DNA of 64,000 nucleotides, from contig JAGQKV010000002.1 in assembly GCA_020429915.1 (NCBI GenBank), forward strand, positions 192,061 through 256,060, written 5' to 3'. Below the pieces are notes generated by a model, which was given only the letters and a program-made list of their open reading frames with translations, did not search any database and was not told the DNA's origin. This DNA is from Candidatus Omnitrophota bacterium (GTDB taxonomy: Bacteria > Omnitrophota > Gorgyraeia > Zapsychrales > Zapsychraceae). The position numbers and the translations under genes were made by a program. This document shows, piece after piece, positions 1-64,000 of the stretch; the first letter of the stretch is position 1, and every line of letters starts with the position of its first letter.

Positions 1-600
1 CTTGACGCCGCGCTTGGCGAGTTCGTCGACCAGATTCTGTCCCATCAGCTTGTCCGGCAGGAAATAGATCCTGTCGTTGGGAATATTCTGGCAGATGTCG
101 TAGACATTCGATGACGTGACGCAGACATCGCACTCGGCCTTAACGGCGGCGGTGGTGTTGATGTAACACACAAACGTGTAACCGGGAAATTCCTTGCGTA
201 GGGCCTGCACCTGTCCGGCGTTGATCGAATCGGCCAGCGTGCAGCCGTCGTTGAGACCCGGGATCAGGACATCCTTGTGCGGGTTGAGGATCTTGGCGGT
301 ATCCCCCATAAAACGTACCGCAGCAAAGACGATGGTGGTCGCCTCGGTCTCCATGGCGCGTTTGCTCAGGATATAGGAATCGCCGACATAGTCGCCCACG
401 CCGTAGATGATCTCGGGCGTGACATAGGAATGCACCAGAATGCAGGCGTTCTTTTCACGCTTCAGCTCGTTGATTTCATTGATCAGCGGGGTCAGCTCCT
501 CGCATTTCTCCCGGGAGTACTGGCAGACCTGGCCGCCGATCTTGACGTCTTTTAATTTTTGATACAGCTGTTCCGCTGTGATTTTTTCCGTGACCAGCAT
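1..600 (-). CDS. nadA: quinolinate synthase NadA, N-terminal ~200 aa; the gene runs off the window start
   Basis: Hand translation of the reverse strand from the ATG at 598-600 gives MLVTEKITAEQLYQKLKDV...NACILVHSYV...IVFAAVRFMGDTAKILNP, which is characteristic of NadA. The ORF is open at the window edge, so it is absent from the ORF track. Confidence 0.8.
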   Translation of the reverse strand, partial: MLVTEKITAEQLYQKLKDVKIGGQVCQYSREKCEELTPLINEINELKREKNACILVHSYVTPEIIYGVGDYVGDSYILSKRAMETEATTIVFAAVRFMGDTAKILNPHKDVLIPGLNDGCTLADSINAGQVQALRKEFPGYTFVCYINTTAAVKAECDVCVTSSNVYDICQNIPNDRIYFLPDKLMGQNLVDELAKRGVK

Positions 601-738
601 GACTTGTCCTTGGGAAGATCAATCGTTCCGCTTCGCGGCAGTTGCTCTGCCGACGTTCGAAGCTGAATGGGGTGCGGGAATTTCCACCACTATACCCCAT
701 ATGGTGTGGGATTGCAAGGAGAACCGGGGGCCTTCGGC

Positions 739-1362
739 TCAGGCGGGCCGCTCCGGTACTTCTGAGCTAGGCAGGACAATGACCCCGGCCTTTTTCAATT
801 CCGCCACGGCCGCCTCCACATCCCCTTCCTTCAGATTGACCCCGCGGCAGGCGTCCGTGATCAGGACGGTCTTTAATCCCTCCCGCACGGCGTCCAGGCA
901 GGTGTATTTCACGCAGTAGTCCGTGGCCAGTCCGGCCACGTAGACGGTGGTGACTTTCTTTTCCTTAAGGTAAGCGGCCAAGCCGGTGGCCTTGCGGTGG
1001 CCGTTGTCATAGAATCCGCTGTAGCTGTCGATTTCCGGGTCCGTCCCTTTTTGAAAAATACGGTCGATTTTACCAAGCCGCAACGCGTCGACAAATTTGG
1101 CGCCTTCGGAACCCTGTACGCAGTGGTCCGGCCACAGGATCTGCTCAAGCCCGTTGAGGTCGATGACCTCCCCGGGCTGTTTGCCGTGACTGGAGGCAAA
1201 GCTCTTGTGCCCGGTCGGGTGCCAGTCCTGGGTGGCCACGACCAGATCGAAGCGTTCCTGCAGACCGTTGATCAGTGGTACGATTTGATCCCCCTCGGCC
1301 ACGGGCAGGGCGCCGCCGGGGCAAAAGTCGTTCTGGACGTCAATGATGAGCAGCGCGTTCAT
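739..1362 (-). CDS. pncA: nicotinamidase / isochorismatase-family hydrolase (PncA-like)
   Basis: MNALLIIDVQNDFCPGGALPV... matches the isochorismatase/nicotinamidase fold. I chose the internal Met as start; the track ORF extends to 1449. Confidence 0.75.
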   Translation of the reverse strand: MNALLIIDVQNDFCPGGALPVAEGDQIVPLINGLQERFDLVVATQDWHPTGHKSFASSHGKQPGEVIDLNGLEQILWPDHCVQGSEGAKFVDALRLGKIDRIFQKGTDPEIDSYSGFYDNGHRKATGLAAYLKEKKVTTVYVAGLATDYCVKYTCLDAVREGLKTVLITDACRGVNLKEGDVEAAVAELKKAGVIVLPSSEVPERPA

Positions 1363-2812
1363 GGTTCTTCCTGATTCTGAGGGTGAGTTCCTTTTTCCGG
1401 CCGAGGTAAGTCTGTTCGAACCCGACGGGATAGCTGTGCGGATTTTCAAAACGCTTCAGACCGGCGTGAAAGTGTTTGAGGTTGTCGATGGTGCTCTGTC
1501 GGATCGCGGCGATCTTGGGGCTGCGGTAGACGCCTTTTCCACGGCGGAAGACCGGTACCAGCAGGTCACGGTGCTTGGTCTTCGCGGAAATCGATTTGGC
1601 CCGCAGCGGATCGGTCGGGTGCATGATGGTGCAGCCCGACTGCGGCGGGTAGCGTATATCGAAGATCGCGTCGGCGATATTTTCTTTCTTGTTGTAGAAG
1701 CGCCGCACCTGAATGATCCCGGGATGGGAGATTTTGGCCGTCTGGTCCGAGATCTTCAGGGTATCGGACCATTCGCCGCCCGGTTCGCGGATGGCCGAGA
1801 CCTTGTATACGCCGCCGAGCGCGGGCTGATCGTAACAGGTGGTGAGTTTGGTCCCCACCCCCCACACCGCGATCTTGGCGCCCTGTTCTTTGAGGCTGCG
1901 GATCAGATGTTCGTCGAGCTCGTTGCTGGCCACGATTTTGGCGTCCGTCAGGCCGGCCTTGTCGAGTTTTTTGCGCGCGACCTTACTCAGATAAGCCAGG
2001 TCGCCGGAATCGAGCCGGATGCCGGACATGGTGTGCCCGTTCTTTTTCAGCCACTTTCCCGCGGTGATCGCGTGGTCGATGCCTTCCAGCGTATCGTAGG
2101 TATCGACCAGAAACGTCGTGTTGTGCGGCAGGGCGCGGGCGTAGGCCATGAAGGCCTCTTCCTCGGTGTCGAAGCTCATTACCCAGCTGTGCGCGTGGGT
2201 ACCCTTGACCGGAATGCCGAAGAGCTTGCCGGCGAGGGTATTGGAGGTACCGGCGCAGCCGCCGATGTAGGCGCCGCGGGCGGCATAAACCGAACCTTCC
2301 ACCCCCTGCGCGCGGCGCATACCGAACTCCAGCACAGGCTCGCCTTTGGCGGATTGACAGACGCGCGCCGCCTTGGTGGCGATCAGCGACTGAAAGTTCA
2401 GGCAGTTTAAGAGGGCCGTCTCCAGCAGCTGCGTCTCCAGGATCGGCCCGGTGATGCGCATCAGCGGTTCGTTGGGGAAAACCACCTCGCCCTCCGGGAT
2501 TGCGTCGATGTCGCAGGTCAGCTTCATCCCGCGCAGATCTTTAAGGAATTTCCGTTCGAAGAGTTTTTTTCCGCCGCTGCCGGTGAGTGTGGCCAGGTAC
2601 TCGATGTCCGAGTCATCGAAGCGGAATTCGTTCAGGTACGAAATCGCCGTATCCAGACCCGCCGCGATCGTGTACCCGCTGCCGAAGGGATTGCTGCGGA
2701 AGTACAGATGAAACACGGCCTCCTGCGTATGCCGACCGGATTTCCAGTAGGCGTAGGCCATGGTCAGTTCGTACAGATCCGTGAGGAGACCTAGGGAGCG
2801 GTTGGCAATCAT
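1340..2812 (-). CDS. pncB: nicotinate phosphoribosyltransferase
   Basis: 490 aa; LTDLYELTMAYAYWKSG...GTHAHSWVMSF is a typical PncB/NAPRTase signature. Confidence 0.9.
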   Translation of the reverse strand: MIANRSLGLLTDLYELTMAYAYWKSGRHTQEAVFHLYFRSNPFGSGYTIAAGLDTAISYLNEFRFDDSDIEYLATLTGSGGKKLFERKFLKDLRGMKLTCDIDAIPEGEVVFPNEPLMRITGPILETQLLETALLNCLNFQSLIATKAARVCQSAKGEPVLEFGMRRAQGVEGSVYAARGAYIGGCAGTSNTLAGKLFGIPVKGTHAHSWVMSFDTEEEAFMAYARALPHNTTFLVDTYDTLEGIDHAITAGKWLKKNGHTMSGIRLDSGDLAYLSKVARKKLDKAGLTDAKIVASNELDEHLIRSLKEQGAKIAVWGVGTKLTTCYDQPALGGVYKVSAIREPGGEWSDTLKISDQTAKISHPGIIQVRRFYNKKENIADAIFDIRYPPQSGCTIMHPTDPLRAKSISAKTKHRDLLVPVFRRGKGVYRSPKIAAIRQSTIDNLKHFHAGLKRFENPHSYPVGFEQTYLGRKKELTLRIRKNHERAAHH

Positions 2813-2825
2813 TTGTGCGCCTGGG

Positions 2826-2925
2826 TAGTGTGTATTAATTTCGAAATCCGAATCTTCGAATGCTCGAAGGAATATCGAATCTTCGAATGACCGAATGTTT
2901 GAAACGCTGGATGGTATTGTCCCGT
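2826..2925. repeat. TTCGAA-module composite repeat, copy E
   Basis: Array of (A/T)TTCGAA(T) and CGAATATCGAAT units ending cgaatgtttgaaacgctggatgg; homologous to the copies at 18490, 19325, 42085 and 57330, and an inverted copy of 3380-3500. Confidence 0.8.
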
Positions 2926-2962
2926 TAATGTCATGTTGGGGACAATTTAAAGAATTAGTATT

Positions 2963-3328
2963 TTATTCCAACTTTCTGACGATAGCGCCGAAAATCTTCA
3001 TCAGTTCATCGGATTCCTGGTGAAGATGGCGCTGAAGTGATTGTAGATCCAAATCGGGTCCCGCGTCAAGGATTCCAAGCCAATATCTGGCCTCCTTCGC
3101 CTCCTTACGGGAAACCTTTAGCCGGAAGATAAAATCTTTCTTCCCCAAAGCCTCATTAGCCTCGATATAGTTGGCACCAATCGAACCGGATGCGCGCACC
3201 AACTGCTTGGCGTCCTCCAGGTTCGGGAGGTCCTTGGGAATTTTTCTGATGAACTTCCGAACGTCTCTGGCGAAAGTGCGTGTACGATCTTCCAAATCGT
3301 AAATCCGGCCGGTCCTATCCTGATTCAT
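2963..3328 (-). CDS. four-helix-bundle protein (TIGR02436, '23S rRNA intervening-sequence protein' family)
   Basis: 121 aa; ...FARDVRKFIRKIPKD...ASGSIGANYIEANEA...EARYWL is the family signature. Confidence 0.8.
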   Translation of the reverse strand: MNQDRTGRIYDLEDRTRTFARDVRKFIRKIPKDLPNLEDAKQLVRASGSIGANYIEANEALGKKDFIFRLKVSRKEAKEARYWLGILDAGPDLDLQSLQRHLHQESDELMKIFGAIVRKLE

Positions 3329-3379
3329 GATGATCTCCTCTCAAGAGGGGATCGAGTGTGGCAGGGGTGTTTTTGTAAT

Positions 3380-3500
3380 TTGATTACATTTCGAAGATTC
3401 GAGAATTCGAACATTCAATATTATCCCAGGAGTTTCGAAATTCGAACATTCGGTTCTTCGATATTCCTTCGATATTCGAGGATTCGATATTCGAACCTAA
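3380..3500. repeat. TTCGAA-module composite repeat, copy F (inverted relative to copy E)
   Basis: The reverse complement of 3440-3500 (tcgaaggaatatcgaagaaccgaatgttcgaatttcgaaactcctgggata) aligns with copy E (ctcgaaggaatatcgaatcttcgaatgaccgaatgtttgaaacgctggatgg). Confidence 0.8.
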
Positions 3501-4822
3501 TACGCAGGAACTCCGCGGAGCTGATGCGGCGACGCCCCCGTAATCACGGCAGGAACAATGTCACCCACTTGATAATCGCCCTTTGAAATCGTGACCAGTT
3601 TATTGTTATCGGCGCGACCGAGGAAATTGTCGTCTGATTTTCGGGTCCCTTTCTTTTCGATCATGATGCTCATCGTCTGTCCGACATGCCGGGCGTTCAG
3701 CTTTTCCATGATTTCCCGCTGAAGCTCATTCAACGTCACAATCCTCTCCGTCTTGATCGCTTCAGGAACATCGTCCTCCATTTTACGCGAGGCGATCGTC
3801 CCCTTTCGTTGGGAGTACTTGAACATAAACGCCGAATCGAATTCGACTTCACGCATGACCTTCAGTGTCTGCTCGAACTCCTCATCGGTCTCGGTGCAGA
3901 AGCCGACGATGACGTCCGTGGAAAGCGCGATACCCGGGACCTTGGCGCGGATATTGTCGACCAGTTTGAGAAATTCGTTCTGTGTGTAGGTGCGGTTCAT
4001 CAGCTCCAGGATCCGGTCGGAGCCGGCCTGCAGCGGGAGGTGGATCTGTTTGCAGATATTCTCGTTGGCGGCCATCACCTCGAGAAACTTGTCCGGAAAA
4101 TCCTTCGGGTGCGGAGAGGTGAAACGGATGCGTTCGATGCCTTTGACCTTAGCCACGGCTGCCATCAGGTCGGCGAAGTCGTGCTCTTCGTGACGGTACG
4201 AATTGACATTTTGACCGAGCAGGGTGATCTGCTTGAAGCCATCGGCGGCGAGGCGTTCGGCCTCTTCGACGATATTGGCCACCGACCGGCTGCGTTCTCT
4301 TCCTCTGGTATAGGGCACCACACAGAAGGTGCAGAAATTGTTACACCCGCGCATGACCGCGATCCAGGCATTCACCCCGCCCTCGCGCTTGGGGTAAACA
4401 TCGCTGTATGTCTCGAATTCCGATAGCGTCAGATCAAAAGGCTTGCCTTCCCCGTAGGATTCGCTGATCAACTGCGGCAACCGTTTGTACGAATCCGGCC
4501 CCGCGATAAAGTCGATCTTCAATCCGCGGTCTTCGAACAGCTCGGTGCGCAGGTTGGTGGCCATGCACCCCAGGATCCCGATTTTCACCGGCGCCCCGGC
4601 CCGGTCATGCAGGATTTTGTGCACCCGCCCGTACACCTTCCGATGCGCATGCTCCCGGATGGCGCAGGTATTAAGCATAATAATATCCGCCTGCGCCTCG
4701 TCCTGCGTAAACGCGTAGTCCGCCTTGGTCAGAATTGCGCGAACGAGCTCGGTGTCGTATTCGTTCATTTGGCAGCCGTATGTTTCTAAGAAAATCGTCT
4801 TTTGTAACTTATTGTTATGCAT
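3497..4822 (-). CDS. miaB: tRNA-i6A37 methylthiotransferase MiaB (radical SAM)
   Basis: ETYGCQMNEYD...CNNFCTFCVVPYTRGRERSR plus a TRAM-like C-terminus. Start taken at MHNNKLQKTIF. Confidence 0.9.
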   Translation of the reverse strand: MHNNKLQKTIFLETYGCQMNEYDTELVRAILTKADYAFTQDEAQADIIMLNTCAIREHAHRKVYGRVHKILHDRAGAPVKIGILGCMATNLRTELFEDRGLKIDFIAGPDSYKRLPQLISESYGEGKPFDLTLSEFETYSDVYPKREGGVNAWIAVMRGCNNFCTFCVVPYTRGRERSRSVANIVEEAERLAADGFKQITLLGQNVNSYRHEEHDFADLMAAVAKVKGIERIRFTSPHPKDFPDKFLEVMAANENICKQIHLPLQAGSDRILELMNRTYTQNEFLKLVDNIRAKVPGIALSTDVIVGFCTETDEEFEQTLKVMREVEFDSAFMFKYSQRKGTIASRKMEDDVPEAIKTERIVTLNELQREIMEKLNARHVGQTMSIMIEKKGTRKSDDNFLGRADNNKLVTISKGDYQVGDIVPAVITGASPHQLRGVPAY

Positions 4823-4989
4823 ATAGTTGTAAATGTAAAATTTTACCATAATTTCGTATACATTCACCTGTCCCCTTTATGGGCACCTGGTACGTTTCTT
4901 TAGAAACGTCATGCAATGCTTGCAATACATCCTACGCAGATTTATCAATGACAATATCTTGGTAAATTGATGGCATTTAATTTACTCCT

Positions 4990-5298
4990 TTATTCTTCGG
5001 CAAACTCTTTTAGGGCTTTCAAGCGTTGATCCCATTGATCCTCAAGTTTAGATATGAATTGCCGTGCTCTTTCTAATTTTGATGGATTAAGGATAACACG
5101 GATTTCCCGTCCATTTGGTTTAAGTTGAACGACATCAGCGGAAACAAGAACTTGAATTTGTTTTCGGGCCCCCTGACGTGTTATTCCGAGATTTTCTGAA
5201 AGATTGCCAATTGTGTAGTCTGATCCGTCAGACAATCGCTTAACGATTTTCAGACGGATCGGATCACCTAACGCTTTGAAAACTTGCGTCACTGTCAT
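4990..5298 (-). CDS. ArsR/SmtB-family transcriptional regulator
   Basis: 102 aa; ALGDPIRLKIVKRLSDG...GNLSENLGITRQGARKQIQVL is an HTH_20-type motif. Confidence 0.85.
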   Translation of the reverse strand: MTVTQVFKALGDPIRLKIVKRLSDGSDYTIGNLSENLGITRQGARKQIQVLVSADVVQLKPNGREIRVILNPSKLERARQFISKLEDQWDQRLKALKEFAEE

Positions 5299-5739
5299 TT
5301 ACACACCATCAAACTGTTCAGCAAGTCGCCCAAGCATGAAATCCCACCCTTTGGAGTTTTGCTGGAACTTTCCTTCTGCCACTTCCTTTGGTAATTTGGA
5401 AAACCCGGATTCCGTGAGCGTCACTTTACAAACGCCTTTTTTTATCTCTTTAATCGTAAATTCGACTAATGTATTGGCAACTGACAAAACATCACCTGTA
5501 AAATGATTACTTCCCGGAACCCAGCGATATGAAAAATATTCATACGGCTTTGAATCTTGAATATAAATCTGATTTTTACCATGTTCGCCAAAGTCAAAAA
5601 TTGGTTGTTCTCCGACTTTATAAGAGCCTTCAACTTTATCCGGAAACCATAACACTACTTTCTTTGGATCGGCGATGGCTTCGAAAATTTGCTCTTTCGA
5701 AGCAGTAATTTCAATTTCACGTTTAATCGTATCTTGCAT
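5299..5739 (-). CDS. SRPBCC / Aha1-domain protein (activator of Hsp90 ATPase homologue-like)
   Basis: 146 aa. The architecture is a frequent ArsR partner. The stop abuts the ArsR start. Confidence 0.75.
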   Translation of the reverse strand: MQDTIKREIEITASKEQIFEAIADPKKVVLWFPDKVEGSYKVGEQPIFDFGEHGKNQIYIQDSKPYEYFSYRWVPGSNHFTGDVLSVANTLVEFTIKEIKKGVCKVTLTESGFSKLPKEVAEGKFQQNSKGWDFMLGRLAEQFDGV

Positions 5740-5799
5740 TTTTACCTCCCGAGACTTGATTAATAAGCTATTTCGGAAACTATACTATGAAAATAGCTT

Positions 5800-5823
5800 A
5801 AATGCAACTATATAGTTGCATTT
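5800..5823. promoter_or_regulatory. perfect 24-bp palindrome aaatgcaactatatagttgcattt, candidate ArsR-type operator
   Basis: Exact inverted repeat about 60 bp upstream of the SRPBCC-ArsR operon start (5739, minus strand). Confidence 0.5.
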
Positions 5824-6301
5824 ATAGCGATGAACCAAAAATTAATCAAACCTATTGTTTTTTGACTGATTCAAACAGCTCTTTCAAATCCTGCAAACCT
5901 TTTTCGAAATATCATTACAATATATACAAATATGGCAATCACAATTATGAAAATTAAAATAATTCCGTTAAACGTGGACTGTTTTCTATTTAAACTTATC
6001 CAAAGTTACCAAAAAAATTTCTAAAATCCGTAGTTTATTTTTTTACAACTGATTGTAAATTATGATCTTATCGCATTTATAATCTTCATTAAAGTTTTAC
6101 CATAAAGAGCTGTACGGTCAACCGTAGGTCTCAATGAAGATCTTTTTATTTTCTGTTGTAGTAATCATAAATGAATCCTTACGCTTACGAAGCAAAGCGA
6201 CGTAAGTGTTAGGTTGAATTTATCCCCCGAGCATAAGTGAGTGGGGATAGCCCGGAATTATACAACCTTTACTGTGGAAGTACAAGACGGACACAGAGGT
6301 G

Positions 6302-7357
6302 CTATATTCTTCGGTATCTCGTCGAACGCCCTTGTCCAATCCGTTCGATTCTCTTAAGCTTCAGGAGACGGTCGAGGACTTGGTTGACGGTCGGGCGGGC
6401 GACGTCCGCATTCTTGGCGATCTCGGCGGGAGACGCCTCATCGACAGTTTGTAGATACTCCCACACCGCCAGTTGTTTCGGCGACAGGAGCTTTTCGATG
6501 CTCTCAGCAGATAACAACTCAATGGCCGCTTTGGCTTGGGTATGAACGGCTGATAGAAAGAATTCGAGCCAAGGGGTAATATCCGGTTTCTTGCCATGCA
6601 TGGTTTTCTGGCTCTTGCGCAGGGCCAAATAGTAATCCGGCTTGTGGTCTTCAATCAACTTCTCGTGGGAGACATACGGAATATAAGCATAGCCGTGCTG
6701 AAGCAATAGCAGGTTGGTCAATATCCGTGACAGCCTGCCGTTCCCGTCCTGAAACGGGTGGATCAATAAAAACTCAACCACAAAGTTACCGATAATCAGC
6801 AAAGGCGGATACTTGGCCGTCTCAAATGCGCCTAATGTCGCTTCAATGAGTTCCTGCATGGCTTTGGAGGTTAAATAGACCGGAGTAGTATCAAACAGGA
6901 TACCGACCGACTGCCCCGCGTCATCGAGCATATGCACTTTGTTTTCCGACTTCTTGTACTCACCTCTGTGTCGGATATCCTTCTCGACGTATTTCAGCAG
7001 TTCCTTATGAAAGTGCTTGACGGTGGCTTCGGAAAAACGGACGGATTTCCAGGAATCGAAGACATTCTGAAGGAGCTCAAAATACCCCTGTACCTCCTGC
7101 CTGTCCCGGTCGGCGAATTTCTGAATGGCGATACCGCGCATCAGTTTTTCGATATCCTCGTCCGAGAGTTTGGCTCCTTCAATACGGGTCGAGGCCCCGG
7201 TGGAGGTGATCAGAACAGACCTTTTGAGGCGTCCCAGCAGGGCCGGATTCAGCTTGGCACCCGACACCCATCTCCCCTTTAACTCGTCAATTTTGATGAT
7301 TTTAGACCAGATTTCCGGGGGAAGGTTATCTAAACGGCTTGTAAAGGATTGACTCAT
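6302..7357 (-). CDS. Fic-family protein (AMPylation/Fido domain) with C-terminal winged HTH
   Basis: 351 aa; HPFQDGNGRLSR is the canonical Fic motif. The C-terminus PAEIAKNADVARPTVNQVLDRL is HTH-like. Confidence 0.9.
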   Translation of the reverse strand: MSQSFTSRLDNLPPEIWSKIIKIDELKGRWVSGAKLNPALLGRLKRSVLITSTGASTRIEGAKLSDEDIEKLMRGIAIQKFADRDRQEVQGYFELLQNVFDSWKSVRFSEATVKHFHKELLKYVEKDIRHRGEYKKSENKVHMLDDAGQSVGILFDTTPVYLTSKAMQELIEATLGAFETAKYPPLLIIGNFVVEFLLIHPFQDGNGRLSRILTNLLLLQHGYAYIPYVSHEKLIEDHKPDYYLALRKSQKTMHGKKPDITPWLEFFLSAVHTQAKAAIELLSAESIEKLLSPKQLAVWEYLQTVDEASPAEIAKNADVARPTVNQVLDRLLKLKRIERIGQGRSTRYRRI

Positions 7358-7420
7358 ATAGCCTCTTTTTCTTATATATCAAATATATAAGATTATATAA
7401 GATAATATAAGAATGTCAAG
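7358..7420 (-). promoter_or_regulatory. near-consensus sigma70 promoter for fic
   Basis: Read on the minus strand: ccaggcTTGACAttcttatattatcttaTATAATcttatatatttgatatataagaaaaAGAGGctataATG, i.e. TTGACA-16-TATAAT. It overlaps a threefold 'tatataaga' tandem. Confidence 0.6.
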
Positions 7421-7529
7421 CCTGGCTAGGGTTTGGGGGATTAGGTATTGTGTCCCTGGAATTACAAAACATGTGTCCGAAAATATGCGCGGCGTGTTTT
7501 AATCGTTTTCTTTTCATTGCTTAAAGCAG

Positions 7530-7787
7530 CTAAAACCAGTATTTCTTCATTTTTGTAAGAAACTGTTTCTCTATTGGGAATCCAGAACTACTGCCGATAA
7601 CAGAATCAATGCCACATTCCGGGCACAATGCTGTTTGGCCGATATCACTTTCATCTTCGTCAATCCACTCCTCGATCTTGTTCGGAGGGTAAATGGCTAG
7701 GCAGTGAAAACAACCGCAAATTTCGCTCGACAATATTTCTTGTCGATGCCCGCTGGAATGTTTGTGTGCACGAATAATATTAAACAT
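7530..7787 (-). CDS. small Cys-rich protein with CGCFHC...CPECG zinc-ribbon/CPCC-like motif
   Basis: 85 aa ORF in the AT-rich island; two CxxC-type pairs. Confidence 0.5.
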   Translation of the reverse strand: MFNIIRAHKHSSGHRQEILSSEICGCFHCLAIYPPNKIEEWIDEDESDIGQTALCPECGIDSVIGSSSGFPIEKQFLTKMKKYWF

Positions 7788-7949
7788 TGAGTTTACTCTT
7801 CATTATTGAATCTTTATCCTATTCAACAAAGTTCCTACAATTCGGGGCAATTCGGGGGACACGATACTTAATTATTGTGAATTAGGTATTGTGAGCTGAC
7901 CCGGGTCAGCTCATTGTGTCCCTGGGATTTATAATCTTTGTTCACGTCA

Positions 7950-8342
7950 TTATGTCTTTCCATAATCAAACTTGACCCATTTATTATTCACCAAGCATTC
8001 ACAGTTATCACCTGGATTTAAAAAATTCTTCCCCTTTTTTAGACGAAACTGATGGTTTTGAAGTGCTGTAATCAATCGATGAAGATGGTCGACCATTTCG
8101 GCTTCGAGTACACTTTCAGGTCTGTCGTCATATCCTAAATAATCGCACCAATCGGAAAACTTCAATTCTGATTCTGGACGCTCAATTTCCAAGAACCATT
8201 CAAGCGCCGAATACGCGACGGTGATTTTGAAAACTAAGTCGTTTTTTGAAAAGCTTAGTACAAATGCATCGTCTAATTCTTCAAGACTGAAATTCGGTTT
8301 GTTGCCGTATTCTCTTATTGAATCTAAAGAGCTATTATCCAT
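7950..8342 (-). CDS. hypothetical acidic protein (immunity-protein-like)
   Basis: 130 aa ORF with no recognisable motif. Confidence 0.45.
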   Translation of the reverse strand: MDNSSLDSIREYGNKPNFSLEELDDAFVLSFSKNDLVFKITVAYSALEWFLEIERPESELKFSDWCDYLGYDDRPESVLEAEMVDHLHRLITALQNHQFRLKKGKNFLNPGDNCECLVNNKWVKFDYGKT

Positions 8343-8462
8343 AAGTTAACATTATGCGCTTTTCGTTAAAGATTGTTATAACGGGTCAATTGCTGTGTGT
8401 TACAAAAACCTCGGCGTGGATTTGCATCAACGCGCGCTTTTTAACCCAATTTTCAGCCATAG

Positions 8463-8551
8463 GTTTCAACAAAAACCTTCTTCATGGATAGCTCCGTACG
8501 GGTTTTTGTTGAAACCGGGGTCGGTGCCCCGATGCTCCAACGGGGTACCGA
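8463..8551. other. two adjacent long hairpins in a 440-bp gene-free gap (candidate structured RNA or terminator)
   Basis: ggtttcaacaaaaacc...22 nt...ggtttttgttgaaacc forms a 16-bp stem; gtcggtgccccg-atgctccaa-cggggtaccgac forms a 12-bp stem with one mismatch. Confidence 0.4.
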
Positions 8552-8781
8552 CCGAACTTTAGGTAACCGAATGTCTCAATAAAATACAAATTATTATCGC
8601 ATGTCATTTCAATCATTTATGATGATCGTCCTTTACGCATTCATCGGCTTATTAGCAAATGAACGAGTATGCTATTTCTTTCAAAATAATGTATTTACTC
8701 AGTCCCTAACAGGCTATACAATTTTGAAATTGTATTGAAATTTCTGGCAGTTGCAGAAACTCCTATTTATGCCTCAGCTTT

Positions 8782-9213
8782 TTAAAATATCCATTCCCAA
8801 ACTATACCATCTTCTTCGTCATTAACTTCACCAATTAATTGAAAGCCGCTCTTTTCAAGTATTCGCGTTGATGCATTTTTTTCACAAAGCGTTCTGGCAG
8901 TGATCGTAATATTGGCATCACTACTGTTTGCCAATTGGATCAATTCCTTTACCATTTCTGAAGCATAACCCTTACCTTCGAATCCAGGAAATGTAAAATA
9001 GGCTATTTCTACCTTATTTTCCCTTGGCGGATACTTAAATCCACATGTTCCGGTGCATTGCTTCCGATCGTATGCAAAATAACATATCCAGGGAGGTATG
9101 TATCCCACTTTCTGATATAGCGCCCTTGTTAAAGAGATAAGCTGAGCCATTAACTCAGGTTTATCGGCAAGGCATTGAAAATCATTGTTTTCATCGATTT
9201 GTAATAGTCTCAT
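8782..9213 (-). CDS. GNAT-family N-acetyltransferase
   Basis: 143 aa; acetyl-CoA-binding-like motif EGKGYASEMVKELI. Confidence 0.75.
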   Translation of the reverse strand: MRLLQIDENNDFQCLADKPELMAQLISLTRALYQKVGYIPPWICYFAYDRKQCTGTCGFKYPPRENKVEIAYFTFPGFEGKGYASEMVKELIQLANSSDANITITARTLCEKNASTRILEKSGFQLIGEVNDEEDGIVWEWIF

Positions 9214-9663
9214 TTATTCTTTCAGCATCAATCGAAACGGGACCATAGTCGATAATTTAAAGCCATGTTTCAGATAAAACCTCTGGGCTGAAGTGTTTGT
9301 TTGATCGGTCAGCAATGTGATTCGCCTGCAGCCGTTGATGTGTGCCACTTGAATAGCGCTTTCAAGTAACTTTGATCCAATGCCGTTACCTCTTGTCTCA
9401 GGCAAGATTACCATATCTTCGAGTATAGCCACGCGTTCGCCCAAGGCAGTAGAAACTGTAAACAGTACGTTGACCATCCCCACAATTTTATTATCCATTC
9501 TAGCGATCATGATGTGCCCAATTTCAGGATTCTCCATAATTTTCAGCAACCCTTTCCTCTGGGCTTCAGCATTTGGCGCAAATTCTTCCTCTTGAGAGAA
9601 AAGTATGTCTAAAAGACGACAAAGTTCGGGGATGTCTGAGTCTGATGCATTAAGAATTTCCAT
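9214..9663 (-). CDS. GNAT-family N-acetyltransferase
   Basis: ...RGNGIGSKLLESAI... Start chosen at MEILNASD to abut the upstream methyltransferase. Confidence 0.75.
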   Translation of the reverse strand: MEILNASDSDIPELCRLLDILFSQEEEFAPNAEAQRKGLLKIMENPEIGHIMIARMDNKIVGMVNVLFTVSTALGERVAILEDMVILPETRGNGIGSKLLESAIQVAHINGCRRITLLTDQTNTSAQRFYLKHGFKLSTMVPFRLMLKE

Positions 9664-9664
9664 C

Positions 9665-10435
9665 TTATTTGTTTCCCACGTATATTGATATTGGGTAGGA
9701 AAAATGGATTTCCTCATTCACTGTGCGCGCATTTATCCCTAAAGCATCCACGCCAATGTCATCTTTAAAGATTTCCCTTATCTTTTCATCATCCCCAGGT
9801 TTTGGAAAAGAAGTTTTCAGTTGTTTTTCAAGTTCCATTTCAACATAATATTCCGTTCTTTTTAGATTTTGAAGTCCGGATTTGTTTAGAAGTTTTTCCC
9901 ATTGATCGAACGATAAGGCGCGCGTATGTGATGGGTCCCGTAGTTTTTCCATATGATTGTATGCATCGACCTTTTCCGAGGGCAGAACAGGATCAGCGAT
10001 CAGAACGACACCGCCTTTCGTGCAGACGCGAATCATCTCATTCAGAACAGCCTCAGTATCCAGAAAGTGGTGAAAAGTGAATCGCGTAATCACTGCTGAA
10101 AACGAACCGGAATCATAGGGTAATGGCAACACGCTTCCGACATCCCACGACAAGTTTTTCAAACCCAGTTGCTTTTGCCGGATATTGGCCTGCTTGATCA
10201 TCTCTTCTGTGATATCGATGCCTTTTACCTGCTTGGCAATTTTTGCAAATTCACAGGCAACTAGTCCTGGCCCGCACGCAACATCTAAAACAATGTCGCT
10301 GTCCGAAACCCCACTTAATTCAATCAAGAGTTGAATTGAGTCTAGATGTCCCGGCAGTGTTGCAAAAGGAATCGCCTGCTTTGTAAACTGGTTAATTATT
10401 TCATCATCATGTCTTTGCTGCTTTTTTCGTTTCAC
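9665..10435 (-). CDS. class I SAM-dependent methyltransferase
   Basis: VLDVACGPGLVACEF is a Rossmann motif I. Confidence 0.85.
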   Translation of the reverse strand: MKRKKQQRHDDEIINQFTKQAIPFATLPGHLDSIQLLIELSGVSDSDIVLDVACGPGLVACEFAKIAKQVKGIDITEEMIKQANIRQKQLGLKNLSWDVGSVLPLPYDSGSFSAVITRFTFHHFLDTEAVLNEMIRVCTKGGVVLIADPVLPSEKVDAYNHMEKLRDPSHTRALSFDQWEKLLNKSGLQNLKRTEYYVEMELEKQLKTSFPKPGDDEKIREIFKDDIGVDALGINARTVNEEIHFSYPISIYVGNK

Positions 10436-10452
10436 AACTATTTCCTTTTTGT

Positions 10453-10656
10453 TTATTCAGTATATGCTTTTTTTAGAACAGCTATATCATCTTTCTTGCC
10501 CTTGAGAAATGTTTGGATAATGCGTGTGATTTTGCTAGCATCGTTTGATTGCATCATTGCGTTTAGTGCGGCAGGACAATTCAGATAGGCTGAAGGGACT
10601 CCAGAAATTGCCTCTATCCTACCGGTCATCAGCGTTTTAGGAGGTTCTACGGCCAA
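10453..10656 (-). CDS. short hypothetical ORF, possibly a gene remnant
   Basis: 67 aa ORF with no motif. Confidence 0.25.
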   Translation of the reverse strand: MAVEPPKTLMTGRIEAISGVPSAYLNCPAALNAMMQSNDASKITRIIQTFLKGKKDDIAVLKKAYTE

Positions 10657-10710
10657 GCGTAAAAAGATAGGTGCACACGTTTCCGGGAGCTGTCGTTAAT
10701 GATTGATTTT

Positions 10711-11064
10711 TTATTCGTAATGAGCATAAGCTTTTACGACCTTACCGTAAGTGTTGAAATGAAAAACCTCGGCCGCAGGCTGCCTGCCAACGCCATGATA
10801 ATATAGTGTCACACTCTCTACCCCCACCAGCACCGTGATCAACTCAAAGTGAAGATCCGGCATCCTATCAAGCGCCTTGGTCCAATATTCCCGAACCTTT
10901 GCCTTCCCTTTAAGCTTGCCGGAAGGTTCCCCGATAATACGGACAATTTTTGGGGAATTCATTTCAAAATTATCTGTATAATGCGTCAGCACTTGTTCAA
11001 TATTATGCGCGTTCCAAGCGCTAATCCACTCATTGGCAAACTGTATAGCAAAATTCCTATCCAT
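10711..11064 (-). CDS. NTF2-like / SnoaL-like (ketosteroid-isomerase fold) protein
   Basis: 117 aa; pattern ...WISAWNAHNIEQVLTHYTDNFEM... is typical. Confidence 0.65.
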   Translation of the reverse strand: MDRNFAIQFANEWISAWNAHNIEQVLTHYTDNFEMNSPKIVRIIGEPSGKLKGKAKVREYWTKALDRMPDLHFELITVLVGVESVTLYYHGVGRQPAAEVFHFNTYGKVVKAYAHYE

Positions 11065-11366
11065 GTCTCTTGTCTTATCCCGGCGTTGAGGTGATTATGA
11101 AATGGCTTTTAGAGTTAGTTGACGCATTTCTTAAATATTTTGTTTTCAAAAAATGGGTGGTGTTTCAGAAATCGCGTGAAATATCAATTGGCGAAGCTCC
11201 ATAAGCTTTTGTCTGATCTCAGGTGAGAAATCAGAAGACACCTTTCTTACACATAGATTTGTAAGTTTATTGTTCATATAGTTTAGGTCTTGCTATACGG
11301 GCATTTATCCGACTCTATACCGGAAAGGCTGTTGCGGAGTTCTGATACGAATTAATTCCCCTGCCT

Positions 11367-11603
11367 TCAGGTCCTGCGTGAATCTGACTTTTTCTTAAAA
11401 GGCTTCTTCACACCCGAGTAAAACGGTTTTCTGTCGTTCTTCTCTTTATCACCGGAATAGGGACGCGGCTGATATCTGCCGCCGCCCTGCGGCCTGCCCT
11501 GGGTCTGCTGGATGAGCGTGTCGATCTTCTTTTCCAGATACATCATACGCTTCTGCAAATCTTTAGTGATGTTTAGAATTTCTGAATCCTTTTCGGGTGC
11601 CAT
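11367..11603 (-). CDS. small basic hypothetical protein
   Basis: 78 aa. A conserved promoter module (TATAAT at 11673-11668) and an AAGGA Shine-Dalgarno 9 nt upstream support expression. Confidence 0.45.
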   Translation of the reverse strand: MAPEKDSEILNITKDLQKRMMYLEKKIDTLIQQTQGRPQGGGRYQPRPYSGDKEKNDRKPFYSGVKKPFKKKSDSRRT

Positions 11604-11791
11604 GTAGGTATCCTTTGATTAATGGGGAAATGTCCCCGGTCTGCGGAATCGGTGGTCGTAACGGCGAATTATAGCGGTTTCACCGGATTTAAACAAGGCG
11701 GGACTTGGGTGTTCCAAACGGGCAATTACCCGACTCTATACCGGAAAGGTTGTTGCGGGGTCCTCAAACGAATGATTCCAGAACATTGCAT

Positions 11792-12535
11792 TTAATTGGT
11801 GCTTCCTTTTGTTGGAAAAGGGACGAAATACGGCGAATTCATTCCGATGCTGGCATCCTCTACGACGCCTGCGTCAAAAATGCGTATGTAGAGGGCAGCC
11901 TTCATTTTAGCGACAGATTTTGGAAATGCATCCAATGCAAAATTCTTGGCATTTTCGATTGTATCAAACGCATAAAATCCACCTACGGTATTTGTATTCA
12001 CGCCGCTAAGCCATGTTTTGGCAAGAAGCCCCGGTTGAGTCTTCAAAATTGGATTGCGCTCATTCCAAGGGAACTCTTCAAAAGGTACGTTGACCTGCAC
12101 CTCCGTATAGACGAAGGCCCCTGGTTTTTTGTCAAGTTTCCCTCCAAAATCAACCGACCCCATGTCTTGACTCGCCTCCTTAACCTTCACCGCATCAAAG
12201 ATACGCGTGGTATGCCCCTTCCCCTGTTTCATGGCCCCGGCAGGAAAAAACTCCGTAACATATTTCTGGGCATTTTCAATGCTGTCAAACGAATAGAAGC
12301 CCCCAACAGAATTATTGCCCAATCCCGAAAGCCAGGTTTTGCATATAAAACCCGGTTGTGAGGATATAACGGGATTGCGTTTATCCCATGGAACTTGTTC
12401 AAATGGGACTGAATTCTGAACCTCCGTATAAACAAATGCCATTGTGGTGGAGTTGTCTGAGTGAGCTTGTGAGGGAATGGTTGACAAAATGAAAAGTGAG
12501 AGAGATAAAATGTAAATAAGACTCTTTTTGGTCAT
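11792..12535 (-). CDS. secreted protein with two tandem YdhR-like (putative monooxygenase, PF08803-like) domains
   Basis: Signal peptide MTKKSLIYILSLSLFILS, then a twofold repeat FVYTEVQ..VPFE..PW..RNP..QPG..KTWLSG...VGGFY.FD.IENA. PGF..K.W......GG.Y.F resembles E. coli YdhR. Confidence 0.6.
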   Translation of the reverse strand: MTKKSLIYILSLSLFILSTIPSQAHSDNSTTMAFVYTEVQNSVPFEQVPWDKRNPVISSQPGFICKTWLSGLGNNSVGGFYSFDSIENAQKYVTEFFPAGAMKQGKGHTTRIFDAVKVKEASQDMGSVDFGGKLDKKPGAFVYTEVQVNVPFEEFPWNERNPILKTQPGLLAKTWLSGVNTNTVGGFYAFDTIENAKNFALDAFPKSVAKMKAALYIRIFDAGVVEDASIGMNSPYFVPFPTKGSTN

Positions 12536-12716
12536 AGAGTTTGTCTCCGGTTGAACGAATGAATATTCTTCTCGTTGATTGGCGTTTGTCTTCTCATTTC
12601 GACAAATGATTTCCTGATTTGAGAGTGTTCTGGCCATATGTTACGCCGATGCTTTGGCGAAGTCTACATTGCCGGTCTTAACGCATTTTCCTCCTATTCA
12701 TGCGGCAACATGGGGG

Positions 12717-13193
12717 TTATTTATCCTTCTTGGAGTCTTGCTCCTCTTCAAGGATGCTCAAATAAGTGCAGGCATCACCGTTAATGCCGATCTTTACTTT
12801 TTTCCCGATGCTCTTGCTTAATTCTTCGTCTGTGTCGGTCTTTTGCATGAGGTTAAGGTTGCCGCTTATGGCCGCCATAAAGAAATCATCCTCATTTTTG
12901 TATCCGTATTCAATCCCTTGAGTTTCTTTCGAAAGGGTGCATTTAACGGACGTTTCTTTTAAAGGACCTGTCAGCATTTTTACTTCGATAATACCGCCAG
13001 GTTGGTAGGACAAGATTATGGCTTGAAATACCTGAATGGCCTTCATGGTTCCGCTTTTAAAGAGTTCGGAGGCATCGGTTATTAATTCAACCTCGTCTTC
13101 CATATTATCCGCTTTTGATTGGGCTGCGGCCGGCATGGCCACGAAGCCGTTTGTACACACAAGCACTAATCCCACCAGTAGCCAATTTTTCAT
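12717..13193 (-). CDS. secreted hypothetical protein
   Basis: 158 aa with a signal peptide. Confidence 0.5.
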   Translation of the reverse strand: MKNWLLVGLVLVCTNGFVAMPAAAQSKADNMEDEVELITDASELFKSGTMKAIQVFQAIILSYQPGGIIEVKMLTGPLKETSVKCTLSKETQGIEYGYKNEDDFFMAAISGNLNLMQKTDTDEELSKSIGKKVKIGINGDACTYLSILEEEQDSKKDK

Positions 13194-13203
13194 TGTGCCT
13201 CCC

Positions 13204-13728
13204 TCATGCGCCGCCGGCGCTATAAGATTTTATCTGAATATTGTGAATGATTTTAAACAGGTCGCTGTCCGGATCTATGACATTTTGACAGCTGTCGAGT
13301 AAAACCTTGCCGCGGTTGGTCGAAAACGCATAGATAAACTGCGCTCCGTCATAGGCGGTCGGACACGTGCCCGTAAATTTGGTTGCCCGGATACTTTCAA
13401 AATCAGTCGTCTCGATCAGCCAGATTAATTCCATGAAGTCTTGTTGATCGATCTCGAAGGACCGCTCGCGGACAGGTTTTTCAGGCGGGCCTTCTTGAAC
13501 GCTGCCTGTGCCATCCTGGTAAACCGACAAGGTGGTGCGACATTGGCCGTAAGAGCACATCCCGCCGACATTGCGGACCTGTAGCAAGGCCTTAGGCGGC
13601 GTCGCCGTCTTTTCCTGCGCCCGACCGGGCGCGGTGCCGAGAAGGACCGTCCAACAGAATAGGATAATAATCCTGCGATATATCCGGACCCTTCCCGCTT
13701 CACATGAGGCGTGCGGGAAAGTCATCAT
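13204..13728 (-). CDS. secreted hypothetical protein, possibly leaderless
   Basis: The TATAAT of the conserved promoter module sits at 13742-13737, so the ATG at 13728 lies about 8 nt downstream of the -10. The track ORF starts at a TTG at 13737. Confidence 0.45.
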   Translation of the reverse strand: MMTFPHASCEAGRVRIYRRIIILFCWTVLLGTAPGRAQEKTATPPKALLQVRNVGGMCSYGQCRTTLSVYQDGTGSVQEGPPEKPVRERSFEIDQQDFMELIWLIETTDFESIRATKFTGTCPTAYDGAQFIYAFSTNRGKVLLDSCQNVIDPDSDLFKIIHNIQIKSYSAGGA

Positions 13729-13904
13729 AATGGGCAATTATAACGGTTTCGGCGGATTTAAACAAGGCGGGAGTTGGGGGCGTCCGGAAGGGGTATCGAC
13801 CTCATTGACGGACGGAGAGGCTGATGCGGAATTTTTTGTACGAATTACGTAAAGCTGCCGGCCCGATAACACCGGGCCGGCATTAATTTGTCAACAAATT
13901 ACCC

Positions 13905-14495
13905 CTAACTGCGTTTGCGCCGGCGGAATCCGATGCCGAGCAGGCCGCTGCCCAAAAGGGCCAAAGTCGCCGGTTCCGGGACGGTTGCCCGAACAGGGTC
14001 TCCATAAACCTGTAGTCCGGCGGTAAATTTGTAGCCGTTTACCAATGGTGAGAGGTCGTTTATAGTCACCTTCAGTTGCGAAATATCATAACCGGCAAAG
14101 TCAATTCCGTTGCTGCTAAACGATGTTGCGCCGAATTTCAGACTTTCCGGAGTTGTGACGGTATAATTCAGTGAATCAATCGTGCTTACCCACTGGGTAC
14201 TTTCGTTGATGCCGTCCGTGAGAAACGCTTCAAAGGCGGCAAAACCTGCATCTCCCGGGCCGGAGGTGTACATTGTGCCGATCAACGAGGTGTCGCTCCA
14301 GTCAATGGTAAAATCGAACACCTCGCTTTGCGGTTGACCGAGATATCCATAGTTCAGACTGGCGATAGATGAGTTTAGCTGGCTCTCCCCTCTGACAAAA
14401 TAAGCGGGATCATCAAACAATAGCACGGCCTCGCTCGTAGTCTGAACACATAGCGAAATCCCGAACACCAGCATAAGTGCGGCAAATTTCTTCAT
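13905..14495 (-). CDS. PEP-CTERM sorting-domain protein
   Basis: C-terminal VPEPATLALLGSGLLGIGFRRRKRS; N-terminal signal peptide. Confidence 0.85.
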   Translation of the reverse strand: MKKFAALMLVFGISLCVQTTSEAVLLFDDPAYFVRGESQLNSSIASLNYGYLGQPQSEVFDFTIDWSDTSLIGTMYTSGPGDAGFAAFEAFLTDGINESTQWVSTIDSLNYTVTTPESLKFGATSFSSNGIDFAGYDISQLKVTINDLSPLVNGYKFTAGLQVYGDPVRATVPEPATLALLGSGLLGIGFRRRKRS

Positions 14496-14821
14496 CGTTT
14501 AATCCTCCTCGATGGGTGACGCAAGATTGTGTCGCGTCTAAGAGTTAGTTGTAACAGGGATGCCGGATCGAAATCGATCCGAATGGCTGCCACCGATGGT
14601 ATCATTCCGGGGCGTTGCGTGTCAACACGTCAACGTAGGACATACTCGGACATGGAGTTCTTGAGGAGTTCATCCCCCTCCTGGGCTATCCCGGGATCAG
14701 TGGCAAAATTTAAGGCGTACTCGGGATTCCAGTTTCAGGCGGGATTTGCAGGATCGGCCGCACGAATTTTGAGGATTTCTCGGCCTGCGATCCATTCTCC
14801 GGGGGCACATGCAAATCGGTA

Positions 14822-15424
14822 CTAATTGATGGCCTTCCCTTTATACGTCCACGTCCCCGTTACCGGATCGCCTTCGGCGTTGGCCGGATCATTGATCATT
14901 TGTTCAATCACGGAGTCATCGGATCTAAAATCGTACTTGCCGGCATAAACGTCTCGCGCATCGTGACGGGTGCGGCATTCGCTGCAGGTGACGCCGCCGG
15001 ATACCGTGATTTCCGGAATCTGCGCCAGCTCCGCTATCGTATCTTTTTTAAACAGGATCGTCCCGCAGGACCGGCATTTCCAGTATTTCTTCGCGGACTT
15101 ATCGGCGGTCGCCTTCATTGCGGTATGCTGGACCAAAGGCTTGCTTTTGCCGGTTTTAACCGGTCTGCGCATTTCGCGCTCCGCTCCGGACAACACCAGC
15201 CGATATACGGGATACAAAATAATGCCCAATCCCAAGAGCGTGACAAAGGGGCCTACGCCCACCAGCAGAAACACTTCCCGCTCCGAGTGCATAAACTCGC
15301 CGAAGAAGTAACGGACCCCGAATATATTGCGCAGCGCCAGATTGATCAGGCCGATCACGAACATGGCGGCAAAACCGAAAAACCACAGCACGGGCAACAG
15401 GAACAGATATTCCTTCAGATGAAC
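14822..15424 (-). CDS. membrane protein with C-terminal double-CxxC zinc ribbon
   Basis: TM segment YLFLLPVLWFFGFAAMFVIGL; CRSCG...CSECRTRH. The track ORF N-terminus (to 15574) overlaps the radical-SAM gene, so the true start (probably a GTG) is uncertain. Confidence 0.5.
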   Translation of the reverse strand, partial: VHLKEYLFLLPVLWFFGFAAMFVIGLINLALRNIFGVRYFFGEFMHSEREVFLLVGVGPFVTLLGLGIILYPVYRLVLSGAEREMRRPVKTGKSKPLVQHTAMKATADKSAKKYWKCRSCGTILFKKDTIAELAQIPEITVSGGVTCSECRTRHDARDVYAGKYDFRSDDSVIEQMINDPANAEGDPVTGTWTYKGKAIN

Positions 15425-15449
15425 CAGGGAGCTTTGTGAGGAGTCTTCA

Positions 15450-16958
15450 CTACGAGGCACAGGAGCACTGCCCTTCCTTGTCTTTACTGCCTTTTGCCGC
15501 AGACCCGCACGGGGACGGTGCGGATTCCTTGTTCCGGCTGTAATAGACCTTGAGATTCCCGATGCCCATGGCAAGCAGCTGCACGGGATTGCGTTTGAAA
15601 CAGCGGAACTGCATCCAGCCGAAACAGACGATAAAGACCTGTTCGAAAAACCAGTTGGGCGGCAGGCGGATCAGCCGCCGGATGAGGGGCTCCATCCACG
15701 GGAATTTGACGGCCAGATAAAAGAATTTGTGCAGATTGACCAGCTCCCGGATATTGTCCTGTTTCAGTAACGAACCCTTGAAAAAGGTGGAGTCGTATCC
15801 GGCCGGGTCCGGCTCGTCCAGCAGGCCGTCCTTCTTCATTTGGTTGGTCAGGACCAGCTCCGGGTAAGGTTGAAATACGGAGTAATAGAGATAGTCGGTC
15901 TTGGCCTCGCGGTTCAGGCGGACGGTCTCAAAGGCATTGTCCACGGTCTCGCCCGGCAGGCCCAGCATGTTCGACGTCAGAAAGCGGATGCCGTGACGGT
16001 GCAGGCGGTCGGCCGTCTGGAAGAATTGCTCGTTGGTGAAGCGCTTGTTAAGTACCTTGTGCCGGAGTTCCTCGTTACCGGTCTCAAGACCGAGGCACAC
16101 CCGGAACACTCCGGCCTCCGCCAACAGCTCCGCGGTTTCCTCGTCCACCGTATCGGCGGTCACGCTGCAGATAAACGGCACGGTGATATTTTCTTTGTAC
16201 AGCCCGCAGAATTCGCGCAGCCAGGTCTTGTTGACGGTGAAGAGTTCGTCCACGAAAGTGAAGGACTTGGGGTGATAACGTTCCTGCAGTTCCTTCAGCT
16301 GGTCGATCATGTATTGGGGGGAATGTTTGCGGATGAACTGGCCCTTTCCGCGCATCATTTCCTTGAGCGTGGTGTTCATGCAGTAGGAACAGTTAAAGGT
16401 GCAGCCGCGGCCGGCAATCACATCCAGGGAATCCAGCCGGTCAAAGTATCCGGACTTCGCGTACATCTCGCGGTCGGGGAACGGCAGGTCATCGAGGTTT
16501 TCGACCAGATTCCCCATGGGGTTCTCAACGACGCCCTGCGGTGTCCGGACCCACAGGCTGCGGATCCGCGAATAGTCCGCTCCCGTGGCGACCTTGCGGC
16601 AGAGTTCGCGCATGGCCGGCTCCCCCTCGCCCTGGCAGGCGACGTCGATGCTCGCGTGCGCCATGGTTTGGGCCGGGAAAAGCGTGGCCTGTGTGCCGCC
16701 GACCACCACGAGTATTTCGGGCCGCTTGCGTTTGATCCGGTCCGCGATCAGCAGGGTCCACTCGATATCACCTGTGGCCGTCAGGGCCGAAAACATGACC
16801 ACATCCGGCGCCAGCTCGAGGATCTCCTGGGCGGCCTTCTGGGGATCGGCCTGCATGACCAGGTCCGTTTCGTGGCCGTCCTCCTTCAGGACGGCGGAAA
16901 TGGTCATGAACCCGAACAGGGAATACACGATGCGCTGGCAAAAAACGATCTTGAGCAT
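15450..16958 (-). CDS. B12-binding-domain radical SAM protein (class B radical SAM)
   Basis: 502 aa; N-terminal cobalamin-binding-like region, then CTFNCSYC as a CxxxCxxC motif. Confidence 0.85.
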   Translation of the reverse strand: MLKIVFCQRIVYSLFGFMTISAVLKEDGHETDLVMQADPQKAAQEILELAPDVVMFSALTATGDIEWTLLIADRIKRKRPEILVVVGGTQATLFPAQTMAHASIDVACQGEGEPAMRELCRKVATGADYSRIRSLWVRTPQGVVENPMGNLVENLDDLPFPDREMYAKSGYFDRLDSLDVIAGRGCTFNCSYCMNTTLKEMMRGKGQFIRKHSPQYMIDQLKELQERYHPKSFTFVDELFTVNKTWLREFCGLYKENITVPFICSVTADTVDEETAELLAEAGVFRVCLGLETGNEELRHKVLNKRFTNEQFFQTADRLHRHGIRFLTSNMLGLPGETVDNAFETVRLNREAKTDYLYYSVFQPYPELVLTNQMKKDGLLDEPDPAGYDSTFFKGSLLKQDNIRELVNLHKFFYLAVKFPWMEPLIRRLIRLPPNWFFEQVFIVCFGWMQFRCFKRNPVQLLAMGIGNLKVYYSRNKESAPSPCGSAAKGSKDKEGQCSCAS

Positions 16959-17050
16959 AGCTCTCCTTGGTGAATGCTACGGGGATTATACAGGCATCCG
17001 GCGGGTATGGCAAGCCGGGGAGAATGCGGATATATGACGATAACAGGTGC

Positions 17051-17641
17051 TTATGCGGCCTTCTTGTAATTGACCGTGAGCCCCGCGAAGGTACGGTATT
17101 GGCGGTATTTCTCCAATCCGGCCGCGGTGAAGAGCGCGTTGAGCTCCCCTTCCTCCAACTTGTCCGGGTCCCCTTTCATCTCCGTGACCGACACCACACC
17201 GCCGGTCTTGAGTGTCCGGGCGATTTCTTGCACATAAACGTCGCGGTTCGCGACCTCGCCCATCACGGTCACCAGAAAGATCCGGTCAAAGGTGTTGTCC
17301 GCAAACGGAAACCGGGCGCCACCTGCGCGGTGATATTCCACGTTCGTATATCCGCGTTTCACCAGGCGGCGGCGTGCGTGATCGAGCATTTCCTGCTGGA
17401 TGTCATAGAGATAAAGTTTCCCTTGGGGAAGGTGTTTGGCCGCTTCGATGCTGAAGTAGCCGGGGCCGGGCCCGATCTCCAGGACGTGGTAGCTGTCGGC
17501 GAGGTCCAGTCTGTCGATCAAGGTGGCCGGCGACAACAGCAACCTGCGCAGCGGGATCAACAGGGTGAAGGCCATTTGATAGGGAAACACACCTTTACCG
17601 GCGAATCTCTCGGAGACGGATTTTGGGTCTTTTTGAGGCAT
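17051..17641 (-). CDS. class I SAM-dependent methyltransferase
   Basis: VLEIGPGPGYFSIEAAK is motif I. Confidence 0.8.
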   Translation of the reverse strand: MPQKDPKSVSERFAGKGVFPYQMAFTLLIPLRRLLLSPATLIDRLDLADSYHVLEIGPGPGYFSIEAAKHLPQGKLYLYDIQQEMLDHARRRLVKRGYTNVEYHRAGGARFPFADNTFDRIFLVTVMGEVANRDVYVQEIARTLKTGGVVSVTEMKGDPDKLEEGELNALFTAAGLEKYRQYRTFAGLTVNYKKAA

Positions 17642-17670
17642 CTTATTTTACTGGGGGACGCGGTCCTGTA

Positions 17671-18114
17671 TCACTGCGGTTCCTGGGCATCCTCGCGGCC
17701 GAAGATCGTGATCAGCCAGTAGCCGATACTCAACGCCAGGATGACCACCGCCGTCGCCCATATATAATGTGGGGAAAGTTTGTCGTAGTCGAAGATAATG
17801 ACTTTTCGGGCGATGGCCATGAGCGCCGTGGCCAGGACGATCTTGACGTGGATCACTTCTTCCTTGAGATAGATTGTGATGTTAATAAAGATTTCAATGG
17901 CGATCAGCACCGCCATAAAGGCGCCGAACGTGGCCAGGATGTCATTGATGTTCAGCAGCATGAAGGGCGGCCGGACGAGGCTTTTGTAAAGCTCGTAAAC
18001 AACGTCCCCTACCCCCCAGATGATGACAAATGTCATCAGGATGGCCAGTAAACGTACGGCGAAGTGGATGATTTTCTGGAGATAGATGATCAGCGGTTCA
18101 TCGACAGCTTTCAT
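17671..18114 (-). CDS. psiE: phosphate-starvation-inducible PsiE-family membrane protein
   Basis: 147 aa, four TM segments; the pattern resembles PsiE. Confidence 0.6.
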   Translation of the reverse strand: MKAVDEPLIIYLQKIIHFAVRLLAILMTFVIIWGVGDVVYELYKSLVRPPFMLLNINDILATFGAFMAVLIAIEIFINITIYLKEEVIHVKIVLATALMAIARKVIIFDYDKLSPHYIWATAVVILALSIGYWLITIFGREDAQEPQ

Positions 18115-18191
18115 AATGTAATCCGTTCCTTTGTGTTTGAAAGATTGAAGCCGGGTATCGAGTCAGGGAACCCGGATCCCGCGCGTTTTAT

Positions 18192-18485
18192 TCATTGCGT
18201 TGGCTGTGACTTGAACCATTTCTTTGCGCTAGGCCGGCGGTGCGGGCAGCCTGGCCAGCAACACGGGCGGCGTTTCCCCGCACGCAGATCAGTTTGAAAC
18301 CGCTCCAGCCGTTTCGCCCGTGTGTTCTCGCCCTTGGCGATCGTCATCCAGCAGATCCATTCATTGCGGGCCAGCGGCGTGAGCCCGTTCCAAATCGTCC
18401 GCAGGTCCGCGTACGCTGTCAGCACGGCGCGCAGATCAGTGTGGACCTTGTGAACGACTCCGGTGGAGATAGTAGTGTTGGACAT
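18192..18485 (-). CDS. YdeI/OmpD-associated family protein
   Basis: LTPLARNEWICWMTIAKGENTRAKRLERF...GKRRPCCWPGCPHR is characteristic. Confidence 0.65.
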   Translation of the reverse strand: MSNTTISTGVVHKVHTDLRAVLTAYADLRTIWNGLTPLARNEWICWMTIAKGENTRAKRLERFQTDLRAGKRRPCCWPGCPHRRPSAKKWFKSQPTQ

Positions 18486-18489
18486 GGGT

Positions 18490-18672
18490 GCCTTATTGCA
18501 AAGGTAATATCGAATCGTCGAATGCTTGAATGTTTAAAACAATTTCGAATCATTGAATGCTCGAGACAATATCTGATCAGTCAATATTCGAATGTTTCAA
18601 ACGATCCAGGTTTAGAACATTCGGTGATTGGACAATTAGAATTTGTTTCGAGCCTTCGAGGATTCGGAATTA
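18490..18672. repeat. TTCGAA-module composite repeat, copy A
   Basis: Aligns base-for-base over about 160 bp with copy B (gaatgyttgaatrtttaaaacaatwtcgaatc...caatattcgaatstttcaaacg..caggttt..aacattcggtgat...). Confidence 0.85.
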
Positions 18673-18721
18673 CAAATGGCTCCTTCCGCTCCAACCAGGG
18701 TGCTTCTCAGGAGAGCGCCCC

Positions 18722-19297
18722 TCAGCTGCGCAGCACCTTCTCGATGCGCTCGTCCGGCACGATCCACATCACGGCCACCAGCGCGTAGAGGCTGCCGGCG
18801 AGGACCGGACTGACGAAGGCCAGGCCGATGGCCGCGGCATAAATGACCATGGACATCTTTCCCTTGATATCGTTGCCCATCGCCTTGGCCAGCAGGGAAT
18901 CCTTGCCGTGCGAATACAGCAACACCTTCACCAGGATGTTGTAGCTTAACCCGGCCAGCAGCAGATTCACTCCGTAGAGGATGACCGGATTGCGGGCGAA
19001 GTGGTTCTCGCCCATCCAGCCCGTGACAAACGGAATCAGCGACAGCCAGAACAGCAGGACCACATTCGCCCACAGCACCCGTCCGTCGATCGATTTGACC
19101 GCCTTGAGCAGGTGATGATGATTGTTCCAGTAAATCGCCAGATAGGCGAAGCTCATCACATAACTCAGAAAGACGGGGATGATGGGCTTGAGCGCCGACC
19201 ACCCCTCGCCGTGCGGGATTTTCATCTCCAGGACCATGATCGTCATGATGATCGCGATCACCGCGTCGCTGAAGGCTTCCATGCGTGTTTTGTCCAT
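18722..19297 (-). CDS. TMEM175/DUF1211-family membrane protein (putative K+ channel)
   Basis: MEAFSDAVIAIIMTIMVLE... and FSDGV-like signature; six TM segments. Confidence 0.75.
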   Translation of the reverse strand: MDKTRMEAFSDAVIAIIMTIMVLEMKIPHGEGWSALKPIIPVFLSYVMSFAYLAIYWNNHHHLLKAVKSIDGRVLWANVVLLFWLSLIPFVTGWMGENHFARNPVILYGVNLLLAGLSYNILVKVLLYSHGKDSLLAKAMGNDIKGKMSMVIYAAAIGLAFVSPVLAGSLYALVAVMWIVPDERIEKVLRS

Positions 19298-19324
19298 AAC
19301 TGCGTATTCCTGATGTTGGGGGCG

Positions 19325-19505
19325 GTTAATTTAGCAATTTTAAAATGCGAATCTTAGAATGTTCGAATATTTAAAACAATATCGAATCTTCGAATCTGCG
19401 GGACAATATCGAATACTTCAATATTCGAATCTTTCAAACGCATCAGGTTTTAAACATTCGGTGATCGATAAATTTGAATTTGTCGCGTGTATTCGGGTAT
19501 TCGAA
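19325..19505. repeat. TTCGAA-module composite repeat, copy B (direct relative to copy A)
   Basis: See copy A. The pair brackets the TMEM175-like gene. Confidence 0.85.
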
Positions 19506-19533
19506 ATTTTATTCGCCGGTCCCCCGCTCATCA

Positions 19534-20445
19534 CTATATCTTCCCCCTGTTGTGCTTCTTGATCACCTTTTCAATTTTTTGCCAATGGGGACGTCCACCC
19601 ATAAGAACACTGACATAGTGAATGCCGGTACCGGCTATCGGACCGGGTTTGCGGGCCTTGCCGCCCATGATTTTCTCGGATTCGAAGATGACCCTGCCCG
19701 TCCCGGGGTCCACGGCATACACCTTGGCATATTGGCGCATCTCCGGAACGGACCCGTAATCAAGCCGGATCCGGCGGTTGGTTTGCTGAGCCCCGTAGCC
19801 GACAATATAGACGTAGGGAACCTCATACCGGACCGGTTCCGGGTGGGCCTTGTCCTGGGAGGCATACAGACTCCTGTATTGCTTTGAGGTCAACAATGTC
19901 CGCGGCCAGTCCCCCCGTGGAAAAAGTTCTTCAAAAGATAATGTCGGCTCCTGTTTCATTTTCTTGGACATGAGAATCACGTACGGTTGACCGGGTGTAA
20001 CGGCGCCGGGAGATTTGGGCAACGGCCCCTCCTCGAGGCGCCGGGAGATCTCCTCAATGCCGGTCAGGGTGGGTTTCAACGTCTCCTCCACCCGTTTTTC
20101 GACGCGTTTCTGATCGCGCAGTGTCTGGCAGAATCCGTACTTGTACGACACGAAGATCAGTCCGACGATAACGATGAAATTGAATGCCTGAAAGACTTTA
20201 TTCCGGTGTGGGGTGCCGCAGACCAGGATCACCAGGAAAAAACCGAGATATGCCGGCGCCACCAATTCGGCCAGATATAGAAAGACATGAAAGATATTCT
20301 GCCCCGGCCCGAACCAGAAGATCCCGGGCAGGAATTGATGCAGCGCCGGGAACAACAGCAGGACCGGGATGCCGTACAGACAAAAGGCCATCAGTTCCAG
20401 GTTGTCGGGCTGATCAGCCGGCGTGTTCGATTGTTCGGTTGTCAT
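19534..20445 (-). CDS. membrane protein (four N-terminal TM segments plus soluble C-terminal domain), last gene of the TPS-associated cluster
   Basis: 303 aa, no known motif. Only 27 bp separate it from the Hcp-like gene. Confidence 0.55.
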   Translation of the reverse strand: MTTEQSNTPADQPDNLELMAFCLYGIPVLLLFPALHQFLPGIFWFGPGQNIFHVFLYLAELVAPAYLGFFLVILVCGTPHRNKVFQAFNFIVIVGLIFVSYKYGFCQTLRDQKRVEKRVEETLKPTLTGIEEISRRLEEGPLPKSPGAVTPGQPYVILMSKKMKQEPTLSFEELFPRGDWPRTLLTSKQYRSLYASQDKAHPEPVRYEVPYVYIVGYGAQQTNRRIRLDYGSVPEMRQYAKVYAVDPGTGRVIFESEKIMGGKARKPGPIAGTGIHYVSVLMGGRPHWQKIEKVIKKHNRGKI

Positions 20446-20472
20446 AGGAAAATAATTTTCCGCCGGTCCGGT

Positions 20473-21039
20473 TTACGGCGTGACCGCACACAAGTTGTCT
20501 TCGTCGCAGGCGAAGGAAATCTCCCCGGACGCACCGCCGCGGAGTTCGGCAAAGGACCAGGTTATCTTGTCGAAATTGAGTGATAAAGTCTCGGTCGGAA
20601 TGCTGCCGTCATCCAGTCCGCTGCCGTTGACGGAATAGGACGTCACCTTGACCGAGTATAACCTGAGTTCGAGGTATGAGGGCTCATCACCAGTCCCGGT
20701 GTTCCAAACGATGACGACCTCCGGAAAAGATCTTCCCCCTGCGCAGGCCTGGACCAGCGGCACCGAGGTGCGGTCCACCTCTTTTTCGACCTCGATTTCC
20801 TCAAGGACCACGCCGGCCCGGGCCGCTGCGGGGTCGTCGGCGGCAAAGCCCCAGTTCAGCATGGTGAGATTGATCTCGCCGATTTCCGGGAATATCCCTG
20901 TCACCTTGGTTTTCCCTCCCTTGCCGACCGAACCTGAAATCTTCTTGGCGGCCTCGGCCCGGACCGGACCCAACATCAGAACGACAGACACAAATACGAA
21001 GACCAACAGCATGAGGCGACTTACCGGCATTCCTTTCAT
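20473..21039 (-). CDS. Hcp-family (T6SS tube protein-like) protein carrying an N-terminal Sec signal peptide
   Basis: 188 aa; signal peptide MKGMPVSRLMLLVFVFVSVVLMLGPVRAEA. The mature part carries Hcp-like blocks: SVPLVQACAGGRSFPEVVIVW compared with AVPLLYNALSSGEMLKSVELKW, and ETLSLNFDKITWSF compared with SLTVSLAYRKITWDH / ENVTLNFAQVQVDY. Confidence 0.55.
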   Translation of the reverse strand: MKGMPVSRLMLLVFVFVSVVLMLGPVRAEAAKKISGSVGKGGKTKVTGIFPEIGEINLTMLNWGFAADDPAAARAGVVLEEIEVEKEVDRTSVPLVQACAGGRSFPEVVIVWNTGTGDEPSYLELRLYSVKVTSYSVNGSGLDDGSIPTETLSLNFDKITWSFAELRGGASGEISFACDEDNLCAVTP

Positions 21040-21112
21040 GAGGCTTCTCCTTGTAATGAGGTGAACTGGGTATCGAACACAGAATCCGGTTACCTATCCG
21101 AAATCAATACGC

Positions 21113-21718
21113 TTATAAAGTGTCGGAATACTTTCTGAGCTGATACTCCACGTATCCCGAGAGGATTTCCTGATGCTTTTCCGGCTGGGAAAAACCGAAA
21201 TAAGAATGCTGAATGGCATGCGATATCTCATGGCCGAGGATATAAAAATTGACGGTCCCGGCATTGATAAAGACCGCATTGTCCGCGCTGAGGTAAAACC
21301 CTTCGGGCTGCTCCTGCAGGCCCATTTCCCTGCGCAGGAGTTCGAGCATCTCCTGATCCGCCAGGTAGACCTTGATGCTGGATTGGAAGTTCCAAAGATG
21401 CAAATCCAGCAGGTGCGAGACGACCAGGAACAATTTGTCGACTTCTTCCGCGAGCGACTCGGGGTTTTCAATCACCGGACGGATAATAAGTGTGTCCAGC
21501 GCGACGGGTAAGGTGAGTTGCTTGCGCAGCGCCTCGAGCTCCACCCCCTCCTGGAGATATATTTCAAAGAATTCCGATTTGACGGAAGGACTGTCGCTGA
21601 AGACGCCGGCCAGCGGCGTGGGGAGCGCATTCATCTCGGCCCGGCAGGTCGCCGCCGAAAGAACGAACACAATCACGGCGAATAGCAATCGTGTGATGAA
21701 ATCAGGTTTTAAACTCAT
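21113..21718 (-). CDS. secreted HExxH protein (putative MA-clan zinc metallopeptidase)
   Basis: 201 aa, signal peptide; ...FINAGTVNFYILGHEISHAIQHSYF. Confidence 0.55.
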   Translation of the reverse strand: MSLKPDFITRLLFAVIVFVLSAATCRAEMNALPTPLAGVFSDSPSVKSEFFEIYLQEGVELEALRKQLTLPVALDTLIIRPVIENPESLAEEVDKLFLVVSHLLDLHLWNFQSSIKVYLADQEMLELLRREMGLQEQPEGFYLSADNAVFINAGTVNFYILGHEISHAIQHSYFGFSQPEKHQEILSGYVEYQLRKYSDTL

Positions 21719-22253
21719 CCAGATTTTCTTTGATTTTCCGAGCCCGCTTTAGTTGCTCTCCGGTGAGTTCCCCGGCCTGTTTTTCAAACTGTGCCCATTC
21801 CTTTTGCAGGGTTTGTATGCGTTTGCGCAGGGATTCGCGCATTTCGTCGATGGAAGAGCCCAAATGCTGCAGCTGGTCGTCGGAACGGATCTTGACCCGC
21901 TGACTGAGATCGCCGTTCGCCATCTTCTCCACTTCCCGGTTGATGTTGAACAGCGGTCCGGAGATCTTGTGCGAAAACATCACCGTCAGGATGAGCACCG
22001 CCACAGCCGTCAGGGATGTCGTAACGATCAGGGTCTGGATGATGATGGGCGCGATAAAATCGGAGGTTGTCTTTACCGTGATGCGCAAATCCTCGAACGC
22101 GACGGTCGTGGTGCTCCTGTTCAGGTACAAAATCGTGGTCACCGCCACGATGCTCATCAGGATGATCATCACGCAGAACACCGTAATAAACCGTTTTTGA
22201 AAGGTCTTGTCGATATAGTACTGTTTTCTCAGGTTTTGCGCGCGTGAGTTCAT
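21702..22253 (-). CDS. small membrane protein with HAMP domain and C-terminal coiled coil
   Basis: Two TM segments, then HKISGPLFNINREVEKMANGDLSQRV (HAMP); no output domain. Confidence 0.6.
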   Translation of the reverse strand: MNSRAQNLRKQYYIDKTFQKRFITVFCVMIILMSIVAVTTILYLNRSTTTVAFEDLRITVKTTSDFIAPIIIQTLIVTTSLTAVAVLILTVMFSHKISGPLFNINREVEKMANGDLSQRVKIRSDDQLQHLGSSIDEMRESLRKRIQTLQKEWAQFEKQAGELTGEQLKRARKIKENLDEFKT

Positions 22254-22259
22254 AGGGCA

Positions 22260-22733
22260 CTAATCCTTCAAGACCTTGCCATTGATCTTGACGCGGGCAT
22301 TATCCCGCAACTCCTCAAGCCACCGGTCGATGTCGGGCCGGAGATCATTCGGCGCATGGCCGGCGGGGCGGCTTTGGAGTTCCTTCAGCTTCTTTTCCAT
22401 CATGACCCGCATCAGCGACTGCTCCCAAAATCGCTGGACGGTAGCCAGGAATTCCGGGTCCCGGTCGAGTCCGATGCGCTGCGCCTCCTGCAAGACCAGT
22501 TTCTGTCGGATCAAATTATCGATAAAGGCCTGCTCGACCTCCGCCGACGGCATATCCAGGCCCTGCTCCTTCAGCAGCCGCTGGTATTCCGCGTAGGGAA
22601 TCCGGTGATCATTGATCGTGATGACGGTTTCGGCCGGCGGGATATCCCGCGGTGAGCAGACCAGGTATACACCGGCCATGACCAGGAAGACGGCCGCGGC
22701 CACTGCGATGATGTTGCGGGGGTTTACATTCAT
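22260..22733 (-). CDS. membrane-anchored SurA N-terminal-domain-like chaperone protein
   Basis: N-terminal TM IIAVAAAVFLVMAGVYLV, then ...INDHRIPYAEYQRLLKEQ...FIDNLIRQKLVLQEAQRIGL, resembling the SurA/PpiD N-terminal chaperone module. Confidence 0.55.
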   Translation of the reverse strand: MNVNPRNIIAVAAAVFLVMAGVYLVCSPRDIPPAETVITINDHRIPYAEYQRLLKEQGLDMPSAEVEQAFIDNLIRQKLVLQEAQRIGLDRDPEFLATVQRFWEQSLMRVMMEKKLKELQSRPAGHAPNDLRPDIDRWLEELRDNARVKINGKVLKD

Positions 22734-22803
22734 TGCCTAATTATAGGAAATTGCCCGTAAAAGCGAAAGTAAAACCCCGAAAAAGTGGAGCCCGATCCGT
22801 TGG

Positions 22804-25800
22804 TTACTCGGATTCGCGCAGTTTCTCGATGAATTCATACATCTCGGGAGAAAGGTCGAATCCGTCAACGCCCTCTTCTTCCAGCTGATGATAAAAGTAC
22901 ACCGGAGAGGCCATCATTCCGGGGGTGATATTGGCGGCCATGCCCGGGTTATCGACCAAAGTCAGTCCCAGGATCCGAGTGGTGTCCGAGAATCCGACGC
23001 CCGGACGCAGGCTTCCGGAGACCGGCCGCACTCCCAGTGCTTCGAGGTTTTGGTTCAGCGTAAAGGCCACGTAAGCGGTAAATTCCAGGTCCTGGTTACC
23101 GACCGTCACATTGTTGTCCCCGGGAATAATGATACTGACGTCGCCGGGGCTGTAAAGAACGTCCGCGATCACGTTTCCATCCGGAACGGTCAGGGCGATC
23201 AAACCGCGGTCGATGATCTCAATTTGCTGCGACACCAGATCGCCGAAACGCTCCTCCGCGGTGATGCCGGTTTTGGCGAACATATTCAGAAACATCCGCG
23301 AGTCGACCACCAGCCGGTTGTCCTTCTCGCCGATGGCGCCCTGCTCCGCGACCAGGGAGACTTTTCTCCCGAAGATATTGATGTTCTTGTTGCTCAAGTC
23401 CGAATCCAGGATGGAACCGTTGACGGCCTTCAGTCCCACGTCCCCCTTTTCCGAGCGCACGGTGGCGCCGTCGATAACCATGTCGCCGTCCGTCTCGGTC
23501 AGATAGATGTCGCCGCTGGCGTGAGCGTTCAGGAGCCCGGGTTGGGACCACGACATATCAATGTCCAGCGGGTCGTCTTCTTCGCCGATAGCCCCGGCGT
23601 CCGAAAGCAGGGTGATATTGTTGGCGGTGATGTTGGCGTCTTCGGAGTCGCTGCCGTCACTCATCGAACCGCCGGCGCGCAGGTCGACGTCACCTTGAGT
23701 CGAAAAGACCGAGTTGAGCGCAACGTCGCCGTCGATTTCATGCAGCCAGATGTCCTTTGGTGCCGTTGCCGTCAGCCGGTTGGCGCCGGTTTCCAGCCGG
23801 TTGCCGGCCTCTCCGATTTGCCCCAGGATGGAGGTGAGCTGGATGTGATCGCCCTGAATATCCAGCGTGGCATTTTGACCGAAGTCCGCGATGTTCCCTA
23901 CCGCGGTCAGCTGAATATCTCCGGATGTTATCAGCCCGTCCAGGTTAAGTTCATCCTCCGTGGTATGAACGAGATAGAGATCGCCCGTGGAGACGCCCTT
24001 GAGGAACCCTGCCGGGTCCAGGGCGAATTCCACCGGATTCGTTTCGCTTCCGACCGCATTCGCATTGAGAAAAAGACTGGTGGCACGGATATTGTCGATC
24101 GGATTGCCGTTGGCGTCCGTGATCGCGCCGGCGGCCGAGAGATTGACGGTGTTCGGCGCAAACACGGTGTCCAGATTCAGATTGCCGGCGAGTTCCTTCA
24201 CAAAGATGTTATCGCCCGCGCGCGCGGTGAACCGGGCGTTGTCGAACAGGTCGGTGGTCACCGGCCGGCTCACCAGGCCGATACTGTCTTCGGCGGCTTC
24301 AATGATCAGGTCGTTGCCGGTGATGGTGGGCGCGGAATCCAGCGACACGTCATATACGCCCAGGGCGCCTTTGATGCGGACATTGTCACCGGCCACGATT
24401 TCATCGAGATTCAGGTCCGTTTCGCCGCCGAGGAAGACCTTGTCCCCGGCATGAATGATCACGGAATCCGCCTGCACGTCCACGTCGCTGCGGTTCTGAA
24501 TGATGATGCGGTCGTCCAGTACGGTGAAATCGTCTTTCTCCGCGGCGGTCATGATGATCTGCTGTTCGCGCGTAAGTTCTTCGCCGTCGTTGAGGAGAAT
24601 GACCTCTTCTCCGTTATCCTGTCCGAGCCCGCCGCTGATGTTCAGGACGATATTCTTGCCGATGATATTCGCTTCCTCGATAAGGGTCTCGGTATCCGAC
24701 ACTTCCTTAAACACGTCGCCCACGATGGAATAGCGCAGTTCATCCTCGGTCCACACGGCGCCGTCCTGGATGGTATCGATGTCGGCCTGTGTGATCGTGT
24801 ATTCATATTGCGGATCAAAGGCCGTGTTGCCGTATTCGGCGGCGAGGGCCTGGTAGTTGTCGGTCAGTTCGGACTCATAGGCATTGATCTGCTGTTCGTC
24901 CCAACCCTGGTTGTCCGCGAAGGCGGCGCGTTCTTCGGCGGTGAGCGTCACCACAAAGTCCGGATCGTGGGCTGTGGGGTCTGTCTGCCGGCTGCGGACG
25001 GACCAGTAATCCTGATACTCCTGTTCCTTGCGGTCTTTAAACGCCTGCACCTCGATATCCGCCGCCTCGATGGCGCCGTCTTCCAGGCGCAGGTCCATGT
25101 CCTCCCAGAAGGCGACCAATTCCGCTTCCGTGCGGGTATCCCGTTGATCGTTGAAGTTGTAATCCACCAGACTGCCGTTATCGACACCAATTTCCACGTC
25201 GCCCGTCAGTGACCGGACCTGGACCACCTGCAGGTCGTCCTGGATTTCCTCCAGGTAAATGCTTCCCGGGGCTATCGCGTACAATCCGGAGGCCTCGGTG
25301 GTCCCGGTGTCCAGGCGGATCGGCCGGCCGGACTCGCCGATGGACCCGTCGAACGCGTCGAGATTGACGAAATTCCCGGCGATCAGCGAAGACGGCCCGG
25401 CCGCGAGGATGCCTTTATCCGACATCACCGACACATTCCCGTTGCCGGTCGTGATCTGATCGAAGACCACGTCGCCGAAGATCTCCTCGATACGGATATC
25501 TCCGGCCGCGGATTGCGCGTTTAACACGAACTCTTCATCCACCCTGACGGTGGAGAGATTGCCGATGCCGGAGCCTGCCGAGAGGCTGACGTTGTTGCCC
25601 TTGATCTCGACATTGGTGTTCAGCTGATTGATGGCCCCCTGCAGGGAGGTCAGATTCGTGTCGCCGGTTTTATTGTTGAATTTGCCGTTGATCAACAGGC
25701 CGCCGTTGGACAGGACGTCGATGGCCGAGGAATCATAACCGGTAAACTCGATGCCGATCGGGTGGTCGGCCTTGATGCTGTGGACGTGAAAGTCCTTGGT

Positions 25801-28800
25801 CCCCTTTTCGTAAGTAAGTTCGCGATAGTAATCCAGAACACCGAAAACGAAGGCCCGCCAGGTGACCCGGGAATACTGGCGGCTATTTGTCAGCTTATAG
25901 TCCGACAGAGACCGGTTTTCAAAGTCATAAATATATCCACTGGCATTGGCTTGGTCAAAGGCCAGGTAATCGCCCTCCAGGAGCGGGACATTGTCCAGGG
26001 GAATAGTTGTTTCGGTATCATACTGGGTATCACCGAATAGAATCGGCGTATTCCAAAAACCGAATCCCTTGTAGACCCGTCTTTTCCTGACGATGAAGTT
26101 CTGCCCTGTCGTCCATACGTAGCGCTGATCTTCCAGGGGTGCATACTCCGCCAGCCTGCCGGAGATGGTATTGGCCAAATTGTTGGGATTACCGTCTCCA
26201 TCACGGGTCATGCTGTCGACAACCTGGACATTGTCTCCGATGTGCGTATAGATGGTTTCCAGCGGCAGTCCGTCCGCGGTCCGCCTTCCTAAATCAGTAA
26301 TTCGCAGAATCCCCTCAATACCTTTTCCGGTGTCGAGCCGGTTTAAGACCATATCATGGGCGCTGTTGTTGACGATGTTGATGCGCCCGAACCCGTCGAT
26401 GACCTTCAACTGCCCGGCGCTGCCGCCCGTATTCAGAATATGGCCGAAGATCTCCATCCGGCCGCCTTCCACCCGGACACCTTCCAGTTCGATGCGGTCC
26501 ATCTCGACATTGTAGAAGGCTTCAATGTTTCCGGATGAGGCGACACGGTAAAAAGGCGATGCCTCGGGGTCCAGATCGATAAACCGGCGCTGGATGAAAT
26601 CCGCGCGCGCCCAGTCGATGGTCTGCAGATTGCCGAGCTCGTCCAGCAGCTGCAGGTTCGCCGGGACCACCAGGGCCTGATCAGGAACCCCCGACTGGAT
26701 GAGACCGTTGATATTGAGATAGCGGGCGCTTAAGAAGACATTGTTGCCGGCTATGATAGCGCTCTGGCCATTGGCGCTGCGTACGCCGTTTACAGCGCGG
26801 TCTGTTCTTGATGCTTCGGAGGCCTCGGCGACGTCTTCCCAATGGGATTTGGGATCGCCTCCCGCGTGGAAGAAGCCATCGATAAAACTCAGGACAAAGT
26901 CCCGGCCGGATTCAATGTCTATGGTATTGGCATTGATGTTGGCCTTAACGTGGATACTGCCGGCACTGTTCTTGATGGCCACGGTGCCGTCTAAGTTGGT
27001 GATGTTCCCGACCACCTCGATGGTAGGGGCCGGAAACGGATTATTGACATTTTGCGGGGCGTCCGGGTTATACGTCGCCTCGACATGGATCAGCGGTTCG
27101 GCGGAGTTGTCGGCAGTCACCACCGAAGAAAAAGCGGCCGCGGCACCGTTGTTGATCACCGATATATCCTGATTGTCGGACACGGGCCGGTTATTGAACA
27201 AAAAGGTCCCGCCGTTATCGTCATCGGGTATCGTCAGCCGGTTGGTCCGCAGGTACTTGGGGCTGTGGTTGACAATCCTGATCTCGGTGTCTCCCGGCGC
27301 CTCCAGGATCCCGGTCCCGACCAGCCGGTCTGCCAGGACATACATGTCCCCGCTCTGCGCGTAGGCGTCGTCGACATTGATAAACTCGACATCAGAAACG
27401 TACTGGGCCTCCCCTTCCGAAAGTTGATTTAATTCTGCCAGACTCTGTTTGAGGCGTACGATTTCGTTTTCATATGCCAGGCGGGTGTCATCGAGTTCCG
27501 AATACTCATTCTTGAGCTCTTCATAGCGTTCGATTTCATTGAGGATATTCTCGGCCAGGTTTTCGACGGTCTCAAAGAAAGTCACGCCTTCATCCTGCCG
27601 CAGGACATCCCCGTTCGCCCCGATAATGAGATACTGTTTGTTCTTGAATCCCGCCTTGACCTTCCCGAGGACCGTGACAACGGCTGAACCGGAGGTCGTG
27701 TTATTGCGTTTGGTGGTCTTGGTGGAGCCGCTGCCGCCGAATAATTTGGAGAAGAAGCCGACGATCTCTTTCCACAGATCGGTCGCCGTGCCGTAACCGT
27801 CGGAGTTTAACGAGCCGTTGTTCGCATACATATATACGTCGTTCAGGGCGCCGACGTCCGCGGTGGTATCCACGAAGATGTCGTTGGTGGTGACAGTACG
27901 CGCCTCGGCATCCGGACTGCCGTTGATGGGGATCGCGGTTTTATTGTTGATATCGACCCGGGCCCTGGTACTGATGGAGTTCTGCCGGCCGTACTCATCG
28001 CGACCGGCATACAAATGAATGTCCTTGTCCGAACGGATGACGACCCCGGGACGGACGATGGTATCGTTGTACACATTGGTCCGGGCAAGGGCCTCGCCCG
28101 ATGCCCCTCCGGCCACCCCGTAGGTCTTGGTCTTCGCGTCGGCGTCCAAATTGACATTGCCTCGGGTGGCCAGGATGATATTGCCCTGGCTGATTAAATT
28201 GGCGTTCGTGCCGACCTCCACGCGGTTTTCATGAATGTCGTTCTTCAATTCCGATTCGGACTTGGCCACGGCAATCCCGCCGCCGGCGCTGAGTTTGACC
28301 CGGTCGGTGGCAGAAACGTCGCTGGTCGCGGATAAAACAAGATCACCGGATTCCACCGTGTCCCGAACGTCATTGACGACGTTTTCGGCCTCCGGCACGC
28401 CGACGTGGATCATTGTGTTCTGGCCGATCAACGCCTGGGTCCGGTTCGTGATGGATGAAGTGCTTTTAGCTGCCGGCAGGTCGAACACGCCACCGGAACC
28501 GGACGCCACATTCTGACCCACACCATTTTTGTCAAGATCCGTATTGGCCTTGGCCTTCAGTTCTTTGGCAAAAATGACATTGTTCGGACGGATATCGGCC
28601 GTGACGCTGGTGTTGACCGTGTTCGTGGCGCGGGCCCCGCTGGCACCGAGCACCGAGGCATTAATGCTGTCTGAGCGGGCGTTAAAAGTTCCGAAATAAT
28701 CCGATAACAGGCTGAAGGTATCCGCTGTGATCACGTTCCCTGTCCCGTTTCCGACATAACTATTTACGTTGGTGGTCAGGGAACTCGTCGCATTGGCCGC

Positions 28801-31800
28801 GGAGTCGGAGATGATGCCGCCCTTTCCCGCCTTGGTATCCGCGAATACCGTATCCTTTCCGGAGGCCTCGATGCTGAGATCTCCGCCGTTAATGACGACC
28901 CCGGAATCGATATAACTATGAGTCGTTGTATTCGTGGTGGCGGTGGACCGGTTGGCGCCGCTGGCAATCAAACCACCGTGATAGGCCGAGGCGTATGAGC
29001 GTGTGCCGGTATCGTTGTTGGCCTTGACCTGAGTGGAGTTGCTCATCGTCAAGGTCGAGTTGCCACCGATATAGCTGTACACGCTGCCTTCATTTCGCGC
29101 CTCGGCCCGGGTGGCATCGCCACCTAATAAAAATCCTGAGGAGGCAAAGGCCTCTGCATTGGCGGAGGTCCCGTCTCCGTCACCCTGTTCCGCGAATACC
29201 AACAGGTCTTCGGCCTCGATCGCGACAATCTCTCCGATATAAGCCCGAATTTCGGGGCTTAGATCGACCTTGGAGTTCGAGAGGCCGACCGCGAATCCAC
29301 CGAGGCTGATGCCGAAAGTGTAGGCATCACCGTTTCCGTCGGCCGTTGCCCGGACGGAGATTCCCTCCGCCACTTTCAGCGTAGCACCGTTACCGATATT
29401 GGCTAAGACTTCGTCGTCCACTTCCACCAAGGCGTCTAGTCCCAGACCGGACAAAACGCCCCCCGAACCGCCATAGGCGTTACTCTCATAATCAAAGTCG
29501 CGCTTGGCCAGTAAGGAAACGTTGTTAACGACTTTTTCCGGAAGTATTCCGATGCGGGTGTTGGCTCCGATATGACTTCGGGTGACACCGAATTGTTTAA
29601 TCTTGGCTATAGATGCACCTGCGGTTCCTAAAGATAAACGGTATCCATGTGCGTCCGCATCCACCTTGCTGTTGAAATCGGCTTCAAGAGTCAGGTTGTT
29701 GGCTTCAACGATCTGCGTGTTATCTCCTAGCAAGGTCTCGGTGCTATTGTTGGCTTCAAACTCCGCTACCGCTGCCCCAATGGTTACACCCCCGAATTGA
29801 CCGGCAAAGCCCAGTATCTCTGAATCTTCGATGTCGGTTTCGGCCTTCAAGGTGATATCGTTGCCGGCGGTAAGTTTGGCGCCGGCCCCGGTAAAGGCCT
29901 TTGTGGCCCCGTCGGTATTTCCGACGGCCACACCCGCCCCGATGCTGAGACCTCCAATGTCCGCGACACCGGCGGTTAATTGTAAGGCGTTAATGTCATG
30001 GGCCTTGATCCGAATATCGCGGCCACTATTAATGACGGCGTCGGAACCGACATAGGCCGTGGTGTTGGTGTCCTCAGTTTGGTTTTGATCGAAGGAATCA
30101 TCGACGGAGATGCTTTCGTTTTGCGTCTCGGCGTTTATGTCCGCGAAGATATCATCGCGGCCGGCCTCGGTCTGAATACTGTCCGTCGTGGAACCCTGGG
30201 TGTTTGCGGTCTGCATGGTGGTGCCAGCTGCCTCGTTCCCTTCCCCGGTTAGATTGCTGGCAATCTTGGCCACCGAAACGGCCCCGCGCACACTGCCGAT
30301 ACCGGCCCCGGCATTGACACTCAGCGAATCGATGGACTTGTCGGACTCGGCCTCGACGTGAATATCCCTTTTGGCATAGACCTCCGATCCGGCCTTGATG
30401 GCCGCGGATGTCGAGGTACGGATGGTGGCCACATCGATCGAGGCCCCCAAACTCACCGCTCCCCCAGAACCGCCGCCGATATCGTCATCGATCTTCGAAC
30501 GGCTCGTTGCCGTCACGTGGACATCCTGCTCGGCGGCTGCCAAGGTTTGGTCTTCATTGATGATGGTGGTGCCTTCCGCTTCTTCAATATAGGCCTCGGT
30601 CGCGGACTTGATGATGTTGGAGGCGATCGCGCCGGCGGCGCCCACGTACTTACCCAGGGCGGCGCTCACCACGTAGGAGGCAATTTCCTGATCCGCATCT
30701 GCCGTGACCCATAGCTGATCGTGGGCGGTCACCCGTGAATCGGTAATGCGGGCAACGGTGTCATTTTCGATTTTAGAGACCATCACCGAACCGCCCACGC
30801 CTCCGCCTCCGCCGACCGCCACGGCACCAGCCAGTACACCGAAGCCGTCGCCGTCGGCGCTCTTGCCGATCTTGACGGTGTTGTCGGCGGTCACCGATGC
30901 ATTGCGTCCCGCCGTTACGGTGGAATCTTCGATATAACTCTCGGTGGTCGTGTCGGTGTTTAGAATCGGGACCGATCCGGCGATCGCCGCTATCGTGGAA
31001 CCACCGCCGCTGACCACCACTGAGCGAATTCCCTCTTCACTGACGGCATCCACCGTTACATCCTGTTTGGCCCGCACAAGCGAGTCCCCCGAAATGTAGG
31101 CCTTGGTGGAATTCTTAATCTTGGTGATATCCACGGTGCCTCCGAACCCGGCAAAGTTCAGACCGACGGCCAGAGCACCGGCCTTAACATCGACATCGGT
31201 GCTGTTAAAGGCCCGGATAACCGCCGACTGGCTGTCGGCGACATCGGTCGTTTGCACCGCGTTCAGTTCCGCATCGTCGACATAGGCCTCGGTAGTGTGT
31301 TCCACCTCGGAATATGAAACGGCGCCGGCAAAAGCCCCGGTGCGCCCGCCGCTGACATTCATACTCCAGATATCATGGTCTTCGGAAGACTCGGCGACAA
31401 TACCGATGCCGTTCAGGTCCACCGTGTTACCGGTGCCGTCGGCCTTGGAGATCATAAGCGCCTGTTGACCGTCCGCGTGCAGATCGGTCCCGCCGGCGGC
31501 ATAGGCCTTGGTGGTATTCTTGGAGATATTGACACCGACCGTTCCGCCGATCCCGGTCGCGCTGGCCTCTTTTCCGGCCAAGGCAATGGCCAGCCGGCCG
31601 CCGTAGAAATTGATGTCTTCCGCCGACTCGGCGTGGATGTAGATGCTGTCGTCCGCAGTTAACTTGGCATTGTTGGCATACGCCAAGGTCTCATTGGTCA
31701 GCTTGTTGCCGGCCGCGGATCCCGCCACGGACCAGCCGCCCGACACGGACCCGCCCACCGCCACGGTCTCGATCTCCGCGTCCGATTTGGCGTCCACGAT

Positions 31801-34800
31801 CACATTGCCGCCAGTGGAGTCCAGTTCGGCCGTCTCGGAATAGGCCCGGGTCTTGCTGTCGATTTCATTGTAGGCCGTGGAAATGCCGATCGCATTGGCC
31901 TGACTTAACCCGACATCACCCGCTCCGGACCCGATGCGTGAATCGTCTTCCGCACGAACGGCAATGTCCCCTTCCGAATCAACACTGCGGCCGCTGTCTG
32001 ATTCATCTTGTATATACGCATCTGTCTCATTGGTGATTTCATTGATCGTCACGGCCACGGCGGCGGCCATAAAATCGAGGCTCCCTCCGATCGCCGCGCT
32101 GACCCCGATGATGTCGGCCATGTTTTTGGCGAACAGGTCGATGCCCGCCTGTGTGCCGAGATCACTGTTCAGCAGGTACGCATCGGTTTCATTGCCGATC
32201 TGGTTATAAGAGAATGACGCCCCGACACCGGCCTTGGACCCGTAGGAGACCGAACCGGCCACGGCCACGATCGACGATACATCGGTCGCGGTGAGCCCGA
32301 CGGTCGTGGGCCGGAGGATCGAGGCGGCGGGATCGTCCTTCAGAGTGGACCCCTCGATATAACTATTGGTCTTGTTGTGGATTTCGTTGACGGCCACCTG
32401 GCCTGCGATAGCGATCCCGGAGCCCGCCGGATTGTGGGCGACGGAACCGCCGGCCGCCACGGCGTCGATATCCGCTTCGGACTTGGCCTCGAGATTGACG
32501 GCGGCACCATCCGCGGTCACCTGAGATGAACGGATGAACGCGTCATTTTGCAGTTCGATGGTATTGACCGTGGCCGCTCCCGAGAGTCCGGTGGACGTGG
32601 TCCCGGCCCCGGCTACGATGGTGGCGGACCCCGTCACCCCGTCGATGGCGCTGTTGTCCATGGCCGACAGGTCGATCTGTTCGGCGTTCACTTCGGACTC
32701 GTTGATGTAGGCGCGGCCTTTGTCCGAGATGGTGTTGTAGGCGACGGCACCTGAGAAGCCCACGCCGTACTTGCCCGCCCCGCCGGAGGCCGCTCCCCCG
32801 CTGCTGGTGGGCGACTCTCCGGCCGGACTGACCACGGCCCCGGCCAGCGACCAGGAACTGATGGACCCCTCGTTGGCCGCGGCGACCTTGAGTTTACCCG
32901 ATGTGTTCACTTCGCCGTCCGTATCATCGGTGTGATCGGCGTTGCCGGTGTCGTTTCCGATCACCGCCTGGGTATTGCGGTCGATATCACTGAGGGAAAT
33001 GGTGAATCCGACGCCGACCGCGCCGCCCTTGGTGATGCCGCCGCTCACATTGTACAGCTGCGCTTCGTCACGCGCCTCCACGATGACGTTTTCGGAATCA
33101 TCCCCCGCCTCATTCCACGCCCCGGCGCCCGTGGTGATCGCGGCGCCGTCATCGATGAGGGCCAGGACATCATTGTCGACGTCGAGGTAACTAAAGGTGC
33201 CGCTCACGCCGTATTGACCGGCCTTGCCCCCGGCCTCGGCGATGGCGATTGTCCGGGCCTCTGAATCGGCCCTCACCTTGAGCTTGTCCGCGTACACCTG
33301 TGCGCTGTTGTCGATGACGGCCTCCACCACCGATCGGTATTCGTTTTGCAGATACGCCCCGCCGACACCGGCCTTACCGCCACCGACTCCAATTCCTTTA
33401 AGTCCGAACACGCCCGACAGATTGACCGTCTCGATGTCCGCCTTGGCCTCAACCTTGACGTCCTGGGTCCCGGTCCGGAAGCTGTCGGTTTGATTGATGA
33501 GCTCCTGGTCCTGATTGATCCGCGCGCTTTTGCCGATGGTGGCGGTGCTCTCGGTGTCAAATCCGGCGAAGTTTCCGGAGCCGGAGACACCGATATCCTC
33601 AACGGCGGCATTGCTCTGCGCCCAGGTGGTGAAGAATCCGTTTTGGATTCCAATGTTTGTGTTGAGTTTGTCGGTGATATCGGACACGCCGCTGATCTGA
33701 TGCCACTCGATTTCATAGGGAATCGACACGTCGGACAGGACATGGATGAGTTGTCGAGCATCCACTTCGGCATTGTTATTGACGGCTGCCGCGGCATCGT
33801 TTTCATACAGCCCGACGGCCACCGATCCCGCAAAGGCTTTGCTTTTCTGGGCCGTGAGGCCGGAGTCCACCGTGGCGACGGTGCTGTTTTCGACAACATC
33901 CGTAATGAGCGATTCAACGTTGACATTCTGGTCCGCTTCCACATCTGCGTTGCCGTTGATCTCAGCGGTGGCTGTGTTGTGATGTTTTGAAATGGACAAA
34001 GCCGCGGACAGGGCAAAATTCGCCTTGGACTGTTTGTGCGTTCCCTGGGTTTCCCGTCCCAGGGCCTGATTCCAGCGGTCCTTGGCTTCGGTGCCGCGTC
34101 CCTTTCCTAAACTGATAATGCTTCCCCCGAACAAACCGCTTCCAACCGCGGACGTGGCGTTGGCATCGTTCTTTAGTGATGATATTTCCGATGTTACGAC
34201 AACGTTACCGCTTGAGATCAGCTCTCCGTCGACCTTGGCCGTAGTAGTGAAGTTCGATTCCGAATAGGTCACCGAGACCCCCAGGACGCCGTCTTCATAT
34301 GCACCCACGGTGGCCGCCGCGTCCAGTGATTTATCGGAATACGCCTCGACGTTGATATTATTTCCTTTAATTGTCGAACCCGATTGGATGTCTGTCGTAG
34401 CGGTGCTGTTGACCAGAACCACCGTGTTAGCCAGATCCGCCTTGGTCCCGGCCGACGAACCGCTGAGTTCGCCTAAATTGAACGTGAAAGACTTCATGCT
34501 CATTAGGACGTCCGTCTCAGATTTTACGGTGACATCACCACCGGCCGAAATGAGTGCACCGTCTTGAATTGTCACACCGGCAATGGCATCTGCTTCGCCG
34601 TAGGCCACTGAGGCGGCGATGCCCGCGGCATCCAAAGTAGAATTCGTCGTGGCGGATGAGCGGGCTGTGAAATTCTCCGAAGCCGCGATGTCCGCATGGC
34701 CGATCATAATGTCGGAGGTCGAGTCCTGATTGGTGATCGCCCCGAACAAGAACACGTCATTGATGAAATCGAGCGCGTCGATAAAAAAGTCGCTGGCCTG

Positions 34801-36264
34801 GTCCGGGCTGTCAAAACGCCCAAAGGTATTGGCTTCAGAAATCAGGGAGACATTCTTTCCCTTGATAGTCGCATTCCCAACCGTGATGCCGGAGTTCGCC
34901 ATGGATATGTTTGAGATAATTACCTGACCGGCCTGATCGGCGATGGCCTCCAGTGTGACGTCTCCCGCGTTATGCCCGTTATCGGCGTAGGCCGTGAGCC
35001 AAGCGCCGTCGTTCACATTGATTTGGTCGGCCTCCAATCTGAGATTTCCGGAATCTCCAACGGAGGTCCCCGTTTGATGATTGGAGCCGATGATATCGCG
35101 TGTTGAAAGCAGGACATTCTCATGAATCGTAATTCGTTGGTCGGCTTCCATTGTTAAATCGGCACCATCGGTTAAGTGGTCCATCATCACATCCAACGTA
35201 GGGGGGTCGATCAAAATACTTCCCTTACGCCCGTCATCGGATCTGGCGCTAAGGTGCCCTGACCACAGTACGTTATTCCCGGCACTGAGTTCAATAAATC
35301 CCCCATCTCCGGAGATCTCTCCCCCACTGACGTCAACCATGCCAAATTCATCCAGCCGTGCGTTTTGTCCGCCCCACAAGTAAATCTTGCCGCCCGAAGA
35401 ATTCTCTTCCGCCCCCTTGGCCGTCACCAGGGATCCGTCCGTGAGTAACAGGTCACGGCCCGACGCGATGCTGATGTCTCCGGCGTCCGAACCCGCTGCG
35501 CCGTCTGCGCGCACCTCACCGGATATTTCAATGTCGTTGAGCGTCACGATTTCGATGACCCCGCTGTCATCGACGCGGATATCGGCCCCGGCGCTGGCGC
35601 CGTCGATATTGATGATATCCCCCAAAGTGGGCACGGCAGCAGAATGACCGGCCCGGACCTGTCCCGCATGGTCCACCGATCCGGCCGCGATGCGGACCGC
35701 ATCCAGCGCGTTGATCTTGCCTTTGATGGAGATGATTCCGTTGTCGGACAAGGGGACGTCACCGGCCAGGACCGCGCTGATCGCGGCTGAGGATACGGTG
35801 CCCGAGGGGGAGACGATGCTCTCCAGGAATTCCTTTGTGGGCGTGATGGCTGTGAGCGATCCGACATTGATCACACCTTCCGCCCCGACCACCAGGCCGT
35901 GCGGGTTCAGGAAGAAGACATTTCCGCCGACGGCCCCGTTGGCAATCGAAGTGAGGACCCCGTCGATGTGTGAGGTCCGGTCGTGGACCAGGTTCAGCAG
36001 ATTGGTCGTTCCCGCCGGCAGATGCAGGTTGACGGTGTTGCCCTGGTGGACGTCAAACTTGGAGAAGGAGTTCAGCGCGTTGTTGCCCTGGCGCGTGGCG
36101 GTGAAGACGTCGGTGGTCTTCCCCTTGATGTCGAGCGTCGTCTGCGTCCGGCCGTCGGTCACGATCTGCTGGGCGGCCGCCAGCGAGGTTTGCGAAACGA
36201 TGAGACAGGCCGCGGTGAAGATGGACGTGAATTGATGAAGCATCGAATGTCTGCGCATGATCAA
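22804..36264 (-). CDS. giant TpsA exoprotein (filamentous-haemagglutinin/FhaB-like adhesin), 4486 aa
   Basis: Signal peptide, then a TPS (haemagglutination-activity) domain: NALNSFSKFDVHQGNTVNLHLP...NLVHDRTSHIDGVLTSIANG...GGNVFFLNPHGLVVGAEGVINVGSL. This is followed by thousands of residues of Gly/Ala/Ser/Thr-rich beta-helix repeats, an internal coiled coil, and an acidic C-terminal tail. Confidence 0.9.
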   Translation of the reverse strand: MIMRRHSMLHQFTSIFTAACLIVSQTSLAAAQQIVTDGRTQTTLDIKGKTTDVFTATRQGNNALNSFSKFDVHQGNTVNLHLPAGTTNLLNLVHDRTSHIDGVLTSIANGAVGGNVFFLNPHGLVVGAEGVINVGSLTAITPTKEFLESIVSPSGTVSSAAISAVLAGDVPLSDNGIISIKGKINALDAVRIAAGSVDHAGQVRAGHSAAVPTLGDIINIDGASAGADIRVDDSGVIEIVTLNDIEISGEVRADGAAGSDAGDISIASGRDLLLTDGSLVTAKGAEENSSGGKIYLWGGQNARLDEFGMVDVSGGEISGDGGFIELSAGNNVLWSGHLSARSDDGRKGSILIDPPTLDVMMDHLTDGADLTMEADQRITIHENVLLSTRDIIGSNHQTGTSVGDSGNLRLEADQINVNDGAWLTAYADNGHNAGDVTLEAIADQAGQVIISNISMANSGITVGNATIKGKNVSLISEANTFGRFDSPDQASDFFIDALDFINDVFLFGAITNQDSTSDIMIGHADIAASENFTARSSATTNSTLDAAGIAASVAYGEADAIAGVTIQDGALISAGGDVTVKSETDVLMSMKSFTFNLGELSGSSAGTKADLANTVVLVNSTATTDIQSGSTIKGNNINVEAYSDKSLDAAATVGAYEDGVLGVSVTYSESNFTTTAKVDGELISSGNVVVTSEISSLKNDANATSAVGSGLFGGSIISLGKGRGTEAKDRWNQALGRETQGTHKQSKANFALSAALSISKHHNTATAEINGNADVEADQNVNVESLITDVVENSTVATVDSGLTAQKSKAFAGSVAVGLYENDAAAAVNNNAEVDARQLIHVLSDVSIPYEIEWHQISGVSDITDKLNTNIGIQNGFFTTWAQSNAAVEDIGVSGSGNFAGFDTESTATIGKSARINQDQELINQTDSFRTGTQDVKVEAKADIETVNLSGVFGLKGIGVGGGKAGVGGAYLQNEYRSVVEAVIDNSAQVYADKLKVRADSEARTIAIAEAGGKAGQYGVSGTFSYLDVDNDVLALIDDGAAITTGAGAWNEAGDDSENVIVEARDEAQLYNVSGGITKGGAVGVGFTISLSDIDRNTQAVIGNDTGNADHTDDTDGEVNTSGKLKVAAANEGSISSWSLAGAVVSPAGESPTSSGGAASGGAGKYGVGFSGAVAYNTISDKGRAYINESEVNAEQIDLSAMDNSAIDGVTGSATIVAGAGTTSTGLSGAATVNTIELQNDAFIRSSQVTADGAAVNLEAKSEADIDAVAAGGSVAHNPAGSGIAIAGQVAVNEIHNKTNSYIEGSTLKDDPAASILRPTTVGLTATDVSSIVAVAGSVSYGSKAGVGASFSYNQIGNETDAYLLNSDLGTQAGIDLFAKNMADIIGVSAAIGGSLDFMAAAVAVTINEITNETDAYIQDESDSGRSVDSEGDIAVRAEDDSRIGSGAGDVGLSQANAIGISTAYNEIDSKTRAYSETAELDSTGGNVIVDAKSDAEIETVAVGGSVSGGWSVAGSAAGNKLTNETLAYANNAKLTADDSIYIHAESAEDINFYGGRLAIALAGKEASATGIGGTVGVNISKNTTKAYAAGGTDLHADGQQALMISKADGTGNTVDLNGIGIVAESSEDHDIWSMNVSGGRTGAFAGAVSYSEVEHTTEAYVDDAELNAVQTTDVADSQSAVIRAFNSTDVDVKAGALAVGLNFAGFGGTVDITKIKNSTKAYISGDSLVRAKQDVTVDAVSEEGIRSVVVSGGGSTIAAIAGSVPILNTDTTTESYIEDSTVTAGRNASVTADNTVKIGKSADGDGFGVLAGAVAVGGGGGVGGSVMVSKIENDTVARITDSRVTAHDQLWVTADADQEIASYVVSAALGKYVGAAGAIASNIIKSATEAYIEEAEGTTIINEDQTLAAAEQDVHVTATSRSKIDDDIGGGSGGAVSLGASIDVATIRTSTSAAIKAGSEVYAKRDIHVEAESDKSIDSLSVNAGAGIGSVRGAVSVAKIASNLTGEGNEAAGTTMQTANTQGSTTDSIQTEAGRDDIFADINAETQNESISVDDSFDQNQTEDTNTTAYVGSDAVINSGRDIRIKAHDINALQLTAGVADIGGLSIGAGVAVGNTDGATKAFTGAGAKLTAGNDITLKAETDIEDSEILGFAGQFGGVTIGAAVAEFEANNSTETLLGDNTQIVEANNLTLEADFNSKVDADAHGYRLSLGTAGASIAKIKQFGVTRSHIGANTRIGILPEKVVNNVSLLAKRDFDYESNAYGGSGGVLSGLGLDALVEVDDEVLANIGNGATLKVAEGISVRATADGNGDAYTFGISLGGFAVGLSNSKVDLSPEIRAYIGEIVAIEAEDLLVFAEQGDGDGTSANAEAFASSGFLLGGDATRAEARNEGSVYSYIGGNSTLTMSNSTQVKANNDTGTRSYASAYHGGLIASGANRSTATTNTTTHSYIDSGVVINGGDLSIEASGKDTVFADTKAGKGGIISDSAANATSSLTTNVNSYVGNGTGNVITADTFSLLSDYFGTFNARSDSINASVLGASGARATNTVNTSVTADIRPNNVIFAKELKAKANTDLDKNGVGQNVASGSGGVFDLPAAKSTSSITNRTQALIGQNTMIHVGVPEAENVVNDVRDTVESGDLVLSATSDVSATDRVKLSAGGGIAVAKSESELKNDIHENRVEVGTNANLISQGNIILATRGNVNLDADAKTKTYGVAGGASGEALARTNVYNDTIVRPGVVIRSDKDIHLYAGRDEYGRQNSISTRARVDINNKTAIPINGSPDAEARTVTTNDIFVDTTADVGALNDVYMYANNGSLNSDGYGTATDLWKEIVGFFSKLFGGSGSTKTTKRNNTTSGSAVVTVLGKVKAGFKNKQYLIIGANGDVLRQDEGVTFFETVENLAENILNEIERYEELKNEYSELDDTRLAYENEIVRLKQSLAELNQLSEGEAQYVSDVEFINVDDAYAQSGDMYVLADRLVGTGILEAPGDTEIRIVNHSPKYLRTNRLTIPDDDNGGTFLFNNRPVSDNQDISVINNGAAAAFSSVVTADNSAEPLIHVEATYNPDAPQNVNNPFPAPTIEVVGNITNLDGTVAIKNSAGSIHVKANINANTIDIESGRDFVLSFIDGFFHAGGDPKSHWEDVAEASEASRTDRAVNGVRSANGQSAIIAGNNVFLSARYLNINGLIQSGVPDQALVVPANLQLLDELGNLQTIDWARADFIQRRFIDLDPEASPFYRVASSGNIEAFYNVEMDRIELEGVRVEGGRMEIFGHILNTGGSAGQLKVIDGFGRINIVNNSAHDMVLNRLDTGKGIEGILRITDLGRRTADGLPLETIYTHIGDNVQVVDSMTRDGDGNPNNLANTISGRLAEYAPLEDQRYVWTTGQNFIVRKRRVYKGFGFWNTPILFGDTQYDTETTIPLDNVPLLEGDYLAFDQANASGYIYDFENRSLSDYKLTNSRQYSRVTWRAFVFGVLDYYRELTYEKGTKDFHVHSIKADHPIGIEFTGYDSSAIDVLSNGGLLINGKFNNKTGDTNLTSLQGAINQLNTNVEIKGNNVSLSAGSGIGNLSTVRVDEEFVLNAQSAAGDIRIEEIFGDVVFDQITTGNGNVSVMSDKGILAAGPSSLIAGNFVNLDAFDGSIGESGRPIRLDTGTTEASGLYAIAPGSIYLEEIQDDLQVVQVRSLTGDVEIGVDNGSLVDYNFNDQRDTRTEAELVAFWEDMDLRLEDGAIEAADIEVQAFKDRKEQEYQDYWSVRSRQTDPTAHDPDFVVTLTAEERAAFADNQGWDEQQINAYESELTDNYQALAAEYGNTAFDPQYEYTITQADIDTIQDGAVWTEDELRYSIVGDVFKEVSDTETLIEEANIIGKNIVLNISGGLGQDNGEEVILLNDGEELTREQQIIMTAAEKDDFTVLDDRIIIQNRSDVDVQADSVIIHAGDKVFLGGETDLNLDEIVAGDNVRIKGALGVYDVSLDSAPTITGNDLIIEAAEDSIGLVSRPVTTDLFDNARFTARAGDNIFVKELAGNLNLDTVFAPNTVNLSAAGAITDANGNPIDNIRATSLFLNANAVGSETNPVEFALDPAGFLKGVSTGDLYLVHTTEDELNLDGLITSGDIQLTAVGNIADFGQNATLDIQGDHIQLTSILGQIGEAGNRLETGANRLTATAPKDIWLHEIDGDVALNSVFSTQGDVDLRAGGSMSDGSDSEDANITANNITLLSDAGAIGEEDDPLDIDMSWSQPGLLNAHASGDIYLTETDGDMVIDGATVRSEKGDVGLKAVNGSILDSDLSNKNINIFGRKVSLVAEQGAIGEKDNRLVVDSRMFLNMFAKTGITAEERFGDLVSQQIEIIDRGLIALTVPDGNVIADVLYSPGDVSIIIPGDNNVTVGNQDLEFTAYVAFTLNQNLEALGVRPVSGSLRPGVGFSDTTRILGLTLVDNPGMAANITPGMMASPVYFYHQLEEEGVDGFDLSPEMYEFIEKLRESE

Positions 36265-37937
36265 AACCTCGCTTGAACGTAGTAGTGAAATCTGATGTCG
36301 TCTTCGTTAAAGGGATGGTCCAGGATCGGCACCCCGAGGGTCAGTTTTCCGGAGACGAATTTGGTGATATCAAAGGTGAGCCCCACGCCCACGCTGGCGA
36401 TGGCGTCTTGATTCTCATTCTCGACGTCCCCGATCAGGCGGAAGATATTCCCGTGGTCCAGGAAGGCAAAGAAGCGCGGCTGCCGGACGGCGGGGACATG
36501 CTGCAGGACCGCCAGCGGCGCGTCGATCTCCAGCTGCACGGTGTACCCGTTGTCGCCGATCAGCATCCCCTCGGGAAAACCGCGGACGGTCGCGATCCCG
36601 CCGGCCTGAAACTGTTCGGAAGACGGCAGCAGTTCGTCGCTGGCCAGCTGCAGCTTTCCTCTTAGCTGAACATAGAGGTCCTTCTCCTCGTTCAGGCGCC
36701 AGCGAAAATCCACGTCCCCGTTGTATTTGACGAAATACCGGTCGCCCTGGTTGAATTCGTCGAAGCCGTTGGTCAGCGTGTGGCGCGTGTAGGCATATCC
36801 CTTGTCGAGAAACAGCAGGGCGTCGACGCCCATATTCAAGGTCAGCACGGTCCCTTCATACGTAAACAGGTTATCAAAGGCATTGGTCGATTCCTTGTAG
36901 TCGAAGCGGGCCACGCCCTTGACGATGCGGCGGTCCTCCACGATCAGCGGATGGCTGCCGTAAACCCCGACATCGGTAAATTCCCCGACCACATCGATCG
37001 CCTGCAGCGGCCCGGATACGATCTCCGTATCGGAAAAGTCAAAACTGACCCCCAGGCGCGTGTCCATCGTGTTGACCGGCAGGTCGTAGGAGACAAAGAA
37101 GTTCGACATCCCCTCGGCAAAGACGCCCCCCACATTGAAGGCGTCGCGCACGCCGAACACGCTGCGCATCGTCGCGTAGGTGCCGTAACGGTACAGGCCG
37201 ATCTCGTCGCGCCCGGCATTGTCCGTGAAGACCAGGGCCGAAAAACGGTTTGGTTCGTCCACCACGATATTGACCAGGCTGGTGGCGAATTTGCTGCCCG
37301 GCTCCAGGGTCGAGCGCACGGAAATATCGTACAGCGAACTCATCCGGACCAGGTCCTTTTCCAGCTGCCCGAGGTCGATGATCTCTCCCTCCTTCTGTTC
37401 GACGCGTTTCATGACAAAAGTCCGGCGGGTGCTCTTGTTGCCTTCGACCCGCAGCCGGTCCACGGTCGGTTCGATCAGCTGAACATCCACACTGCGGTCC
37501 ACGATTCTTTGCGGCGGCAGGATGGCGCGGGCCAGGGCGTAACCCTGCTCCCGGTACAGCGTATTGAATTGGTCGAGCATCGCATAGAGTTCCTTGATGC
37601 TGACCTTGCGGTTGAGATAGGGACGGATCACGGACGAGATCTCTTCGTCCGACAGGATCTCGGACCGGCTGACGCTGATATTCTCGACAAAGATGACCTG
37701 CTGATCGCTCAGGCGGTTGATTTCGGGTTCGATCTCGGGAGCGGATATGACCTGGCGGTCCTGTGTTTCCTTTTTCCGGATGGTGGTGCGGATGTCCTGT
37801 TCTTGCCGTTCTTCCTTAAAGCGTTCAGCGGTGGGGGCCGGGCTGATGCCGAAGCCGGCCTGACTTTGCGCCCGGACGGCCGGGACACGGGCCAGGAGCG
37901 CTAGGATGACGAGGACAGGAAGGTAATGAATTCTCAT
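36261..37937 (-). CDS. TpsB transporter (ShlB/FhaC/HecB family, POTRA + 16-strand beta-barrel)
   Basis: 558 aa, signal peptide, C-terminal ...FHYYVQARF with an aromatic last residue. The stop overlaps the TpsA start by 4 bp (36261-36264), suggesting translational coupling. Confidence 0.85.
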   Translation of the reverse strand: MRIHYLPVLVILALLARVPAVRAQSQAGFGISPAPTAERFKEERQEQDIRTTIRKKETQDRQVISAPEIEPEINRLSDQQVIFVENISVSRSEILSDEEISSVIRPYLNRKVSIKELYAMLDQFNTLYREQGYALARAILPPQRIVDRSVDVQLIEPTVDRLRVEGNKSTRRTFVMKRVEQKEGEIIDLGQLEKDLVRMSSLYDISVRSTLEPGSKFATSLVNIVVDEPNRFSALVFTDNAGRDEIGLYRYGTYATMRSVFGVRDAFNVGGVFAEGMSNFFVSYDLPVNTMDTRLGVSFDFSDTEIVSGPLQAIDVVGEFTDVGVYGSHPLIVEDRRIVKGVARFDYKESTNAFDNLFTYEGTVLTLNMGVDALLFLDKGYAYTRHTLTNGFDEFNQGDRYFVKYNGDVDFRWRLNEEKDLYVQLRGKLQLASDELLPSSEQFQAGGIATVRGFPEGMLIGDNGYTVQLEIDAPLAVLQHVPAVRQPRFFAFLDHGNIFRLIGDVENENQDAIASVGVGLTFDITKFVSGKLTLGVPILDHPFNEDDIRFHYYVQARF

Positions 37938-38245
37938 AAGCTGTTATCAGTACGATGCTTTCGTCTTAGGTGCAAAACAGGAATAGTAGTTTAACACAAT
38001 CGAAACCAAAAGGGTGGAAAAAGACGGGCCCGCCGGGAGCAGGCCGAAGGCGGAATGTGAATGTATCTCATTGTGTCTCAGGAGTATGCGAAGGACCCCC
38101 TCCGCCCCCGGCGGCAGGACAACGACCGGTCAGGCTGGGTACGTGGAAATACCGACGTAATTTGAGGAGATTGCCTTAAAATCAGGCAGGTGTTGAGACG
38201 GGCCGGCGGATGGAGCAGGCAATCTGGTGCACGGGAAATTCAATT

Positions 38246-39868
38246 CTAGTTATGGCATTGTTTGGAACGAACGGCCGTGTTGGCTTCAAATTGCGTTTTT
38301 GTCGCAAGGGAATTTCCGTCCGCGGCAATAGTGACGGCATCCACGACCGGCCACTCCAGAATCAGCTTGTCCTTGCCTTTTTGCTTCCAGAACCCTTGAA
38401 AAACGCCGGCGTCGACGGTCCCGTCGGCCTTCAGTTCAAGCCTTATCCCGTCCGGCCGTTTCCAGATTCCGACCGGGCCGTCCCCGGTGGATTGTTCGCG
38501 TGTCATGGACAGCGGACGCTTAAGACTTGATTCTCCGGTGTATGTTTTGCCTCCCGGTTGGGCGTTCATGTAATCATAAATGCTGGGCCATTTGACGGTA
38601 AACTGATTCGGCGATGCGCCTTGTTCCCATTTGGCTTTAAATATTCCGATATCCACCCTTCCGTCGGCAAATACCTTGACGTGAACTCCGTTCGACCAAT
38701 CCCAGCAGCCCACAAACGCGGCCGATGTTTCCGTCACTTGCGGCGTTGCGGTTGTTTGAAACAAATCGCGCAACGCGCCGGGGCCGTCGTCTTCTTCCGC
38801 TTCCCCCAGAGACGCGATGGGTTCCGGCTCCGCGACAGGCTTCTTCGTTTTGACGGCCACGTCTTTGACCGTGAGCCACTTGGTTTGGTGGGCCCAGACC
38901 AGTTGGTCCTGAAAATGAATGAGCGAACCGTGATAGAATGCGCCAATCCGCATGCGTTTGGTCAGGTCCGGCCACTCGGATTTTTCCTTCCAGTGATCGC
39001 CTTGCCAAAAGTGAAAGCGGCCGTGGTCGAATATCCATCTGTTTTTGGCCTTGTCGAGTTCCTGGGTGTAGGCGAGCACGTAAATACCGCCGTCCGGTGC
39101 CCGGTCGATAAACCGGGCGTTGGGGACCTCCGGCATCAATTTCCAGGAAGAGCCTTGCCGTTGATAAATGGAACCCGAGCGCGGTTCCGGCGTGGGCGGC
39201 ATGGTTAACAGCCACAAATTGCCCCCGGAATCGAAAGCGAATGAGGTTGCGTCTCCCGGCAGGTTATTCAGGTCATGCCACGCGGCCCCGTCATAATACA
39301 CGGGATTCGGATGTTGTTTCAGCCAGTCTTTGTGGGCCTGGAAAATGGGCGCCTTTGTCATGGCAACCGCCTGTCCGCCGGGGCCGGTCACGACGTCGTG
39401 CCCGTAGGCTTCCTGCCGGTTCCAGTTTTTGGGGCCTCCCCGGTAAATGCGGCCAATTTTTGTGGTGACCCAAAAATCCCCGTCCGGGGCCACGGACAGA
39501 CGGTGCGCGATGCCCGACATGCGGTCGGGTTCCTTCATCCGGCCCATCTGTCCGTATATGTTTTTGCCGTTAGCCTTTTGGCCCTTAACCGTCAGAGAGT
39601 AAAAAAGATCTTTTTTTTTATCGTACATGAGTCCCTCGGCAAAAGGATCGATATCAATCCATCTGTCGCCGACCAGCTTGTTGACGTTCCCGTTGGTCAT
39701 ATAGAGGCTGCCGTCCGGTCCCATGGCGACGTCGGAGTGTTCGGCATGAAGCCGGTGCAATTTTTCGTAAGCCGTAACGGGGGCCGTGCGCCACATTAAT
39801 TCGGCATGCGAAGTGGCGGCGGACAATAAGGTGACAAGTATGCTGGTGAATATGATTCTTTGGGTCAT
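38246..39868 (-). CDS. secreted hypothetical protein (540 aa)
   Basis: Signal peptide MTQRIIFTSILVTLLSAATSHA; Trp/Gly-rich repeats suggest a beta-propeller or beta-sandwich fold. Confidence 0.55.
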   Translation of the reverse strand: MTQRIIFTSILVTLLSAATSHAELMWRTAPVTAYEKLHRLHAEHSDVAMGPDGSLYMTNGNVNKLVGDRWIDIDPFAEGLMYDKKKDLFYSLTVKGQKANGKNIYGQMGRMKEPDRMSGIAHRLSVAPDGDFWVTTKIGRIYRGGPKNWNRQEAYGHDVVTGPGGQAVAMTKAPIFQAHKDWLKQHPNPVYYDGAAWHDLNNLPGDATSFAFDSGGNLWLLTMPPTPEPRSGSIYQRQGSSWKLMPEVPNARFIDRAPDGGIYVLAYTQELDKAKNRWIFDHGRFHFWQGDHWKEKSEWPDLTKRMRIGAFYHGSLIHFQDQLVWAHQTKWLTVKDVAVKTKKPVAEPEPIASLGEAEEDDGPGALRDLFQTTATPQVTETSAAFVGCWDWSNGVHVKVFADGRVDIGIFKAKWEQGASPNQFTVKWPSIYDYMNAQPGGKTYTGESSLKRPLSMTREQSTGDGPVGIWKRPDGIRLELKADGTVDAGVFQGFWKQKGKDKLILEWPVVDAVTIAADGNSLATKTQFEANTAVRSKQCHN

Positions 39869-40054
39869 TGCTTTGAGCTTTCTGCGTGGGCGGTTAGCGT
39901 TTAATTGGCGGCCGGATTTATATGCGCTGAATGAATCTTAAATCAGCACGGCCGATTATAGCGTGATTGCCGTCGAAGCTCAAGGCGGGAATTAAGCGGT
40001 GGCGTGAACGGATTTTGCGGATGTCAGAAGGCGGCTGGATCAGCCTTACGGGGA

Positions 40055-40873
40055 TTACTGTTTTAACAACCCGTAGGACCGCAGGCACGTCCTTCCCAGC
40101 TCGATGCGTTTGGGCAGATCGGCCGCGTCGCCGAGGTCCATGTTTAAGGCGAACGTGTAGATCCTGCCGTTCGCGTTGATCCATCCCACCCACCAGCCTA
40201 CGGCGGGCTCCTCCTTGGTCCCCCAGCCGGTCTTGCCGTATAAAGTCCATCCCGGTTGCTGCTCGAGCTGAATGATGTCGCGGACCGCGGTCTGTATTTC
40301 TTCAGGAAACGGTAGATCCGCGCCGGCCAGCCGGGCGAGGAATTGTGTCTGCTCCACCGCGCTGATCTTAAGCGGTCCGTCCAGCCAGAAGCGGTCGACC
40401 ACGGTCCCGACGGTGTTGTTGCCGTAATCGATCTTGGAAACGGCGGACTGCATGAATTCCAATCCCGTACGCCGGGCAAGTTCCTGGTAGACCGGGACAT
40501 TAGAGATGGGAATCGCGTCGCGCAGGCTCATGTCCCTCTCCCACGCCGCGATCGGCTGCGGTTGTCCGCCGTAGGGCAGAATCTCATCGACATCGCGGAC
40601 CGATCCTGCGGCCAGGCCGATCAGAGTGTTGGGGATCTTAAAAGTCGACGCCGGGATAAATCGCGTCCCGGCACGCTCACGGTTGTGTCCGACGAAGACC
40701 TGCGCCTTCGTATCGTAAAGCACAAAGGTCCCTTCCGCCCCGCTCTTTTCAAACGCCCGCGCCATCGCCGGGCTGTCCTGCCACTCCAGGGCCTCCGCCG
40801 GGACGCCGGACCACAGGCCGACCACGAGCAATGCCAATATTTTCAGGAGAAAGCGGTGATGCGTACGCGACAT
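40055..40873 (-). CDS. class D (OXA-family) beta-lactamase
   Basis: STFK in PASTFKIPNTLIGL, YGN in KIDYGNN, KTG in YGKTGWG, and WxxGW in VGWWVGWI; signal peptide. Start taken at MSRTHHRF. Confidence 0.8.
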   Translation of the reverse strand: MSRTHHRFLLKILALLVVGLWSGVPAEALEWQDSPAMARAFEKSGAEGTFVLYDTKAQVFVGHNRERAGTRFIPASTFKIPNTLIGLAAGSVRDVDEILPYGGQPQPIAAWERDMSLRDAIPISNVPVYQELARRTGLEFMQSAVSKIDYGNNTVGTVVDRFWLDGPLKISAVEQTQFLARLAGADLPFPEEIQTAVRDIIQLEQQPGWTLYGKTGWGTKEEPAVGWWVGWINANGRIYTFALNMDLGDAADLPKRIELGRTCLRSYGLLKQ

Positions 40874-40874
40874 A

Positions 40875-41555
40875 TCAGTCTTCCTCCGGGACCTGGGCGT
40901 GCCAGGCATGGATAAACAGGGTTTGATAGAAGCGTACGGGAGTCTCGAATCCCCCGGCGGTGGTGAGCACGGCCACCTTATCTTTCCACATTTCCGCCGT
41001 ACGGGCCGCGTCGGCCGGTGCGCTGCCGGCCAAGATTTGGGAAGCCTCCCAGAATGCCATCAGACTTTGAAATCGTTGCGGATCGTCCGGTGCGGATAGA
41101 TCTGCGGTGATAAGTCTTCCTCCGGGACGCAGGCGCCGGGCAATGCCGCGAAAGAAGTCCGAGCGTTTTTCTTTATTGGTGATGAACTGCGAGACCAGGA
41201 TTGCTGTCGCCGCGTCGAACTCTCTCGTTTCGGGAAGGGAATCGACGTATCCTTCGTGAAACGTGCAACGCGGAGTCACGCCCGCCTGTTCGGCCTTCTC
41301 CCGGCAGACATCCAGCATCGGGCCCGACGGATCGGCGGCGGTAAAGGACCAACCCGGGAAGTGGCTGGCCAGGTCCAGCAGTTCGGCTCCTGTTCCCGCG
41401 CCCACGCACAAGATCTTCGCGTCAGCCGGAAGGTCCTCAAGGATGAGCCTGGTCAAAAAACCGAGCCCGGCGCGCATCGGCGCCAGCTTTTGCCAGCGCG
41501 TGTCATAGGAAGCCGCTTGCTCACGCCCGAAAAAACCCGAGGTGTTACCGGCCAT
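40875..41555 (-). CDS. class I SAM-dependent methyltransferase
   Basis: ILCVGAGTGAELLDL is motif I. Confidence 0.75.
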   Translation of the reverse strand: MAGNTSGFFGREQAASYDTRWQKLAPMRAGLGFLTRLILEDLPADAKILCVGAGTGAELLDLASHFPGWSFTAADPSGPMLDVCREKAEQAGVTPRCTFHEGYVDSLPETREFDAATAILVSQFITNKEKRSDFFRGIARRLRPGGRLITADLSAPDDPQRFQSLMAFWEASQILAGSAPADAARTAEMWKDKVAVLTTAGGFETPVRFYQTLFIHAWHAQVPEED

Positions 41556-42069
41556 CCGCAGCCGTCCCGTTCTTGGGGGTCACGTAAGGATGAATCGGCA
41601 GCATGTAATCGGCCTTGCCGATGGGCAGGCCCTTCATGCGCAGGATATCGTAGGCGGTGACCAGATGGAAATAAAAATTGGCGATCAGAAAGTCGTTGAG
41701 ATACGCGCGCCCCGGCATATCGAGAATCACGGTGTTGAGGTCCAGGTGGACCTGTTCGGCGAGTTTGCCCTCATCCAGCGGCGCCGAAGCGAGCAGTTCC
41801 AGGGTGTGGGAGATGCACGCCTTAGCCTGCGCGGCGGTGGCGATGTCCGGGCTCATGTTATCCGGCCCCTCCCCCAGCATCCACCGCGCGAAGTTGCGCG
41901 GCTGATTGCAGGTGAACACGACCTGGGTCGCGAACGGGAACATGTCCTCCACGATGCGCGCCGTCATAAAATCCGAGTCGTTTTCAAAGTGTTCCTCCGC
42001 CTTGTTCAGCAGGTGCTGAAGCATACTCAGACGGGAGGAGAACAGGGATGGGATGGTTTCCAGGGTCAT
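41545..42069 (-). CDS. DUF1993-family protein
   Basis: 174 aa; family-level resemblance only. Confidence 0.5.
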   Translation of the reverse strand: MTLETIPSLFSSRLSMLQHLLNKAEEHFENDSDFMTARIVEDMFPFATQVVFTCNQPRNFARWMLGEGPDNMSPDIATAAQAKACISHTLELLASAPLDEGKLAEQVHLDLNTVILDMPGRAYLNDFLIANFYFHLVTAYDILRMKGLPIGKADYMLPIHPYVTPKNGTAADGR

Positions 42070-42084
42070 AGGAAGACTCCATTT

Positions 42085-42355
42085 ATGCGATGGCTGAGAG
42101 TTATGGAAATTCGAATTTGTGAATGTACGAAGGGCCGAAACAAATCCGAATCTTGGAGTACCCGAGACACATTGGAATTATCGAATCCCCGAATCTCCCA
42201 AACGCGCCCTGCTCTGTTTGGGACATTGATAAATTCGGTGATTCGGTATTGTCTCGAGCATTCGGTAATCGATATTGTTTCGGACATTCGAACATTCGAA
42301 GATTCGACATTCCCTCGAACATTCGAGTATTCGAAAATTCGAAATTCTACCCCCG
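42085..42355. repeat. TTCGAA-module composite repeat, copy C (longest, mosaic)
   Basis: Contains ttcggtgatt, atattgtctcgagcattc (the reverse complement of the copy A module gaatgctcgagacaatat) and a run of cattcgaa units. Confidence 0.8.
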
Positions 42356-42952
42356 ACGGGTGTATGTGATCAGCATACTGCGAAACTCCTCCCCGCTCTC
42401 ATCCTCCATGAACATCTCAAACGTCCAGGTGTCCTCATCCACGAAGGTGGTTTTGGAACGGTTCCAGCGTTCGCTGTTGGTGAGCGGGCAGGAGAATGTT
42501 CCTTCTTCCTCGACGCTTCCGTCCTCCGCCAGTTCTCCGGAGGAGACCATCATGCCGGTGGCCATGCTGTCGAGCCAGATGCTTTGAAATTCTTTCTGGA
42601 TATTATCGTAACCGAACAGCCCCATACCCTGAAACGGCTGGCCCATCCACTCGCTGTTGAATTCCTGTTTGATGAACCGCCCGCCGAAGATCGCCTCTGA
42701 TTCGGCTGTGCCCATGCTTTCCTCAGCCGGGGCGCCCGGCGCCATCCAGTGCTGCACCTTCGCGTCCCACGACCCGGCCATCTTGGCCAGTTTTTCATGC
42801 ATGGCGTTGGGAGTCGAGTACGCCTCAAAGTTCTTCATCATCTCCATCTCCTCCGGCGTCATCTCTCCCATCTCCCCCATGTCACCGGCAAAGACCGGGG
42901 CGGATAGTGTGATGGCGAAAATGGTCAGGAAAAGTATGGATGATTCTTTCAT
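42347..42952 (-). CDS. secreted DUF1579-like protein
   Basis: 201 aa with a signal peptide. Confidence 0.5.
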   Translation of the reverse strand: MKESSILFLTIFAITLSAPVFAGDMGEMGEMTPEEMEMMKNFEAYSTPNAMHEKLAKMAGSWDAKVQHWMAPGAPAEESMGTAESEAIFGGRFIKQEFNSEWMGQPFQGMGLFGYDNIQKEFQSIWLDSMATGMMVSSGELAEDGSVEEEGTFSCPLTNSERWNRSKTTFVDEDTWTFEMFMEDESGEEFRSMLITYTRRG

Positions 42953-43015
42953 TTGATGCTCCTTATTAGAGTGTTTGGGTGTCTACTGTTCCGGGGTAAA
43001 TCATTTGGATGCTGT

Positions 43016-43252
43016 TTATTTCCGTGTAGCCTTTGCGAACTTGTTTCGTCTCATTACCAAAATGTAGTAAAGAAGTGTCCCTATAAACGGAGGGAAAGCT
43101 ATTAAGAAATTATAAAGCCATTTTGTGTCCCTCGAAGAAAATCGCCTATTTTTTTCTAAATCTATGGTGCAATAAATTCCGGCAACTCCCCAGCCAACCG
43201 GGACAATAAGAAGCCAATAATTTTCAATAAACTCACATACGGTGTCTATCAT
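43016..43252 (-). CDS. small membrane protein (PLDc_N-like)
   Basis: 78 aa with two TM segments. Confidence 0.4.
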   Translation of the reverse strand: MIDTVCEFIENYWLLIVPVGWGVAGIYCTIDLEKNRRFSSRDTKWLYNFLIAFPPFIGTLLYYILVMRRNKFAKATRK

Positions 43253-43366
43253 GCCGTGAAAAAGGTGTTGTTATTTAAGTGGTTGCCTTGTCTGGTTTTG
43301 GGGTGTTCTGATGCCATATATTAGTAATTGTTGTAGCCGTTAACACCGCTTACTTGCTGTCCAGTT

Positions 43367-44092
43367 TCAAGTGTTTTCCGGGGGGGTATCAGAATCTTGC
43401 AGTAACTTTCCGAATGGTTTGAACTCAATTCCTTCAGATCTCGTTTGTGCCCTCCAAACGATATTTGCGATTTCCTTTATGTTTTCAACCAACGGGCGAG
43501 TATCTTTGCCAAATTTACCCAAGGTAATGCCCGCGTCTCCTATAAGGCCCCAAAATCTATCAACATTCGACATTTTTTTATGTAATTCGGATTGCAATTT
43601 CTCTAATCTTCTAAGTAATCTGTTTTTATGATCTTCGGCAATGCTTTGACAGTCTGTTAGGAATTTGCGTAAAGTATTTATCTTATTTTGTATTTGTTCT
43701 ATTTCTCCTGCAGTAAAGGAGTATGCAAATTCTTCCCCCAGATGCGCACGAAAATTTTCGCGTATGGAATCTATGGAGTTGATTTCCTCCGACATAATAC
43801 GTTTTGCGTTTTCCAATTCAACTTGATTCTTATAATTAGAGAAATATGTGAGCAATAATTTTAAGTTTCGATCAACATCATCGGAGAATGAGATGTCCGG
43901 GACTTTTATTGCGTCAGGTAACTTAGTTTTAATTTCAAGTAATATGGAATAGAGTGGGATCAATTCTTTAAATTTATCCATAGAAGGATTTGGACTTCTA
44001 CGGCAAATACGTAAGCCGTCCGCACAAATATTTTTGGCTGCATCGATTGGAATAAGTGGCAAATCATCGATATATTTTTGTGAAATAGACAA
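43367..44092 (-). CDS. hypothetical protein in the AT-rich island
   Basis: 241 aa ORF; low GC relative to its surroundings. Confidence 0.5.
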   Translation of the reverse strand: MSISQKYIDDLPLIPIDAAKNICADGLRICRRSPNPSMDKFKELIPLYSILLEIKTKLPDAIKVPDISFSDDVDRNLKLLLTYFSNYKNQVELENAKRIMSEEINSIDSIRENFRAHLGEEFAYSFTAGEIEQIQNKINTLRKFLTDCQSIAEDHKNRLLRRLEKLQSELHKKMSNVDRFWGLIGDAGITLGKFGKDTRPLVENIKEIANIVWRAQTRSEGIEFKPFGKLLQDSDTPPENT

Positions 44093-44383
44093 AGTTACCT
44101 CCGGATAAAAAGTTAGTTAGTTCAATATATATCCATTCACAGTAAATATACTTATTAACCATTGATGATATTCTAAAAGATTATTAAAAATGGTGTCGTT
44201 TCTCATATTCCCATCATCGTTACAGATTTACAACTAAAGCATCCACTACCGTACGCAGCGACCTTGTTCACTTAGAATGCGACGATAATGTTGTATTATC
44301 TCCCACCCCCCGAAGACCGTCAACAGACTTGATTCCACCTCAAGCGTAGAAATGTGCAAAAAGGTCAGTTGAACGATACTGCC

Positions 44384-44605
44384 TTAATTCTTTTTAACGA
44401 CGGATTTAAGATACAGTTCCTCGACCTTCTGCCGCGCCCAGGGGGTGCGGCGCAGGAAGGTCAGGCTGGATTTGATGCTGGGATTCGACCGGAAGCAATT
44501 GATTTCAATCAACTCCCCCAGCTTTTTCCACCCGTAATGCATGGACAGAAAGGTGACCATCTTCTCCAGCGTAACGCCGTGCAGGGGGTCGTTGGAACGG
44601 TGCAT
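44384..44605 (-). CDS. VF530/DUF2132-family small protein
   Basis: NDPLHGVTLEKMVTFLSMHYGWKKLGELIEINCFRSNPSIKSSLTFLRRTPWARQKVEELYL. Confidence 0.7.
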   Translation of the reverse strand: MHRSNDPLHGVTLEKMVTFLSMHYGWKKLGELIEINCFRSNPSIKSSLTFLRRTPWARQKVEELYLKSVVKKN

Positions 44606-44625
44606 CGCGTGCCTATGGCCTCAAT

Positions 44626-45195
44626 TTAATTGCTATTGTTATTCGGCACTGCCTTCACCGGCTTGTATTTCCCCTTGCAGAATTCGACCGCCCAGGCCTG
44701 CTTTTGAATGTTCTCGGCTCGCACGTAACTGCAGTCGTTGCGGTCGAAGCCTTCCGGCCGGGTGGCGGGCAGGTCCTGGGGCGGGATGGCCATTTTCCAG
44801 TACGGGGTCACGAAAAACAGGATGATGCAGATGATCCCCACGCCCCACAGCCATTTGCGCATCCACCAGGTTGCCGCAATGGGGATGACGAAGGCCAAAA
44901 ACGCGATCCAGCTGGGGTAGGTGTACTGGCCGTAAAATTTAACGCCCAAGCCGCAAATGGTCATGGCCAGAAACGGGACCAGGGCCAAATACGGCGCGAC
45001 GGTGGCGCACCCGTGCCCCAGTTCATATCCGGAGTAATAGGCCCCGCGCGGACCGTACAGTTTGACGTCTTTGACCAGGTCTTTGAGGTCCTTGTCGGAC
45101 ACCGCCGGTTTGGCAATCGGCGCGCCGCAGTTCGGGCACGCCGCCGCCTTGTCCGATACGCTTTTACCGCATTCCCCGCATTTGATAAGTGCCAT
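44626..45195 (-). CDS. zinc-ribbon-domain membrane protein
   Basis: CGECGKSVSDKAAACPNCGA, then three TM segments. Confidence 0.6.
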   Translation of the reverse strand: MALIKCGECGKSVSDKAAACPNCGAPIAKPAVSDKDLKDLVKDVKLYGPRGAYYSGYELGHGCATVAPYLALVPFLAMTICGLGVKFYGQYTYPSWIAFLAFVIPIAATWWMRKWLWGVGIICIILFFVTPYWKMAIPPQDLPATRPEGFDRNDCSYVRAENIQKQAWAVEFCKGKYKPVKAVPNNNSN

Positions 45196-45284
45196 AAGGC
45201 TGTTCCTTTCCTGATTTGATGGGGCTTTGAAGCCACAGGCCCTGATTTCCCGGCGTCGGTATTCTACAAAATTATCATCGATTC

Positions 45285-45578
45285 TTAGTTATGATGTCGA
45301 AGTCCCTGGCCTGTACTTTTGTCTTTATCCTTGCCTTCCAGCTTTTCGAGCCTATCCTGAGCTCTTTTAAGGGTTTTTTCATGTCTGGGGATGAAGACAT
45401 TCTTTACCCAGTCTTTATGTGGAGGCAGAGCTTTGCCATCCCGAAATTTTTCCGTAAACAATGCACGAAATCCGTTCCAATCCGCGTGCATATTGTATTC
45501 CAGATATTCATGTCCTTTTTGAATCGACTCTTCGAGATACCTAATGCGTGCCAAAACGGATTTGATATTTTGATTCAT
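45285..45578 (-). CDS. small hypothetical protein (97 aa)
   Basis: Only the C-terminal MNQNIKSVLARIRYLEE... part of the 227-aa track ORF looks protein-like. The upstream part is an Arg-rich antisense artefact. Confidence 0.4.
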   Translation of the reverse strand: MNQNIKSVLARIRYLEESIQKGHEYLEYNMHADWNGFRALFTEKFRDGKALPPHKDWVKNVFIPRHEKTLKRAQDRLEKLEGKDKDKSTGQGLRHHN

Positions 45579-45597
45579 ACAGGTATATTCCACTCTA

Positions 45598-46632
45598 TTA
45601 ATCCCTTTGAAAATAATTATCACACGCCGTGCGGAACCGGTTCCAGAGTTCTTCGTCTTTGTCGCGCGGGACCGGGCCGGTTTCTTTCCATTGCTGCTGC
45701 AGCTCCTTGATCCGCTCGCGGGCACTCTGGAAGCTCTTAAGCGCGATAAGCTTCTCGACCTCCTCGCATATCTCCTCTTTTTTCCACAGGTTCTCGAGGC
45801 GTTCGCGGTCTTTCTGCTGAAAGTACTCCTGGCGGCGGGTGAAAAAGCCGTCGCACGCGCCGCGGAACCGGGTCCACAGTTCGTCGTCCTTCTCGCGCGG
45901 GACCGGGCCGACGTCCTTCCACTGCGCCTGCAGCTGCTTGATCCCCTCGGCGGCGGCCTTCCAGTCATCGGACAGCGCTAACTCCTCGGCCTGCGCGCAC
46001 AGGTCTTCCTTGAGCTTCAGATTTTCCTGACGGGCCTGGTCGAGTTCTTCGTAATGCTGTTTGCGGGCCTCATAGAAACGGTCGGCGGCGGCGCGGTAGC
46101 GGTTCCAGATCTCGATGTCGCGCACCTCGGACACGGGACCGGATTCCTTGAATTGTTCCTGCAGTTCCTTGACCTCCTCCGAGGCCACCTTCCAGTCGTC
46201 GGTCTGCGCCCAGGCCTCGATCTGTTCGCAGATCCGGATTTTCATGGCGAAGTTTTCGTCGAGTTCTTTTTCAACGCTGTCTCTGAGCGCGTGCAGTTTG
46301 GTGAGCAGTTCGTCGAAATCGCCGAGGGCGTCGGCGGCGGGGATGAATTCGAGCAGTTCGTAGATCTTGGTGAGAAAACGCGCCTTGTGCTCGGGCTGTT
46401 CGGCCTCGGCCGCGAGTTCGTCGTAATACTTCCACAGTTCCTGAAAGCGGGCCGCGAGTTTGGCGAAGGTCTCTTCCTCACGGCCGGCAAAGACCTGCCC
46501 GACGATCTTGCCTTTTTTAAGCGTGAAGTCTTTTTGCCATATCTGCCCCTGGTCCGTGACATACCCCCACGGCCGGGCCAATTCGTTGGCGGTGCGGTAG
46601 GATTCGGGAGATTGTTCTTGATCAGCAGACAT
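45598..46632 (-). CDS. DUF349-domain protein
   Basis: Repeated W..GPV....DEELW.RFR.ACD.FF units, four times. Confidence 0.75.
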   Translation of the reverse strand: MSADQEQSPESYRTANELARPWGYVTDQGQIWQKDFTLKKGKIVGQVFAGREEETFAKLAARFQELWKYYDELAAEAEQPEHKARFLTKIYELLEFIPAADALGDFDELLTKLHALRDSVEKELDENFAMKIRICEQIEAWAQTDDWKVASEEVKELQEQFKESGPVSEVRDIEIWNRYRAAADRFYEARKQHYEELDQARQENLKLKEDLCAQAEELALSDDWKAAAEGIKQLQAQWKDVGPVPREKDDELWTRFRGACDGFFTRRQEYFQQKDRERLENLWKKEEICEEVEKLIALKSFQSARERIKELQQQWKETGPVPRDKDEELWNRFRTACDNYFQRD

Positions 46633-46660
46633 ACTATTGTCGGTAAAATTTATTTCCTGA

Positions 46661-47173
46661 CTACAGATTTATTTGACTTTTATGATCTTTGATATAGTGG
46701 AATAGGCGGTCTGCAATCATCTCACCGGAGTCGAAATATTGGTCATCCAATTCCGATAAAATGTCGAGTAAACAGTCATCGCCCTCCTCATCGGCGTCGA
46801 TAGCCGCAGTTATCGCTTCGACAGTCAGTGGACCATTAATTTCCAATTTGCCAATGGCCATGTGGGTAATTCGGGCGGTCTTGGGACAGGCGATTTCTTC
46901 CAATGCCTTTACGATCATTACCGCATATTCGTTTGAGGAGTTACTGAAGAATTGATGATAACCGCCGTTGTTAACTTCCCGTTCCAACGCTTCTATCGCG
47001 AGAACAATCCGTTCTGTATCCGTCAAATTGGATAAGCCGACTTCACTGGCTTTTTGATCAAGGGCCTCCTCAAAGGCCATCACGATGGACTCGATCCGGT
47101 ATTCTTGCTCCAGACTTATGAGCTCATCGACGCTTTGTCCCTCGTAGCTTTCTAGAAAATCTTTGTTATCCAT
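46661..47173 (-). CDS. DUF4375-like protein
   Basis: NNGGYHQFFSNS motif. Confidence 0.5.
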   Translation of the reverse strand: MDNKDFLESYEGQSVDELISLEQEYRIESIVMAFEEALDQKASEVGLSNLTDTERIVLAIEALEREVNNGGYHQFFSNSSNEYAVMIVKALEEIACPKTARITHMAIGKLEINGPLTVEAITAAIDADEEGDDCLLDILSELDDQYFDSGEMIADRLFHYIKDHKSQINL

Positions 47174-47398
47174 GGCTTGTCCTTTGGCAACCGTTCCTGA
47201 TTATTGGAATTTTCCCATAGATATGTTCAAGTTCGTTGGCATGCTTCAAAGGTTTGGCAGGCTCGTTGGCGCTCTGAAATGCGTCTTCGGTCGGTGTTTG
47301 ATCGGAAGTCACGGTCCCCCCTTATATCGGTTCCAAGGGCCAATTATAACGGTTTTGCCGGGGAAGCTCAAGCGCGGGATGGCGCCCGCCAATGTGTC

Positions 47399-48142
47399 TT
47401 ACGGCAGCGCCCAACGCATGGCGCGGCGCAATTCGGCGGTGCCGTCTTTGTCGTACCAGCGACCGTGAGCCAGGATGAGGCGTTCCGGTTTCCAACTTAA
47501 AATCCGGGTGAGGCATGCGCGCACTTGCGAGTGGTTTCCGAAGAACAGAAGGCGCAGGTCAAGCGGTGTCTGCCCATCAGGATCACATACGCGCCCGAAG
47601 CGCAACAACCAGTGCAACGTCTTGGGCGTTTTGGCCGGCTCAAAGTTTTCGATCATGTCGGCCACGATCAGGGTTTGGCTCGGCCTATGGAAGAAAATAA
47701 CTTCCTGCATAAACCGGTTGCCACGCAATATTAGCTGATCGATTTCCGTCGCCCAAGCGGGGTCCGGGCCGTCGGCCAGATCACGGTCAAAGGAGATTGA
47801 AATATGTTGCGTTGCCGCCCTTTCCCGCACTCCTGGCGAAGCCCATGCCGTGGCTTGCGGATAGGCTTTTTTCCATGCCGGAATCGACGCGTAGTGGATT
47901 TTATTGGGCGAAACCAGGTGTTCCACCGGTCCGAGCATGTCAATCGCCGTTTTTAGATTTTCGTCCAGCGCCACCGGAGACCAGATAAACAACCCACCGC
48001 TTTGTAACTGAATAATGACCATGCGTGTGGGAAAGGGTATTTTAAGCCAGGCCAGCGCCATGCGGATGATCGGGCCGTCGACGATCCAGATCCGATCTGC
48101 CACGGGTTTCAACACATTGATCGGTTCATAGAGTTTGGGCAT
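47399..48142 (-). CDS. DUF4336-like (MBL-fold-related) protein
   Basis: 247 aa ORF. Confidence 0.5.
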   Translation of the reverse strand: MPKLYEPINVLKPVADRIWIVDGPIIRMALAWLKIPFPTRMVIIQLQSGGLFIWSPVALDENLKTAIDMLGPVEHLVSPNKIHYASIPAWKKAYPQATAWASPGVRERAATQHISISFDRDLADGPDPAWATEIDQLILRGNRFMQEVIFFHRPSQTLIVADMIENFEPAKTPKTLHWLLRFGRVCDPDGQTPLDLRLLFFGNHSQVRACLTRILSWKPERLILAHGRWYDKDGTAELRRAMRWALP

Positions 48143-48180
48143 AGATAAGTTCTATCCGCATACGGCACTTGTTGCCACAA

Positions 48181-48393
48181 TTACTGAAAACGATCGGCGA
48201 GCTTGGCGACGGTCTCTTCCTCCCGGCCGGCAAAGACCTGCCCGACGATCTTGCCTTTTTTAAGCGTGAAGTCTTTCTGCCGGATCTGCTCCTGGTCGGT
48301 GACATACCCCCACGGCCGGGCCAAATCCTGTGCCTTTTGATGGGATTCTGAAGCAGGATGATTATCTGAGCTCATGGGTTTCTTTCTGGTCAC
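48181..48393 (-). pseudogene. truncated duplicate of the DUF349 gene 5' end
   Basis: About 110 bp of nearly identical DNA shared with 46450-46600. The protein fragment ...ARPWGYVTDQEQIRQKDFTLKKGKIVGQVFAGREEET matches residues 18-57 of the full gene. Confidence 0.6.
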
Positions 48394-48407
48394 CGGTTCT
48401 GCATGAA

Positions 48408-49010
48408 CTAATCTTCGGCGGTAAACTCGATCTTCAGGGGCAGATGCACTCCCTTGATCCGGTCTTTAACGACCGCCTCCACCGTGTACAAGCCTAACAG
48501 ATCGCTGTCTTCGATCATAAAGGCCATATTATTTTCGGAAAGCTGGATGCTGTTGAGCGGCGAATCATTGGGTCCCTGCAAGACCGGGACGTCCTTGAAT
48601 TCCCCGTACACGGACCCGTCGGGGGCAGTGACCTTCAAATCCGCTGTCACATCCGTTGTCGCGTCCGTGGTCTTTCCGGGATTGATGAGCAGCATGATGA
48701 CATGCAGTGTCTCATTTTTCTTGGCGGTGTCGAGTACCGATATGCGGGGCGGTGTGGGTTGGTTCCACTCTTCAAAGAAGCTTTCCTCCACAATCCACAA
48801 CTGCGCGCCGAATCCGGCCTTGGACTTGATATTCTCCGAATCCGGCATGGGGCGTCCCTCCGACAGCCAGCCTTTCTCCGCGATCGCCGGCGAGGGCGAC
48901 GCCCAAGCCGGTCCGTTGACGAGTAATAGGCTGCAGGCAAGGACGGCAACACATTTTATACCGGGAAATTTTCGTTGGATGTACATGATGTCTACGGGGT
49001 GTTTCGGCAT
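48408..49010 (-). CDS. secreted hypothetical protein, candidate leaderless mRNA
   Basis: TATAAT at 49022-49017 lies 6 nt before the ATG at 49010; no Shine-Dalgarno is possible. A signal-peptide-like N-terminus follows. Confidence 0.5.
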   Translation of the reverse strand: MPKHPVDIMYIQRKFPGIKCVAVLACSLLLVNGPAWASPSPAIAEKGWLSEGRPMPDSENIKSKAGFGAQLWIVEESFFEEWNQPTPPRISVLDTAKKNETLHVIMLLINPGKTTDATTDVTADLKVTAPDGSVYGEFKDVPVLQGPNDSPLNSIQLSENNMAFMIEDSDLLGLYTVEAVVKDRIKGVHLPLKIEFTAED

Positions 49011-49190
49011 CTGGCAATTATAGCTGTTTTGGGCCGTCTACTCAAGACGTACGTGTCCGTGCCGCGGAAGAAATAATTCCTTCATTATTGGGGATCCGTT
49101 TTGCTAGAATAGACCGAAACTTTTCACGGACAGGCGGTCGCCATCCAGGGGACCGCCTGGGTTACCACCCCCTACAAAGGACGGGAATAG

Positions 49191-50045
49191 ATGAACGACG
49201 ATTTTAACGCCGGTCTGGGCGGCATGGCCCCCGGGGCCAATTCGGACCCGATCGCCTACAATCACGGCAAGACCACCCGCGAGAACATGGAGATGCAGGC
49301 CGAGGCCAACAAGACGGCCAAAACCAAATATTCGCTGGTTCCGGACCAAAAGGTGGAGGTCTCCGGGGCCGCGGTGGGCTTCCTGATCTTCGCCCCGCTG
49401 TTTTACATTATGTATCCGGTCGGCGGTGCGTTGAATCTGGCCGGTGTGCTGGGCGTCACGGCACTGGTGGAATTCCTGCACGGGATCAAGGCCTACCAAT
49501 GGTTGGCCGGTGGGGCCACGGCATTGATCATGATCCTGCCGGGGTATAAGGTCGAGAAATTCTGCAGCCGTTTCGCGCCGTACCGTTTTCTGCGTCACGT
49601 CCTGCGGGTCGGGTTGCTGGGCTGGTTGATGTTCCTGGCGATCCACTCCGGTGCCCGCAAGACCGGCGGGATTTACACGCCGACCTATGAAATCCCCTAC
49701 ACCGCCATCTTCTGGGGGTTGGTCACCGCTTTTTTTGCCCACCACATCACCCGCATGCTGGACGCCCTCTTGGGCCTGCGTCCGGCGTCGAAGAAGGAAA
49801 TCCTCAAATATAGCCAGGCGCAAGCCGCTCCCGCCGGGAGCTTCACGGAAGGCCCGGTCGAATCCGGGGACCCCGCCCCTGCGACGACACCGAATAAAAT
49901 CAGCAACTGGTGGATTTTTTGGGGGATACTCTACGCGATGGGATTGATTATGTTCTCCAAACACATCAATCCCGTCTACGGGATTCTCGCCTTTGTGGCC
50001 TTTGCGTGGATCAAGGTCAGGATGTACCGCCGCAAACACCGGTGA
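49191..50045 (+). CDS. polytopic membrane protein, the only plus-strand gene I can support in the window
   Basis: 284 aa with six or more TM helices. AAGGA Shine-Dalgarno 8 nt upstream; a terminator-like hairpin immediately downstream. The overlapping 327-aa minus-strand ORF is low-complexity. Confidence 0.6.
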   Translation: MNDDFNAGLGGMAPGANSDPIAYNHGKTTRENMEMQAEANKTAKTKYSLVPDQKVEVSGAAVGFLIFAPLFYIMYPVGGALNLAGVLGVTALVEFLHGIKAYQWLAGGATALIMILPGYKVEKFCSRFAPYRFLRHVLRVGLLGWLMFLAIHSGARKTGGIYTPTYEIPYTAIFWGLVTAFFAHHITRMLDALLGLRPASKKEILKYSQAQAAPAGSFTEGPVESGDPAPATTPNKISNWWIFWGILYAMGLIMFSKHINPVYGILAFVAFAWIKVRMYRRKHR

Positions 50046-50085
50046 CCGCCAGGACCTGTCCCCCGGAAGGGGACTGTCCCCTTTC
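50046..50085. terminator. GC-rich hairpin repeat (gacctgtcccccggaaggggactgtcccctt) between convergent genes, copy 1
   Basis: A nearly identical 34-bp copy at 50528-50562 is followed by ttttt. Confidence 0.5.
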
Positions 50086-50494
50086 ACTCCGGGTCGGCCG
50101 CGATGACGGTCGGCCAGCTGCCTTCTCCCACAAATGTTTGGGTCAAATTCAGCTGCACCTTGTCGTGCGGTTGCATGGTGGTTTTATTTTTGTAGGTCCA
50201 GACCGTGCCGGTGTTGTTCCAGTCCCAGATGCGGACGATGGCCGTTCGCGACGGGCCGGTCAAGGGGGAACACTCCGCCAGTTTACTGCTGTCGGGCCGC
50301 GGGGTGATTTCGCGGATCAGGATGCCCACATCGTAATAGTGGTAATACTCGGTGTCATTCCAGTAATACTCTCCGGAGGCGATCGACAGGACCTCGGCGC
50401 TCACCCGGCAGTCCGCCTTCAACGGCTCTTCGTAGGCATGTGCCGGTGCGCCGATGAGCAGGAGCAGACCCGTTATCAAGATGACATTTTTCAT
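50084..50494 (-). CDS. secreted hypothetical protein
   Basis: Signal peptide MKNVILITGLLLLIGAPAHA. Confidence 0.5.
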   Translation of the reverse strand: MKNVILITGLLLLIGAPAHAYEEPLKADCRVSAEVLSIASGEYYWNDTEYYHYYDVGILIREITPRPDSSKLAECSPLTGPSRTAIVRIWDWNNTGTVWTYKNKTTMQPHDKVQLNLTQTFVGEGSWPTVIAADPE

Positions 50495-50527
50495 ACGCGT
50501 TTCCTTTGTCGTGGCGCGGGGCCGGAA

Positions 50528-50565
50528 GACCTGTCCCCCGGAAGGGGACTGTCCCCTTTTTACTC
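50528..50565. repeat. GC-rich hairpin repeat, copy 2
   Basis: Same 34-mer as at 50052-50085. Confidence 0.5.
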
Positions 50566-50934
50566 GCGCAGTTCTTTCGGTTCCCACAGCCCGATCATGC
50601 CGCCGGCCGGGTCTTTGAGGATTCCCAGCGCGCCCGTGTCCGGGACTTCTTTGCGCTCGACGCAGACTTCCGCGCCCAGCGTCCGGGCCCGTGCGAGCGT
50701 CTCTTCAAGGTTGGCCACCATGACATACGGCATCCATCCGGTGGGCGCCTGCTCCGGCCGTTTCAGAATGCCGCCGCAGATGCCGTCCTCGATGGGGATC
50801 ACCGTGTAATTGCCGTCCGGCGTGTTCGGGCTGGGCATATCCTGTGGCTCCCAGCCGAACAGCTGCGCGTAAAAGGCCTTGGCCTGGTCCGGGACATCCG
50901 TACTTAATTCCATATGACAAAATTTATGCAGCAT
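50560..50934 (-). CDS. VOC-family (glyoxalase/bleomycin-resistance fold) protein
   Basis: 124 aa ORF. Confidence 0.65.
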   Translation of the reverse strand: MLHKFCHMELSTDVPDQAKAFYAQLFGWEPQDMPSPNTPDGNYTVIPIEDGICGGILKRPEQAPTGWMPYVMVANLEETLARARTLGAEVCVERKEVPDTGALGILKDPAGGMIGLWEPKELRE

Positions 50935-50962
50935 GCTGTCTCCTTTCTGTCGCGGACCGGGA

Positions 50963-51442
50963 TCAGCCCGATAATCCCGCCTTGTCCAGTCCGTACTGCT
51001 TGTCCAAAGAGCCCGGCTGGGCCTGAAACGGTACGCCGAAGCGGTTCCACAGATTGATCATGGCCACGGCCATATTCAGTTCCGTCAGCTCCTTCTCGCT
51101 GAAGTGCGCGCGGACTTCATTGTACAGTTCGTCCGACACCGATTGTGCCGGCAGCCGCGTGATCGCCTCGGCCCACTTTAGGGCGGCCTTCTCCCGCGCG
51201 GAGAACAATTCGGATTCCTTCCAGACAGTCAGGTGATACAGGCGCAGTTCCTTCTCGTTGTCGATCTTGGCCTCCTTGGCGTGCATATCCACGCAAAACG
51301 CGCAGTGATTGATCTGCGACACGCGCATCTTGACCAGGTGGATGAGCTGAGGTTCCAATGAGCAGGATCTGATCAGGTTTTCGATCTCGGACAACTTGGC
51401 GAAGGCCTCCGGGAATTGCTGGTAATAGTTGAAACGTGGCAA
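50963..51442 (-). CDS. carboxymuconolactone decarboxylase (AhpD-like) family protein
   Basis: INHCAFCVDMH is an AhpD-core CxxC-H motif. Confidence 0.75.
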   Translation of the reverse strand: MPRFNYYQQFPEAFAKLSEIENLIRSCSLEPQLIHLVKMRVSQINHCAFCVDMHAKEAKIDNEKELRLYHLTVWKESELFSAREKAALKWAEAITRLPAQSVSDELYNEVRAHFSEKELTELNMAVAMINLWNRFGVPFQAQPGSLDKQYGLDKAGLSG

Positions 51443-51494
51443 CGGAGTAATCCTTTCTTTATTCGTTATGACGATAGCGAGCCGACACTGTGTG

Positions 51495-52112
51495 TTACCA
51501 TCCGGACTGACTCACCGATACGGATGATAGAAGCGCCCGCAGGCGCTCGGCATTATTCTTGACCGCACCCAGCGGGCCGGTCAATTTGAAAAAAACGGTC
51601 TGCGTGGGCAACTGCAGGATGCTGGCGATCATCGAGGGGGTATCTTCGCCCGCGTTTTCCTGAAACTGCGTGAGATCCACGAAGTACGTCTCAGTCCCGT
51701 CACTGATCGCGACGGTTTCCAGATTGTCCATGTAGGCCGCGAACAATTCCGGCGGCATATTGAGGTCGATCTGATTTATCCAGCGCTGAATGTTGCCTTC
51801 AACGCCGCCGGCCATCCCTTTCAGCGCGATCACCGAACATTCGACCGCCTCGCCCGACGTCGGGGTAAAGGTGGCCATGCGCATGCCGCTCCCCTTCGCC
51901 TCCTGCCAGCCGTCGGGAGTCGTCCACGTCATGGGGGCGTCGGCGACCGATTCATCCAGCATCTTTTGGATATGCGGATCGTCGGTCTGCATCTGCATCG
52001 GGAGTTGCGCGAGTTGAAATGCGGGTCCGGAGGATGCCGCCGGAGGCACGGCCGAAAAGACCGCGGCGGTGACGACAACCGCCGGTATCCAATATGAGGT
52101 GAGCTTAGACAT
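51495..52112 (-). CDS. secreted hypothetical protein
   Basis: Start taken at MSKLTSYWIPAVVVTAAVFSA, a signal peptide. Confidence 0.5.
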   Translation of the reverse strand: MSKLTSYWIPAVVVTAAVFSAVPPAASSGPAFQLAQLPMQMQTDDPHIQKMLDESVADAPMTWTTPDGWQEAKGSGMRMATFTPTSGEAVECSVIALKGMAGGVEGNIQRWINQIDLNMPPELFAAYMDNLETVAISDGTETYFVDLTQFQENAGEDTPSMIASILQLPTQTVFFKLTGPLGAVKNNAERLRALLSSVSVSQSGW

Positions 52113-52167
52113 GATCTTATTTTTCCTTCCTGGGTTGATCGGTTCGATTGACGGCTGCCGGTTCCCG

Positions 52168-52617
52168 TTAGCCGTCCGGAATTTCCGGTTCCACGAGCCG
52201 GGCCAATTGCGCGAGAGATTCCTGCCAGCCCAGATAACAGCCCTCGGACGGGATCGCCGCCGGGACACCCTCCTGAACAATATGGACCTCGGTCCCGCAG
52301 GACACCGGCTTTAAAGTCACGGTCGTCTGCATTTCCCCGGGCAGGTTGGGGTCGTCAAAGCTGTCGGAGTACCGGATGCGCTCGTGCGGAACCAGCTCCA
52401 GATAGGTCCCCCCGAACGTATGGCCGTGGCCGGTGGAGAAATTGGTAAAAGACATCCGGAACTTGCCGCCCTCCGTCGGTTCGAGTTCATGGACGGTACA
52501 GGTAAATCCGTACGGCGGCAGCCACTTGGCCTTGGCTGCGGGATCGAGAAAGGCTTTATATACTTTTTCGGGACGGGTCTTCAGGACGCGGTGCAGTGTG
52601 ATTGTACTGGTGGACAT
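52168..52617 (-). CDS. SRPBCC (Aha1-like) domain protein
   Basis: 149 aa. A conserved promoter module at 52686-52681 and an AAAGGAG Shine-Dalgarno lie upstream. Confidence 0.65.
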   Translation of the reverse strand: MSTSTITLHRVLKTRPEKVYKAFLDPAAKAKWLPPYGFTCTVHELEPTEGGKFRMSFTNFSTGHGHTFGGTYLELVPHERIRYSDSFDDPNLPGEMQTTVTLKPVSCGTEVHIVQEGVPAAIPSEGCYLGWQESLAQLARLVEPEIPDG

Positions 52618-52769
52618 GTGTGCTCCTTTGTGACGGGTGGAGATTTCTGGAGGCGGCTTCAGGGTGAAGTGTTAGCCGCAATTATAACTGTTTTTTGGGG
52701 GAAGCTCAAGCCTCCGGATTGTGCCTCAGGAAAAAGCGGAGACTCAAAGATTGGATGAGTGGACCGGGT

Positions 52770-53459
52770 TTACGGTTCTCCGACTATGGATGACTGCCTC
52801 GGGACGGCCAACTTGCGACGGATGACGTGCTGCGTCCAGAAAAGGCCTGCCAGCAGGGCGAGTACCCCGGCGAGTTCCCACCACAACCGCGGATCCGACT
52901 TGATCCCGATCAGGGAATGACCCAGCCCGACATGCGCCAGGGTCCCGGGGATAATCCCCAGCATCGACGCGACATAGTAGTCCCGGAAACGGACCTTGGT
53001 CAGGGCCAGCCCCACGTTTTGCACATCCAGCACGATATTGGGGATCAGGCGCAGGACGAAGATGGTCCAGAAGGCGTTGCGTCTCAGATAACGGTCGATA
53101 AAATCCAGCCTCCCTTTGATCAGCCGCTGGGCGGCGTCGTGCGCCAGATAGCGCGCGGCGAGAAATTGCAGCAGCACACAAAAATTGAGGCCGATCAGCA
53201 TATAAAGAAAGCCCGCCCAACCCCACACCACCCCGGCCAGGGTCGTGAGTACGGCCAGCGGTACGAGCAGCAGGCTCCGGACCTGGATAAACAGGATGAA
53301 CACCAGCGGTCCCCAGGCACCGTAAGATTCGATCCGGCTCTGCAGGCCGTCGACCGGGACGCGGGAGAAATCGACGTATAGAATATAGTAAATCACCGCA
53401 GCGGCAACGATCACTCCGCCAAGGATAGCGAGCTTTATCCAGCGTTTGCGAAACGGCAT
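52770..53459 (-). CDS. TVP38/TMEM64 (DedA-related) family membrane protein
   Basis: 229 aa, multi-TM. Confidence 0.65.
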   Translation of the reverse strand: MPFRKRWIKLAILGGVIVAAAVIYYILYVDFSRVPVDGLQSRIESYGAWGPLVFILFIQVRSLLLVPLAVLTTLAGVVWGWAGFLYMLIGLNFCVLLQFLAARYLAHDAAQRLIKGRLDFIDRYLRRNAFWTIFVLRLIPNIVLDVQNVGLALTKVRFRDYYVASMLGIIPGTLAHVGLGHSLIGIKSDPRLWWELAGVLALLAGLFWTQHVIRRKLAVPRQSSIVGEP

Positions 53460-53642
53460 CCGACAGCCTTTTGTGCGGGGAGGTTTCCGGAATACTTTCT
53501 TATTGTATATGAAGGGCGCCCGGCCCGGGGTATAAATTCCGGGTCAGGCGCTTTTAAGGGGTGACGGGGAATCGGAAAGGCGGCGCATCTGTCAGGATCG
53601 TCCCACGCAGGTGCGAAGCCCCTTCCCTTACGGGAACCGAAT

Positions 53643-54590
53643 TCAGCTCTGCCGGGGCGAGCCGAGTTTATCCTTGAGCTTGCCGATCTGCTCGTCCAGA
53701 TTTTCTTTCCACTCGGAGGCGCTGTTTTTGATCTTGGTCTGTAGACCGTTGATCTTGGAGAGCATTTCCTCCTTCATTTGCTCGTGTTTCAGCTTGCTCA
53801 ATTTCTTATTTTGGGTATTGATCTGGGCGCGCAGATCGTTGTCGGCTTGTGTGCCGTAGCCGAGGACGGCGGACAGAGTCAAGGCGTCATTAGCCTCTTG
53901 AAGCAGTTTGACGGCATGTTCGCGGTCGGTCTTCTCGGCAACGATGGCCTCATCAATGAGGCCCTCGGCGGTGATGGTCGGGATCGGAATAACGTCGGTA
54001 TCCACGACGAACATCGACAAGGCTTCTCTTAAAGACCGGCGGGCTTCCCATTTTTCGCCGTTCTCCAGCAGTCCGAGGGCCTCGTTCAATTTATTTTTGT
54101 AAGTGATCACCGGAACGGACAGGACTTCAACGTCCACCTCGTCCACCATGGGTGCCAGCAGCGCGCGGGCCGCCTGAACATTATCCATCGCCAGCACCTC
54201 CTGGGCTGCGGCCTTGTGCTGCATGGCCGTTGTCAGGTCGTTGACGCCCATCATGATCTGTACATCCGCCTGGACGGGCAGCATGGACATTTCCGGATTG
54301 GCGGAGATCGCCGCGTCGATTTTGCCGAGAGCCTTCGTTATCTCATCTTTGGCTTCATCGGGTTTATCCTCCTCTAATAATTGATAAGCCGTCCGGGTCA
54401 ATTTGATGCCATCCACGGCTTCATCGACTATCCGCGCCGTCTCGCGCTCGAGTTCTTCAGTCTTTTTTTTCTGGACCGCGTGACTGACCCGCTGGTCTTC
54501 GCTTTTCTCGGGATTCTGGGCTGCCGCCAGTTGCGGTGACAGTCCGGTTAGCATGATCGAAATTGCGCATAAGAGTTTTAAGCTTTTCAT
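53643..54590 (-). CDS. YfdX-family periplasmic protein
   Basis: 315 aa, signal peptide; ...LENGEKWEARRSLREALS... resembles YfdX repeats. Confidence 0.6.
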   Translation of the reverse strand: MKSLKLLCAISIMLTGLSPQLAAAQNPEKSEDQRVSHAVQKKKTEELERETARIVDEAVDGIKLTRTAYQLLEEDKPDEAKDEITKALGKIDAAISANPEMSMLPVQADVQIMMGVNDLTTAMQHKAAAQEVLAMDNVQAARALLAPMVDEVDVEVLSVPVITYKNKLNEALGLLENGEKWEARRSLREALSMFVVDTDVIPIPTITAEGLIDEAIVAEKTDREHAVKLLQEANDALTLSAVLGYGTQADNDLRAQINTQNKKLSKLKHEQMKEEMLSKINGLQTKIKNSASEWKENLDEQIGKLKDKLGSPRQS

Positions 54591-54831
54591 GGTGCCGCTC
54601 CTTTCCGGGCCGCCCCCCGATGCGGGGAGCGGCCAATCGGCATTCAGGTTAATGAGTCTCCGCAGACATCATTTATGGAATGCGAAGGTGCAGGCGGGTA
54701 CCGGACGTCTCGCGGAAGGATCCGCGCGGGACCGGGCCTCTGTGACCTTCACCCTGCTTAAAGAGTAGCAAACGCAGGGTTAGAAGAAGATTAGATCAGG
54801 ATTAAAAAAAATTAATGATCGGCGGGCCGGC

Positions 54832-55515
54832 TTACGGACATGTGATACGCAGCATCTGATTGCCGCCGCGCTGCAGTTCATACGGGACCGGCGTCACGGC
54901 GGCTTGGACAGAGTGACGGCTCAGTTCCGCAAGCACTTCCGGCAGGTGGACACTGGTATGCCCGTTTAAGTCCAACAGCGGAAACACGCGGACTTCCCGG
55001 GCCACCCGTGTCATTTCCAGAACGGCGGCGATATGAAAGGCGGTATCGAGATGCGCTGAATAGGTGAACAACAGATGTGAACACACAGCCAGATCAAAAC
55101 TTTTGGCGGGAAACGACAACTCCGGCAGGCTTTCGGCCCGATAGCGGCCCTGCTCCCTGCCCGCGTCAAAATCCGCGACAAAGGTCTCCATGGCAGCGAT
55201 GCGCGCGTCGACAAGTTCCTGCGGTGTGCGGAACCGTTTCCAGACAAAGACATCCCGATTATTTTGCAGTTGGGCGAGCACCTCTTCTTTGGCGGCTAAC
55301 ACGTGCTCGCGGATTTCCTCAGCCGAATGCCGGTAGAGGGGATCAATCGACACGACCGCATGTCCGTCTTGATGCTGCTTCCGGTTGAATCCGGAAGGCC
55401 CGTCCGCGCAGCTGAGAATGTTCAGCTTCAGATCGGCGGCGGACAGATCGAACATGCGGACGTATTCGTCATGCTGACGCCCCCAGGACACGATTTTGGA
55501 TAATTCAAAACTCAT
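54832..55515 (-). CDS. SAM-dependent methyltransferase-like protein
   Basis: 227 aa ORF. Confidence 0.5.
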   Translation of the reverse strand: MSFELSKIVSWGRQHDEYVRMFDLSAADLKLNILSCADGPSGFNRKQHQDGHAVVSIDPLYRHSAEEIREHVLAAKEEVLAQLQNNRDVFVWKRFRTPQELVDARIAAMETFVADFDAGREQGRYRAESLPELSFPAKSFDLAVCSHLLFTYSAHLDTAFHIAAVLEMTRVAREVRVFPLLDLNGHTSVHLPEVLAELSRHSVQAAVTPVPYELQRGGNQMLRITCP

Positions 55516-55585
55516 GGCGATAAGTATATCGGGCGAACCCTACGGAGATATCATCATGGATGATAGGTCCGGCCGACCGGGAATT

Positions 55586-56422
55586 TTACCGGCACTGTTC
55601 ACCGGAGACGGCCAGTTCGGCAAACGGTTCGCCTTCCTTGTCCTTGTAAAAAAAGGATAGCGTGGCGCCCTGGTCAACCAGGATCCGCAAATTCGGTACG
55701 GTGCATGATTGGGCGATCAGTAACGGTTGCATTGCCTCGATAAAGGCATCCCTATTCAGTTCGGTCGCGCGGTCATTGACCAGGGTGTACCGGTACTGAA
55801 AGGTATTGTCCTGAATCGCGATCTTATCGAGGCGGGTGTCCTCGTCGACCATCAGCGGCAGCTGCGGATCGAGATGGCGCTTGGCCAGCCGCAGGAATTC
55901 CTCGAGGACCGGGGATTCGGCCTGTGGGCAGTCCGAGGCGACTTTGGATTCCGCGAACTCCTCGACGATCCGGTAACCGGCGCCGGTATCTTCGATAACT
56001 AAATAATAGTTGGGATCCGCATAGCACTTGGCCGCTGAGTAGCGGGTGGCATGGATGGTGACACGGTTACCTTCGGTGGAATAACGGACATCCGAATACG
56101 TACTGATGTCGCCCCGTTGCTCCGCCAGCGGCATCACTTTGCCGATGAGCCCCTTCATTTGTTTGCCGCTCATTTCCATGGGATTACGGCGTCCGTCCGG
56201 CTGCAGCCGCTGGGTACGGATTCGGGCATCGTCGGTATACAGGTCGGCCACGGCCGGATCGAAGCTGTGCTCGAGCTCGACAAACCGGTTGAAGAAGGCC
56301 TCCTCCTTTGTTTCCTGGGTCGCGTTTGCGCCGGTCGCGGCGCACACGGACAGGCAGCTGATCGCCACAAGGGTAACGGTCGGAATGAGTCCCGGTCTTT
56401 TTATGGGGTTGGTTGTTCTCAT
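55586..56422 (-). CDS. secreted hypothetical protein
   Basis: 278 aa with a signal peptide. Confidence 0.5.
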   Translation of the reverse strand: MRTTNPIKRPGLIPTVTLVAISCLSVCAATGANATQETKEEAFFNRFVELEHSFDPAVADLYTDDARIRTQRLQPDGRRNPMEMSGKQMKGLIGKVMPLAEQRGDISTYSDVRYSTEGNRVTIHATRYSAAKCYADPNYYLVIEDTGAGYRIVEEFAESKVASDCPQAESPVLEEFLRLAKRHLDPQLPLMVDEDTRLDKIAIQDNTFQYRYTLVNDRATELNRDAFIEAMQPLLIAQSCTVPNLRILVDQGATLSFFYKDKEGEPFAELAVSGEQCR

Positions 56423-56441
56423 AGGATTTTCGACTTTCCCG

Positions 56442-56792
56442 TTAGCGGCCGAATTTCTCGGCGCAGTTAATACACATGGTCGATTCGGGCAGGGCCTTGA
56501 GGCGCTCCAGTCCGATCATGTTTTTGCAATACCGGCAGCGTCCGAACTGTTCGGTATCGATAATCTGCAGGCTGTGGTGGAGTCGCTCGATGTTGGACCG
56601 GGCCACCTGCAGGTTCGCCTCCTGCATCTGCTGGATCTGCATGGCATCCATGCGGGTCAGACGACCCAACGAGACATCCGGTTCCACCGGCTTGGCCGTG
56701 TCTTCGAGGCTAGGCAGGCTGGCCTCGATTTCACGGATGCGCGCCTCGATCGCCGCCTTGATCTCCTCTTTTTCCGCGCGGGTCAGCGTCAT
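56442..56792 (-). CDS. TraR/DksA-family C4 zinc-finger protein
   Basis: C-terminal CRYCKNMIGLERLKALPESTMCINC. Confidence 0.75.
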   Translation of the reverse strand: MTLTRAEKEEIKAAIEARIREIEASLPSLEDTAKPVEPDVSLGRLTRMDAMQIQQMQEANLQVARSNIERLHHSLQIIDTEQFGRCRYCKNMIGLERLKALPESTMCINCAEKFGR

Positions 56793-56861
56793 AGCCGGGG
56801 GCCGCGTCGAAAAAAAGACCGGTTATCGAAGAATGGTCTTTGTGTAACTGTCATGACGCTC

Positions 56862-57317
56862 CTAGCGGTTTTTAAGGTGGATGGCCATCGCGACAATGCC
56901 CCAGATCACGAGTCCGGTGACGCCGATGATGAAGATCCATTTCATCAGCGGCCGGATGTACTTCCGAAAGAACACCGCGACCGAGACCGGTACTGCTATC
57001 GATACGACGCGGTACCAAATCGGCAGCCCCTGCCAGAGGACCTCAAAGGTTTCCGGCTGATTGGCCCAGGGATTCTCTACGGTAGCGGCCTGCCATCCTA
57101 CCAGCATACCGAGAAAACCGAGGCCGCTGAAACTGACCAGGCACAGATACGGGTTGAGGAAAAACGCCGCGAAGATCTTGATCAGCGATTCGCCGAATTG
57201 CTGTCCCGCATCCACGTGCTCCTTGACCATCGGATTGACCGGTTGCCGTCGTCTGGCGCATTCGGGGCACGAATGGGAACTGTTACAGTACGCGTAACCG
57301 CAGATCTCGCAGCTCAT
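56862..57317 (-). CDS. zinc-ribbon membrane protein
   Basis: MSCEICGYAYCNSSHSCPECARRR, then three TM segments. Confidence 0.55.
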   Translation of the reverse strand: MSCEICGYAYCNSSHSCPECARRRQPVNPMVKEHVDAGQQFGESLIKIFAAFFLNPYLCLVSFSGLGFLGMLVGWQAATVENPWANQPETFEVLWQGLPIWYRVVSIAVPVSVAVFFRKYIRPLMKWIFIIGVTGLVIWGIVAMAIHLKNR

Positions 57318-57329
57318 GTGTTTTGTCCT

Positions 57330-57500
57330 TTCTGTGTATTCGACGAATTTTCGAATCCCGAATATACGAGACGAATTCAAATCACGCCATCACCGACTGT
57401 TCAAAACAGATTTGATAATGTTTCAGTGATTTAATCATTCAATGATTCGATATTGTCTCGAAAACTCGAGGATTCGAGTTTTCTATCCTGAATCCGCTTA
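57330..57500. repeat. TTCGAA-module composite repeat, copy D
   Basis: gattcgatattgtctcgaaaactcgaggattcgag plus cgaat units; homologous to copies C and A. Confidence 0.7.

Positions 57501-64000: not shown

Follow-up and report, generated by a model that had tools for sequence, protein, structure and literature searches.

In REPIN-RAYT systems, a single-copy transposase gene lies between inverted short repeats, and REP doublets are dispersed intergenically as hairpins; the copies are stable and apparently vertically inherited. The Correia elements of Neisseria are small, non-coding, intergenic MITEs with terminal inverted repeats that are often co-transcribed with their neighbours, and their paired ends are RNase III substrates in transcripts. 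Some rRNA intervening sequences, in Salmonella and Yersinia, contain no gene and measure roughly 100-150 nt. The 23S rRNA intervening sequences of Leptospira and Coxiella burnetii have a gene of the S23p/PF05635 family in their loop, are closed as a long stem by terminal inverted repeats, and sit in helix 9, 25 or 45. The Coxiella element has a 28-bp terminal stem that is cut by RNase III, and contains tandem heptamers (GACAGAT) in variable number (PMC4990558). PF05635 has been described as Avd-like (PMC10053308), and Avd of diversity-generating retroelements has a homologous pentameric four-helix-bundle fold.

We analyzed a continuous 64-kb stretch of bacterial DNA, hereafter the window, for which an original prediction had proposed a dispersed family of palindromic TTCGAA modules in at least six copies. 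We estimate a probability of about 0.7 that the TTCGAA-rich repeats make up a single family of small hairpin cassettes, in which they form inverted arms on either side of a four-helix-bundle (4HB) gene (PF05635/TIGR02436) or of a short loop in its place. All six predicted sites exist within ~10-20 nt of their predicted coordinates and all are intergenic, lying between minus-strand genes. They are not six equivalent copies, however: the window contains one gene-bearing element, with sites 1 and 2 as its arms, and four dispersed gene-less elements (sites 3-6).

2826-2925, minus strand: site 1, the 3′ arm of the gene-bearing cassette, with a core of 8-nt CGAAT-type units at 2833-2907
2963-3328, minus strand: ivp1, the four-helix-bundle gene between the arms, 121 aa (PF05635, E=1e-12; TIGR02436, E=6e-19)
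3380-3500, minus strand: site 2, the 5′ arm of the gene-bearing cassette, sharing inverted repeats with 2826-2925
18499-18680, no strand assigned: site 3, a gene-less hairpin with arms at 18504-18602 and 18610-18673 and a 7-nt loop
19335-19510, no strand assigned: site 4, a gene-less element with a decayed palindrome, paralogous to site 3 in direct orientation
42101-42346, no strand assigned: site 5, the largest gene-less hairpin, with arms at ~42105-42205 and 42216-42346
57335-57490, no strand assigned: site 6, a gene-less hairpin (RNA fold z=-3.1)

The family to which ivp1 belongs, PF05635/TIGR02436, was first seen within 23S rRNA intervening sequences and is related to Avd. Ivp1 matches PDB 2RLD, an entry with five chains (E=3.5e-10), and Pfam and NCBIfam searches with the protein returned only PF05635/TIGR02436, without a nuclease or transposase domain; to our knowledge, no catalytic activity of 4HB proteins is known. 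The site 1 arm contains GTTTCAAACATTCGGTCATTCG, the post-stop signature of the family, and is an inverted repeat of 3440-3472 in site 2, which in turn adjoins the stop codon (3497-3499) of the upstream miaB-like gene. When 2822-3500 (minus strand) is folded to minimum energy, the arms of sites 1 and 2 pair (z=-5.7), and the whole gene-bearing element is predicted to close as a single long stem.

The cassette resembles the 23S rRNA intervening sequences in the same-family gene within its loop, in its predicted closure by terminal inverted repeats, and in its total size of 0.4-0.7 kb. The heptamers of variable number that adjoin the Coxiella gene likewise have a counterpart in the 8-nt units found here, which differ between strains by a 16-nt, two-unit indel, and sites 3-6 lack a gene as the small rRNA intervening sequences do. 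Unlike 23S rRNA intervening sequences, however, all sites lie between protein-coding genes, which rejects an intervening sequence proper, and dispersed gene-less derivatives occur in the same genome; Rfam searches found no rRNA in the window with either the gathering threshold or E<=0.1 as cutoff. As in REPIN-RAYT systems, one protein gene lies within inverted repeats and inverted doublets of that repeat are dispersed, but the enclosed gene encodes a four-helix bundle of 121 aa that lacks an HUH/Y1 nuclease domain, and the arms are tandem 7-8-nt arrays where REP is a single palindrome. We rejected REPIN-RAYT proper, since the enclosed gene is not a RAYT. Sites 3-6 are MITE-like in being small, non-coding, dispersed elements with inverted arms that arose from a longer element through loss of its interior, yet the related full-length element has no recognizable transposase. 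Finally, we rejected a diversity-generating retroelement: the gene tables, covering ~82 kb, contain no RVT-family match, and no template or variable repeat lies nearby. Ivp1 itself reached no match with the Avd model. We found no prior description of this cassette family in the searchable literature.

The modules named in the original prediction, gaatgCTCGAGacaatat, cattcggtgatt and caaacg..caggttt, are all found, but the palindromic TTCGAA heptamer is not the basic unit of the arms. Instead, the arms are built from tandem copies of a degenerate 8-nt sequence, CGAATNNT, and of its complement. The total of TTCGAA across the window is at chance level (33 observed, 31.3 expected), but the elements, whose 1,030 nt make up 1.6% of the window, contain 20 of the 33 (binomial p ~6e-28), and a scan of all 64 kb for at least four CGAAT/ATTCG pentamers per 100-nt window returned the six sites only. 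We found no further copies of TTCGAA-type arms in ~18 kb of extra flank on the same contig. The repeats also differ from CRISPR arrays, as had been proposed, their units being contiguous degenerate 8-mers in inverted arms rather than identical repeats with regular unique spacers.

Sites 3-6 are non-coding elements of 155-245 nt with inverted arms, each a long imperfect palindrome. Site 3 contains a 62-nt inverted repeat, 73% complementary (RNA fold z=-3.2). The predicted alignment of two copies over about 160 bp at roughly 80% identity corresponds to 18511-18671 of site 3 against 19348-19508 of site 4, which align over 161 nt at 78% identity. Site 4 is the most decayed of the four, with an RNA fold z of -2.1 and no ungapped inverted repeat of at least 20 nt. 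Site 5, which adjoins the DUF1579 stop codon at 42347, folds at -96 kcal/mol (z=-6.4), and complementarity between its right arm and the 3′ arm of the cassette (site 1) is 84%. Site 6 has inverted matches with sites 1, 3 and 4. Ten arm halves, drawn from all six sites, fit a single consensus, and sites 3-6 keep the gene-proximal inner segments as well as the arms of the gene-bearing cassette. Judged from these shared segments, the gene-less sites are best explained as internal-deletion derivatives, in which the two arms are joined via a short loop in place of the gene.

The same arms, with flanks read by eye, recur on ~80 unrelated metagenome contigs (homologues of 53-63% identity) and in three MAG contexts. 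There, CGAA units stand 8 nt apart, the 5′ arm, which includes the start codon, has the form (AAATYCGA)n-CGAAACAAATTCAA-ATG, and the 3′ arm reads GTTTTGAACATTTGGTCAT..TTGTTTCGGATTTCG... A 3′-arm profile built solely from the metagenome contigs, with the window left out, matches sites 3, 1, 5 and 2 (E=3e-6 to 0.03), including site 3 at 18610-18674 on the plus strand (E=3e-6, profile positions 2-70) and site 1 at 2905-2833 on the minus strand (E=1e-4); the corresponding 5′-arm profile matches site 2 at 3502-3430 on the minus strand (E=0.004). Profile matches are weaker at site 5 (E=0.01-0.02), site 6 (E=0.1-0.4) and site 4 (E=0.2-0.3), one 3′-arm match in the window is off-element (E=0.05), and a 40-nt arm profile reaches E=0.005 at best. 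In 1.22 Mb of control loci, the 3′-arm profile has no match at E<=0.01. The CGAATNNT units of the window arms and the CGAAATYC units of the metagenome consensus share only modest sequence similarity. The profile also has 24 matches distant from genes, mostly inverted pairs set back to back, that is, gene-less hairpins. Gene-less derivatives adjoin gene-bearing copies on several contigs; on one (L130), a gene-less copy 1.2 kb from a gene-bearing one has the same arm and matches the opening 18 nt of its gene. The arms and inner segments shared in the window, and the arms and gene start shared on unrelated contigs, support the original suggestion of a MITE-like non-autonomous element.

We surveyed the context of 51 non-redundant elements. 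The upstream neighbour is co-directional in 42 and opposite in 2, and the downstream neighbour co-directional in 33 and opposite in 5; among those 42 upstream neighbours, 23 have a stop codon ending -6 to +2 nt from the first arm base. An element's two arms match in unit type, CTAA or CGAA (7/1/0/41; Fisher p=9e-8), and complementarity is greater between cognate than non-cognate arms (0 of 10,000 permutations). With the register fixed, pairing is as good between non-cognate arms (0.60) as between cognate ones (0.62). Moreover, arm mismatches comprise 148 G.U-compatible and 144 A.C-type, with no sense-strand bias, and therefore lend no support to selection specifically on an RNA stem.

In a related strain with 92% identity in the surrounding DNA, all window copies occupy identical positions, with conservation similar to that of synonymous sites or slightly higher. 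The ivp1 protein is 98% identical between the two, and its nucleotide differences, as read from the alignment, appear mostly synonymous. The 16-nt indel, exactly two 8-nt units, lies in site 2. Site 3 is kept in the same place at 91% identity, site 4 is 94% identical, and at site 5 the same element stands before a different gene. A strain-specific block of 21 kb adjoins one element. We found no empty site. The shared positions of all copies give no sign of recent movement in this genome, and the gene-less copies are probably old, positionally stable, non-autonomous relics. At the element ends, target-site duplications are ambiguous: junctions read by eye often take the form T|AAAT...ATTT|A, but inconsistently, and none is an unambiguous duplication.

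Our best reading is that the whole family consists of intervening-sequence-like, MITE-like selfish cassettes, for which we infer both the mode of mobility and the role of the protein. The cassette would be, or have been, a selfish mobile unit targeting intercistronic spacers and expressed by read-through transcription from the host operon. Its arms, each of at least 4-5 tandem 7-8-nt units, may be the array that the pentameric 4HB protein of the cassette recognizes, and could double as terminal inverted repeats. Once transcribed, the arms would pair and, by analogy with rRNA intervening sequences, RNase III would cut the stem, which would make the insertion harmless.

Among alternatives, it is possible, though we think it unlikely, that the elements are host regulatory sites, with units acting as operators or RNA-binding sites of a trans-acting regulator, perhaps the 4HB protein, with autoregulatory arms and nothing mobile. 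Each site is followed directly by a gene start, 14-38 nt downstream; units are lineage-specific and matched across an element's two arms; elements are stable in position between strains and conserved no less than synonymous sites; and the mismatch symmetry favours constraint at the DNA or protein level over an RNA stem. The neighbouring genes, however, are functionally unrelated (NAPRTase, OmdA, TMEM175, DUF1993 and one unknown), the same cassette stands in many unrelated operons across phyla, and gene-less copies retain gene-proximal segments, elsewhere even 18 nt from the start of the gene, giving them the look of deletion derivatives of a copied cassette, unlike operators of independent origin. 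The proposal that the repeats are arrays of dimeric-regulator sites is unsupported as it stands, given direct repeats of 8 nt, unrelated neighbours and elements that derive from a cassette; in a weaker operator version, the 4HB protein of the cassette may itself bind the tandem units. Operon punctuation at the RNA level, in which the host keeps intercistronic hairpins, akin to REP/BIME or RNase III sites, to process or stabilize polycistronic mRNA with nothing selfish involved, strikes us as improbable. The intercistronic, co-directional placement, the strong predicted stems and the RNase III cleavage of homologous rRNA intervening-sequence stems (PMC4990558) would all fit, but arm mismatches show no G.U versus A.C asymmetry, site 4 is 94% conserved despite the loss of its stem, and neither the enclosed conserved protein gene nor the derivation of gene-less from gene-bearing forms is explained.

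We assign a similarly low probability to MITEs of a conventional transposon encoded elsewhere (e.g., IS630/Tc1-like, with TA duplication), the 4HB gene being a passenger between two copies. Terminal inverted repeats, small size and ends that often have T before and A after (junctions read by eye), compatible with TA duplication, all agree with this explanation. Against it, the association of gene and arms, including a start codon that lies within the arm, recurs on the ~80 unrelated contigs and again, with other repeat units, in other 4HB subfamilies, making repeated chance capture very unlikely; moreover, Pfam matches to called genes in ~82 kb around the window include no transposase. They likewise include no integrase, no reverse transcriptase and no RAYT, which also weighs against our own reading of a mobile cassette. 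The lack of an integrase also counts against integron-like attC sites, which, along with chance AT-rich low-complexity spacers, we regard as highly implausible. Imperfect palindromes between small co-directional genes, and the 21-kb strain-specific block beside one element, might suggest attC sites or chance, but arms of 70-130 nt made of 8-nt units are unlike attC architecture, and chance is excluded by the pentamer clustering and by the profile's lack of control matches at E<=0.01.

The pairing of a gene with inverted arrays recurs in other members of the 4HB family. In the left flank of the same genome, two further PF05635 genes (ivp2 and ivp3) each lie between inverted arrays, 33-36 nt long, made of 7-nt units of their own; their matches to the Avd model are weak and fall under its cutoff (E=6e-11 and 1.5e-6, respectively). 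Elsewhere, 4HB genes lie between inverted tandem 7-nt arrays on plasmids of Nostoc, Pseudanabaena, Chondrinema, Bernardetia and Chlorohelix and on the Xanthomonas chromosome, and five of these seven cases are co-directional between two annotated neighbours. The Nostoc, Chlorohelix, Chondrinema and Xanthomonas arrays are each made of the member's own 7-nt unit. In Xanthomonas, the units flanking the 4HB gene (XCC0516 type, PDB 2GSC) are exactly GGGAATC, a published family of intergenic heptamer repeats of unknown function with ~186 sites in Xanthomonas campestris, of which 70 form convergent inverted pairs (PMC4692102). Intergenic TAACTGA heptamer arrays are similarly known from Beggiatoaceae, cyanobacteria and Bacteroidetes (PMC4679880). 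Heptamer repeats have been read as G-quadruplex or translational signals (PMC4692102; PMC4679880), and neither paper mentions a 4HB gene ("helix bundle" and "S23" have 0 occurrences). GGGAATC stands in the same relation to its 4HB gene as the TTCGAA-type arms to the gene in the window, although the heptamer families differ in unit length (7 nt versus 8 nt) and in sequence. The pairing of gene and repeat across many other bacteria may account for several puzzling families of intergenic repeats.

The original prediction had described at least six copies of a dispersed repeat built from the palindromic modules TTCGAA and CTCGAG. Inspection of all six sequences shows that the sites exist, and that each is AT-rich, intergenic, and located between minus-strand genes. 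A repeat finder picks up the TTCGAA family in the 64-kb window and recovers the proposed alignment of two members (18511-18671 versus 19348-19508; 161 nt, 78% identity). The count of six copies needs revision: six sites are real, and sites 1 and 2 together make up a single element, in which they are the inverted arms on either side of a 121-aa open reading frame that we term ivp1.

Elements of the window and its left flank
2826-2925: site 1, inverted arm of the ivp1 cassette
2963-3328, minus strand: ivp1, matching PF05635 ("23S rRNA intervening sequence protein", E=1e-12) and TIGR02436 ("four helix bundle protein")
3380-3500: site 2, the other inverted arm of the ivp1 cassette
~18499-18680: site 3, gene-less palindrome
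~19335-19510: site 4, gene-less palindrome
~42101-42346: site 5, gene-less palindrome
~57335-57490: site 6, gene-less palindrome
L001 (same-contig stretch with the left flank) 15424-15907: four-helix-bundle (4HB) cassette, PF05635/TIGR02436
L001 18721-19210: 4HB cassette, PF05635/TIGR02436; these two lie ~4-8 kb left of window position 1

TTCGAA occurs across the whole window at the frequency expected by chance (33 observed versus 31.3 expected from shuffles), yet 20 of the 33 occurrences fall inside the elements, which occupy 1,030 nt or 1.6% of the window (p ~6e-28). In the 64 kb scanned, 100-nt windows with at least four CGAAT/ATTCG pentamers are found only at the six sites. In the arms, a degenerate 8-nt unit is repeated in runs, reading CGAATNNT on one strand and ANNATTCG on the other, and the runs are interrupted by the variants GAGACAAT, AAAACAAT, and TTCAAACG. 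The minimum-energy fold of the whole 679-nt ivp1 element closes with its two arms paired (z=-5.7), and the encoded protein has a relative of known structure in PDB 2RLD, whose entry comprises five chains. Each of sites 3-6 forms a long imperfect palindrome; relative to dinucleotide shuffles, their RNA folds have z-scores of -3.2, -2.1, -6.4, and -3.1. The site-4 copy has decayed and contains no ungapped inverted repeat of at least 20 nt. Aligned in one orientation, the ten half-elements share a consensus that ends at the palindrome center (...CGAGACAATATCGAATCATCGAATnACCGAATGTTTnAAACG), and the gene-less copies retain an inner signature, ATCACCGAATGTTCTAAAC, equivalent to the family's ATGACCGAATGTTCAAAAC with its start codon mutated. 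The genes beside the six sites are functionally unrelated (NAPRTase, OmdA, TMEM175, DUF1993, DUF1579, MiaB, and unknowns). Overall, these data show that the arms of a single gene-bearing PF05635 hairpin cassette and of four gene-less derivatives make up the repeats.

We considered and rejected four other readings of the repeats: CRISPR, attC, chance low-complexity sequence, and classical arrays of dimeric operators. Rfam returned no match in the window at the gathering threshold; its sole match at E<=0.1, of one arm to a plant miRNA-precursor model (E=0.057, well short of the model's cutoff), was dismissed as chance. A metagenome scan for exact occurrences of the module TCGAGACAATAYCNRATCANNNAAT gave no matches. 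A genome-collection scan with the neighboring NAPRTase identified relatives from many phyla, all at 61% identity or less, and the locus is present in identical form in many metagenome assemblies.

The window contains several other features of note. A second dispersed family (11656-11709, 13725-13778, 39943-39996, 47341-47373, 49015-49047, 52679-52711, and 60826-60858) reads TTGAGC-N17-TATAAT on the minus strand, a near-consensus sigma-70 promoter upstream of minus-strand genes, and is probably a shared strong-promoter module. Two regions, 4800-13200 and 42800-44400, have 32-45% G+C compared to ~57% elsewhere; the former contains a Fic-domain gene alongside small, functionally mixed genes, and was likely acquired horizontally. 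Three tandem 231-nt repeats at 45620-46185 lie in a DUF349-family gene, where they encode 77-aa protein repeats, and a 179-nt segment is duplicated 1.7 kb apart at 85% identity (46432-46610 and 48175-48353).

The 8.7 kb to the left of the window contain two more PF05635 genes (ivp2 and ivp3), each positioned between inverted arrays of 33-36 nt. From the arm sequences we read array units of ~7 nt, AGGGTGATGAGTGGTGAGTGATGGGTGATGATC and AGTCGGGATACGTGATACGGGATAAGTGATACGAAC (GGTGATG type and GGGATAC type). Because these genes have arrays of their own, inverted tandem short repeats around the gene are a property of the gene family, and the TTCGAA type is just one arm type. The second left-flank gene (L001 18808-19161) is absent from the source gene table, such that one of the three 4HB genes near the window is uncalled in the source annotation; in annotations, these cassettes split operons.

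We next compared the window with a close strain (GCA_020429985.1; contigs L085-L089), which is ~92% identical and has all elements examined at unchanged positions. The ivp1 cassette is 97% identical between strains, above its flanks, and the gene itself shows ~10 differences, most of which we read as synonymous in the alignment. The only length change across the cassette is a 16-nt indel comprising two 8-nt units of the 5' arm (window 3402-3417), which fits tandem-unit slippage of the kind reported for heptamers in the Coxiella intervening sequence. Sites 3, 4, and 5 are 91%, 94%, and 92.5% identical, compared to 67-93% at third-codon positions of flanking genes; we therefore find weak or no extra constraint on these elements, and no recent movement. 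No empty site was found in the strain comparison. In the close strain (L088 4283-4655 in this comparison), the Hcp gene comes directly after the site-5 element, while in the window a 21-kb block (~21053-42070) separates the two. This block, absent from the close strain, encodes a TpsB-type transporter (ShlB/POTRA), a 4,486-aa exoprotein with no Pfam match, a transpeptidase, a methyltransferase, DUF1993, and other genes, and the indel is bounded on one side by the outer end of the site-5 hairpin. The close strain's site-5 copy also carries a nested GC-rich insertion of ~40 nt that forms a small palindrome of its own (L088 ~4456-4496; TTCGACTCCGCTCA..TGAGCGAAGTCGAA) and looks like a second tiny hairpin inserted inside the first.

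Homologs of ivp1 at ~60% identity are very numerous. Three from metagenome-assembled genomes lie inside operons (GltX-ivp-PfkB; the 2-oxoacid dehydrogenase pair E2-ivp-E3; and ABC ATPase-ivp-MacB permease), and all three are flanked by inverted arms of the ivp1-cassette kind. A metagenome scan identified 80 more ivp1-like loci whose flanks follow a highly conserved plan; viral contigs scanned with ivp1-like and ivp2 proteins yielded no relatives. The 5' arm in this plan spans 34 nt, with four 8-nt units (AAATYCGA...) and a final CGAAACAA, and the start codon is embedded a few bases past it (..ATTCAA-ATG-ACCGAAA). After the stop codon follows GTTTTGAACATTTGGTCAT...TTGTTTCGGATTTCG(A/T)..TTCGGATTT. 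We built a 3'-side profile from the foreign metagenome sequences alone and ran it on the window. The profile matched site 3 over its full length (E=3e-6), the true 3' arm of ivp1 (E=1e-4), site 5 (~0.01-0.02), site 2 (0.03), and, weakly, sites 4 and 6, with a single off-element match in the window (E=0.05). Since these E-values come from AT-rich periodic sequence, they are to be read alongside an empirical control: the profile gave 201 matches in 431 kb of ivp loci, and 1.22 Mb of control loci unrelated to them contained none at E<=0.01. A 40-nt arm-only profile was weak in the window (best E=0.005), and the full-length 3' profile was needed. Overall, the cassette architecture is common to homologous cassettes in many phyla.

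Two further observations concern these foreign loci. Five ivp1-like cassettes, some with CTAA-type arms, have translated flanks resembling the end of leuC (..GKLTDPRKYL-stop) and the start of leuD (MPKAHVY..) (L103, L132, L133, L142, and L154), suggesting that the insertion is old and was passed down in a clade, or that the site is a preferred one. Tandem cassettes or reiterated 3' arms, such as three successive TTGTTTCGGATTTCGAAATTCGGATTT blocks, occur in others (L165 ~1380-1480; L115, L120, L127, L135, L143, and L169) and suggest local amplification of arms or cassettes.

Placement between cistrons was assessed in 51 non-redundant gene-bearing elements. Co-directional neighbors outnumber opposite ones by 42 to 2 on the upstream side and by 33 to 5 on the downstream side. 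In 23 of the 42 cases, the upstream stop codon ends -6 to +2 nt from the first base of the arm, overlapping the arm by 1-2 nt in 10 elements (T-AAAT); in 18 of the 33, the downstream start codon is no more than 21 nt from the end of the arm. The window elements are placed alike: site 2 abuts the miaB stop codon, site 5 abuts the DUF1579 stop codon, and 14-38 nt separate the left ends from the next start codon. Insertion between cistrons is thus precise. At the element junctions inspected, no clear-cut target-site duplication could be read.

Gene-less derivatives are also found elsewhere. Of the 201 profile matches, 177 adjoin ivp genes; most of the remaining 24 form back-to-back inverted pairs, equivalent to gene-less hairpins. 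In one unrelated metagenome contig (L130), three successive spacers of a co-directional gene cluster hold a gene-less, a gene-bearing, and a gene-less element. One of these gene-less copies has in common with the gene-bearing copy both its arm and the 18 nt with which the gene begins (ATGACAGAAATTAAAAAT), the signature of an internal-deletion derivative.

We next asked whether the arms are better understood at the RNA or the DNA level. In support of a structure, whole-element folds close on the arms, and the unit type, CTAA or CGAA, agrees between an element's two arms (Fisher p=9e-8). In a gapped test, cognate arms are more complementary than non-cognate arms (36.0 versus 30.8; reached in 0 of 10,000 permutations), a modest but significant excess. 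In a fixed register, however, cognate and non-cognate arms pair equally (0.62 versus 0.60), partly because 8-nt slippage shifts the register. Moreover, arm mismatches are symmetric, with 148 G.U-compatible and 144 A.C-type, giving no sign of selection at the RNA level. Taken together, terminal inverted repeats or protein-binding arrays therefore fit at least as well as a selected RNA stem. By analogy with rRNA intervening sequences (PMC4990558), RNase III may process the element stems.

Distant homologs with 31-41% identity, annotated as "four helix bundle protein", are found on plasmids of cultured bacteria. Four of the six plasmid genes examined lie between two co-directional annotated genes, and each of the six has inverted arrays of its own unit, ~7 nt by our reading, on both sides. 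The arrays are cleanest in Nostoc flagelliforme, where ATAATTCGTAATTCGTAATTCGTAATTCGTAATTA faces its perfect complement (35 nt at 100%).

Neighbors of plasmid-borne 4HB genes
Chondrinema: between RND adaptor and permease, co-directional
Pseudanabaena galeata (L185): between csx2 and cas1, co-directional
Chlorohelix: between helicase and N6-methylase, co-directional
Bernardetia: between KAS III and M20 hydrolase, co-directional
Nostoc TCL26-01 (L182): between cas2 and cas1, opposite strand

In the two cyanobacterial plasmid loci, L182 and L185, the 4HB genes and their inverted heptamer arrays lie within CRISPR-cas loci. We also searched with the Xanthomonas campestris protein XCC0516 (PDB 2GSC, an entry of five chains), most of whose sequence was taken from a structure-database alignment. 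The XCC0516-type gene of X. campestris lies between accB and accC, with GGGAATCGGGAGTGGAGAATCGGGAATC on one side and inverted GGGAATAGGGAGTCGAGAATGGGGAATGGG on the other. These are GGGAATC arrays (L188 2930-2957 and 3343-3372; three matches versus 0.03 expected). In X. campestris, GGGAATC is reported from ~186 sites, of which 70 form convergent inverted pairs; it has been studied as a G-quadruplex former, judged not to be associated with mobile elements, and its role "still remains to be elucidated" (PMC4692102). That paper contains no mention of a 4HB gene. The relation of gene to dispersed repeat is the same here as that of ivp1 to the TTCGAA arms in the window.

Gene tables with Pfam and our own scans identified no transposase, integrase, reverse transcriptase, or RAYT in ~82 kb around the window, where the 4HB gene is the sole gene physically tied to the repeats. 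We propose that the cassette is a selfish element, at least formerly mobile, and that its arms would be recognized by its own pentameric 4HB protein; the 4-5 units per arm of typical cassettes are a suggestive hint of pentamer recognition. Read-through transcripts may undergo stem processing like that of rRNA intervening sequences. Three known systems come closest to the cassette. The S23p-type intervening sequences have the same gene and plan and differ in location, as the cassettes described here lie outside rRNA. REPIN-RAYT systems follow the same logic with a different protein, and MITEs show the same derivative relationship, whereas the cassette here has no transposase. For more than 25 years, it has been described as unclear where rRNA intervening sequences and their S23p gene come from and what they do, and a mobile-element hypothesis for them has been put forward but not tested (PMC4990558). 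The gene-in-hairpin plan recurs here outside rRNA, as precise insertions between the cistrons of unrelated operons from many phyla, together with gene-less derivatives; a mobile or selfish element would be expected to leave such a pattern. Our search of a literature library with few subscription journals found no report of PF05635 cassettes outside rRNA or of their link to dispersed repeats, although one may have been published.

More broadly, we tentatively propose, with a probability of roughly 0.35, that 4HB proteins (PF05635/TIGR02436, Avd-like) are dedicated partners of lineage-specific tandem 7-8-nt arrays throughout bacteria. Such a partnership would be comparable to RAYT-REPIN, with a protein that is instead non-catalytic, pentameric, and nucleic-acid-binding, and one ring of ~5 subunits would read one arm of ~4-5 units. 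The gene-bearing hairpin cassette would then be a master element, with rRNA intervening sequences, the Xanthomonas GGGAATC "quadruplex" repeats, and the Omnitrophota TTCGAA family as its insertions or gene-less derivatives, and possibly also the cyanobacterial and Beggiatoa heptamer families. This model offers a testable candidate explanation for functionally unexplained dispersed heptamer and octamer repeat families, in particular GGGAATC (PMC4692102) in Xanthomonas, which is genetically tractable and whose 4HB protein has a solved structure.

Follow-up and report, generated by a model that had tools for sequence, protein, structure and literature searches.

Why does a gene for a 121-aa four-helix-bundle (4HB) protein lie between the housekeeping genes miaB and pncB, enclosed by inverted copies of one repeat? 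The locus is part of a 64,000-nt stretch of Omnitrophota DNA, which was analyzed at its full length and is called the window below. We know of no function for the S23p/TIGR02436 family, to which the protein belongs, outside diversity-generating retroelements, yet structures of the family have been solved. The origin of rRNA intervening sequences (IVSs) has, to our knowledge, been an open question since 1990. Our reading, which we hold at a probability of roughly 75%, is that one insertion element of the 23S rRNA IVS type, located outside rRNA, makes up the segment from ~2823 to 3511. The element would be a palindrome in which arms F and E are arrays of CGAA-core units and the 121-aa 4HB ORF occupies the centre. 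The features of the locus are as follows.

1340..2812, minus strand: pncB (NF006695, 592.6 bits), the host gene downstream of the cassette
2836..2907: arm E, the left arm, downstream of the 4HB gene on the coding strand
2908..2962, minus strand: trailer from the stop codon to arm E, read from the sequence and the RNA fold
2963..3328, minus strand: 4HB gene, 121 aa, TIGR02436/PF05635, S23p/Avd-like family
3329..3387, minus strand: leader from arm F to the start codon, read from the sequence
3388..3496: right arm F, preceding the 4HB gene when the coding (minus) strand is read
3497..4867, minus strand: miaB (TIGR01574, 472.6 bits), the host gene upstream of the cassette

The genes relevant here, miaB, the 121-aa 4HB gene, pncB and pncA, are all on the minus strand.

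The four-helix-bundle gene and its palindromic arms

The 121-aa protein matched TIGR02436 with 68.3 bits (cutoff of 24) and PF05635 with 48.6 bits (cutoff of 33.8). The TIGR02436/S23p family is large, with 7272 matches at E <= 1e-5 among the candidates scored. An AlphaFold2 model of the protein showed four helices with a pLDDT of 92.5 and a disordered segment at residues 1-8. The top Foldseek matches of this model were 2RLD (TM-score of 0.74 to 0.82) and 2GSC, followed by the Avd structures 8UB7 and 4DWL, and the predicted fold is thus a four-helix bundle like that of 2RLD and 2GSC. The solved relatives 2RLD, 2GSC and 4DWL each contain chains A to E, and 8UB7 is a particle of Avd, reverse transcriptase and RNA. 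The PADLOC library of defence systems gave no match for any of the three 4HB paralogues of this genome. The cassette locus was present in all 23 contigs read, which came from several samples (four distinct places shown), and therefore is not an assembly artefact. A 97%-identical strain has kept the cassette. Its ORF showed ~8 synonymous and 2 non-synonymous differences, counted from the alignment, so the 4HB protein appears to be under purifying selection.

The initial annotation had described E and F as reverse complements over about 55 bp that bracket only the 121-aa TIGR02436 gene. The length was a fair estimate. A gapped local alignment joined 2840-2919 with 3415-3495 over ~82 nt at ~77% identity, and its score of 38 was far above those of dinucleotide shuffles (10.4 +/- 1.7, maximum 17.5) and of 639 sliding control pairs in the window (9.3 +/- 1.6, maximum 19). 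Profile matches and coordinates agreed with the bracketing of this one gene. The repeat search also returned two inverted pairs, 2864-2896 with 3440-3472 (33 nt, 82%) and 2871-2904 with 3389-3422 (34 nt, 79%). The repeat units are only 7 to 8 nt long and have a common CGAA/TTCGAA core, and E and F can therefore be aligned in several registers. Arm F is an array of ~11 units of 7 to 8 nt each with the CGAA core. With up to one mismatch allowed, TTCGAANNTTCGAA was found as a pattern 12 times in the window, in clusters, compared to 0.35 occurrences expected.

The units in each arm have a single polarity, with five YGAAT and no ATTCR in arm E, and no YGAAT and eight ATTCR in arm F. In the multiple alignment, E fell on the left arm of the consensus only, up to the central motif, and F fell on the right arm only, from the central motif on. 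Since all units of E are left-arm units and all units of F are right-arm units, the two arms represent a single palindrome, one half each, and not two whole repeat copies. Arm E terminates at CCGAATGTTTGAAACGC, the central motif of the palindrome family. The apex of the palindrome consists of the leader, the ORF and the trailer, together ~480 bp. The leader contains a small hairpin (GTAAT-CAA-ATTAC) and a Shine-Dalgarno-like sequence, GAGAGGAG, 8 nt ahead of the ATG, and the trailer contains a 7-bp hairpin (TTGTCCC...GGGACAA). In the predicted fold of the transcript, E and F formed the closing stem of the minimum-free-energy structure (-220 kcal/mol, z = -6.4). The 97%-identical strain carried a 16-bp indel of two units in one arm only (F). 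With ~8 to 11 units of 7 to 8 nt, the window arms are an expanded variant of the canonical arm of five heptads described below.

Besides the E/F cassette, five further arm sets were counted in the window. Four gene-less copies are listed here.

18509..18667: copy A, with 70% self-complementarity across 134 nt
19330..19510: copy B, 77% identical to copy A over 175 nt
42100..42346: copy C, with 66% self-complementarity across 211 nt
57338..57480: copy D, the most degenerate of the four

Copies A to D are imperfect palindromes of 140 to 250 bp each, with YGAAT units in the left half, ATTCR units in the right half and a switch of polarity at the centre. Arm E was 83% identical to an arm of copy C over 70 bp. 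The outer end of copy C adjoins the TAG (42347-42349) of the upstream minus-strand gene, and a TMEM175-family gene lies between copies A and B, which are direct repeats of each other. Repeats without cargo had been named in the initial annotation as an observation that would speak against a cassette. The four gene-less palindromes are such repeats. They do not refute the cassette, and show instead that its arms belong to a larger family with both gene-less and gene-carrying forms. Intervening sequences of rRNA are likewise known in gene-less and gene-carrying forms.

The miaB/pncB junction and other insertion sites in the genome

In the sister species L005 (85% and 84% amino acid identity in MiaB and PncB, respectively), the miaB stop codon overlaps the pncB start codon (ATGA), and neither a repeat nor a gene intervenes. 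The two genes likewise overlap in L223, a more distant Omnitrophota genome (PncB identity of 65%). Another genome, L222 (PncB identity of 60%), has a different gene order and was uninformative as a second outgroup. Because the overlap occurs in both L005 and L223, this comparison makes the overlap the ancestral state and the ~685-bp unit between miaB and pncB a derived insertion. The comparison with related genomes that the initial annotation had recommended thus gave two junctions without the cassette, and the overlapping genes of the relatives support its proposal of a mobilised cassette between two housekeeping genes.

The sequence of the junction points to the site of entry. The miaB stop codon TAG (3497-3499) directly adjoins the first repeat unit. 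On the minus strand, miaB ends with ...GCG TAT TAG|GTTCGAATATCG, and the start of the cassette after the stop reads TAG|GTTCGAAT. The last four codons of MiaB encode VPAY* in the window, as opposed to ELAP* in L005. Approximately 13 nt of the ancestral miaB tail, GCGCACAAATGA, survive just upstream of and across the pncB ATG, and the L005 junction for comparison reads ...CTCGCACCATGATCGCC. These remnants suggest that the point of entry was within the last four codons of miaB, and that miaB and pncB overlapped in the ancestor that received the element.

We infer from the comparison of genomes that the cassette is mobile and has moved as a unit. No mechanism, transposase or target duplication was found for such a movement. 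No target-site duplication was discernible at the miaB/pncB junction, and none was found in 126 elements at k = 2-8 and offsets of +/-3, the best result being a 2-bp match in 16 elements compared to 9 expected. Neither a transposase nor a reverse transcriptase is encoded in the cassette or within ~8 kb of it.

The initial annotation had also proposed a search for paralogues flanked by the same inverted repeats. Two more TIGR02436 genes were found just outside the window (contig L008), and both are bracketed by inverted arms, each with its own heptamers. The arms of the first are 33 nt long and 88% complementary, with GTGATGA/GTGGTGA heptamers, and those of the second are 36 nt long and 86% complementary, with GGGATAC/GTGATAC heptamers; the arms are 418 nt apart in both cassettes. 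The first of these cassettes is absent from L005, where the stop codons of the flanking genes are 4 bp apart. A gene-less hairpin with GTGATTA heptamer arms lies directly after the nadA stop codon and is also absent from L005. The window genome and L005 show three presence/absence differences within a 7.7-kb syntenic block, and all three polymorphic elements begin at the stop codon of the upstream gene. Paralogues 2 and 3 matched the Avd model below threshold (42.6, cutoff of 80). More distant family members in L189 and L069 have inverted repeats with heptamers of their own.

The element family and its host genes

A metagenome scan with an alignment of 33 homologues gave 80 loci with 53 to 63% amino acid identity. 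The 59 loci with at least 220 bp on both sides were used for a flank test, in which the upstream flank was compared with the reverse-complemented downstream flank at a threshold score of 17. Inverted flanks were found in 51 of these 59 homologous loci, with a median score of 22.5, and the arms had the same unit type as those in the window. Displaced control pairs from these loci stayed below the threshold in all 74 cases (mean 10.6, maximum 15.5). The expectation that relatives of the gene carry the same flanking repeats therefore holds for most of the metagenome homologues. These locus comparisons show that inverted arms with an ORF in the loop are characteristic of the 4HB family across phyla.

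The anatomy of the arrays was determined from 129 elements anchored on the terminal unit. The canonical arm consists of four heptads of the form AA-NNN-CG followed by AAACAAA, that is, of exactly five heptads, each with CGAA and three variable bases. Units 1 to 4 fitted the heptad form in 86 to 100% of the arms, and the 7 nt ahead of unit 1 were unit-like in only 4 of the 129 elements. The inner distance between the arms was bimodal, with 50 to 150 nt in 74 gene-less elements and 400 to 500 nt in 55 gene-carrying elements. In the latter, the median distance was 5 nt from the end of the upstream array to the 4HB ATG and 32 nt from the 4HB stop codon to the downstream array. Among 30 distinct cassettes, the pairwise identity was 91% for the array cores, 70% for codon positions 1 and 2 of the coding sequence and 38% for position 3. 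The noncoding arms are therefore more constrained than the protein.

Of the 80 loci, 17 contained the exact 18-mer GAAATCCGAAACAAATTC, which was also found in 12 viral contigs and in at least 120 stretches of species-representative genomes. Its hosts, as metagenome-assembled genomes, belong to Planctomycetota, Desulfobacterota, 'delta' groups, Saccharibacteria/Patescibacteria, Aminicenantes, Verrucomicrobiota, Omnitrophota, Dehalogenimonas, Hydrogenedentes, Nitrospiraceae and others, and several genomes had two to five loci each with the exact 18-mer among the matches listed. A family gene lay within 400 nt in only 7 of 139 motif matches among those listed (~95% without a gene), and gene-less copies were ~10 times more common than gene-carrying ones, again among the matches listed. 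An inverted partner was found for 71 of 129 motif matches examined, and 62 of the 71 partners were 20 to 200 nt away. Gene-less palindromes were found in Planctomycetota, Desulfobacterota, Patescibacteria, Chloroflexota and others, and gene-carrying copies in Gemmataceae, a Saccharibacteria chromosome and a Dehalogenimonas genome, among others. An origin of the gene-less copies by deletion from gene-carrying ones gained no support, as six-frame translations of their loops scored 4.9 bits against the family profile, compared to 4.4 bits for shuffles; the derivation may have run in either direction. One gene-less loop, in L167, contained a possible but marginal gene remnant.

For the relation to host genes, cassettes were oriented by their ORF, and a co-directional ORF of at least 80 aa ending at -25 to +60 nt of the upstream array was sought. 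Such a host ORF was found for 35 of 49 cassettes. In 17 of the 35, the host stop codon was at -2 to +3 of the upstream array (p = 3e-11 against a uniform spread), and the stop was often T|AA, completed by the first bases of the array. On the downstream side, a stop codon was at -2 to +3 in 2 of 19 cases. Gene-less elements showed a weaker enrichment of stop codons, on both sides. The window fits this pattern, since the miaB TAG abuts arm F and copy C abuts a TAG. Moreover, the 4HB gene of the window is co-oriented with both host genes, and all repeat copies in the window sit between co-directional genes.

No sigma-70-like promoter was found in arm F or the leader, or anywhere between miaB and the 4HB start codon. 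The sole promoter-like match in the region was inside the 4HB ORF and within chance expectation. No terminator-like site was found between miaB and pncB. Transcription of the cassette would thus occur by read-through from miaB, and the 4HB gene would therefore ride on the expression of its host gene. In the window copy, translation may start from its own Shine-Dalgarno sequence. In canonical copies, the 4HB protein is probably translated by re-initiation after the host stop codon.

Proposed array recognition, known systems and alternative readings

Mirrored heptads were identical in 0.18, 0.13, 0.15 and 0.35 of the elements, compared to 0.20, 0.17, 0.12 and 0.32 for shuffled partners. In the RNAalifold analysis of 40 gene-less elements, pairing was limited to the invariant blocks, and the covariation term was 0.04. 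A conserved RNA stem is not supported for the canonical family, as neither the heptad test nor RNAalifold gave a compensatory signal. Since there is no covariation between the arms, a protein-binding array is favoured over a strict RNA stem. The repeat would be inverted because both arms are one sequence array in opposite orientation and not a maintained stem. The heptad types differ by subfamily, with CGAANNN, GTGATGA, GGGATAC and others in L189 and L069; the heptad of the Coxiella IVS is GACAGAT (PMC4990558). The conservation of the 4-nt core, the fixed number of five heptads and the subfamily-specific heptads fit sequence-specific recognition, and we infer that the arms are sequence-specific recognition arrays.

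The solved relatives have five chains and Avd is part of an RNA-protein particle, which makes the 4HB product the likeliest partner of the arrays. By this analogy, the pentameric 4HB protein itself would be the putative binder, with five heptads for five subunits, as TRAP binds repeated RNA triplets. TRAP-like ring proteins have a conserved short core with a variable spacer and a repeat number equal to the subunit number, and the likeness would be one of working and not of homology. The same holds for the TAACTGA heptamer repeats of Beggiatoaceae, which are similar in their possible working only and are not homologous. The window arms have 8 to 11 units and not five, so the five-for-five argument is not directly applicable to the window copy. 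In the transcript, base pairing between the arms could give a long but imperfect stem as a substrate for RNase III, as in rRNA IVSs. The arms of the window copy are complementary enough for a closing stem, and its processing by RNase III is possible by analogy.

In rRNA IVSs, an S23p ORF lies between terminal inverted repeats that are able to form a stem (PMC4990558). In the Coxiella IVS, terminal inverted repeats form a stem of 28 bp around a loop that contains the S23p ORF, tandem heptamers lie just ahead of the ATG, and RNase III cleaves the element (PMC4990558). ORF-less and ORF-bearing rRNA IVSs coexist, their sporadic distribution suggests horizontal spread, and an origin by transposition is an old suggestion (PMC4990558). 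ORF-bearing 23S rRNA IVSs of Leptospira, Coxiella burnetii, Brucella and Xanthomonas share the protein family (S23p = PF05635/TIGR02436) with the window element, and terminal inverted repeats with an S23p ORF in the loop are common to both. However, the window element lies at the 3' end of a protein-coding gene in an operon-like array, whereas rRNA IVSs lie inside an rRNA gene. In addition, its arms are long arrays of units, as opposed to the near-perfect 28-bp stem of the Coxiella IVS. No Rfam family reached its gathering score in the whole window, and no rRNA was found there. On the cassette, Rfam gave only sub-threshold microRNA-hairpin matches, and on 15 canonical loci it gave nothing but 23S rRNA beside one gene-less copy. 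The literature searched, with partial coverage, contained no paper on the motif sequence and nothing that links TIGR02436/PF05635 genes to flanking heptad arrays outside rRNA. Within that literature and its partial coverage, inverted arms with an ORF in the loop were until now known only from 23S rRNA IVSs.

In REPtrons, a RAYT gene is bracketed by inverted REP sequences, and further REP sequences lie scattered without the gene in the intergenic spacers of the same genome, often just after stop codons. However, the REPtron gene encodes an HUH tyrosine transposase, whereas the window gene encodes a PF05635 four-helix bundle with no known catalytic activity, and the REPtron arms are REP hairpins, whereas the window arms are tandem heptad arrays. 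The cassette could also be a classical non-autonomous transposon with arms bound by a transposase from elsewhere; the 4HB gene would then travel as a passenger, the gene-less copies being miniature inverted-repeat elements. The inverted ends, the many copies per genome, the spread across phyla and the presence/absence polymorphism at three sites within 7.7 kb would all be expected of such a transposon. Repeated sub-terminal binding sites are also common in transposon ends. However, target-site duplications are lacking, and no transposase was found beside any copy in the loci examined. Furthermore, the fixed register, in which the ATG follows the array at a distance of 5 nt, is unexpected for a passenger gene, and so are heptad types that differ from one protein subfamily to the next. 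We consider a classical transposon unlikely on these grounds.

Paired sites of five tandem heptanucleotides with a constant part of CTGA+3 have been described in Geobacter metallireducens (PMC2700814). The two sites of a pair are on opposite strands ~100 nt apart, in operon spacers such as moaA/mosC and proB/proA (PMC2700814). These arrays ('class 3 global regulator binding sites', Aklujkar et al. 2009) were read as IHF/HU sites (PMC2700814). Their design matches that of the gene-less copies found here, whereas the core sequence differs. The supplementary files of PMC2700814 contained no 'S23', 'intervening' or 'helix bundle', and no link to a four-helix-bundle gene was found there. The interpretation as global-regulator sites (PMC2700814) would agree with a host-beneficial regulatory hairpin, in which the copies are domesticated elements for RNA processing, stabilization or termination and the 4HB protein is a trans-acting regulator. 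The position of all window copies between co-directional genes and the strong purifying selection on the arrays are consistent with this function. However, sister species do without the elements at the same sites, and the stem shows no covariation. Moreover, the family is patchy across phyla and yet shares exact 18-mers, which fits horizontal spread better than an old regulon. A domesticated hairpin of this kind is therefore still less likely than a transposon.

A mere coincidence, in which two independent copies of a general intergenic repeat happen to flank a resident 4HB gene, would draw on the presence of copies A to D in spacers elsewhere in the window and on the unrelated TMEM175 gene between A and B. 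It is barely credible, given that E has the units of a left arm alone and F those of a right arm alone, with both arms present in every gene-less copy, that two relatives lack the gene and the arms alike, and that 51 of 59 homologues compared to 0 of 74 controls have the same flanks.

The remaining comparison is with diversity-generating retroelements, whose Avd shares the fold of the 4HB protein and is a nucleic-acid-binding pentamer (4DWL, 8UB7). The window protein did not match the NCBIfam Avd model, and neither a reverse transcriptase domain among the neighbours within 8 kb nor a template or variable repeat was found. With no neighbouring reverse transcriptase, the element cannot be classed as a diversity-generating retroelement. 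An Avd-like 4HB protein might instead recruit a cellular reverse transcriptase to the array-flanked transcript, with the cDNA integrating at gene ends, and Avd is indeed the obligatory partner of the reverse transcriptase in diversity-generating retroelements, within an RNA-protein particle (8UB7; PMC10053308). The sub-threshold Avd matches of paralogues 2 and 3 point in the same direction, but their score is under the cutoff, the reverse transcriptase and both repeats are missing within 8 kb, and the insertions lack poly-A or any other signature of retro-insertion, so that retro-mobility is as far-fetched as coincidence.

Inverted arms around a central ORF are the usual setting of S23p genes, ordinary operons included. 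These results bring a gene family that had not been characterised together with several families of intergenic repeats that had lacked an explanation, among them the Geobacter heptanucleotide pairs and the gene-less palindromes of this study, in one testable system. A broader and tentative proposal, which we regard as somewhat doubtful, is that S23p/Avd-like 4HB proteins and inverted arrays of five heptads form an unrecognised class of selfish elements across phyla. The pentamer would read its own lineage-specific array with one heptad per subunit, and the element would land at host stop codons, ride on host translation and leave gene-less hairpins behind. The 23S rRNA IVSs would then be the subset that landed in rRNA. 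For genome annotation, insertions such as that at miaB rewrite the last few codons of housekeeping genes.

Additional cassettes and a gene-less hairpin in the same genome

Two further TIGR02436 (four-helix-bundle) cassettes and a gene-less hairpin were found in the same genome, just outside the window, on the contig L008:

L008 11792-11975: gene-less hairpin, ~180 bp, with arms of GTGATTA heptamers, immediately after the nadA stop codon
L008 13974-14457: second TIGR02436 gene, 118 aa, between 33-nt inverted arms, located ~6 kb past position 1 of the window
L008 17271-17760: third TIGR02436 gene, 117 aa, between 36-nt inverted arms, uncalled in the contig's gene list

The arms of the second cassette consist of GTGATGA-type heptamers and those of the third of GGGATAC/GTGATAC heptamers, and the arm spacing is 418 nt in both. 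The right arm of the second cassette now supplies the final codons of a zf-CDGSH gene. Both this cassette and the nadA-adjacent hairpin, the inverted repeat of which pairs at 14/14 nt (TAGTGATTGGGGAT), are missing from the sister species (L005).

Gene-less palindromes and an AT-rich stretch in the window

The gene-less palindromes A and B (window 18509-19510) are full-length and are direct copies of each other, with 77% identity over 175 nt. They flank the following gene:

18722..19297, minus strand: TMEM175-family potassium-channel gene, 191 aa

Palindrome A, this gene and palindrome B could form a composite unit, or could merely reflect two insertions side by side. At the gene-less palindrome C (window 42100-42349), the gene upstream, on the minus strand (42347..42952), ends in a TAG that directly adjoins the outer end of the palindrome, the same geometry as that of the cassette at the miaB stop codon. 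Upstream of miaB, an AT-rich stretch differs in composition from its GC-richer flanks and may be an acquired island:

4870-8400: ArsR-like regulator, AHSA1-domain gene, Fic-domain gene and several small ORFs

Canonical elements in other genomes

In a Planctomycetia MAG (L106 1-3330), a canonical gene-less five-heptad palindrome precedes the 5' end of a 23S rRNA gene, ~650-850 nt upstream, placing it in the rRNA operon spacer, outside the rRNA itself. A canonical cassette of the Saccharibacteria chromosome OZ246403.1 (L162 440-920) exhibits an array followed by ATG without a gap. This ATG occupies the same position as the ATG within TTCAAATGACC, which is conserved in gene-less elements, and the first ~10 codons of the four-helix-bundle gene (ACCGAAAATCAAAATTCAAAAC) are similar to the inner arm of the gene-less copies. 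The likeness of this start region to gene-less elements is consistent with the protein's N-terminus being disordered and variable.

Follow-up and report, generated by a model that had tools for sequence, protein, structure and literature searches.

Among secretion routes, two-partner secretion counts as the simplest, requiring no more than one transporter and one cargo. In the window, the 64,000-nucleotide stretch of a Candidatus Omnitrophica MAG analysed here, tpsB and a 4486-aa tpsA are followed by five small co-oriented genes, raising the question of which of these genes belong to the secretion system and what they may do for its exoprotein. A first-pass annotation had taken all five as one dedicated accessory module. 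The seven ORFs it had named were all found in their places on the minus strand, on which every feature given below lies, and its descriptions of the small products as a TM-anchored SurA-N-like chaperone, a HAMP-only membrane protein, a secreted HExxH protein, an Hcp-family protein with a Sec signal peptide and a polytopic 303-aa membrane protein agree with the domain and localization predictions reported here.

The upstream pair identifies the locus as two-partner (type Vb) secretion; its subfamily is a common one among Omnitrophota. The tpsB product (36261..37937; 558 aa, N-terminal signal peptide) is an Omp85-type transporter, with Pfam matches to ShlB (3e-24), POTRA_2 (2.5e-16), POTRA (5.5e-7) and Omp85 (5e-11), showing the Omp85-type barrel and POTRA domains of the type. 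The exoprotein encoded by tpsA (22804..36264) is of the LktA/filamentous-haemagglutinin type and carries an N-terminal TPS secretion domain behind a signal peptide (residues 32-294; 35383..36171), recognized by PF05860 (7e-16) and by the NCBIfam models adhes_FxxPxG (LktA family, NF012204; 1e-47) and adhes_NPXG (TIGR01901; 2e-11). A Pfam scan of full-length TpsA gave no match; when the protein was scanned in 900-aa pieces, PF05860 in the N-terminal piece was the sole match, the remainder being without a family, and the motifs NSFSKFDV and FFLNPHG were read in the sequence. The match to the LktA-family N-terminal model recalls the lktBAC operon of Fusobacterium necrophorum, a likeness between operons that serves as a lead only. 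The leukotoxin operon lktBAC includes a small downstream gene of unknown function.

The tpsB stop codon TGA is followed after 2 nt by the probable tpsA ATG at 36258, while an alternative TTG start would overlap by 4 nt. On this start and stop spacing, the two genes are adjacent in one predicted operon, and the translational coupling proposed for them in the first-pass annotation is plausible. From tpsA onward, the gaps along the predicted operon are 70, 6, -17, 73 and 27 bp. The shared orientation of the genes carries no weight, because the minus strand of the window carries 49 of its 57 non-overlapping ORFs of 100 aa or more. A terminator-like hairpin in the gap between an upstream 540-aa gene and tpsB (38027..38045; 8-bp stem with 6 G-C pairs, then a T run) is likely the 5′ boundary of the transcription unit. 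The annotation had named termination directly after tpsA as an outcome that would undo its proposal, and the sequence scan found no terminator-like site in the 70-bp gap between tpsA and the SurA-like gene. An internal promoter ahead of the latter gene is possible, given a perfect TATAAT 7 nt upstream of its ATG. We give the promoter and terminator scans little weight, since the signals around the module do not exceed the shuffled expectation. Neither a riboswitch nor any other Rfam family was found upstream of tpsB or in the whole window.

The first three of the five small genes, hereafter the trio, encode predicted envelope proteins. The first (22260..22733; 157 aa) has a single N-terminal hydrophobic helix as an anchor and matches SurA_N_3 (31 bits, cut-off 27.2) and SurA_N_2 (29.6 bits, cut-off 28.5) just above the gathering scores, indicating the N-terminal chaperone domain of the SurA family. 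Searched against the PDB, the profile of the SurA-like family matched HP0175 (9e-9), Cbf2/PEB4 (3e-5) and LIC12922. These matches cover only the N- and C-terminal helical chaperone segments, which align as in SurA, PEB4 (Cbf2), HP0175 and PrsA, and they skip HP0175 residues ~120-223. Unlike those four, the SurA-like protein has no parvulin PPIase domain between these segments, and no rotamase match was found in Pfam or NCBIfam. Judged by its profile, the protein is thus a parvulin-less chaperone domain of the PEB4/HP0175 type. Homologues were found in 51 loci, most of them with a lipobox, so that lipoprotein anchoring in the family resembles that of PrsA; the window copy is without a canonical lipobox and is ~45 residues shorter.

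The second trio gene (21702..22253) encodes a 183-aa protein with TM helices at residues 23-41 and 75-93, a periplasmic loop of ~25-30 residues and a HAMP domain directly behind the second helix (PF00672, 2.5e-10, residues 93-143). No output domain of the kinase, MCP signalling or GGDEF/EAL type follows, the HAMP domain being succeeded by ~40 residues of coiled coil, and NCBIfam matches are confined to the HAMP region and fall far under the cut-offs. The family was found in 60 loci and shares an N-terminal RRNYFIDKxFQxxFILKF motif, an STTV motif in the periplasmic loop and a C-terminal FKT motif.

The third gene (21113..21718; 201 aa) encodes a secreted, minimal zinc metallopeptidase-like protein with an AxA-type signal peptide, about 150 mature residues and an HExxH motif. 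No Pfam or NCBIfam family was assigned, only sub-threshold SprT-like and M48 matches appearing around the motif. The protein has a confident gluzincin fold at 10-14% identity to solved structures, and homologues invariably retain the HExxH motif and downstream Glu residues, in keeping with an HExxH motif and a downstream Glu ligand on a zincin fold. Compared with known gluzincins (M30 lugdulysin and the M1 and M9 collagenase catalytic domains), it is small, at ~150 mature residues, and accessory domains are absent. We therefore regard it as a putative gluzincin-type peptidase, its activity being predicted from motif and fold.

The case that these three genes belong with tpsA comes from a comparison with 80 related loci. 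A metagenome scan with a C-terminal-only alignment yielded 70 loci, and a genome-contig scan with a degenerate LGHExxH pattern at least 6. The complete trio is present in 49 distinct loci besides the window, its order (SurA-like, HAMP, HExxH) is fixed in every locus with enough sequence, and every HExxH gene for which 700 bp or more of the upstream flank is available is accompanied by the SurA-like and HAMP genes. A TPS-like gene occurs in 29 of the 35 non-redundant trio loci (window included) whose upstream flank measures 1 kb or more, and in 26 of these 29 it is a co-directional upstream TpsA-like ORF, usually 40-250 bp away. Homology of these ORFs to the TpsA body was judged by BLASTP, which was needed because Pfam recognized only MBG_2 (L030) and YDG (L055) on the upstream large ORFs of related loci. 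TpsB homologues are encoded upstream of the trio or next to it in L005, L009, L011, L046, L064, L067 and L068, and TpsB is found further upstream wherever the flank is long enough (L005, L009, L011, L046 and L067). The gene 3′ of the trio differs among loci, indicating that the conserved unit ends at the HExxH gene. The annotation's proposal had hinged on homologues of the small genes occurring beside TPS genes elsewhere; the SurA-like, HAMP and HExxH genes adjoin TpsA or TpsB genes in dozens of loci. The accessory module thus stands for these three genes, which are dedicated to the TPS exoprotein, and loses the Hcp-like and 303-aa genes (see below). In three loci (L008, L036 and L061), the trio sits beside pilus/T2SS-like genes, and an ECF-type sigma factor gene was read within L009.

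What ties the trio to TpsA is a feature that the first-pass annotation had overlooked, a conserved tail on the exoprotein. The large ORFs adjoining the trio end in a segment of ~60 residues with the consensus …YFYHPL…AFD…EGAYxFIxG…, which in the window is the C-terminus of TpsA (…SPVYFYHQLEEEGVDGFDLSPEMYEFIEKLRESE; 22807..22908), as identified by C-terminal alignment and a tail HMM. The HMM matches window TpsA at residues ~4445-4481 (4459-4495 of the stop-to-stop frame) with a whole-sequence E-value of 6.5e-10; the window tail is a short, divergent form, other full-length tails scoring 1e-18 to 1e-33. ORF C-termini in 39 other loci are matched as well. All complete tailed proteins have a TPS domain except a 632-aa ORF in L015, in which none is recognizable, and a minimal 533-aa protein in L009 consists of a TPS domain plus the tail. 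The tail ends the adjoining large ORF in 37 of the 41 trio loci whose upstream flank is 400 bp or longer, the exceptions being L036 and L044 (2741-aa giant ORF of another type) and L007 and L063, whose flanks are too short for a verdict. This linkage is kept in convergent layouts (L062, L064, L068 and L069) and despite inserted AbiE toxin-antitoxin or transposase genes (L038, L043, L053, L055, L058 and L061), and L012 and L014 carry two tandem copies of the trio beside a TpsA. Since the linkage persists through such rearrangements, we reject chance adjacency of the trio and tpsA. Together, the conserved unit consists of tpsB, tpsA with its conserved ~60-residue C-terminal tail, and three envelope genes.

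We propose, with a probability of roughly 0.55, that the trio faces the periplasm and acts as a module on the TpsA tail, by chaperoning and by proteolytic processing or release. Sec would carry TpsA over the inner membrane and TpsB would thread it N-terminus first, so that the tail would leave last and remain exposed in the periplasm. There, the anchored chaperone may hold the tail and the HExxH peptidase may trim or remove it, with the HAMP protein possibly scaffolding or gating both at the inner membrane. The gene identities, the folds and the conserved order and linkage are observed, whereas physical contact of trio proteins with the tail, its cleavage and a part for the HAMP protein are inferred. 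A periplasmic role fits the localization signals, namely the lipobox or anchor helix of the chaperone, the AxA signal peptide of the peptidase and the conserved periplasmic loop of the HAMP protein. Shared inheritance of one operon could by itself explain the co-occurrence of tail and trio.

The proposed handling of the tail has a close likeness in Bordetella FhaB/FhaC, which likewise pairs a TpsB transporter with a giant TpsA bearing an N-terminal TPS domain. As in FhaB, the C-terminal part is proposed to be periplasmic and removed by protease; FhaB is processed by DegP, CtpA and SphB1, and its C-terminal prodomain undergoes regulated degradation that DegP initiates (PMC8263021; PMC4542190). 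The SurA/PEB4-type chaperone corresponds to Par27, a PPIase-chaperone of Bordetella that binds the TpsA protein FHA (PMC8151025). However, the Bordetella helpers are unlinked general envelope proteins, whereas in the present locus the helper genes accompany that of the exoprotein; the tail differs in its length (~60 residues versus ~1200 in FhaB), the chaperone is without a parvulin domain, the protease is small and gluzincin-like rather than a serine protease, and the HAMP membrane protein has no counterpart there. According to a recent review, the role of periplasmic factors that keep TpsA secretion-competent is mostly unknown (PMC8151025), and a trio and conserved tail that travel with the cargo gene across a phylum offer a testable answer for one large TPS subfamily as well as a genetic handle on the maturation or release of very long filaments. 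Omnitrophota are uncultured and ultra-small, carry giant genes and are thought to depend or prey on other cells (PMC10066038; 10.1101/2023.11.21.568195). Since the filaments on their surface are the likely organs of contact, control of these filaments is of ecological interest. We found no literature on two-partner secretion in Omnitrophota, no relevant mention of SurA, HAMP or Hcp in the giant-gene papers, and no description of a chaperone/HAMP/HExxH trio with TPS.

A different use of the same parts, which we consider unlikely, is a Lap-like release switch, in which the tail would plug or anchor TpsA at the periplasmic side of TpsB and keep the filament on the cell until the HExxH peptidase cut the tail and freed it. 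The HAMP protein would sequester or free the peptidase on a cytoplasmic signal (inside-out), and the chaperone would keep the tail competent. The cast matches that of LapA/LapG/LapD and of DvhA/DvhG/DvhD in Desulfovibrio, where one gene cluster specifies a giant surface adhesin, its dedicated periplasmic protease and a HAMP-domain protein of the inner membrane, and the tail lies at the late-leaving end of TpsA, corresponding to the LapA retention module in type I secretion, the protease target at the adhesin end that is last out of the periplasm (PMC10990149; PMC13090378). In addition, the conserved cytoplasmic N- and C-terminal motifs of the HAMP family could bind a partner. However, the system here is type Vb, the trio proteins have no sequence relationship to LapD or LapG and no such match in Pfam or NCBIfam, so that the likeness is one of analogy only, and the peptidase is a metalloprotease instead of a cysteine protease like LapG. 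A large periplasmic domain and a GGDEF/EAL output characterize LapD, whereas the loop of the HAMP protein is far below the size of the LapD protease-binding domain; neither a GGDEF/EAL nor a PilZ domain was found, nor a c-di-GMP riboswitch upstream. This account also assumes that TpsA is cell-bound. If it were true, the trio would be the first chaperone/protease/transducer set encoded in an operon for type Vb secretion, through which ultra-small, probably host-dependent bacteria could control their attachment to host cells.

We hold it to be improbable that the trio is instead an envelope housekeeping set of Omnitrophota, or an immunity set against the exoprotein, that stays near giant genes by inherited synteny. 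The breadth of the family (757 representative clusters), two loci without a tail-bearing neighbour and the pilus/T2SS-like neighbours mentioned above would suit such a set, but the linkage outlasts inversions and insertions and extends to tandem trios beside a TpsA. In immunity systems, the protective protein normally varies together with a variable toxin tip; because trio and tail are both conserved here, not polymorphic, we reject the immunity reading.

A slimmer chance still is given to the trio as a signalling or regulatory device that would sense envelope or secretion stress and control tps expression, without acting on TpsA itself. HAMP domains are typical of transmembrane signal transducers and a sigma factor gene is present in L009, but that gene occurs in one locus only, about 60 HAMP homologues contain no kinase, cyclase, anti-sigma or DNA-binding domain, and the chaperone domain and the peptidase would be left unexplained.

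The two remaining small genes are, judging from the closest related locus, a later insertion downstream of the conserved unit. In that locus (L003), which shares 89% identity with the window over the tpsA C-terminus, 83% over the SurA-like, 85% over the HAMP and 77% over the HExxH protein, a TMEM175 homologue begins 75 bp after the HExxH gene, whereas in the window it comes after the 303-aa gene; because L003 joins HExxH directly to TMEM175, the Hcp-like and 303-aa genes represent an insertion of ~1.8 kb. The first of them (20473..21039; 188 aa) encodes an Hcp-fold protein (PF05638, T6SS_HCP, 1e-17) with a Sec signal peptide and a C-terminal Cys pair, sharing up to 77% identity with Hcp proteins over the conserved core and 65% with P0014, which belongs to a T6SS cluster. 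Its closest signal-less homologue sits in a full T6SS cluster. Unlike a cytoplasmic, T6SS-associated Hcp, the window protein bears a Sec signal peptide, and no T6SS genes were found among the scanned window genes; nothing specific on signal-peptide Hcp proteins was found in the literature. Apart from the window, Hcp matches are limited to L002 and the Hcp-derived locus L001, and the gene is thus absent from the other trio loci. The second (19534..20445) encodes an orphan-family protein with three predicted TM helices in its first ~100 residues and a soluble part of ~200 aa. It has no Pfam family, its sole match in 5.8 billion clusters is itself, and its AF2 single-sequence model is unusable (pLDDT 45). 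The pair is found only in the window and in L002, a 2.2-kb contig in which a 59%-identical partial copy of the 303-aa gene stands beside Hcp in a gene order differing from that of the window.

Least probable of all, and largely refuted, is the view that the five genes form one module in which a Sec-exported Hcp-like ring and the 303-aa protein help TpsA maturation, for although the 73- and 27-bp gaps, the shared strand, the predicted envelope-facing position of both products and the recurrence of the pair in L002 would accord with it, both genes are missing from L003 and from all other trio loci, the order in L002 differs, co-orientation is uninformative in the window, the HExxH-Hcp gap contains a weak terminator-like hairpin, and in L001 a signal-peptide Hcp homologue occurs without a TPS gene nearby. 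The conspicuous Hcp-like protein is thereby placed outside the system, correcting the earlier claim. At the 3′ end of the insertion lies a repeat-rich intergenic stretch of TTCGAAT-type units (19298..19533); a TTCGAAT-like array is absent from the matching gap in L003 and is also found after the cassette in L002.

The claimed genes, tpsB, tpsA and the five genes downstream, are genuine ORFs, all on the minus strand. Their co-orientation, offered in the first-pass annotation as an argument for a functional unit, says nothing, because this strand carries 49 of the window's 57 non-overlapping ORFs. The tpsB product (36261-37937, minus strand) contains POTRA_2, POTRA, ShlB and Omp85 domains, and tpsA (22804-36264, minus strand), a 4486-aa ORF, starts either at an ATG two bases past the tpsB stop codon or at a TTG overlapping it. 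A Pfam scan of the whole TpsA gave no match; the TPS secretion domain PF05860 matched its N-terminal piece scanned alone (7e-16), and there were further matches to NCBIfam models, one for the N-terminus of LktA-family filamentous adhesins (1e-47) and one for the haemagglutinin NPXG domain. A terminator scan, which is weak evidence, showed no terminator-like site in the 70 bp that separate tpsA from the next gene; the same type of scan marked a terminator-like hairpin with a T run ahead of tpsB, between it and the upstream gene. This gene, immediately upstream (38246-39868, minus strand), encodes a 540-aa signal-peptide protein with only faint beta-propeller-like matches. A perfect TATAAT lies 7 nt upstream of the ATG of the SurA-like gene that follows tpsA (22740-22760, minus strand), with no matching -35 element at normal spacing, and could be an internal promoter yielding a nearly leaderless transcript.

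Homologues of the HExxH protein, the third gene product after TpsA, numbered 46 in a word-indexed database, in which all named ones were labelled Omnitrophota, and an exhaustive profile search returned 757 representative clusters, every one of them a stand-alone protein of ~110-300 aa. Genomic contexts were obtained by exact-protein look-up (loci L003-L005), from a genome scan, among the matches listed (L006-L011), and by scanning metagenomes for GYVEYQLR, an invariant C-terminal motif (L012-L081); profiles that took the window proteins as seeds were then run against the six-frame ORFs of all loci. The complete trio of SurA-like, HAMP and HExxH genes was present in 49 distinct loci in addition to the window, and this order holds wherever a locus has sufficient upstream sequence. 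The gene downstream of HExxH varies between loci, and thus the conserved unit ends at HExxH. In two metagenome loci (L012, 2435-6016; L014, 5890-8950), the trio is tandemly duplicated after a single TpsA gene, the second HExxH copy of L012 being a lipoprotein with an N-terminal extension.

The linkage of the trio to TPS genes was counted in 35 non-redundant trio loci, including the window, each with upstream sequence of 1 kb or more. The expectation that trio homologues would lie beside TPS genes elsewhere was borne out, with a TPS-like gene in 29 of the 35 loci; in 26 of these a co-directional TpsA-like ORF lies upstream of the trio, usually ending 40-250 bp away. TpsB precedes TpsA where the flank is long enough (L005, L009, L011, L046, L067), and NPXG domains of NCBIfam were found in all three complete TpsA proteins scanned (L005, L011, L067).

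Alignment of the C-termini of the large ORFs beside the trio uncovered a common tail of ~60 residues with the consensus …P(V/I)(Y/F)FYHPLxxxDxSAFDxFxL(D/E)EGAY(D/E)FI(D/E)GxINIxGHEGLLPILExIKKKK, which is covered by no Pfam family in scans of the window TpsA and related large ORFs. The bodies before the tail are of varied length and carry different domains, MBG_2 and YDG repeats among them. Of 41 trio loci whose upstream sequence extends for 400 bp or more, 37 contain an ORF that bears the tail at its C-terminus according to a tail HMM; the window TpsA has a short, divergent form (SPVYFYHQLEEEGVDGFDLSPEMYEFIEKLRESE; whole-sequence E 6.5e-10). The tail-bearing ORF is co-directional and upstream of the trio in most loci, and convergent and downstream in four (L062, L064, L068, L069). 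AbiE toxin-antitoxin or transposase inserts separate it from the trio by 0.8-1.7 kb in six loci, and in L008 pilus/T2SS-like genes do so by 7.6 kb. Among the four loci without a tail, L007 and L063 are too short in flank and L036 and L044 are real exceptions; in L044, a giant ORF (3-8228; >2741 aa, 5' end cut) occupies the usual TpsA place directly upstream of the trio, with no Pfam match and no conserved tail. A 533-aa protein of L009 carries a TPS domain and the tail, and a 632-aa tail-bearing signal-peptide protein of L015 (6291-8189), with no recognisable TPS domain, is 77% identical over its C-terminal 475 residues, which take in the tail, to the TpsA of L014. These data show that the linkage between cargo and trio persists across many lineages and rearrangements.

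Several arrangements around these loci were also observed. The same AbiEii/AbiEi-like toxin-antitoxin gene pair separates the exoprotein gene from the trio in L053, L055, L058 and L061, which come from unrelated samples, and such a pair is also upstream in L007; in L038 and L043 an opposite-strand transposase-like gene occupies this position. In L009 (1353-8581), tail-bearing TPS-domain proteins of 533 aa and 1560 aa, with an ECF-type sigma factor gene between them, precede a single trio, and L031 is on the same contig.

The proposal of a five-gene module held for the trio and failed for the last two genes, since, with the Hcp-derived locus L001 set aside, a profile search of all loci found Hcp and p303 nowhere outside the window and L002. 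The window Hcp-family protein (20473-21039, minus strand; 188 aa) has a Sec signal peptide, and p303 (303 aa) has three N-terminal TM helices and belongs to no family. In the closest relative, L003 (89% identity at the tpsA C-terminus, 83% for SurA-like, 85% for HAMP and 77% for HExxH), a TMEM175-family gene starts 75 bp past the HExxH stop, whereas in the window it is located after p303; the window therefore has ~1.8 kb extra, comprising the Hcp and p303 genes plus 236 bp of intergenic DNA rich in TTCGAAT-type repeats. Hcp and p303 are thus an insertion. On the 2.2-kb contig L002, p303 (59% identical), a 120-aa ORF and a signal-peptide Hcp (1537-2106; 69% identical) occur in an order unlike that of the window. 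TTCGAAT-type arrays mark the 3' end of the cassette in both (window 19298-19533; L002 2105-2200) and are missing from the equivalent gap in L003, which is without the cassette; these repeats may have a regulatory role or be a trace of how the cassette moves.

The closest signal-less Hcp homologue, P0014, is 65% identical over the conserved core and sits within a complete T6SS cluster (L082), while the signal-peptide homologue in L001 (10001-10519) stands alone with no TPS gene nearby and a Parvularculaceae copy is an orphan amid unrelated genes. Two C-terminal Cys residues of the window Hcp are kept in L002 and missing in the cytoplasmic forms. The Hcp-like protein is a Sec-exported branch of a true family of T6SS tube proteins, and no tie to TpsA was found. 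To our knowledge, an exported Hcp cannot form a T6SS tube, and it therefore looks like a re-used fold.

In the trio, the 157-aa protein matches SurA_N_3 and SurA_N_2 slightly above their gathering scores and has one N-terminal hydrophobic helix. Its family profile (18 members) matches the PDB chains of HP0175 from H. pylori (9e-9), Cbf2/PEB4 from C. jejuni (3e-5) and Leptospira LIC12922 in two stretches, the N- and C-terminal helical segments, skipping the parvulin domain; judged from this match, it is therefore a predicted chaperone module of the HP0175/PEB4 family that lacks the PPIase. A lipobox is present in most homologues; since the window copy reads VYLVC and the L003 copy lacks the Cys, the protein is probably anchored by its helix in this lineage. 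The 183-aa protein comprises two TM helices and a HAMP domain, and its family shares a cytoplasmic N-terminal motif (RRNYFIDKxFQxxFILKF), a short yet conserved periplasmic loop (…STTV…), ~40 residues of coiled coil after the HAMP domain and a C-terminal FKT, with no output domain in any member by NCBIfam. The 201-aa protein has a signal peptide and an HExxH motif and belongs to no Pfam family; LGHExxH and E(I/V)LSGYVEYQLRK are invariant among its homologues, which individually matched SprT-like and M48 only below threshold. Its AF2 model is confident (pLDDT 89.5), and Foldseek ranked collagenase peptidase domains at the top (probability 0.99), making it a predicted minimal peptidase of the gluzincin type, whose family has no name.

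Together, our data show a TPS system whose cargo ends in a conserved tail and is encoded alongside an anchored chaperone domain, a predicted peptidase exposed to the periplasm and a HAMP membrane protein. TpsA presumably passes through TpsB N-terminus first, so that the C-terminal tail would be last in the periplasm and a natural target of periplasmic helpers: the anchored chaperone would hold it, the predicted peptidase would trim or remove it, and the HAMP protein would organise or gate both at the inner membrane. Par27, a PPIase-chaperone, binds FHA (PMC8151025), and a sharper analogy is the LapD/LapG switch, which releases type I adhesins (PMC10990149, PMC13090378). By this analogy the trio could be a Lap-like release switch for TpsA, which we consider unlikely: no sequence relationship between trio and Lap proteins was found, nor a c-di-GMP domain at the locus, nor a riboswitch in an Rfam scan upstream of tpsB and window-wide.

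A helper encoded in the operon of a TpsA protein does not feature in the T5SS review, which describes the role of periplasmic factors for TpsA as mostly unknown (PMC8151025). We found no paper pairing Omnitrophota with two-partner secretion; two papers on Omnitrophota giant genes make no mention of SurA, HAMP, two-partner, ShlB, haemagglutinin or Hcp, and the trio proteins carry a hypothetical label in databases. We thus regard as new a type Vb system that combines a conserved tail on the cargo with a module of three accessory genes. Published flanks of Omnitrophota giant genes include T2SS/pilus genes, glycoside hydrolase and mobile elements, and GspE/GspF/pseudopilin-like clusters adjoining the trio (L008, 536-6848; L036, 4093-10348; L061, 4874-11081) agree with the T2SS/pilus flanks.

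Elsewhere in the window, G+C is 0.40-0.45 at 4000-12000 and 42000-44000 versus ~0.57 in the remainder, suggesting that the low-G+C stretches are acquired DNA. A 196-aa protein (13905-14495, minus strand) ends in a PEP-CTERM sorting signal (1e-8), which implies an exosortase system in the genome.

Follow-up and report, generated by a model that had tools for sequence, protein, structure and literature searches.

An Omnitrophota protein that NCBI names a type VI secretion system (T6SS) tube protein carries the features of a Sec export signal ahead of an Hcp domain, and its gene lies in a window (the whole stretch of DNA that we analysed, 64 kb long) in which we found no T6SS genes. Because membership of the Hcp family is here combined with a real Sec-type signal peptide and an absence of T6SS genes nearby, the evidence supports the view that this protein is not a T6SS tube subunit. 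We lean towards a reading in which it would be exported by Sec, processed, and assembled into a ring in the cell envelope, where it would act as a T6SS-independent holder or scaffold. Its likeliest partner would be TM303, an orphan membrane protein encoded next door.

The gene and the features of its product are as follows.

20473..21039, minus strand: gene of the exported Hcp-family precursor (188 aa, ATG start, stop codon included; Pfam T6SS_HCP, E 1e-17)
21047..21052, minus strand: Shine-Dalgarno sequence AAGGAG, 7 nt before the ATG; the motif ACAAGGAGAA likewise precedes the ATG of the orthologue
20950..21039, minus strand: predicted Sec signal peptide, residues 1-30, with n-region MKGMPVSR, h-region LMLLVFVFVSVVLML and c-region GPVRAEA
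20911..20949, minus strand: AKKISGSVGKGGK, the predicted mature N-terminus and probable strand beta1 (exact-pattern scan, alignment)
20554..20880, minus strand: Hcp domain as matched by Pfam (residues 54-162)
20476..20514, minus strand: C-terminal tail with the Cys pair FACDEDNLCAVTP (C178, C184), a pair kept in relatives

Sequence searches and structure prediction agree on the family. The protein matches Pfam T6SS_HCP (PF05638) from residue 54 to 162, covering model positions 18-128 of 129, with 65.1 bits against a gathering cutoff of 23.5 (E 1e-17). This was the search that the earlier note on this DNA had proposed, and the three peptides on which that note had based its Hcp assignment (VPLVQACAGG, FPEVVIVW and ETLSLNFDKITWSF) all lie in the product of 20473..21039. 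A phmmer search of PDB sequences returned Hcp1, EvpC and other Hcps. An AF2 model of the mature part, built on a 141-sequence alignment, reached pLDDT 77 and pTM 0.73, with the first 14 mature residues below pLDDT 50. It supersedes an earlier model of the full precursor built on 21 sequences (pLDDT 54, N-terminal 78 residues below 50). Each of the top 50 Foldseek matches to this model in the PDB was an Hcp structure, or else a chimeric construct or complex with Hcp in it. TMq values reached 0.77 at most and stood at about 0.75 across 155-166 columns, the entire length of the mature chain; the best Hcp structure was Pseudomonas aeruginosa Hcp1 (PDB 1Y12; TMq 0.77, 158 columns). The domain match and the structural match together confirm the proposed membership of the Hcp family, with a complete Hcp or phage-tube beta-barrel as the predicted fold. 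The more specific TssD model TIGR03344 gave 36.2 bits, under its cutoff of 58.9.

The product is identical to P0001, which NCBI lists as 'type VI secretion system tube protein Hcp [Candidatus Omnitrophica bacterium]'. Its occurrence on 49 contigs, the longest of 764 kb, rules out an oddity of assembly. Its tail holds a Cys-x5-Cys pair that recurs in the orthologue P0002 (VCDEEGIC) and in the exported relatives P0055 and P0066, and C178 and C184 may form a disulfide. The pair is limited to a small subgroup of the exported Hcp relatives, among which we found no general enrichment in cysteine.

The N-terminus has every feature of a Sec signal cleaved by signal peptidase I (SPase I), as judged by a rule that calls for a positive n-region, an uncharged h-region of 7-15 residues and small residues at positions -3 and -1. 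K2 and R8 supply positive charge, and the uncharged h-region of 15 residues is followed by a Gly-Pro break and then by AxA-type sites. Hydropathy and the -3/-1 rule yield two candidate SPase I sites, VRA|E and AEA|A, with cleavage after A28 or A30. Inspection of the precursor N-terminus revealed neither a lipobox Cys nor a twin-arginine motif.

Could this signal be an artefact of start-codon choice in an ordinary cytoplasmic T6SS Hcp? The NCBI name would fit such a protein, and a GGAGG-like stretch lies 10 nt ahead of a potential GTG start at codon 46. The sole orthologue that we found (P0002, on contig L003; 69% identical) argues otherwise. It retains the Shine-Dalgarno sequence, the ATG and the reading frame, conserves both signal-peptidase sites (VRA, AEA), and has a rewritten h-region that is still hydrophobic. 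Across codons 19-43 the two genes differ by 11 synonymous changes and 1 non-synonymous change, which points to purifying selection on this segment in the signal-peptide frame. The possible internal starts V46 (GTG) and M60 (ATG) read ATC and AAG in the orthologue, and initiation at codon 46 would also delete strand beta1. The absence of T6SS genes across 64 kb and the sub-threshold TIGR03344 score tell against the artefact as well, and we give an ordinary cytoplasmic Hcp next to no credence. On the sequence evidence, the signal peptide is genuine coding sequence and is translated. The earlier note had described a clear n-h-c signal peptide and had conceded that a start-codon artefact would undo its claim; the description is borne out, and the artefact is excluded on sequence.

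A different doubt is whether the signal is cleaved. The hydrophobic N-terminus might serve as an uncleaved signal anchor that tethers the Hcp domain to the outer face of the inner membrane, much as archaeal and Patescibacteria relatives have an anchor-like arrangement of a 20-residue hydrophobic segment and a linker of 20-30 residues; the adjacent TM303 is itself a membrane protein. Yet the h-region here has just 15 residues, and the Gly-Pro break leads into good signal-peptidase sites, VRA and AEA, that the orthologue conserves. The residues after AEA also match the sequence with which two other proteins begin, a hint that this end is processed. We consider an anchor unlikely.

Those two proteins (L021, L022) come from metagenomes and are unrelated, and AKKISGSVGKGGK makes up their first 13 residues after Met. 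One ends in a PEP-CTERM-like tail, and a peptidoglycan-binding domain is present in the other. Their genes are preceded by good ribosome-binding sites and, compared with each other, show synonymous differences within the tag; neither protein has a hydrophobic signal peptide. If cleavage occurs at AEA|A, all four proteins would share the same free N-terminus. In alignment, AKKISGSVGKGGK occupies the place of Hcp strand beta1, which the AF2 model renders as a low-confidence strand, and G11 of the mature protein falls on the invariant Gly of the Hcp 'DG' turn. The motif was absent from domain-model libraries and the searched literature, and a scan of viral contigs for it found nothing.

The core of the protein leads back to T6SS-type Hcps. 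Its closest relatives without a signal peptide (P0005-P0027, which start MAGFMYFKD) are 65-77% identical to residues 71-163. At the top of this range is P0005, a planctomycete-type Hcp (77%). P0014, of the same group and 70% identical over the same stretch, comes from Maioricimonas (Planctomycetota) and sits in a full T6SS cluster, between ClpV and TssK/L/M and downstream of TssB, C, E and F. Outside residues 71-163 nothing in P0005 could be aligned with the window protein, and the N-terminal 40 and C-terminal 25 mature residues differ from those of the T6SS relatives. With identity of up to 77% in the core and no alignable sequence beyond it, the Omnitrophota protein is, by these comparisons, a T6SS-type Hcp core of the planctomycete-type clade with new ends and an export signal.

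We considered a recent horizontal transfer and discarded it. The Hcp gene has the same GC and GC3 as the genes around it, and codon divergence from the Maioricimonas gene is substantial: identical residues use identical codons in 57% and different codons in 43%.

From 37937 down to 19534, every gene lies on the minus strand. The genes around the Hcp gene are:

36261..37937, minus strand: TpsB, outer-membrane transporter (Pfam ShlB, E 3.3e-24; POTRA_2, E 2.5e-16)
22804..36264, minus strand: TpsA, 4486-aa two-partner-secretion (TPS) passenger with a TPS domain in its N-terminal 500 aa
22260..22733, minus strand: membrane-anchored protein with a SurA N-terminal-like chaperone domain (Pfam SurA_N_3 and SurA_N_2, above cutoffs)
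21702..22253, minus strand: protein with two transmembrane (TM) segments and a HAMP domain (Pfam HAMP, E 2.5e-10)
21113..21718, minus strand: SP201, 201 aa, with a signal peptide and a HEISH (HExxH) motif in its translation
19534..20445, minus strand: TM303, orphan membrane protein, 27 bp downstream of the Hcp gene

The earlier note had placed the Hcp gene right after a TPS operon. The operon is real: TpsB combines POTRA and ShlB-barrel domains, and the N-terminal 500 residues of TpsA match the Pfam TPS domain (E 1.9e-16, 61 bits against a cutoff of 33.5). A Pfam scan of TpsA at its whole length had overlooked this domain, and beyond it we found no Pfam family match in TpsA. The Hcp gene does not, however, follow directly, as three small genes spanning about 1.7 kb stand between. 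The nearest of them, SP201, for which family matches were sought and none found, lies 73 bp upstream of the Hcp gene; this gap shows no sigma-70-like promoter and only a weak hairpin.

The same note had observed that no T6SS genes lie nearby, and this holds across the window. Its Pfam-annotated called genes include no T6SS family, and tblastn with TssB, C, E, F, K, L and M of a planctomycete cluster returned nothing from the 64 kb. The T6SS core genes with which a tube subunit would be encoded (TssA-M, VgrG) are thus missing from the 64-kb window, the rest of the genome being out of view. The window likewise holds no secretin or T2SS gene.

The neighbour that recurs is TM303. On L003, a contig of 2.2 kb, the Hcp orthologue is flanked by a TM303 homologue (59% identical) and by an unrelated 120-aa gene, while the SP201, HAMP and SurA_N genes are not beside it on those 2.2 kb. 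The order of the Hcp gene and TM303 on L003 is opposite to that in the window; the TM303 homologue stays beside the Hcp orthologue despite this rearrangement. Since the orthologue keeps a TM303 homologue and not SP201, HAMP or SurA_N, the conserved association is, as read from this one orthologue on its 2.2-kb contig, that of Hcp with TM303, the only neighbour conserved. We regard TM303 as the likeliest working partner of the exported Hcp on the strength of this linkage. A topology sketch gives it 3-4 TM segments, an acidic N-terminus and a basic 200-aa tail that probably lies in the cytoplasm; only the short loops of TM303 could then touch a ring in the periplasm. TM303 has zero matches in Pfam, NCBIfam and the PDB, and neither a search of 5.8 billion proteins nor a metagenome scan returned homologues from beyond the window's own species.

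Exported Hcps extend well beyond this locus. Among 134 single-domain relatives in the set that we retrieved, a simple hydrophobicity rule finds a signal-peptide-like N-terminus in 79 (about 59%), often directly before the canonical strand 'AAxYLKIDGIxGES'. HMMER, run exhaustively on 1.84 billion representatives, returned 1323 matches. In an enlarged set of 259 relatives, 114 carry 16-135 extra residues that include an uncharged hydrophobic segment, and most of the rest start at most 3 residues from the domain. For 20 exported Hcps the nearest neighbour, taken without a tree, is non-exported, which suggests several independent gains of export.

A profile search recovered exported Hcps from the complete genome of an archaeon, Ca. 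Nitrososphaera evergladensis SR1, and from a Patescibacteria MAG, with no T6SS genes at either Hcp locus. We know of no T6SS in archaea or Patescibacteria. The earlier note had suggested a survey for Sec-signal Hcps in genomes lacking a T6SS, and these proteins come from organisms in which none is expected. No T6SS core genes came into view at ten loci of exported or lipoprotein Hcps, while non-exported relatives in Maioricimonas and Novosphingobium sit inside T6SS clusters. In three bacterial lineages an exported Hcp gene is followed by a second, longer one, and in one lineage this pair comes directly after genes for a T2SS-like ATPase, T2SSM and a secretin. A narrow derived pattern, run against genome contigs, picked out 6 loci.

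Many of the best matches to the window protein are long proteins with tandem Hcp domains. By an alignment-built profile, 13 proteins have six domains in one chain, 10 have two and one has three. The proteins with four or five domains all appear to be cut short at one end, and the eight matches in a single further protein are fragmentary. Nearly all tandem forms have planctomycete-type 'R..LE.R.LL' N-termini, Sec signal peptides or lipoboxes, and the six-domain planctomycete forms carry dockerin-like and other surface-type domains. Domain counts of 1, 2, 3 and 6 are the divisors of six, as expected if a six-domain ring is the selected unit, and suggest indirectly that exported Hcps have kept the hexameric ring, on evidence from relatives at 26-37% identity. 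Chains of 2, 3 and 6 domains offer a direct test of the ring as selected unit.

The searched literature, thin on subscription journals, held no description of a signal-peptide, periplasmic or tandem Hcp, an absence that is not proof of novelty. The only trace that we found of an Hcp class with an export signal is a methods remark by Howard et al. 2021, who removed Hcp genes with a PEP-CTERM sorting signal from their census (PMC8262886); exported Hcp-domain proteins had thus already been seen in databases. A secretome study lists T6SS_HCP-domain proteins in the extracellular proteome of a granule community, and in a preprint on Omnitrophota giant genes the T6SS appears merely as a structural comparison.

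From these features we infer export, processing, ring formation and some binding function, in the following steps. The Sec translocon would carry the precursor across the inner membrane, and signal peptidase I would cut off its first 28-30 residues, with AEA|AKK as the likeliest site. What remains, some 158 residues, would fold as a complete Hcp beta-barrel, and a six-membered ring would form in the periplasm or on the surface of the host, whose diderm envelope is supported by its outer-membrane machinery (TpsB/Omp85). With no T6SS sheath, baseplate or spike, such a ring would be a holder or scaffold for a partner protein, for which TM303 is the likeliest candidate, rather than an injection tube.

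Other uses of an exported ring deserve weighing against this one. The earlier note had suggested a ring chaperone for the TPS passenger, and a periplasmic ring devoted to chaperoning the unfolded 4486-aa TpsA, or to conducting it towards TpsB, would suit a gene on the same strand 1.7 kb downstream of a real TPS operon, with no sigma-70-like promoter in the 73-bp gap before it and with envelope proteins, a SurA_N-like chaperone among them, in between. That adjacency is a matter of one genome. The orthologue has TM303 and the unrelated 120-aa gene for neighbours on its 2.2-kb contig, and TPS genes occur at none of the nine other exported-Hcp loci examined; nor, by this count, is Hcp a conserved accessory of TPS operons. 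The operon already has a SurA-like chaperone, and exported Hcps are also encoded by an archaeon and by Patescibacteria, which lack an outer membrane and with it the TPS pathway. We find the TpsA role improbable, and the idea of the earlier note is not supported. Its other suggestion, a standalone carrier, is a possible role for the exported Hcp.

Somewhat less improbable, though still doubtful, is that the protein leaves the cell altogether after Sec export, to build an extracellular tube, fibre or surface-layer element or to act as a released carrier. The Hcp pair behind T2SS-like ATPase, T2SSM and secretin genes would fit this, as would the dockerin-like and surface-type domains of the six-domain planctomycete forms, the T6SS_HCP proteins detected in the granule-community extracellular proteome, and the Hcp-domain genes whose PEP-CTERM signals mark cell-surface sorting (Howard et al. 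2021, PMC8262886). For the Omnitrophota Hcp itself, the 64-kb window has no secretin or T2SS genes, the protein has no PEP-CTERM tail, and we saw no sign of ring stacking without a sheath. A defensive decoy seems a long shot: here a periplasmic copy of an attacker-type Hcp ring would capture Hcp-dependent effectors injected by T6SS-armed neighbours. The core is unusually close (70-77%) to the T6SS Hcps of another phylum and has had its ends replaced, which is circumstantial; exported copies turn up in organisms that T6SSs attack and that do not use one themselves; and Hcp lumens reportedly bind small effectors. The decoy has no known precedent, however, its support is circumstantial only, and it leaves the linkage to the orphan TM303 unexplained.

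Beyond the holder or scaffold that we prefer for the Omnitrophota protein, we entertain a broader proposal, possible but short of probable. Sec-exported Hcp rings, along with lipoprotein and planctomycete-signal forms, might constitute a widespread class with 1, 2, 3 or 6 domains per chain, found also in archaea and Patescibacteria, that works as a ring machine of its own, in the envelope or outside the cell. The window protein would belong to this class, and AKKISGSVGKGGK, its processed N-terminus, would serve as a tag held in common, such as a strand exchanged with the identical N-termini of other envelope-type proteins, or one recognised as they are.

Hcp is a marker of type VI secretion in genome annotation, in T6SS censuses and in 'Hcp in the supernatant' assays. 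If many Hcp-family genes encode Sec-exported proteins unrelated to the T6SS, annotations and censuses over-count the system. The proposal, if true, would also mean that a ring derived from phage tails was recruited at least once more, this time into the cell envelope, and that this happened in Omnitrophota, ammonia-oxidising archaea and Patescibacteria, whose surface biology is poorly known.

How, then, does the Omnitrophota Hcp compare with known systems? With the T6SS tube protein Hcp/TssD, represented by P. aeruginosa Hcp1 (PDB 1Y12), it shares the sequence family and, by prediction, the complete fold. T6SS Hcp has no signal peptide and assembles in the cytoplasm inside the TssBC sheath, whereas the Omnitrophota Hcp has a predicted cleavable Sec signal peptide, scores below the TIGR03344 cutoff, has unrelated ends and lies in 64 kb without T6SS genes. 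The PEP-CTERM Hcp-domain proteins that Howard et al. 2021 set aside and did not study (PMC8262886) appear, like it, destined for the envelope, by means of a tail that the Omnitrophota protein lacks. Evolved or specialised Hcps (Hcp-ET) also re-use the Hcp core with added parts. Theirs is an N-terminal Hcp with a C-terminal toxin, cytoplasmic and T6SS-dependent, while the Omnitrophota protein adds an N-terminal export signal and has no toxin domain. SurA and Skp resemble it in proposed compartment and general role, and a SurA_N-like gene lies in the adjacent operon; with no relation in sequence or fold, the analogy is one of function only.

A further comparison is with Hcp as receptor. Silverman and colleagues are said to have described the Hcp lumen, in Mol Cell in 2013, as a receptor and chaperone of small T6SS effectors, a role for which Howard et al. 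2021 (PMC8262886) is a second reference. Holding a partner in the 40-angstrom lumen is the only known activity of Hcp that needs no sheath, and it would be open to the Omnitrophota protein if the ring is kept. The known lumen-receptor Hcps are cytoplasmic and are fired by the T6SS, whereas an Omnitrophota ring would load, if at all, in the periplasm. A lumen that holds its partner without a sheath thus provides a model for how an exported Hcp ring could work.

Export of Hcp-family proteins is predicted well beyond the Hcp gene of the window, and these proteins occur as single domains, neighbouring pairs and tandem arrays. Within the window, four further genes are of note:

13905-14495 (-), PEP-CTERM-tagged protein
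21113-21718 (-), 201-aa protein with a signal peptide plus the motif HEISH (HExxH)
22804-36264 (-), TpsA, 4486 aa
60894-61655 (-), PEP-CTERM-tagged protein

Because it combines a signal peptide with the HExxH signature, the 201-aa protein could be a small metalloprotease that is exported, its gene closing the TPS operon; family and PDB searches with it returned no match. TpsA scanned whole against Pfam gave no match, its first 500 residues match the TPS domain (E 1.9e-16), and the 4000 or so residues beyond them match no family. The presence of two PEP-CTERM-tagged proteins in the window makes it probable that its organism sorts proteins with an exosortase system.

The mature N-terminus predicted for the window Hcp carries a 13-residue tag, AKKISGSVGKGGK, directly after the signal-peptidase site (20911-20949 (-)). 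The identical tag follows the initial Met of two other proteins, at 939-977 (-) of contig L021 and 5758-5796 (-) of contig L022. One of these carriers is a PEP-CTERM-like protein and the other a PG_binding_1 protein, both without a hydrophobic signal peptide. DNA differences between L021 and L022 inside the tag are synonymous, and therefore the peptide itself is conserved.

Hcp-family proteins with a hydrophobic N-terminal segment followed by a linker are encoded by the ammonia-oxidising archaeon Ca. Nitrososphaera evergladensis SR1 (CP007174.1; L017, 10001-10630) and by a Patescibacteria MAG (L018, 7227-7823), with no T6SS genes around either gene. Elsewhere, predicted exported Hcp genes lie in neighbouring pairs:

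L019, 8001-9331
L020, 8001-9357, where T2SSE, T2SSM and secretin genes precede the pair
a JGI 3300056388 contig

Each paired protein has a signal peptide. The first is 182-186 aa long and the second 250-261 aa, the longer one carrying an additional C-terminal domain of about 90 residues that ends in FF.VEE.P.

P0047 (434 aa) is an unusual protein that joins an RHS-like N-terminal part to four partial repeats of a planctomycete Hcp segment, GWIELNSVTQTV...VPLVQACSGG, and an alphaproteobacterial MAG encodes a stand-alone Hcp C-terminal fragment (L014, 10001-10144). Either sequence could represent a pseudogene or an artefact of assembly.

Other relatives that are predicted to be exported carry several Hcp domains in one chain:

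six domains each: P0039-P0042, P0046, P0054, P0058, P0059, P0073, P0077, P0094, P0098, P0124
three domains: P0045
two domains each: P0048, P0052, P0063, P0064, P0069, P0072, P0099, P0168, P0186

Nearly all of them begin with an export signal of planctomycete type, a Sec signal peptide or a lipobox. A Longimicrobiales MAG (Gemmatimonadota; L015, about 9300-10315) likewise encodes a two-domain Hcp lipoprotein with the lipobox LLAGC, and no T6SS core genes were detectable in the 10 kb on each side of it. We found no description of tandem-domain exported Hcp proteins in the literature searched. Domain number is 2, 3 or 6, with 4-5 confined to truncated-looking sequences; these counts fit a six-domain ring built from a single chain or a few chains.
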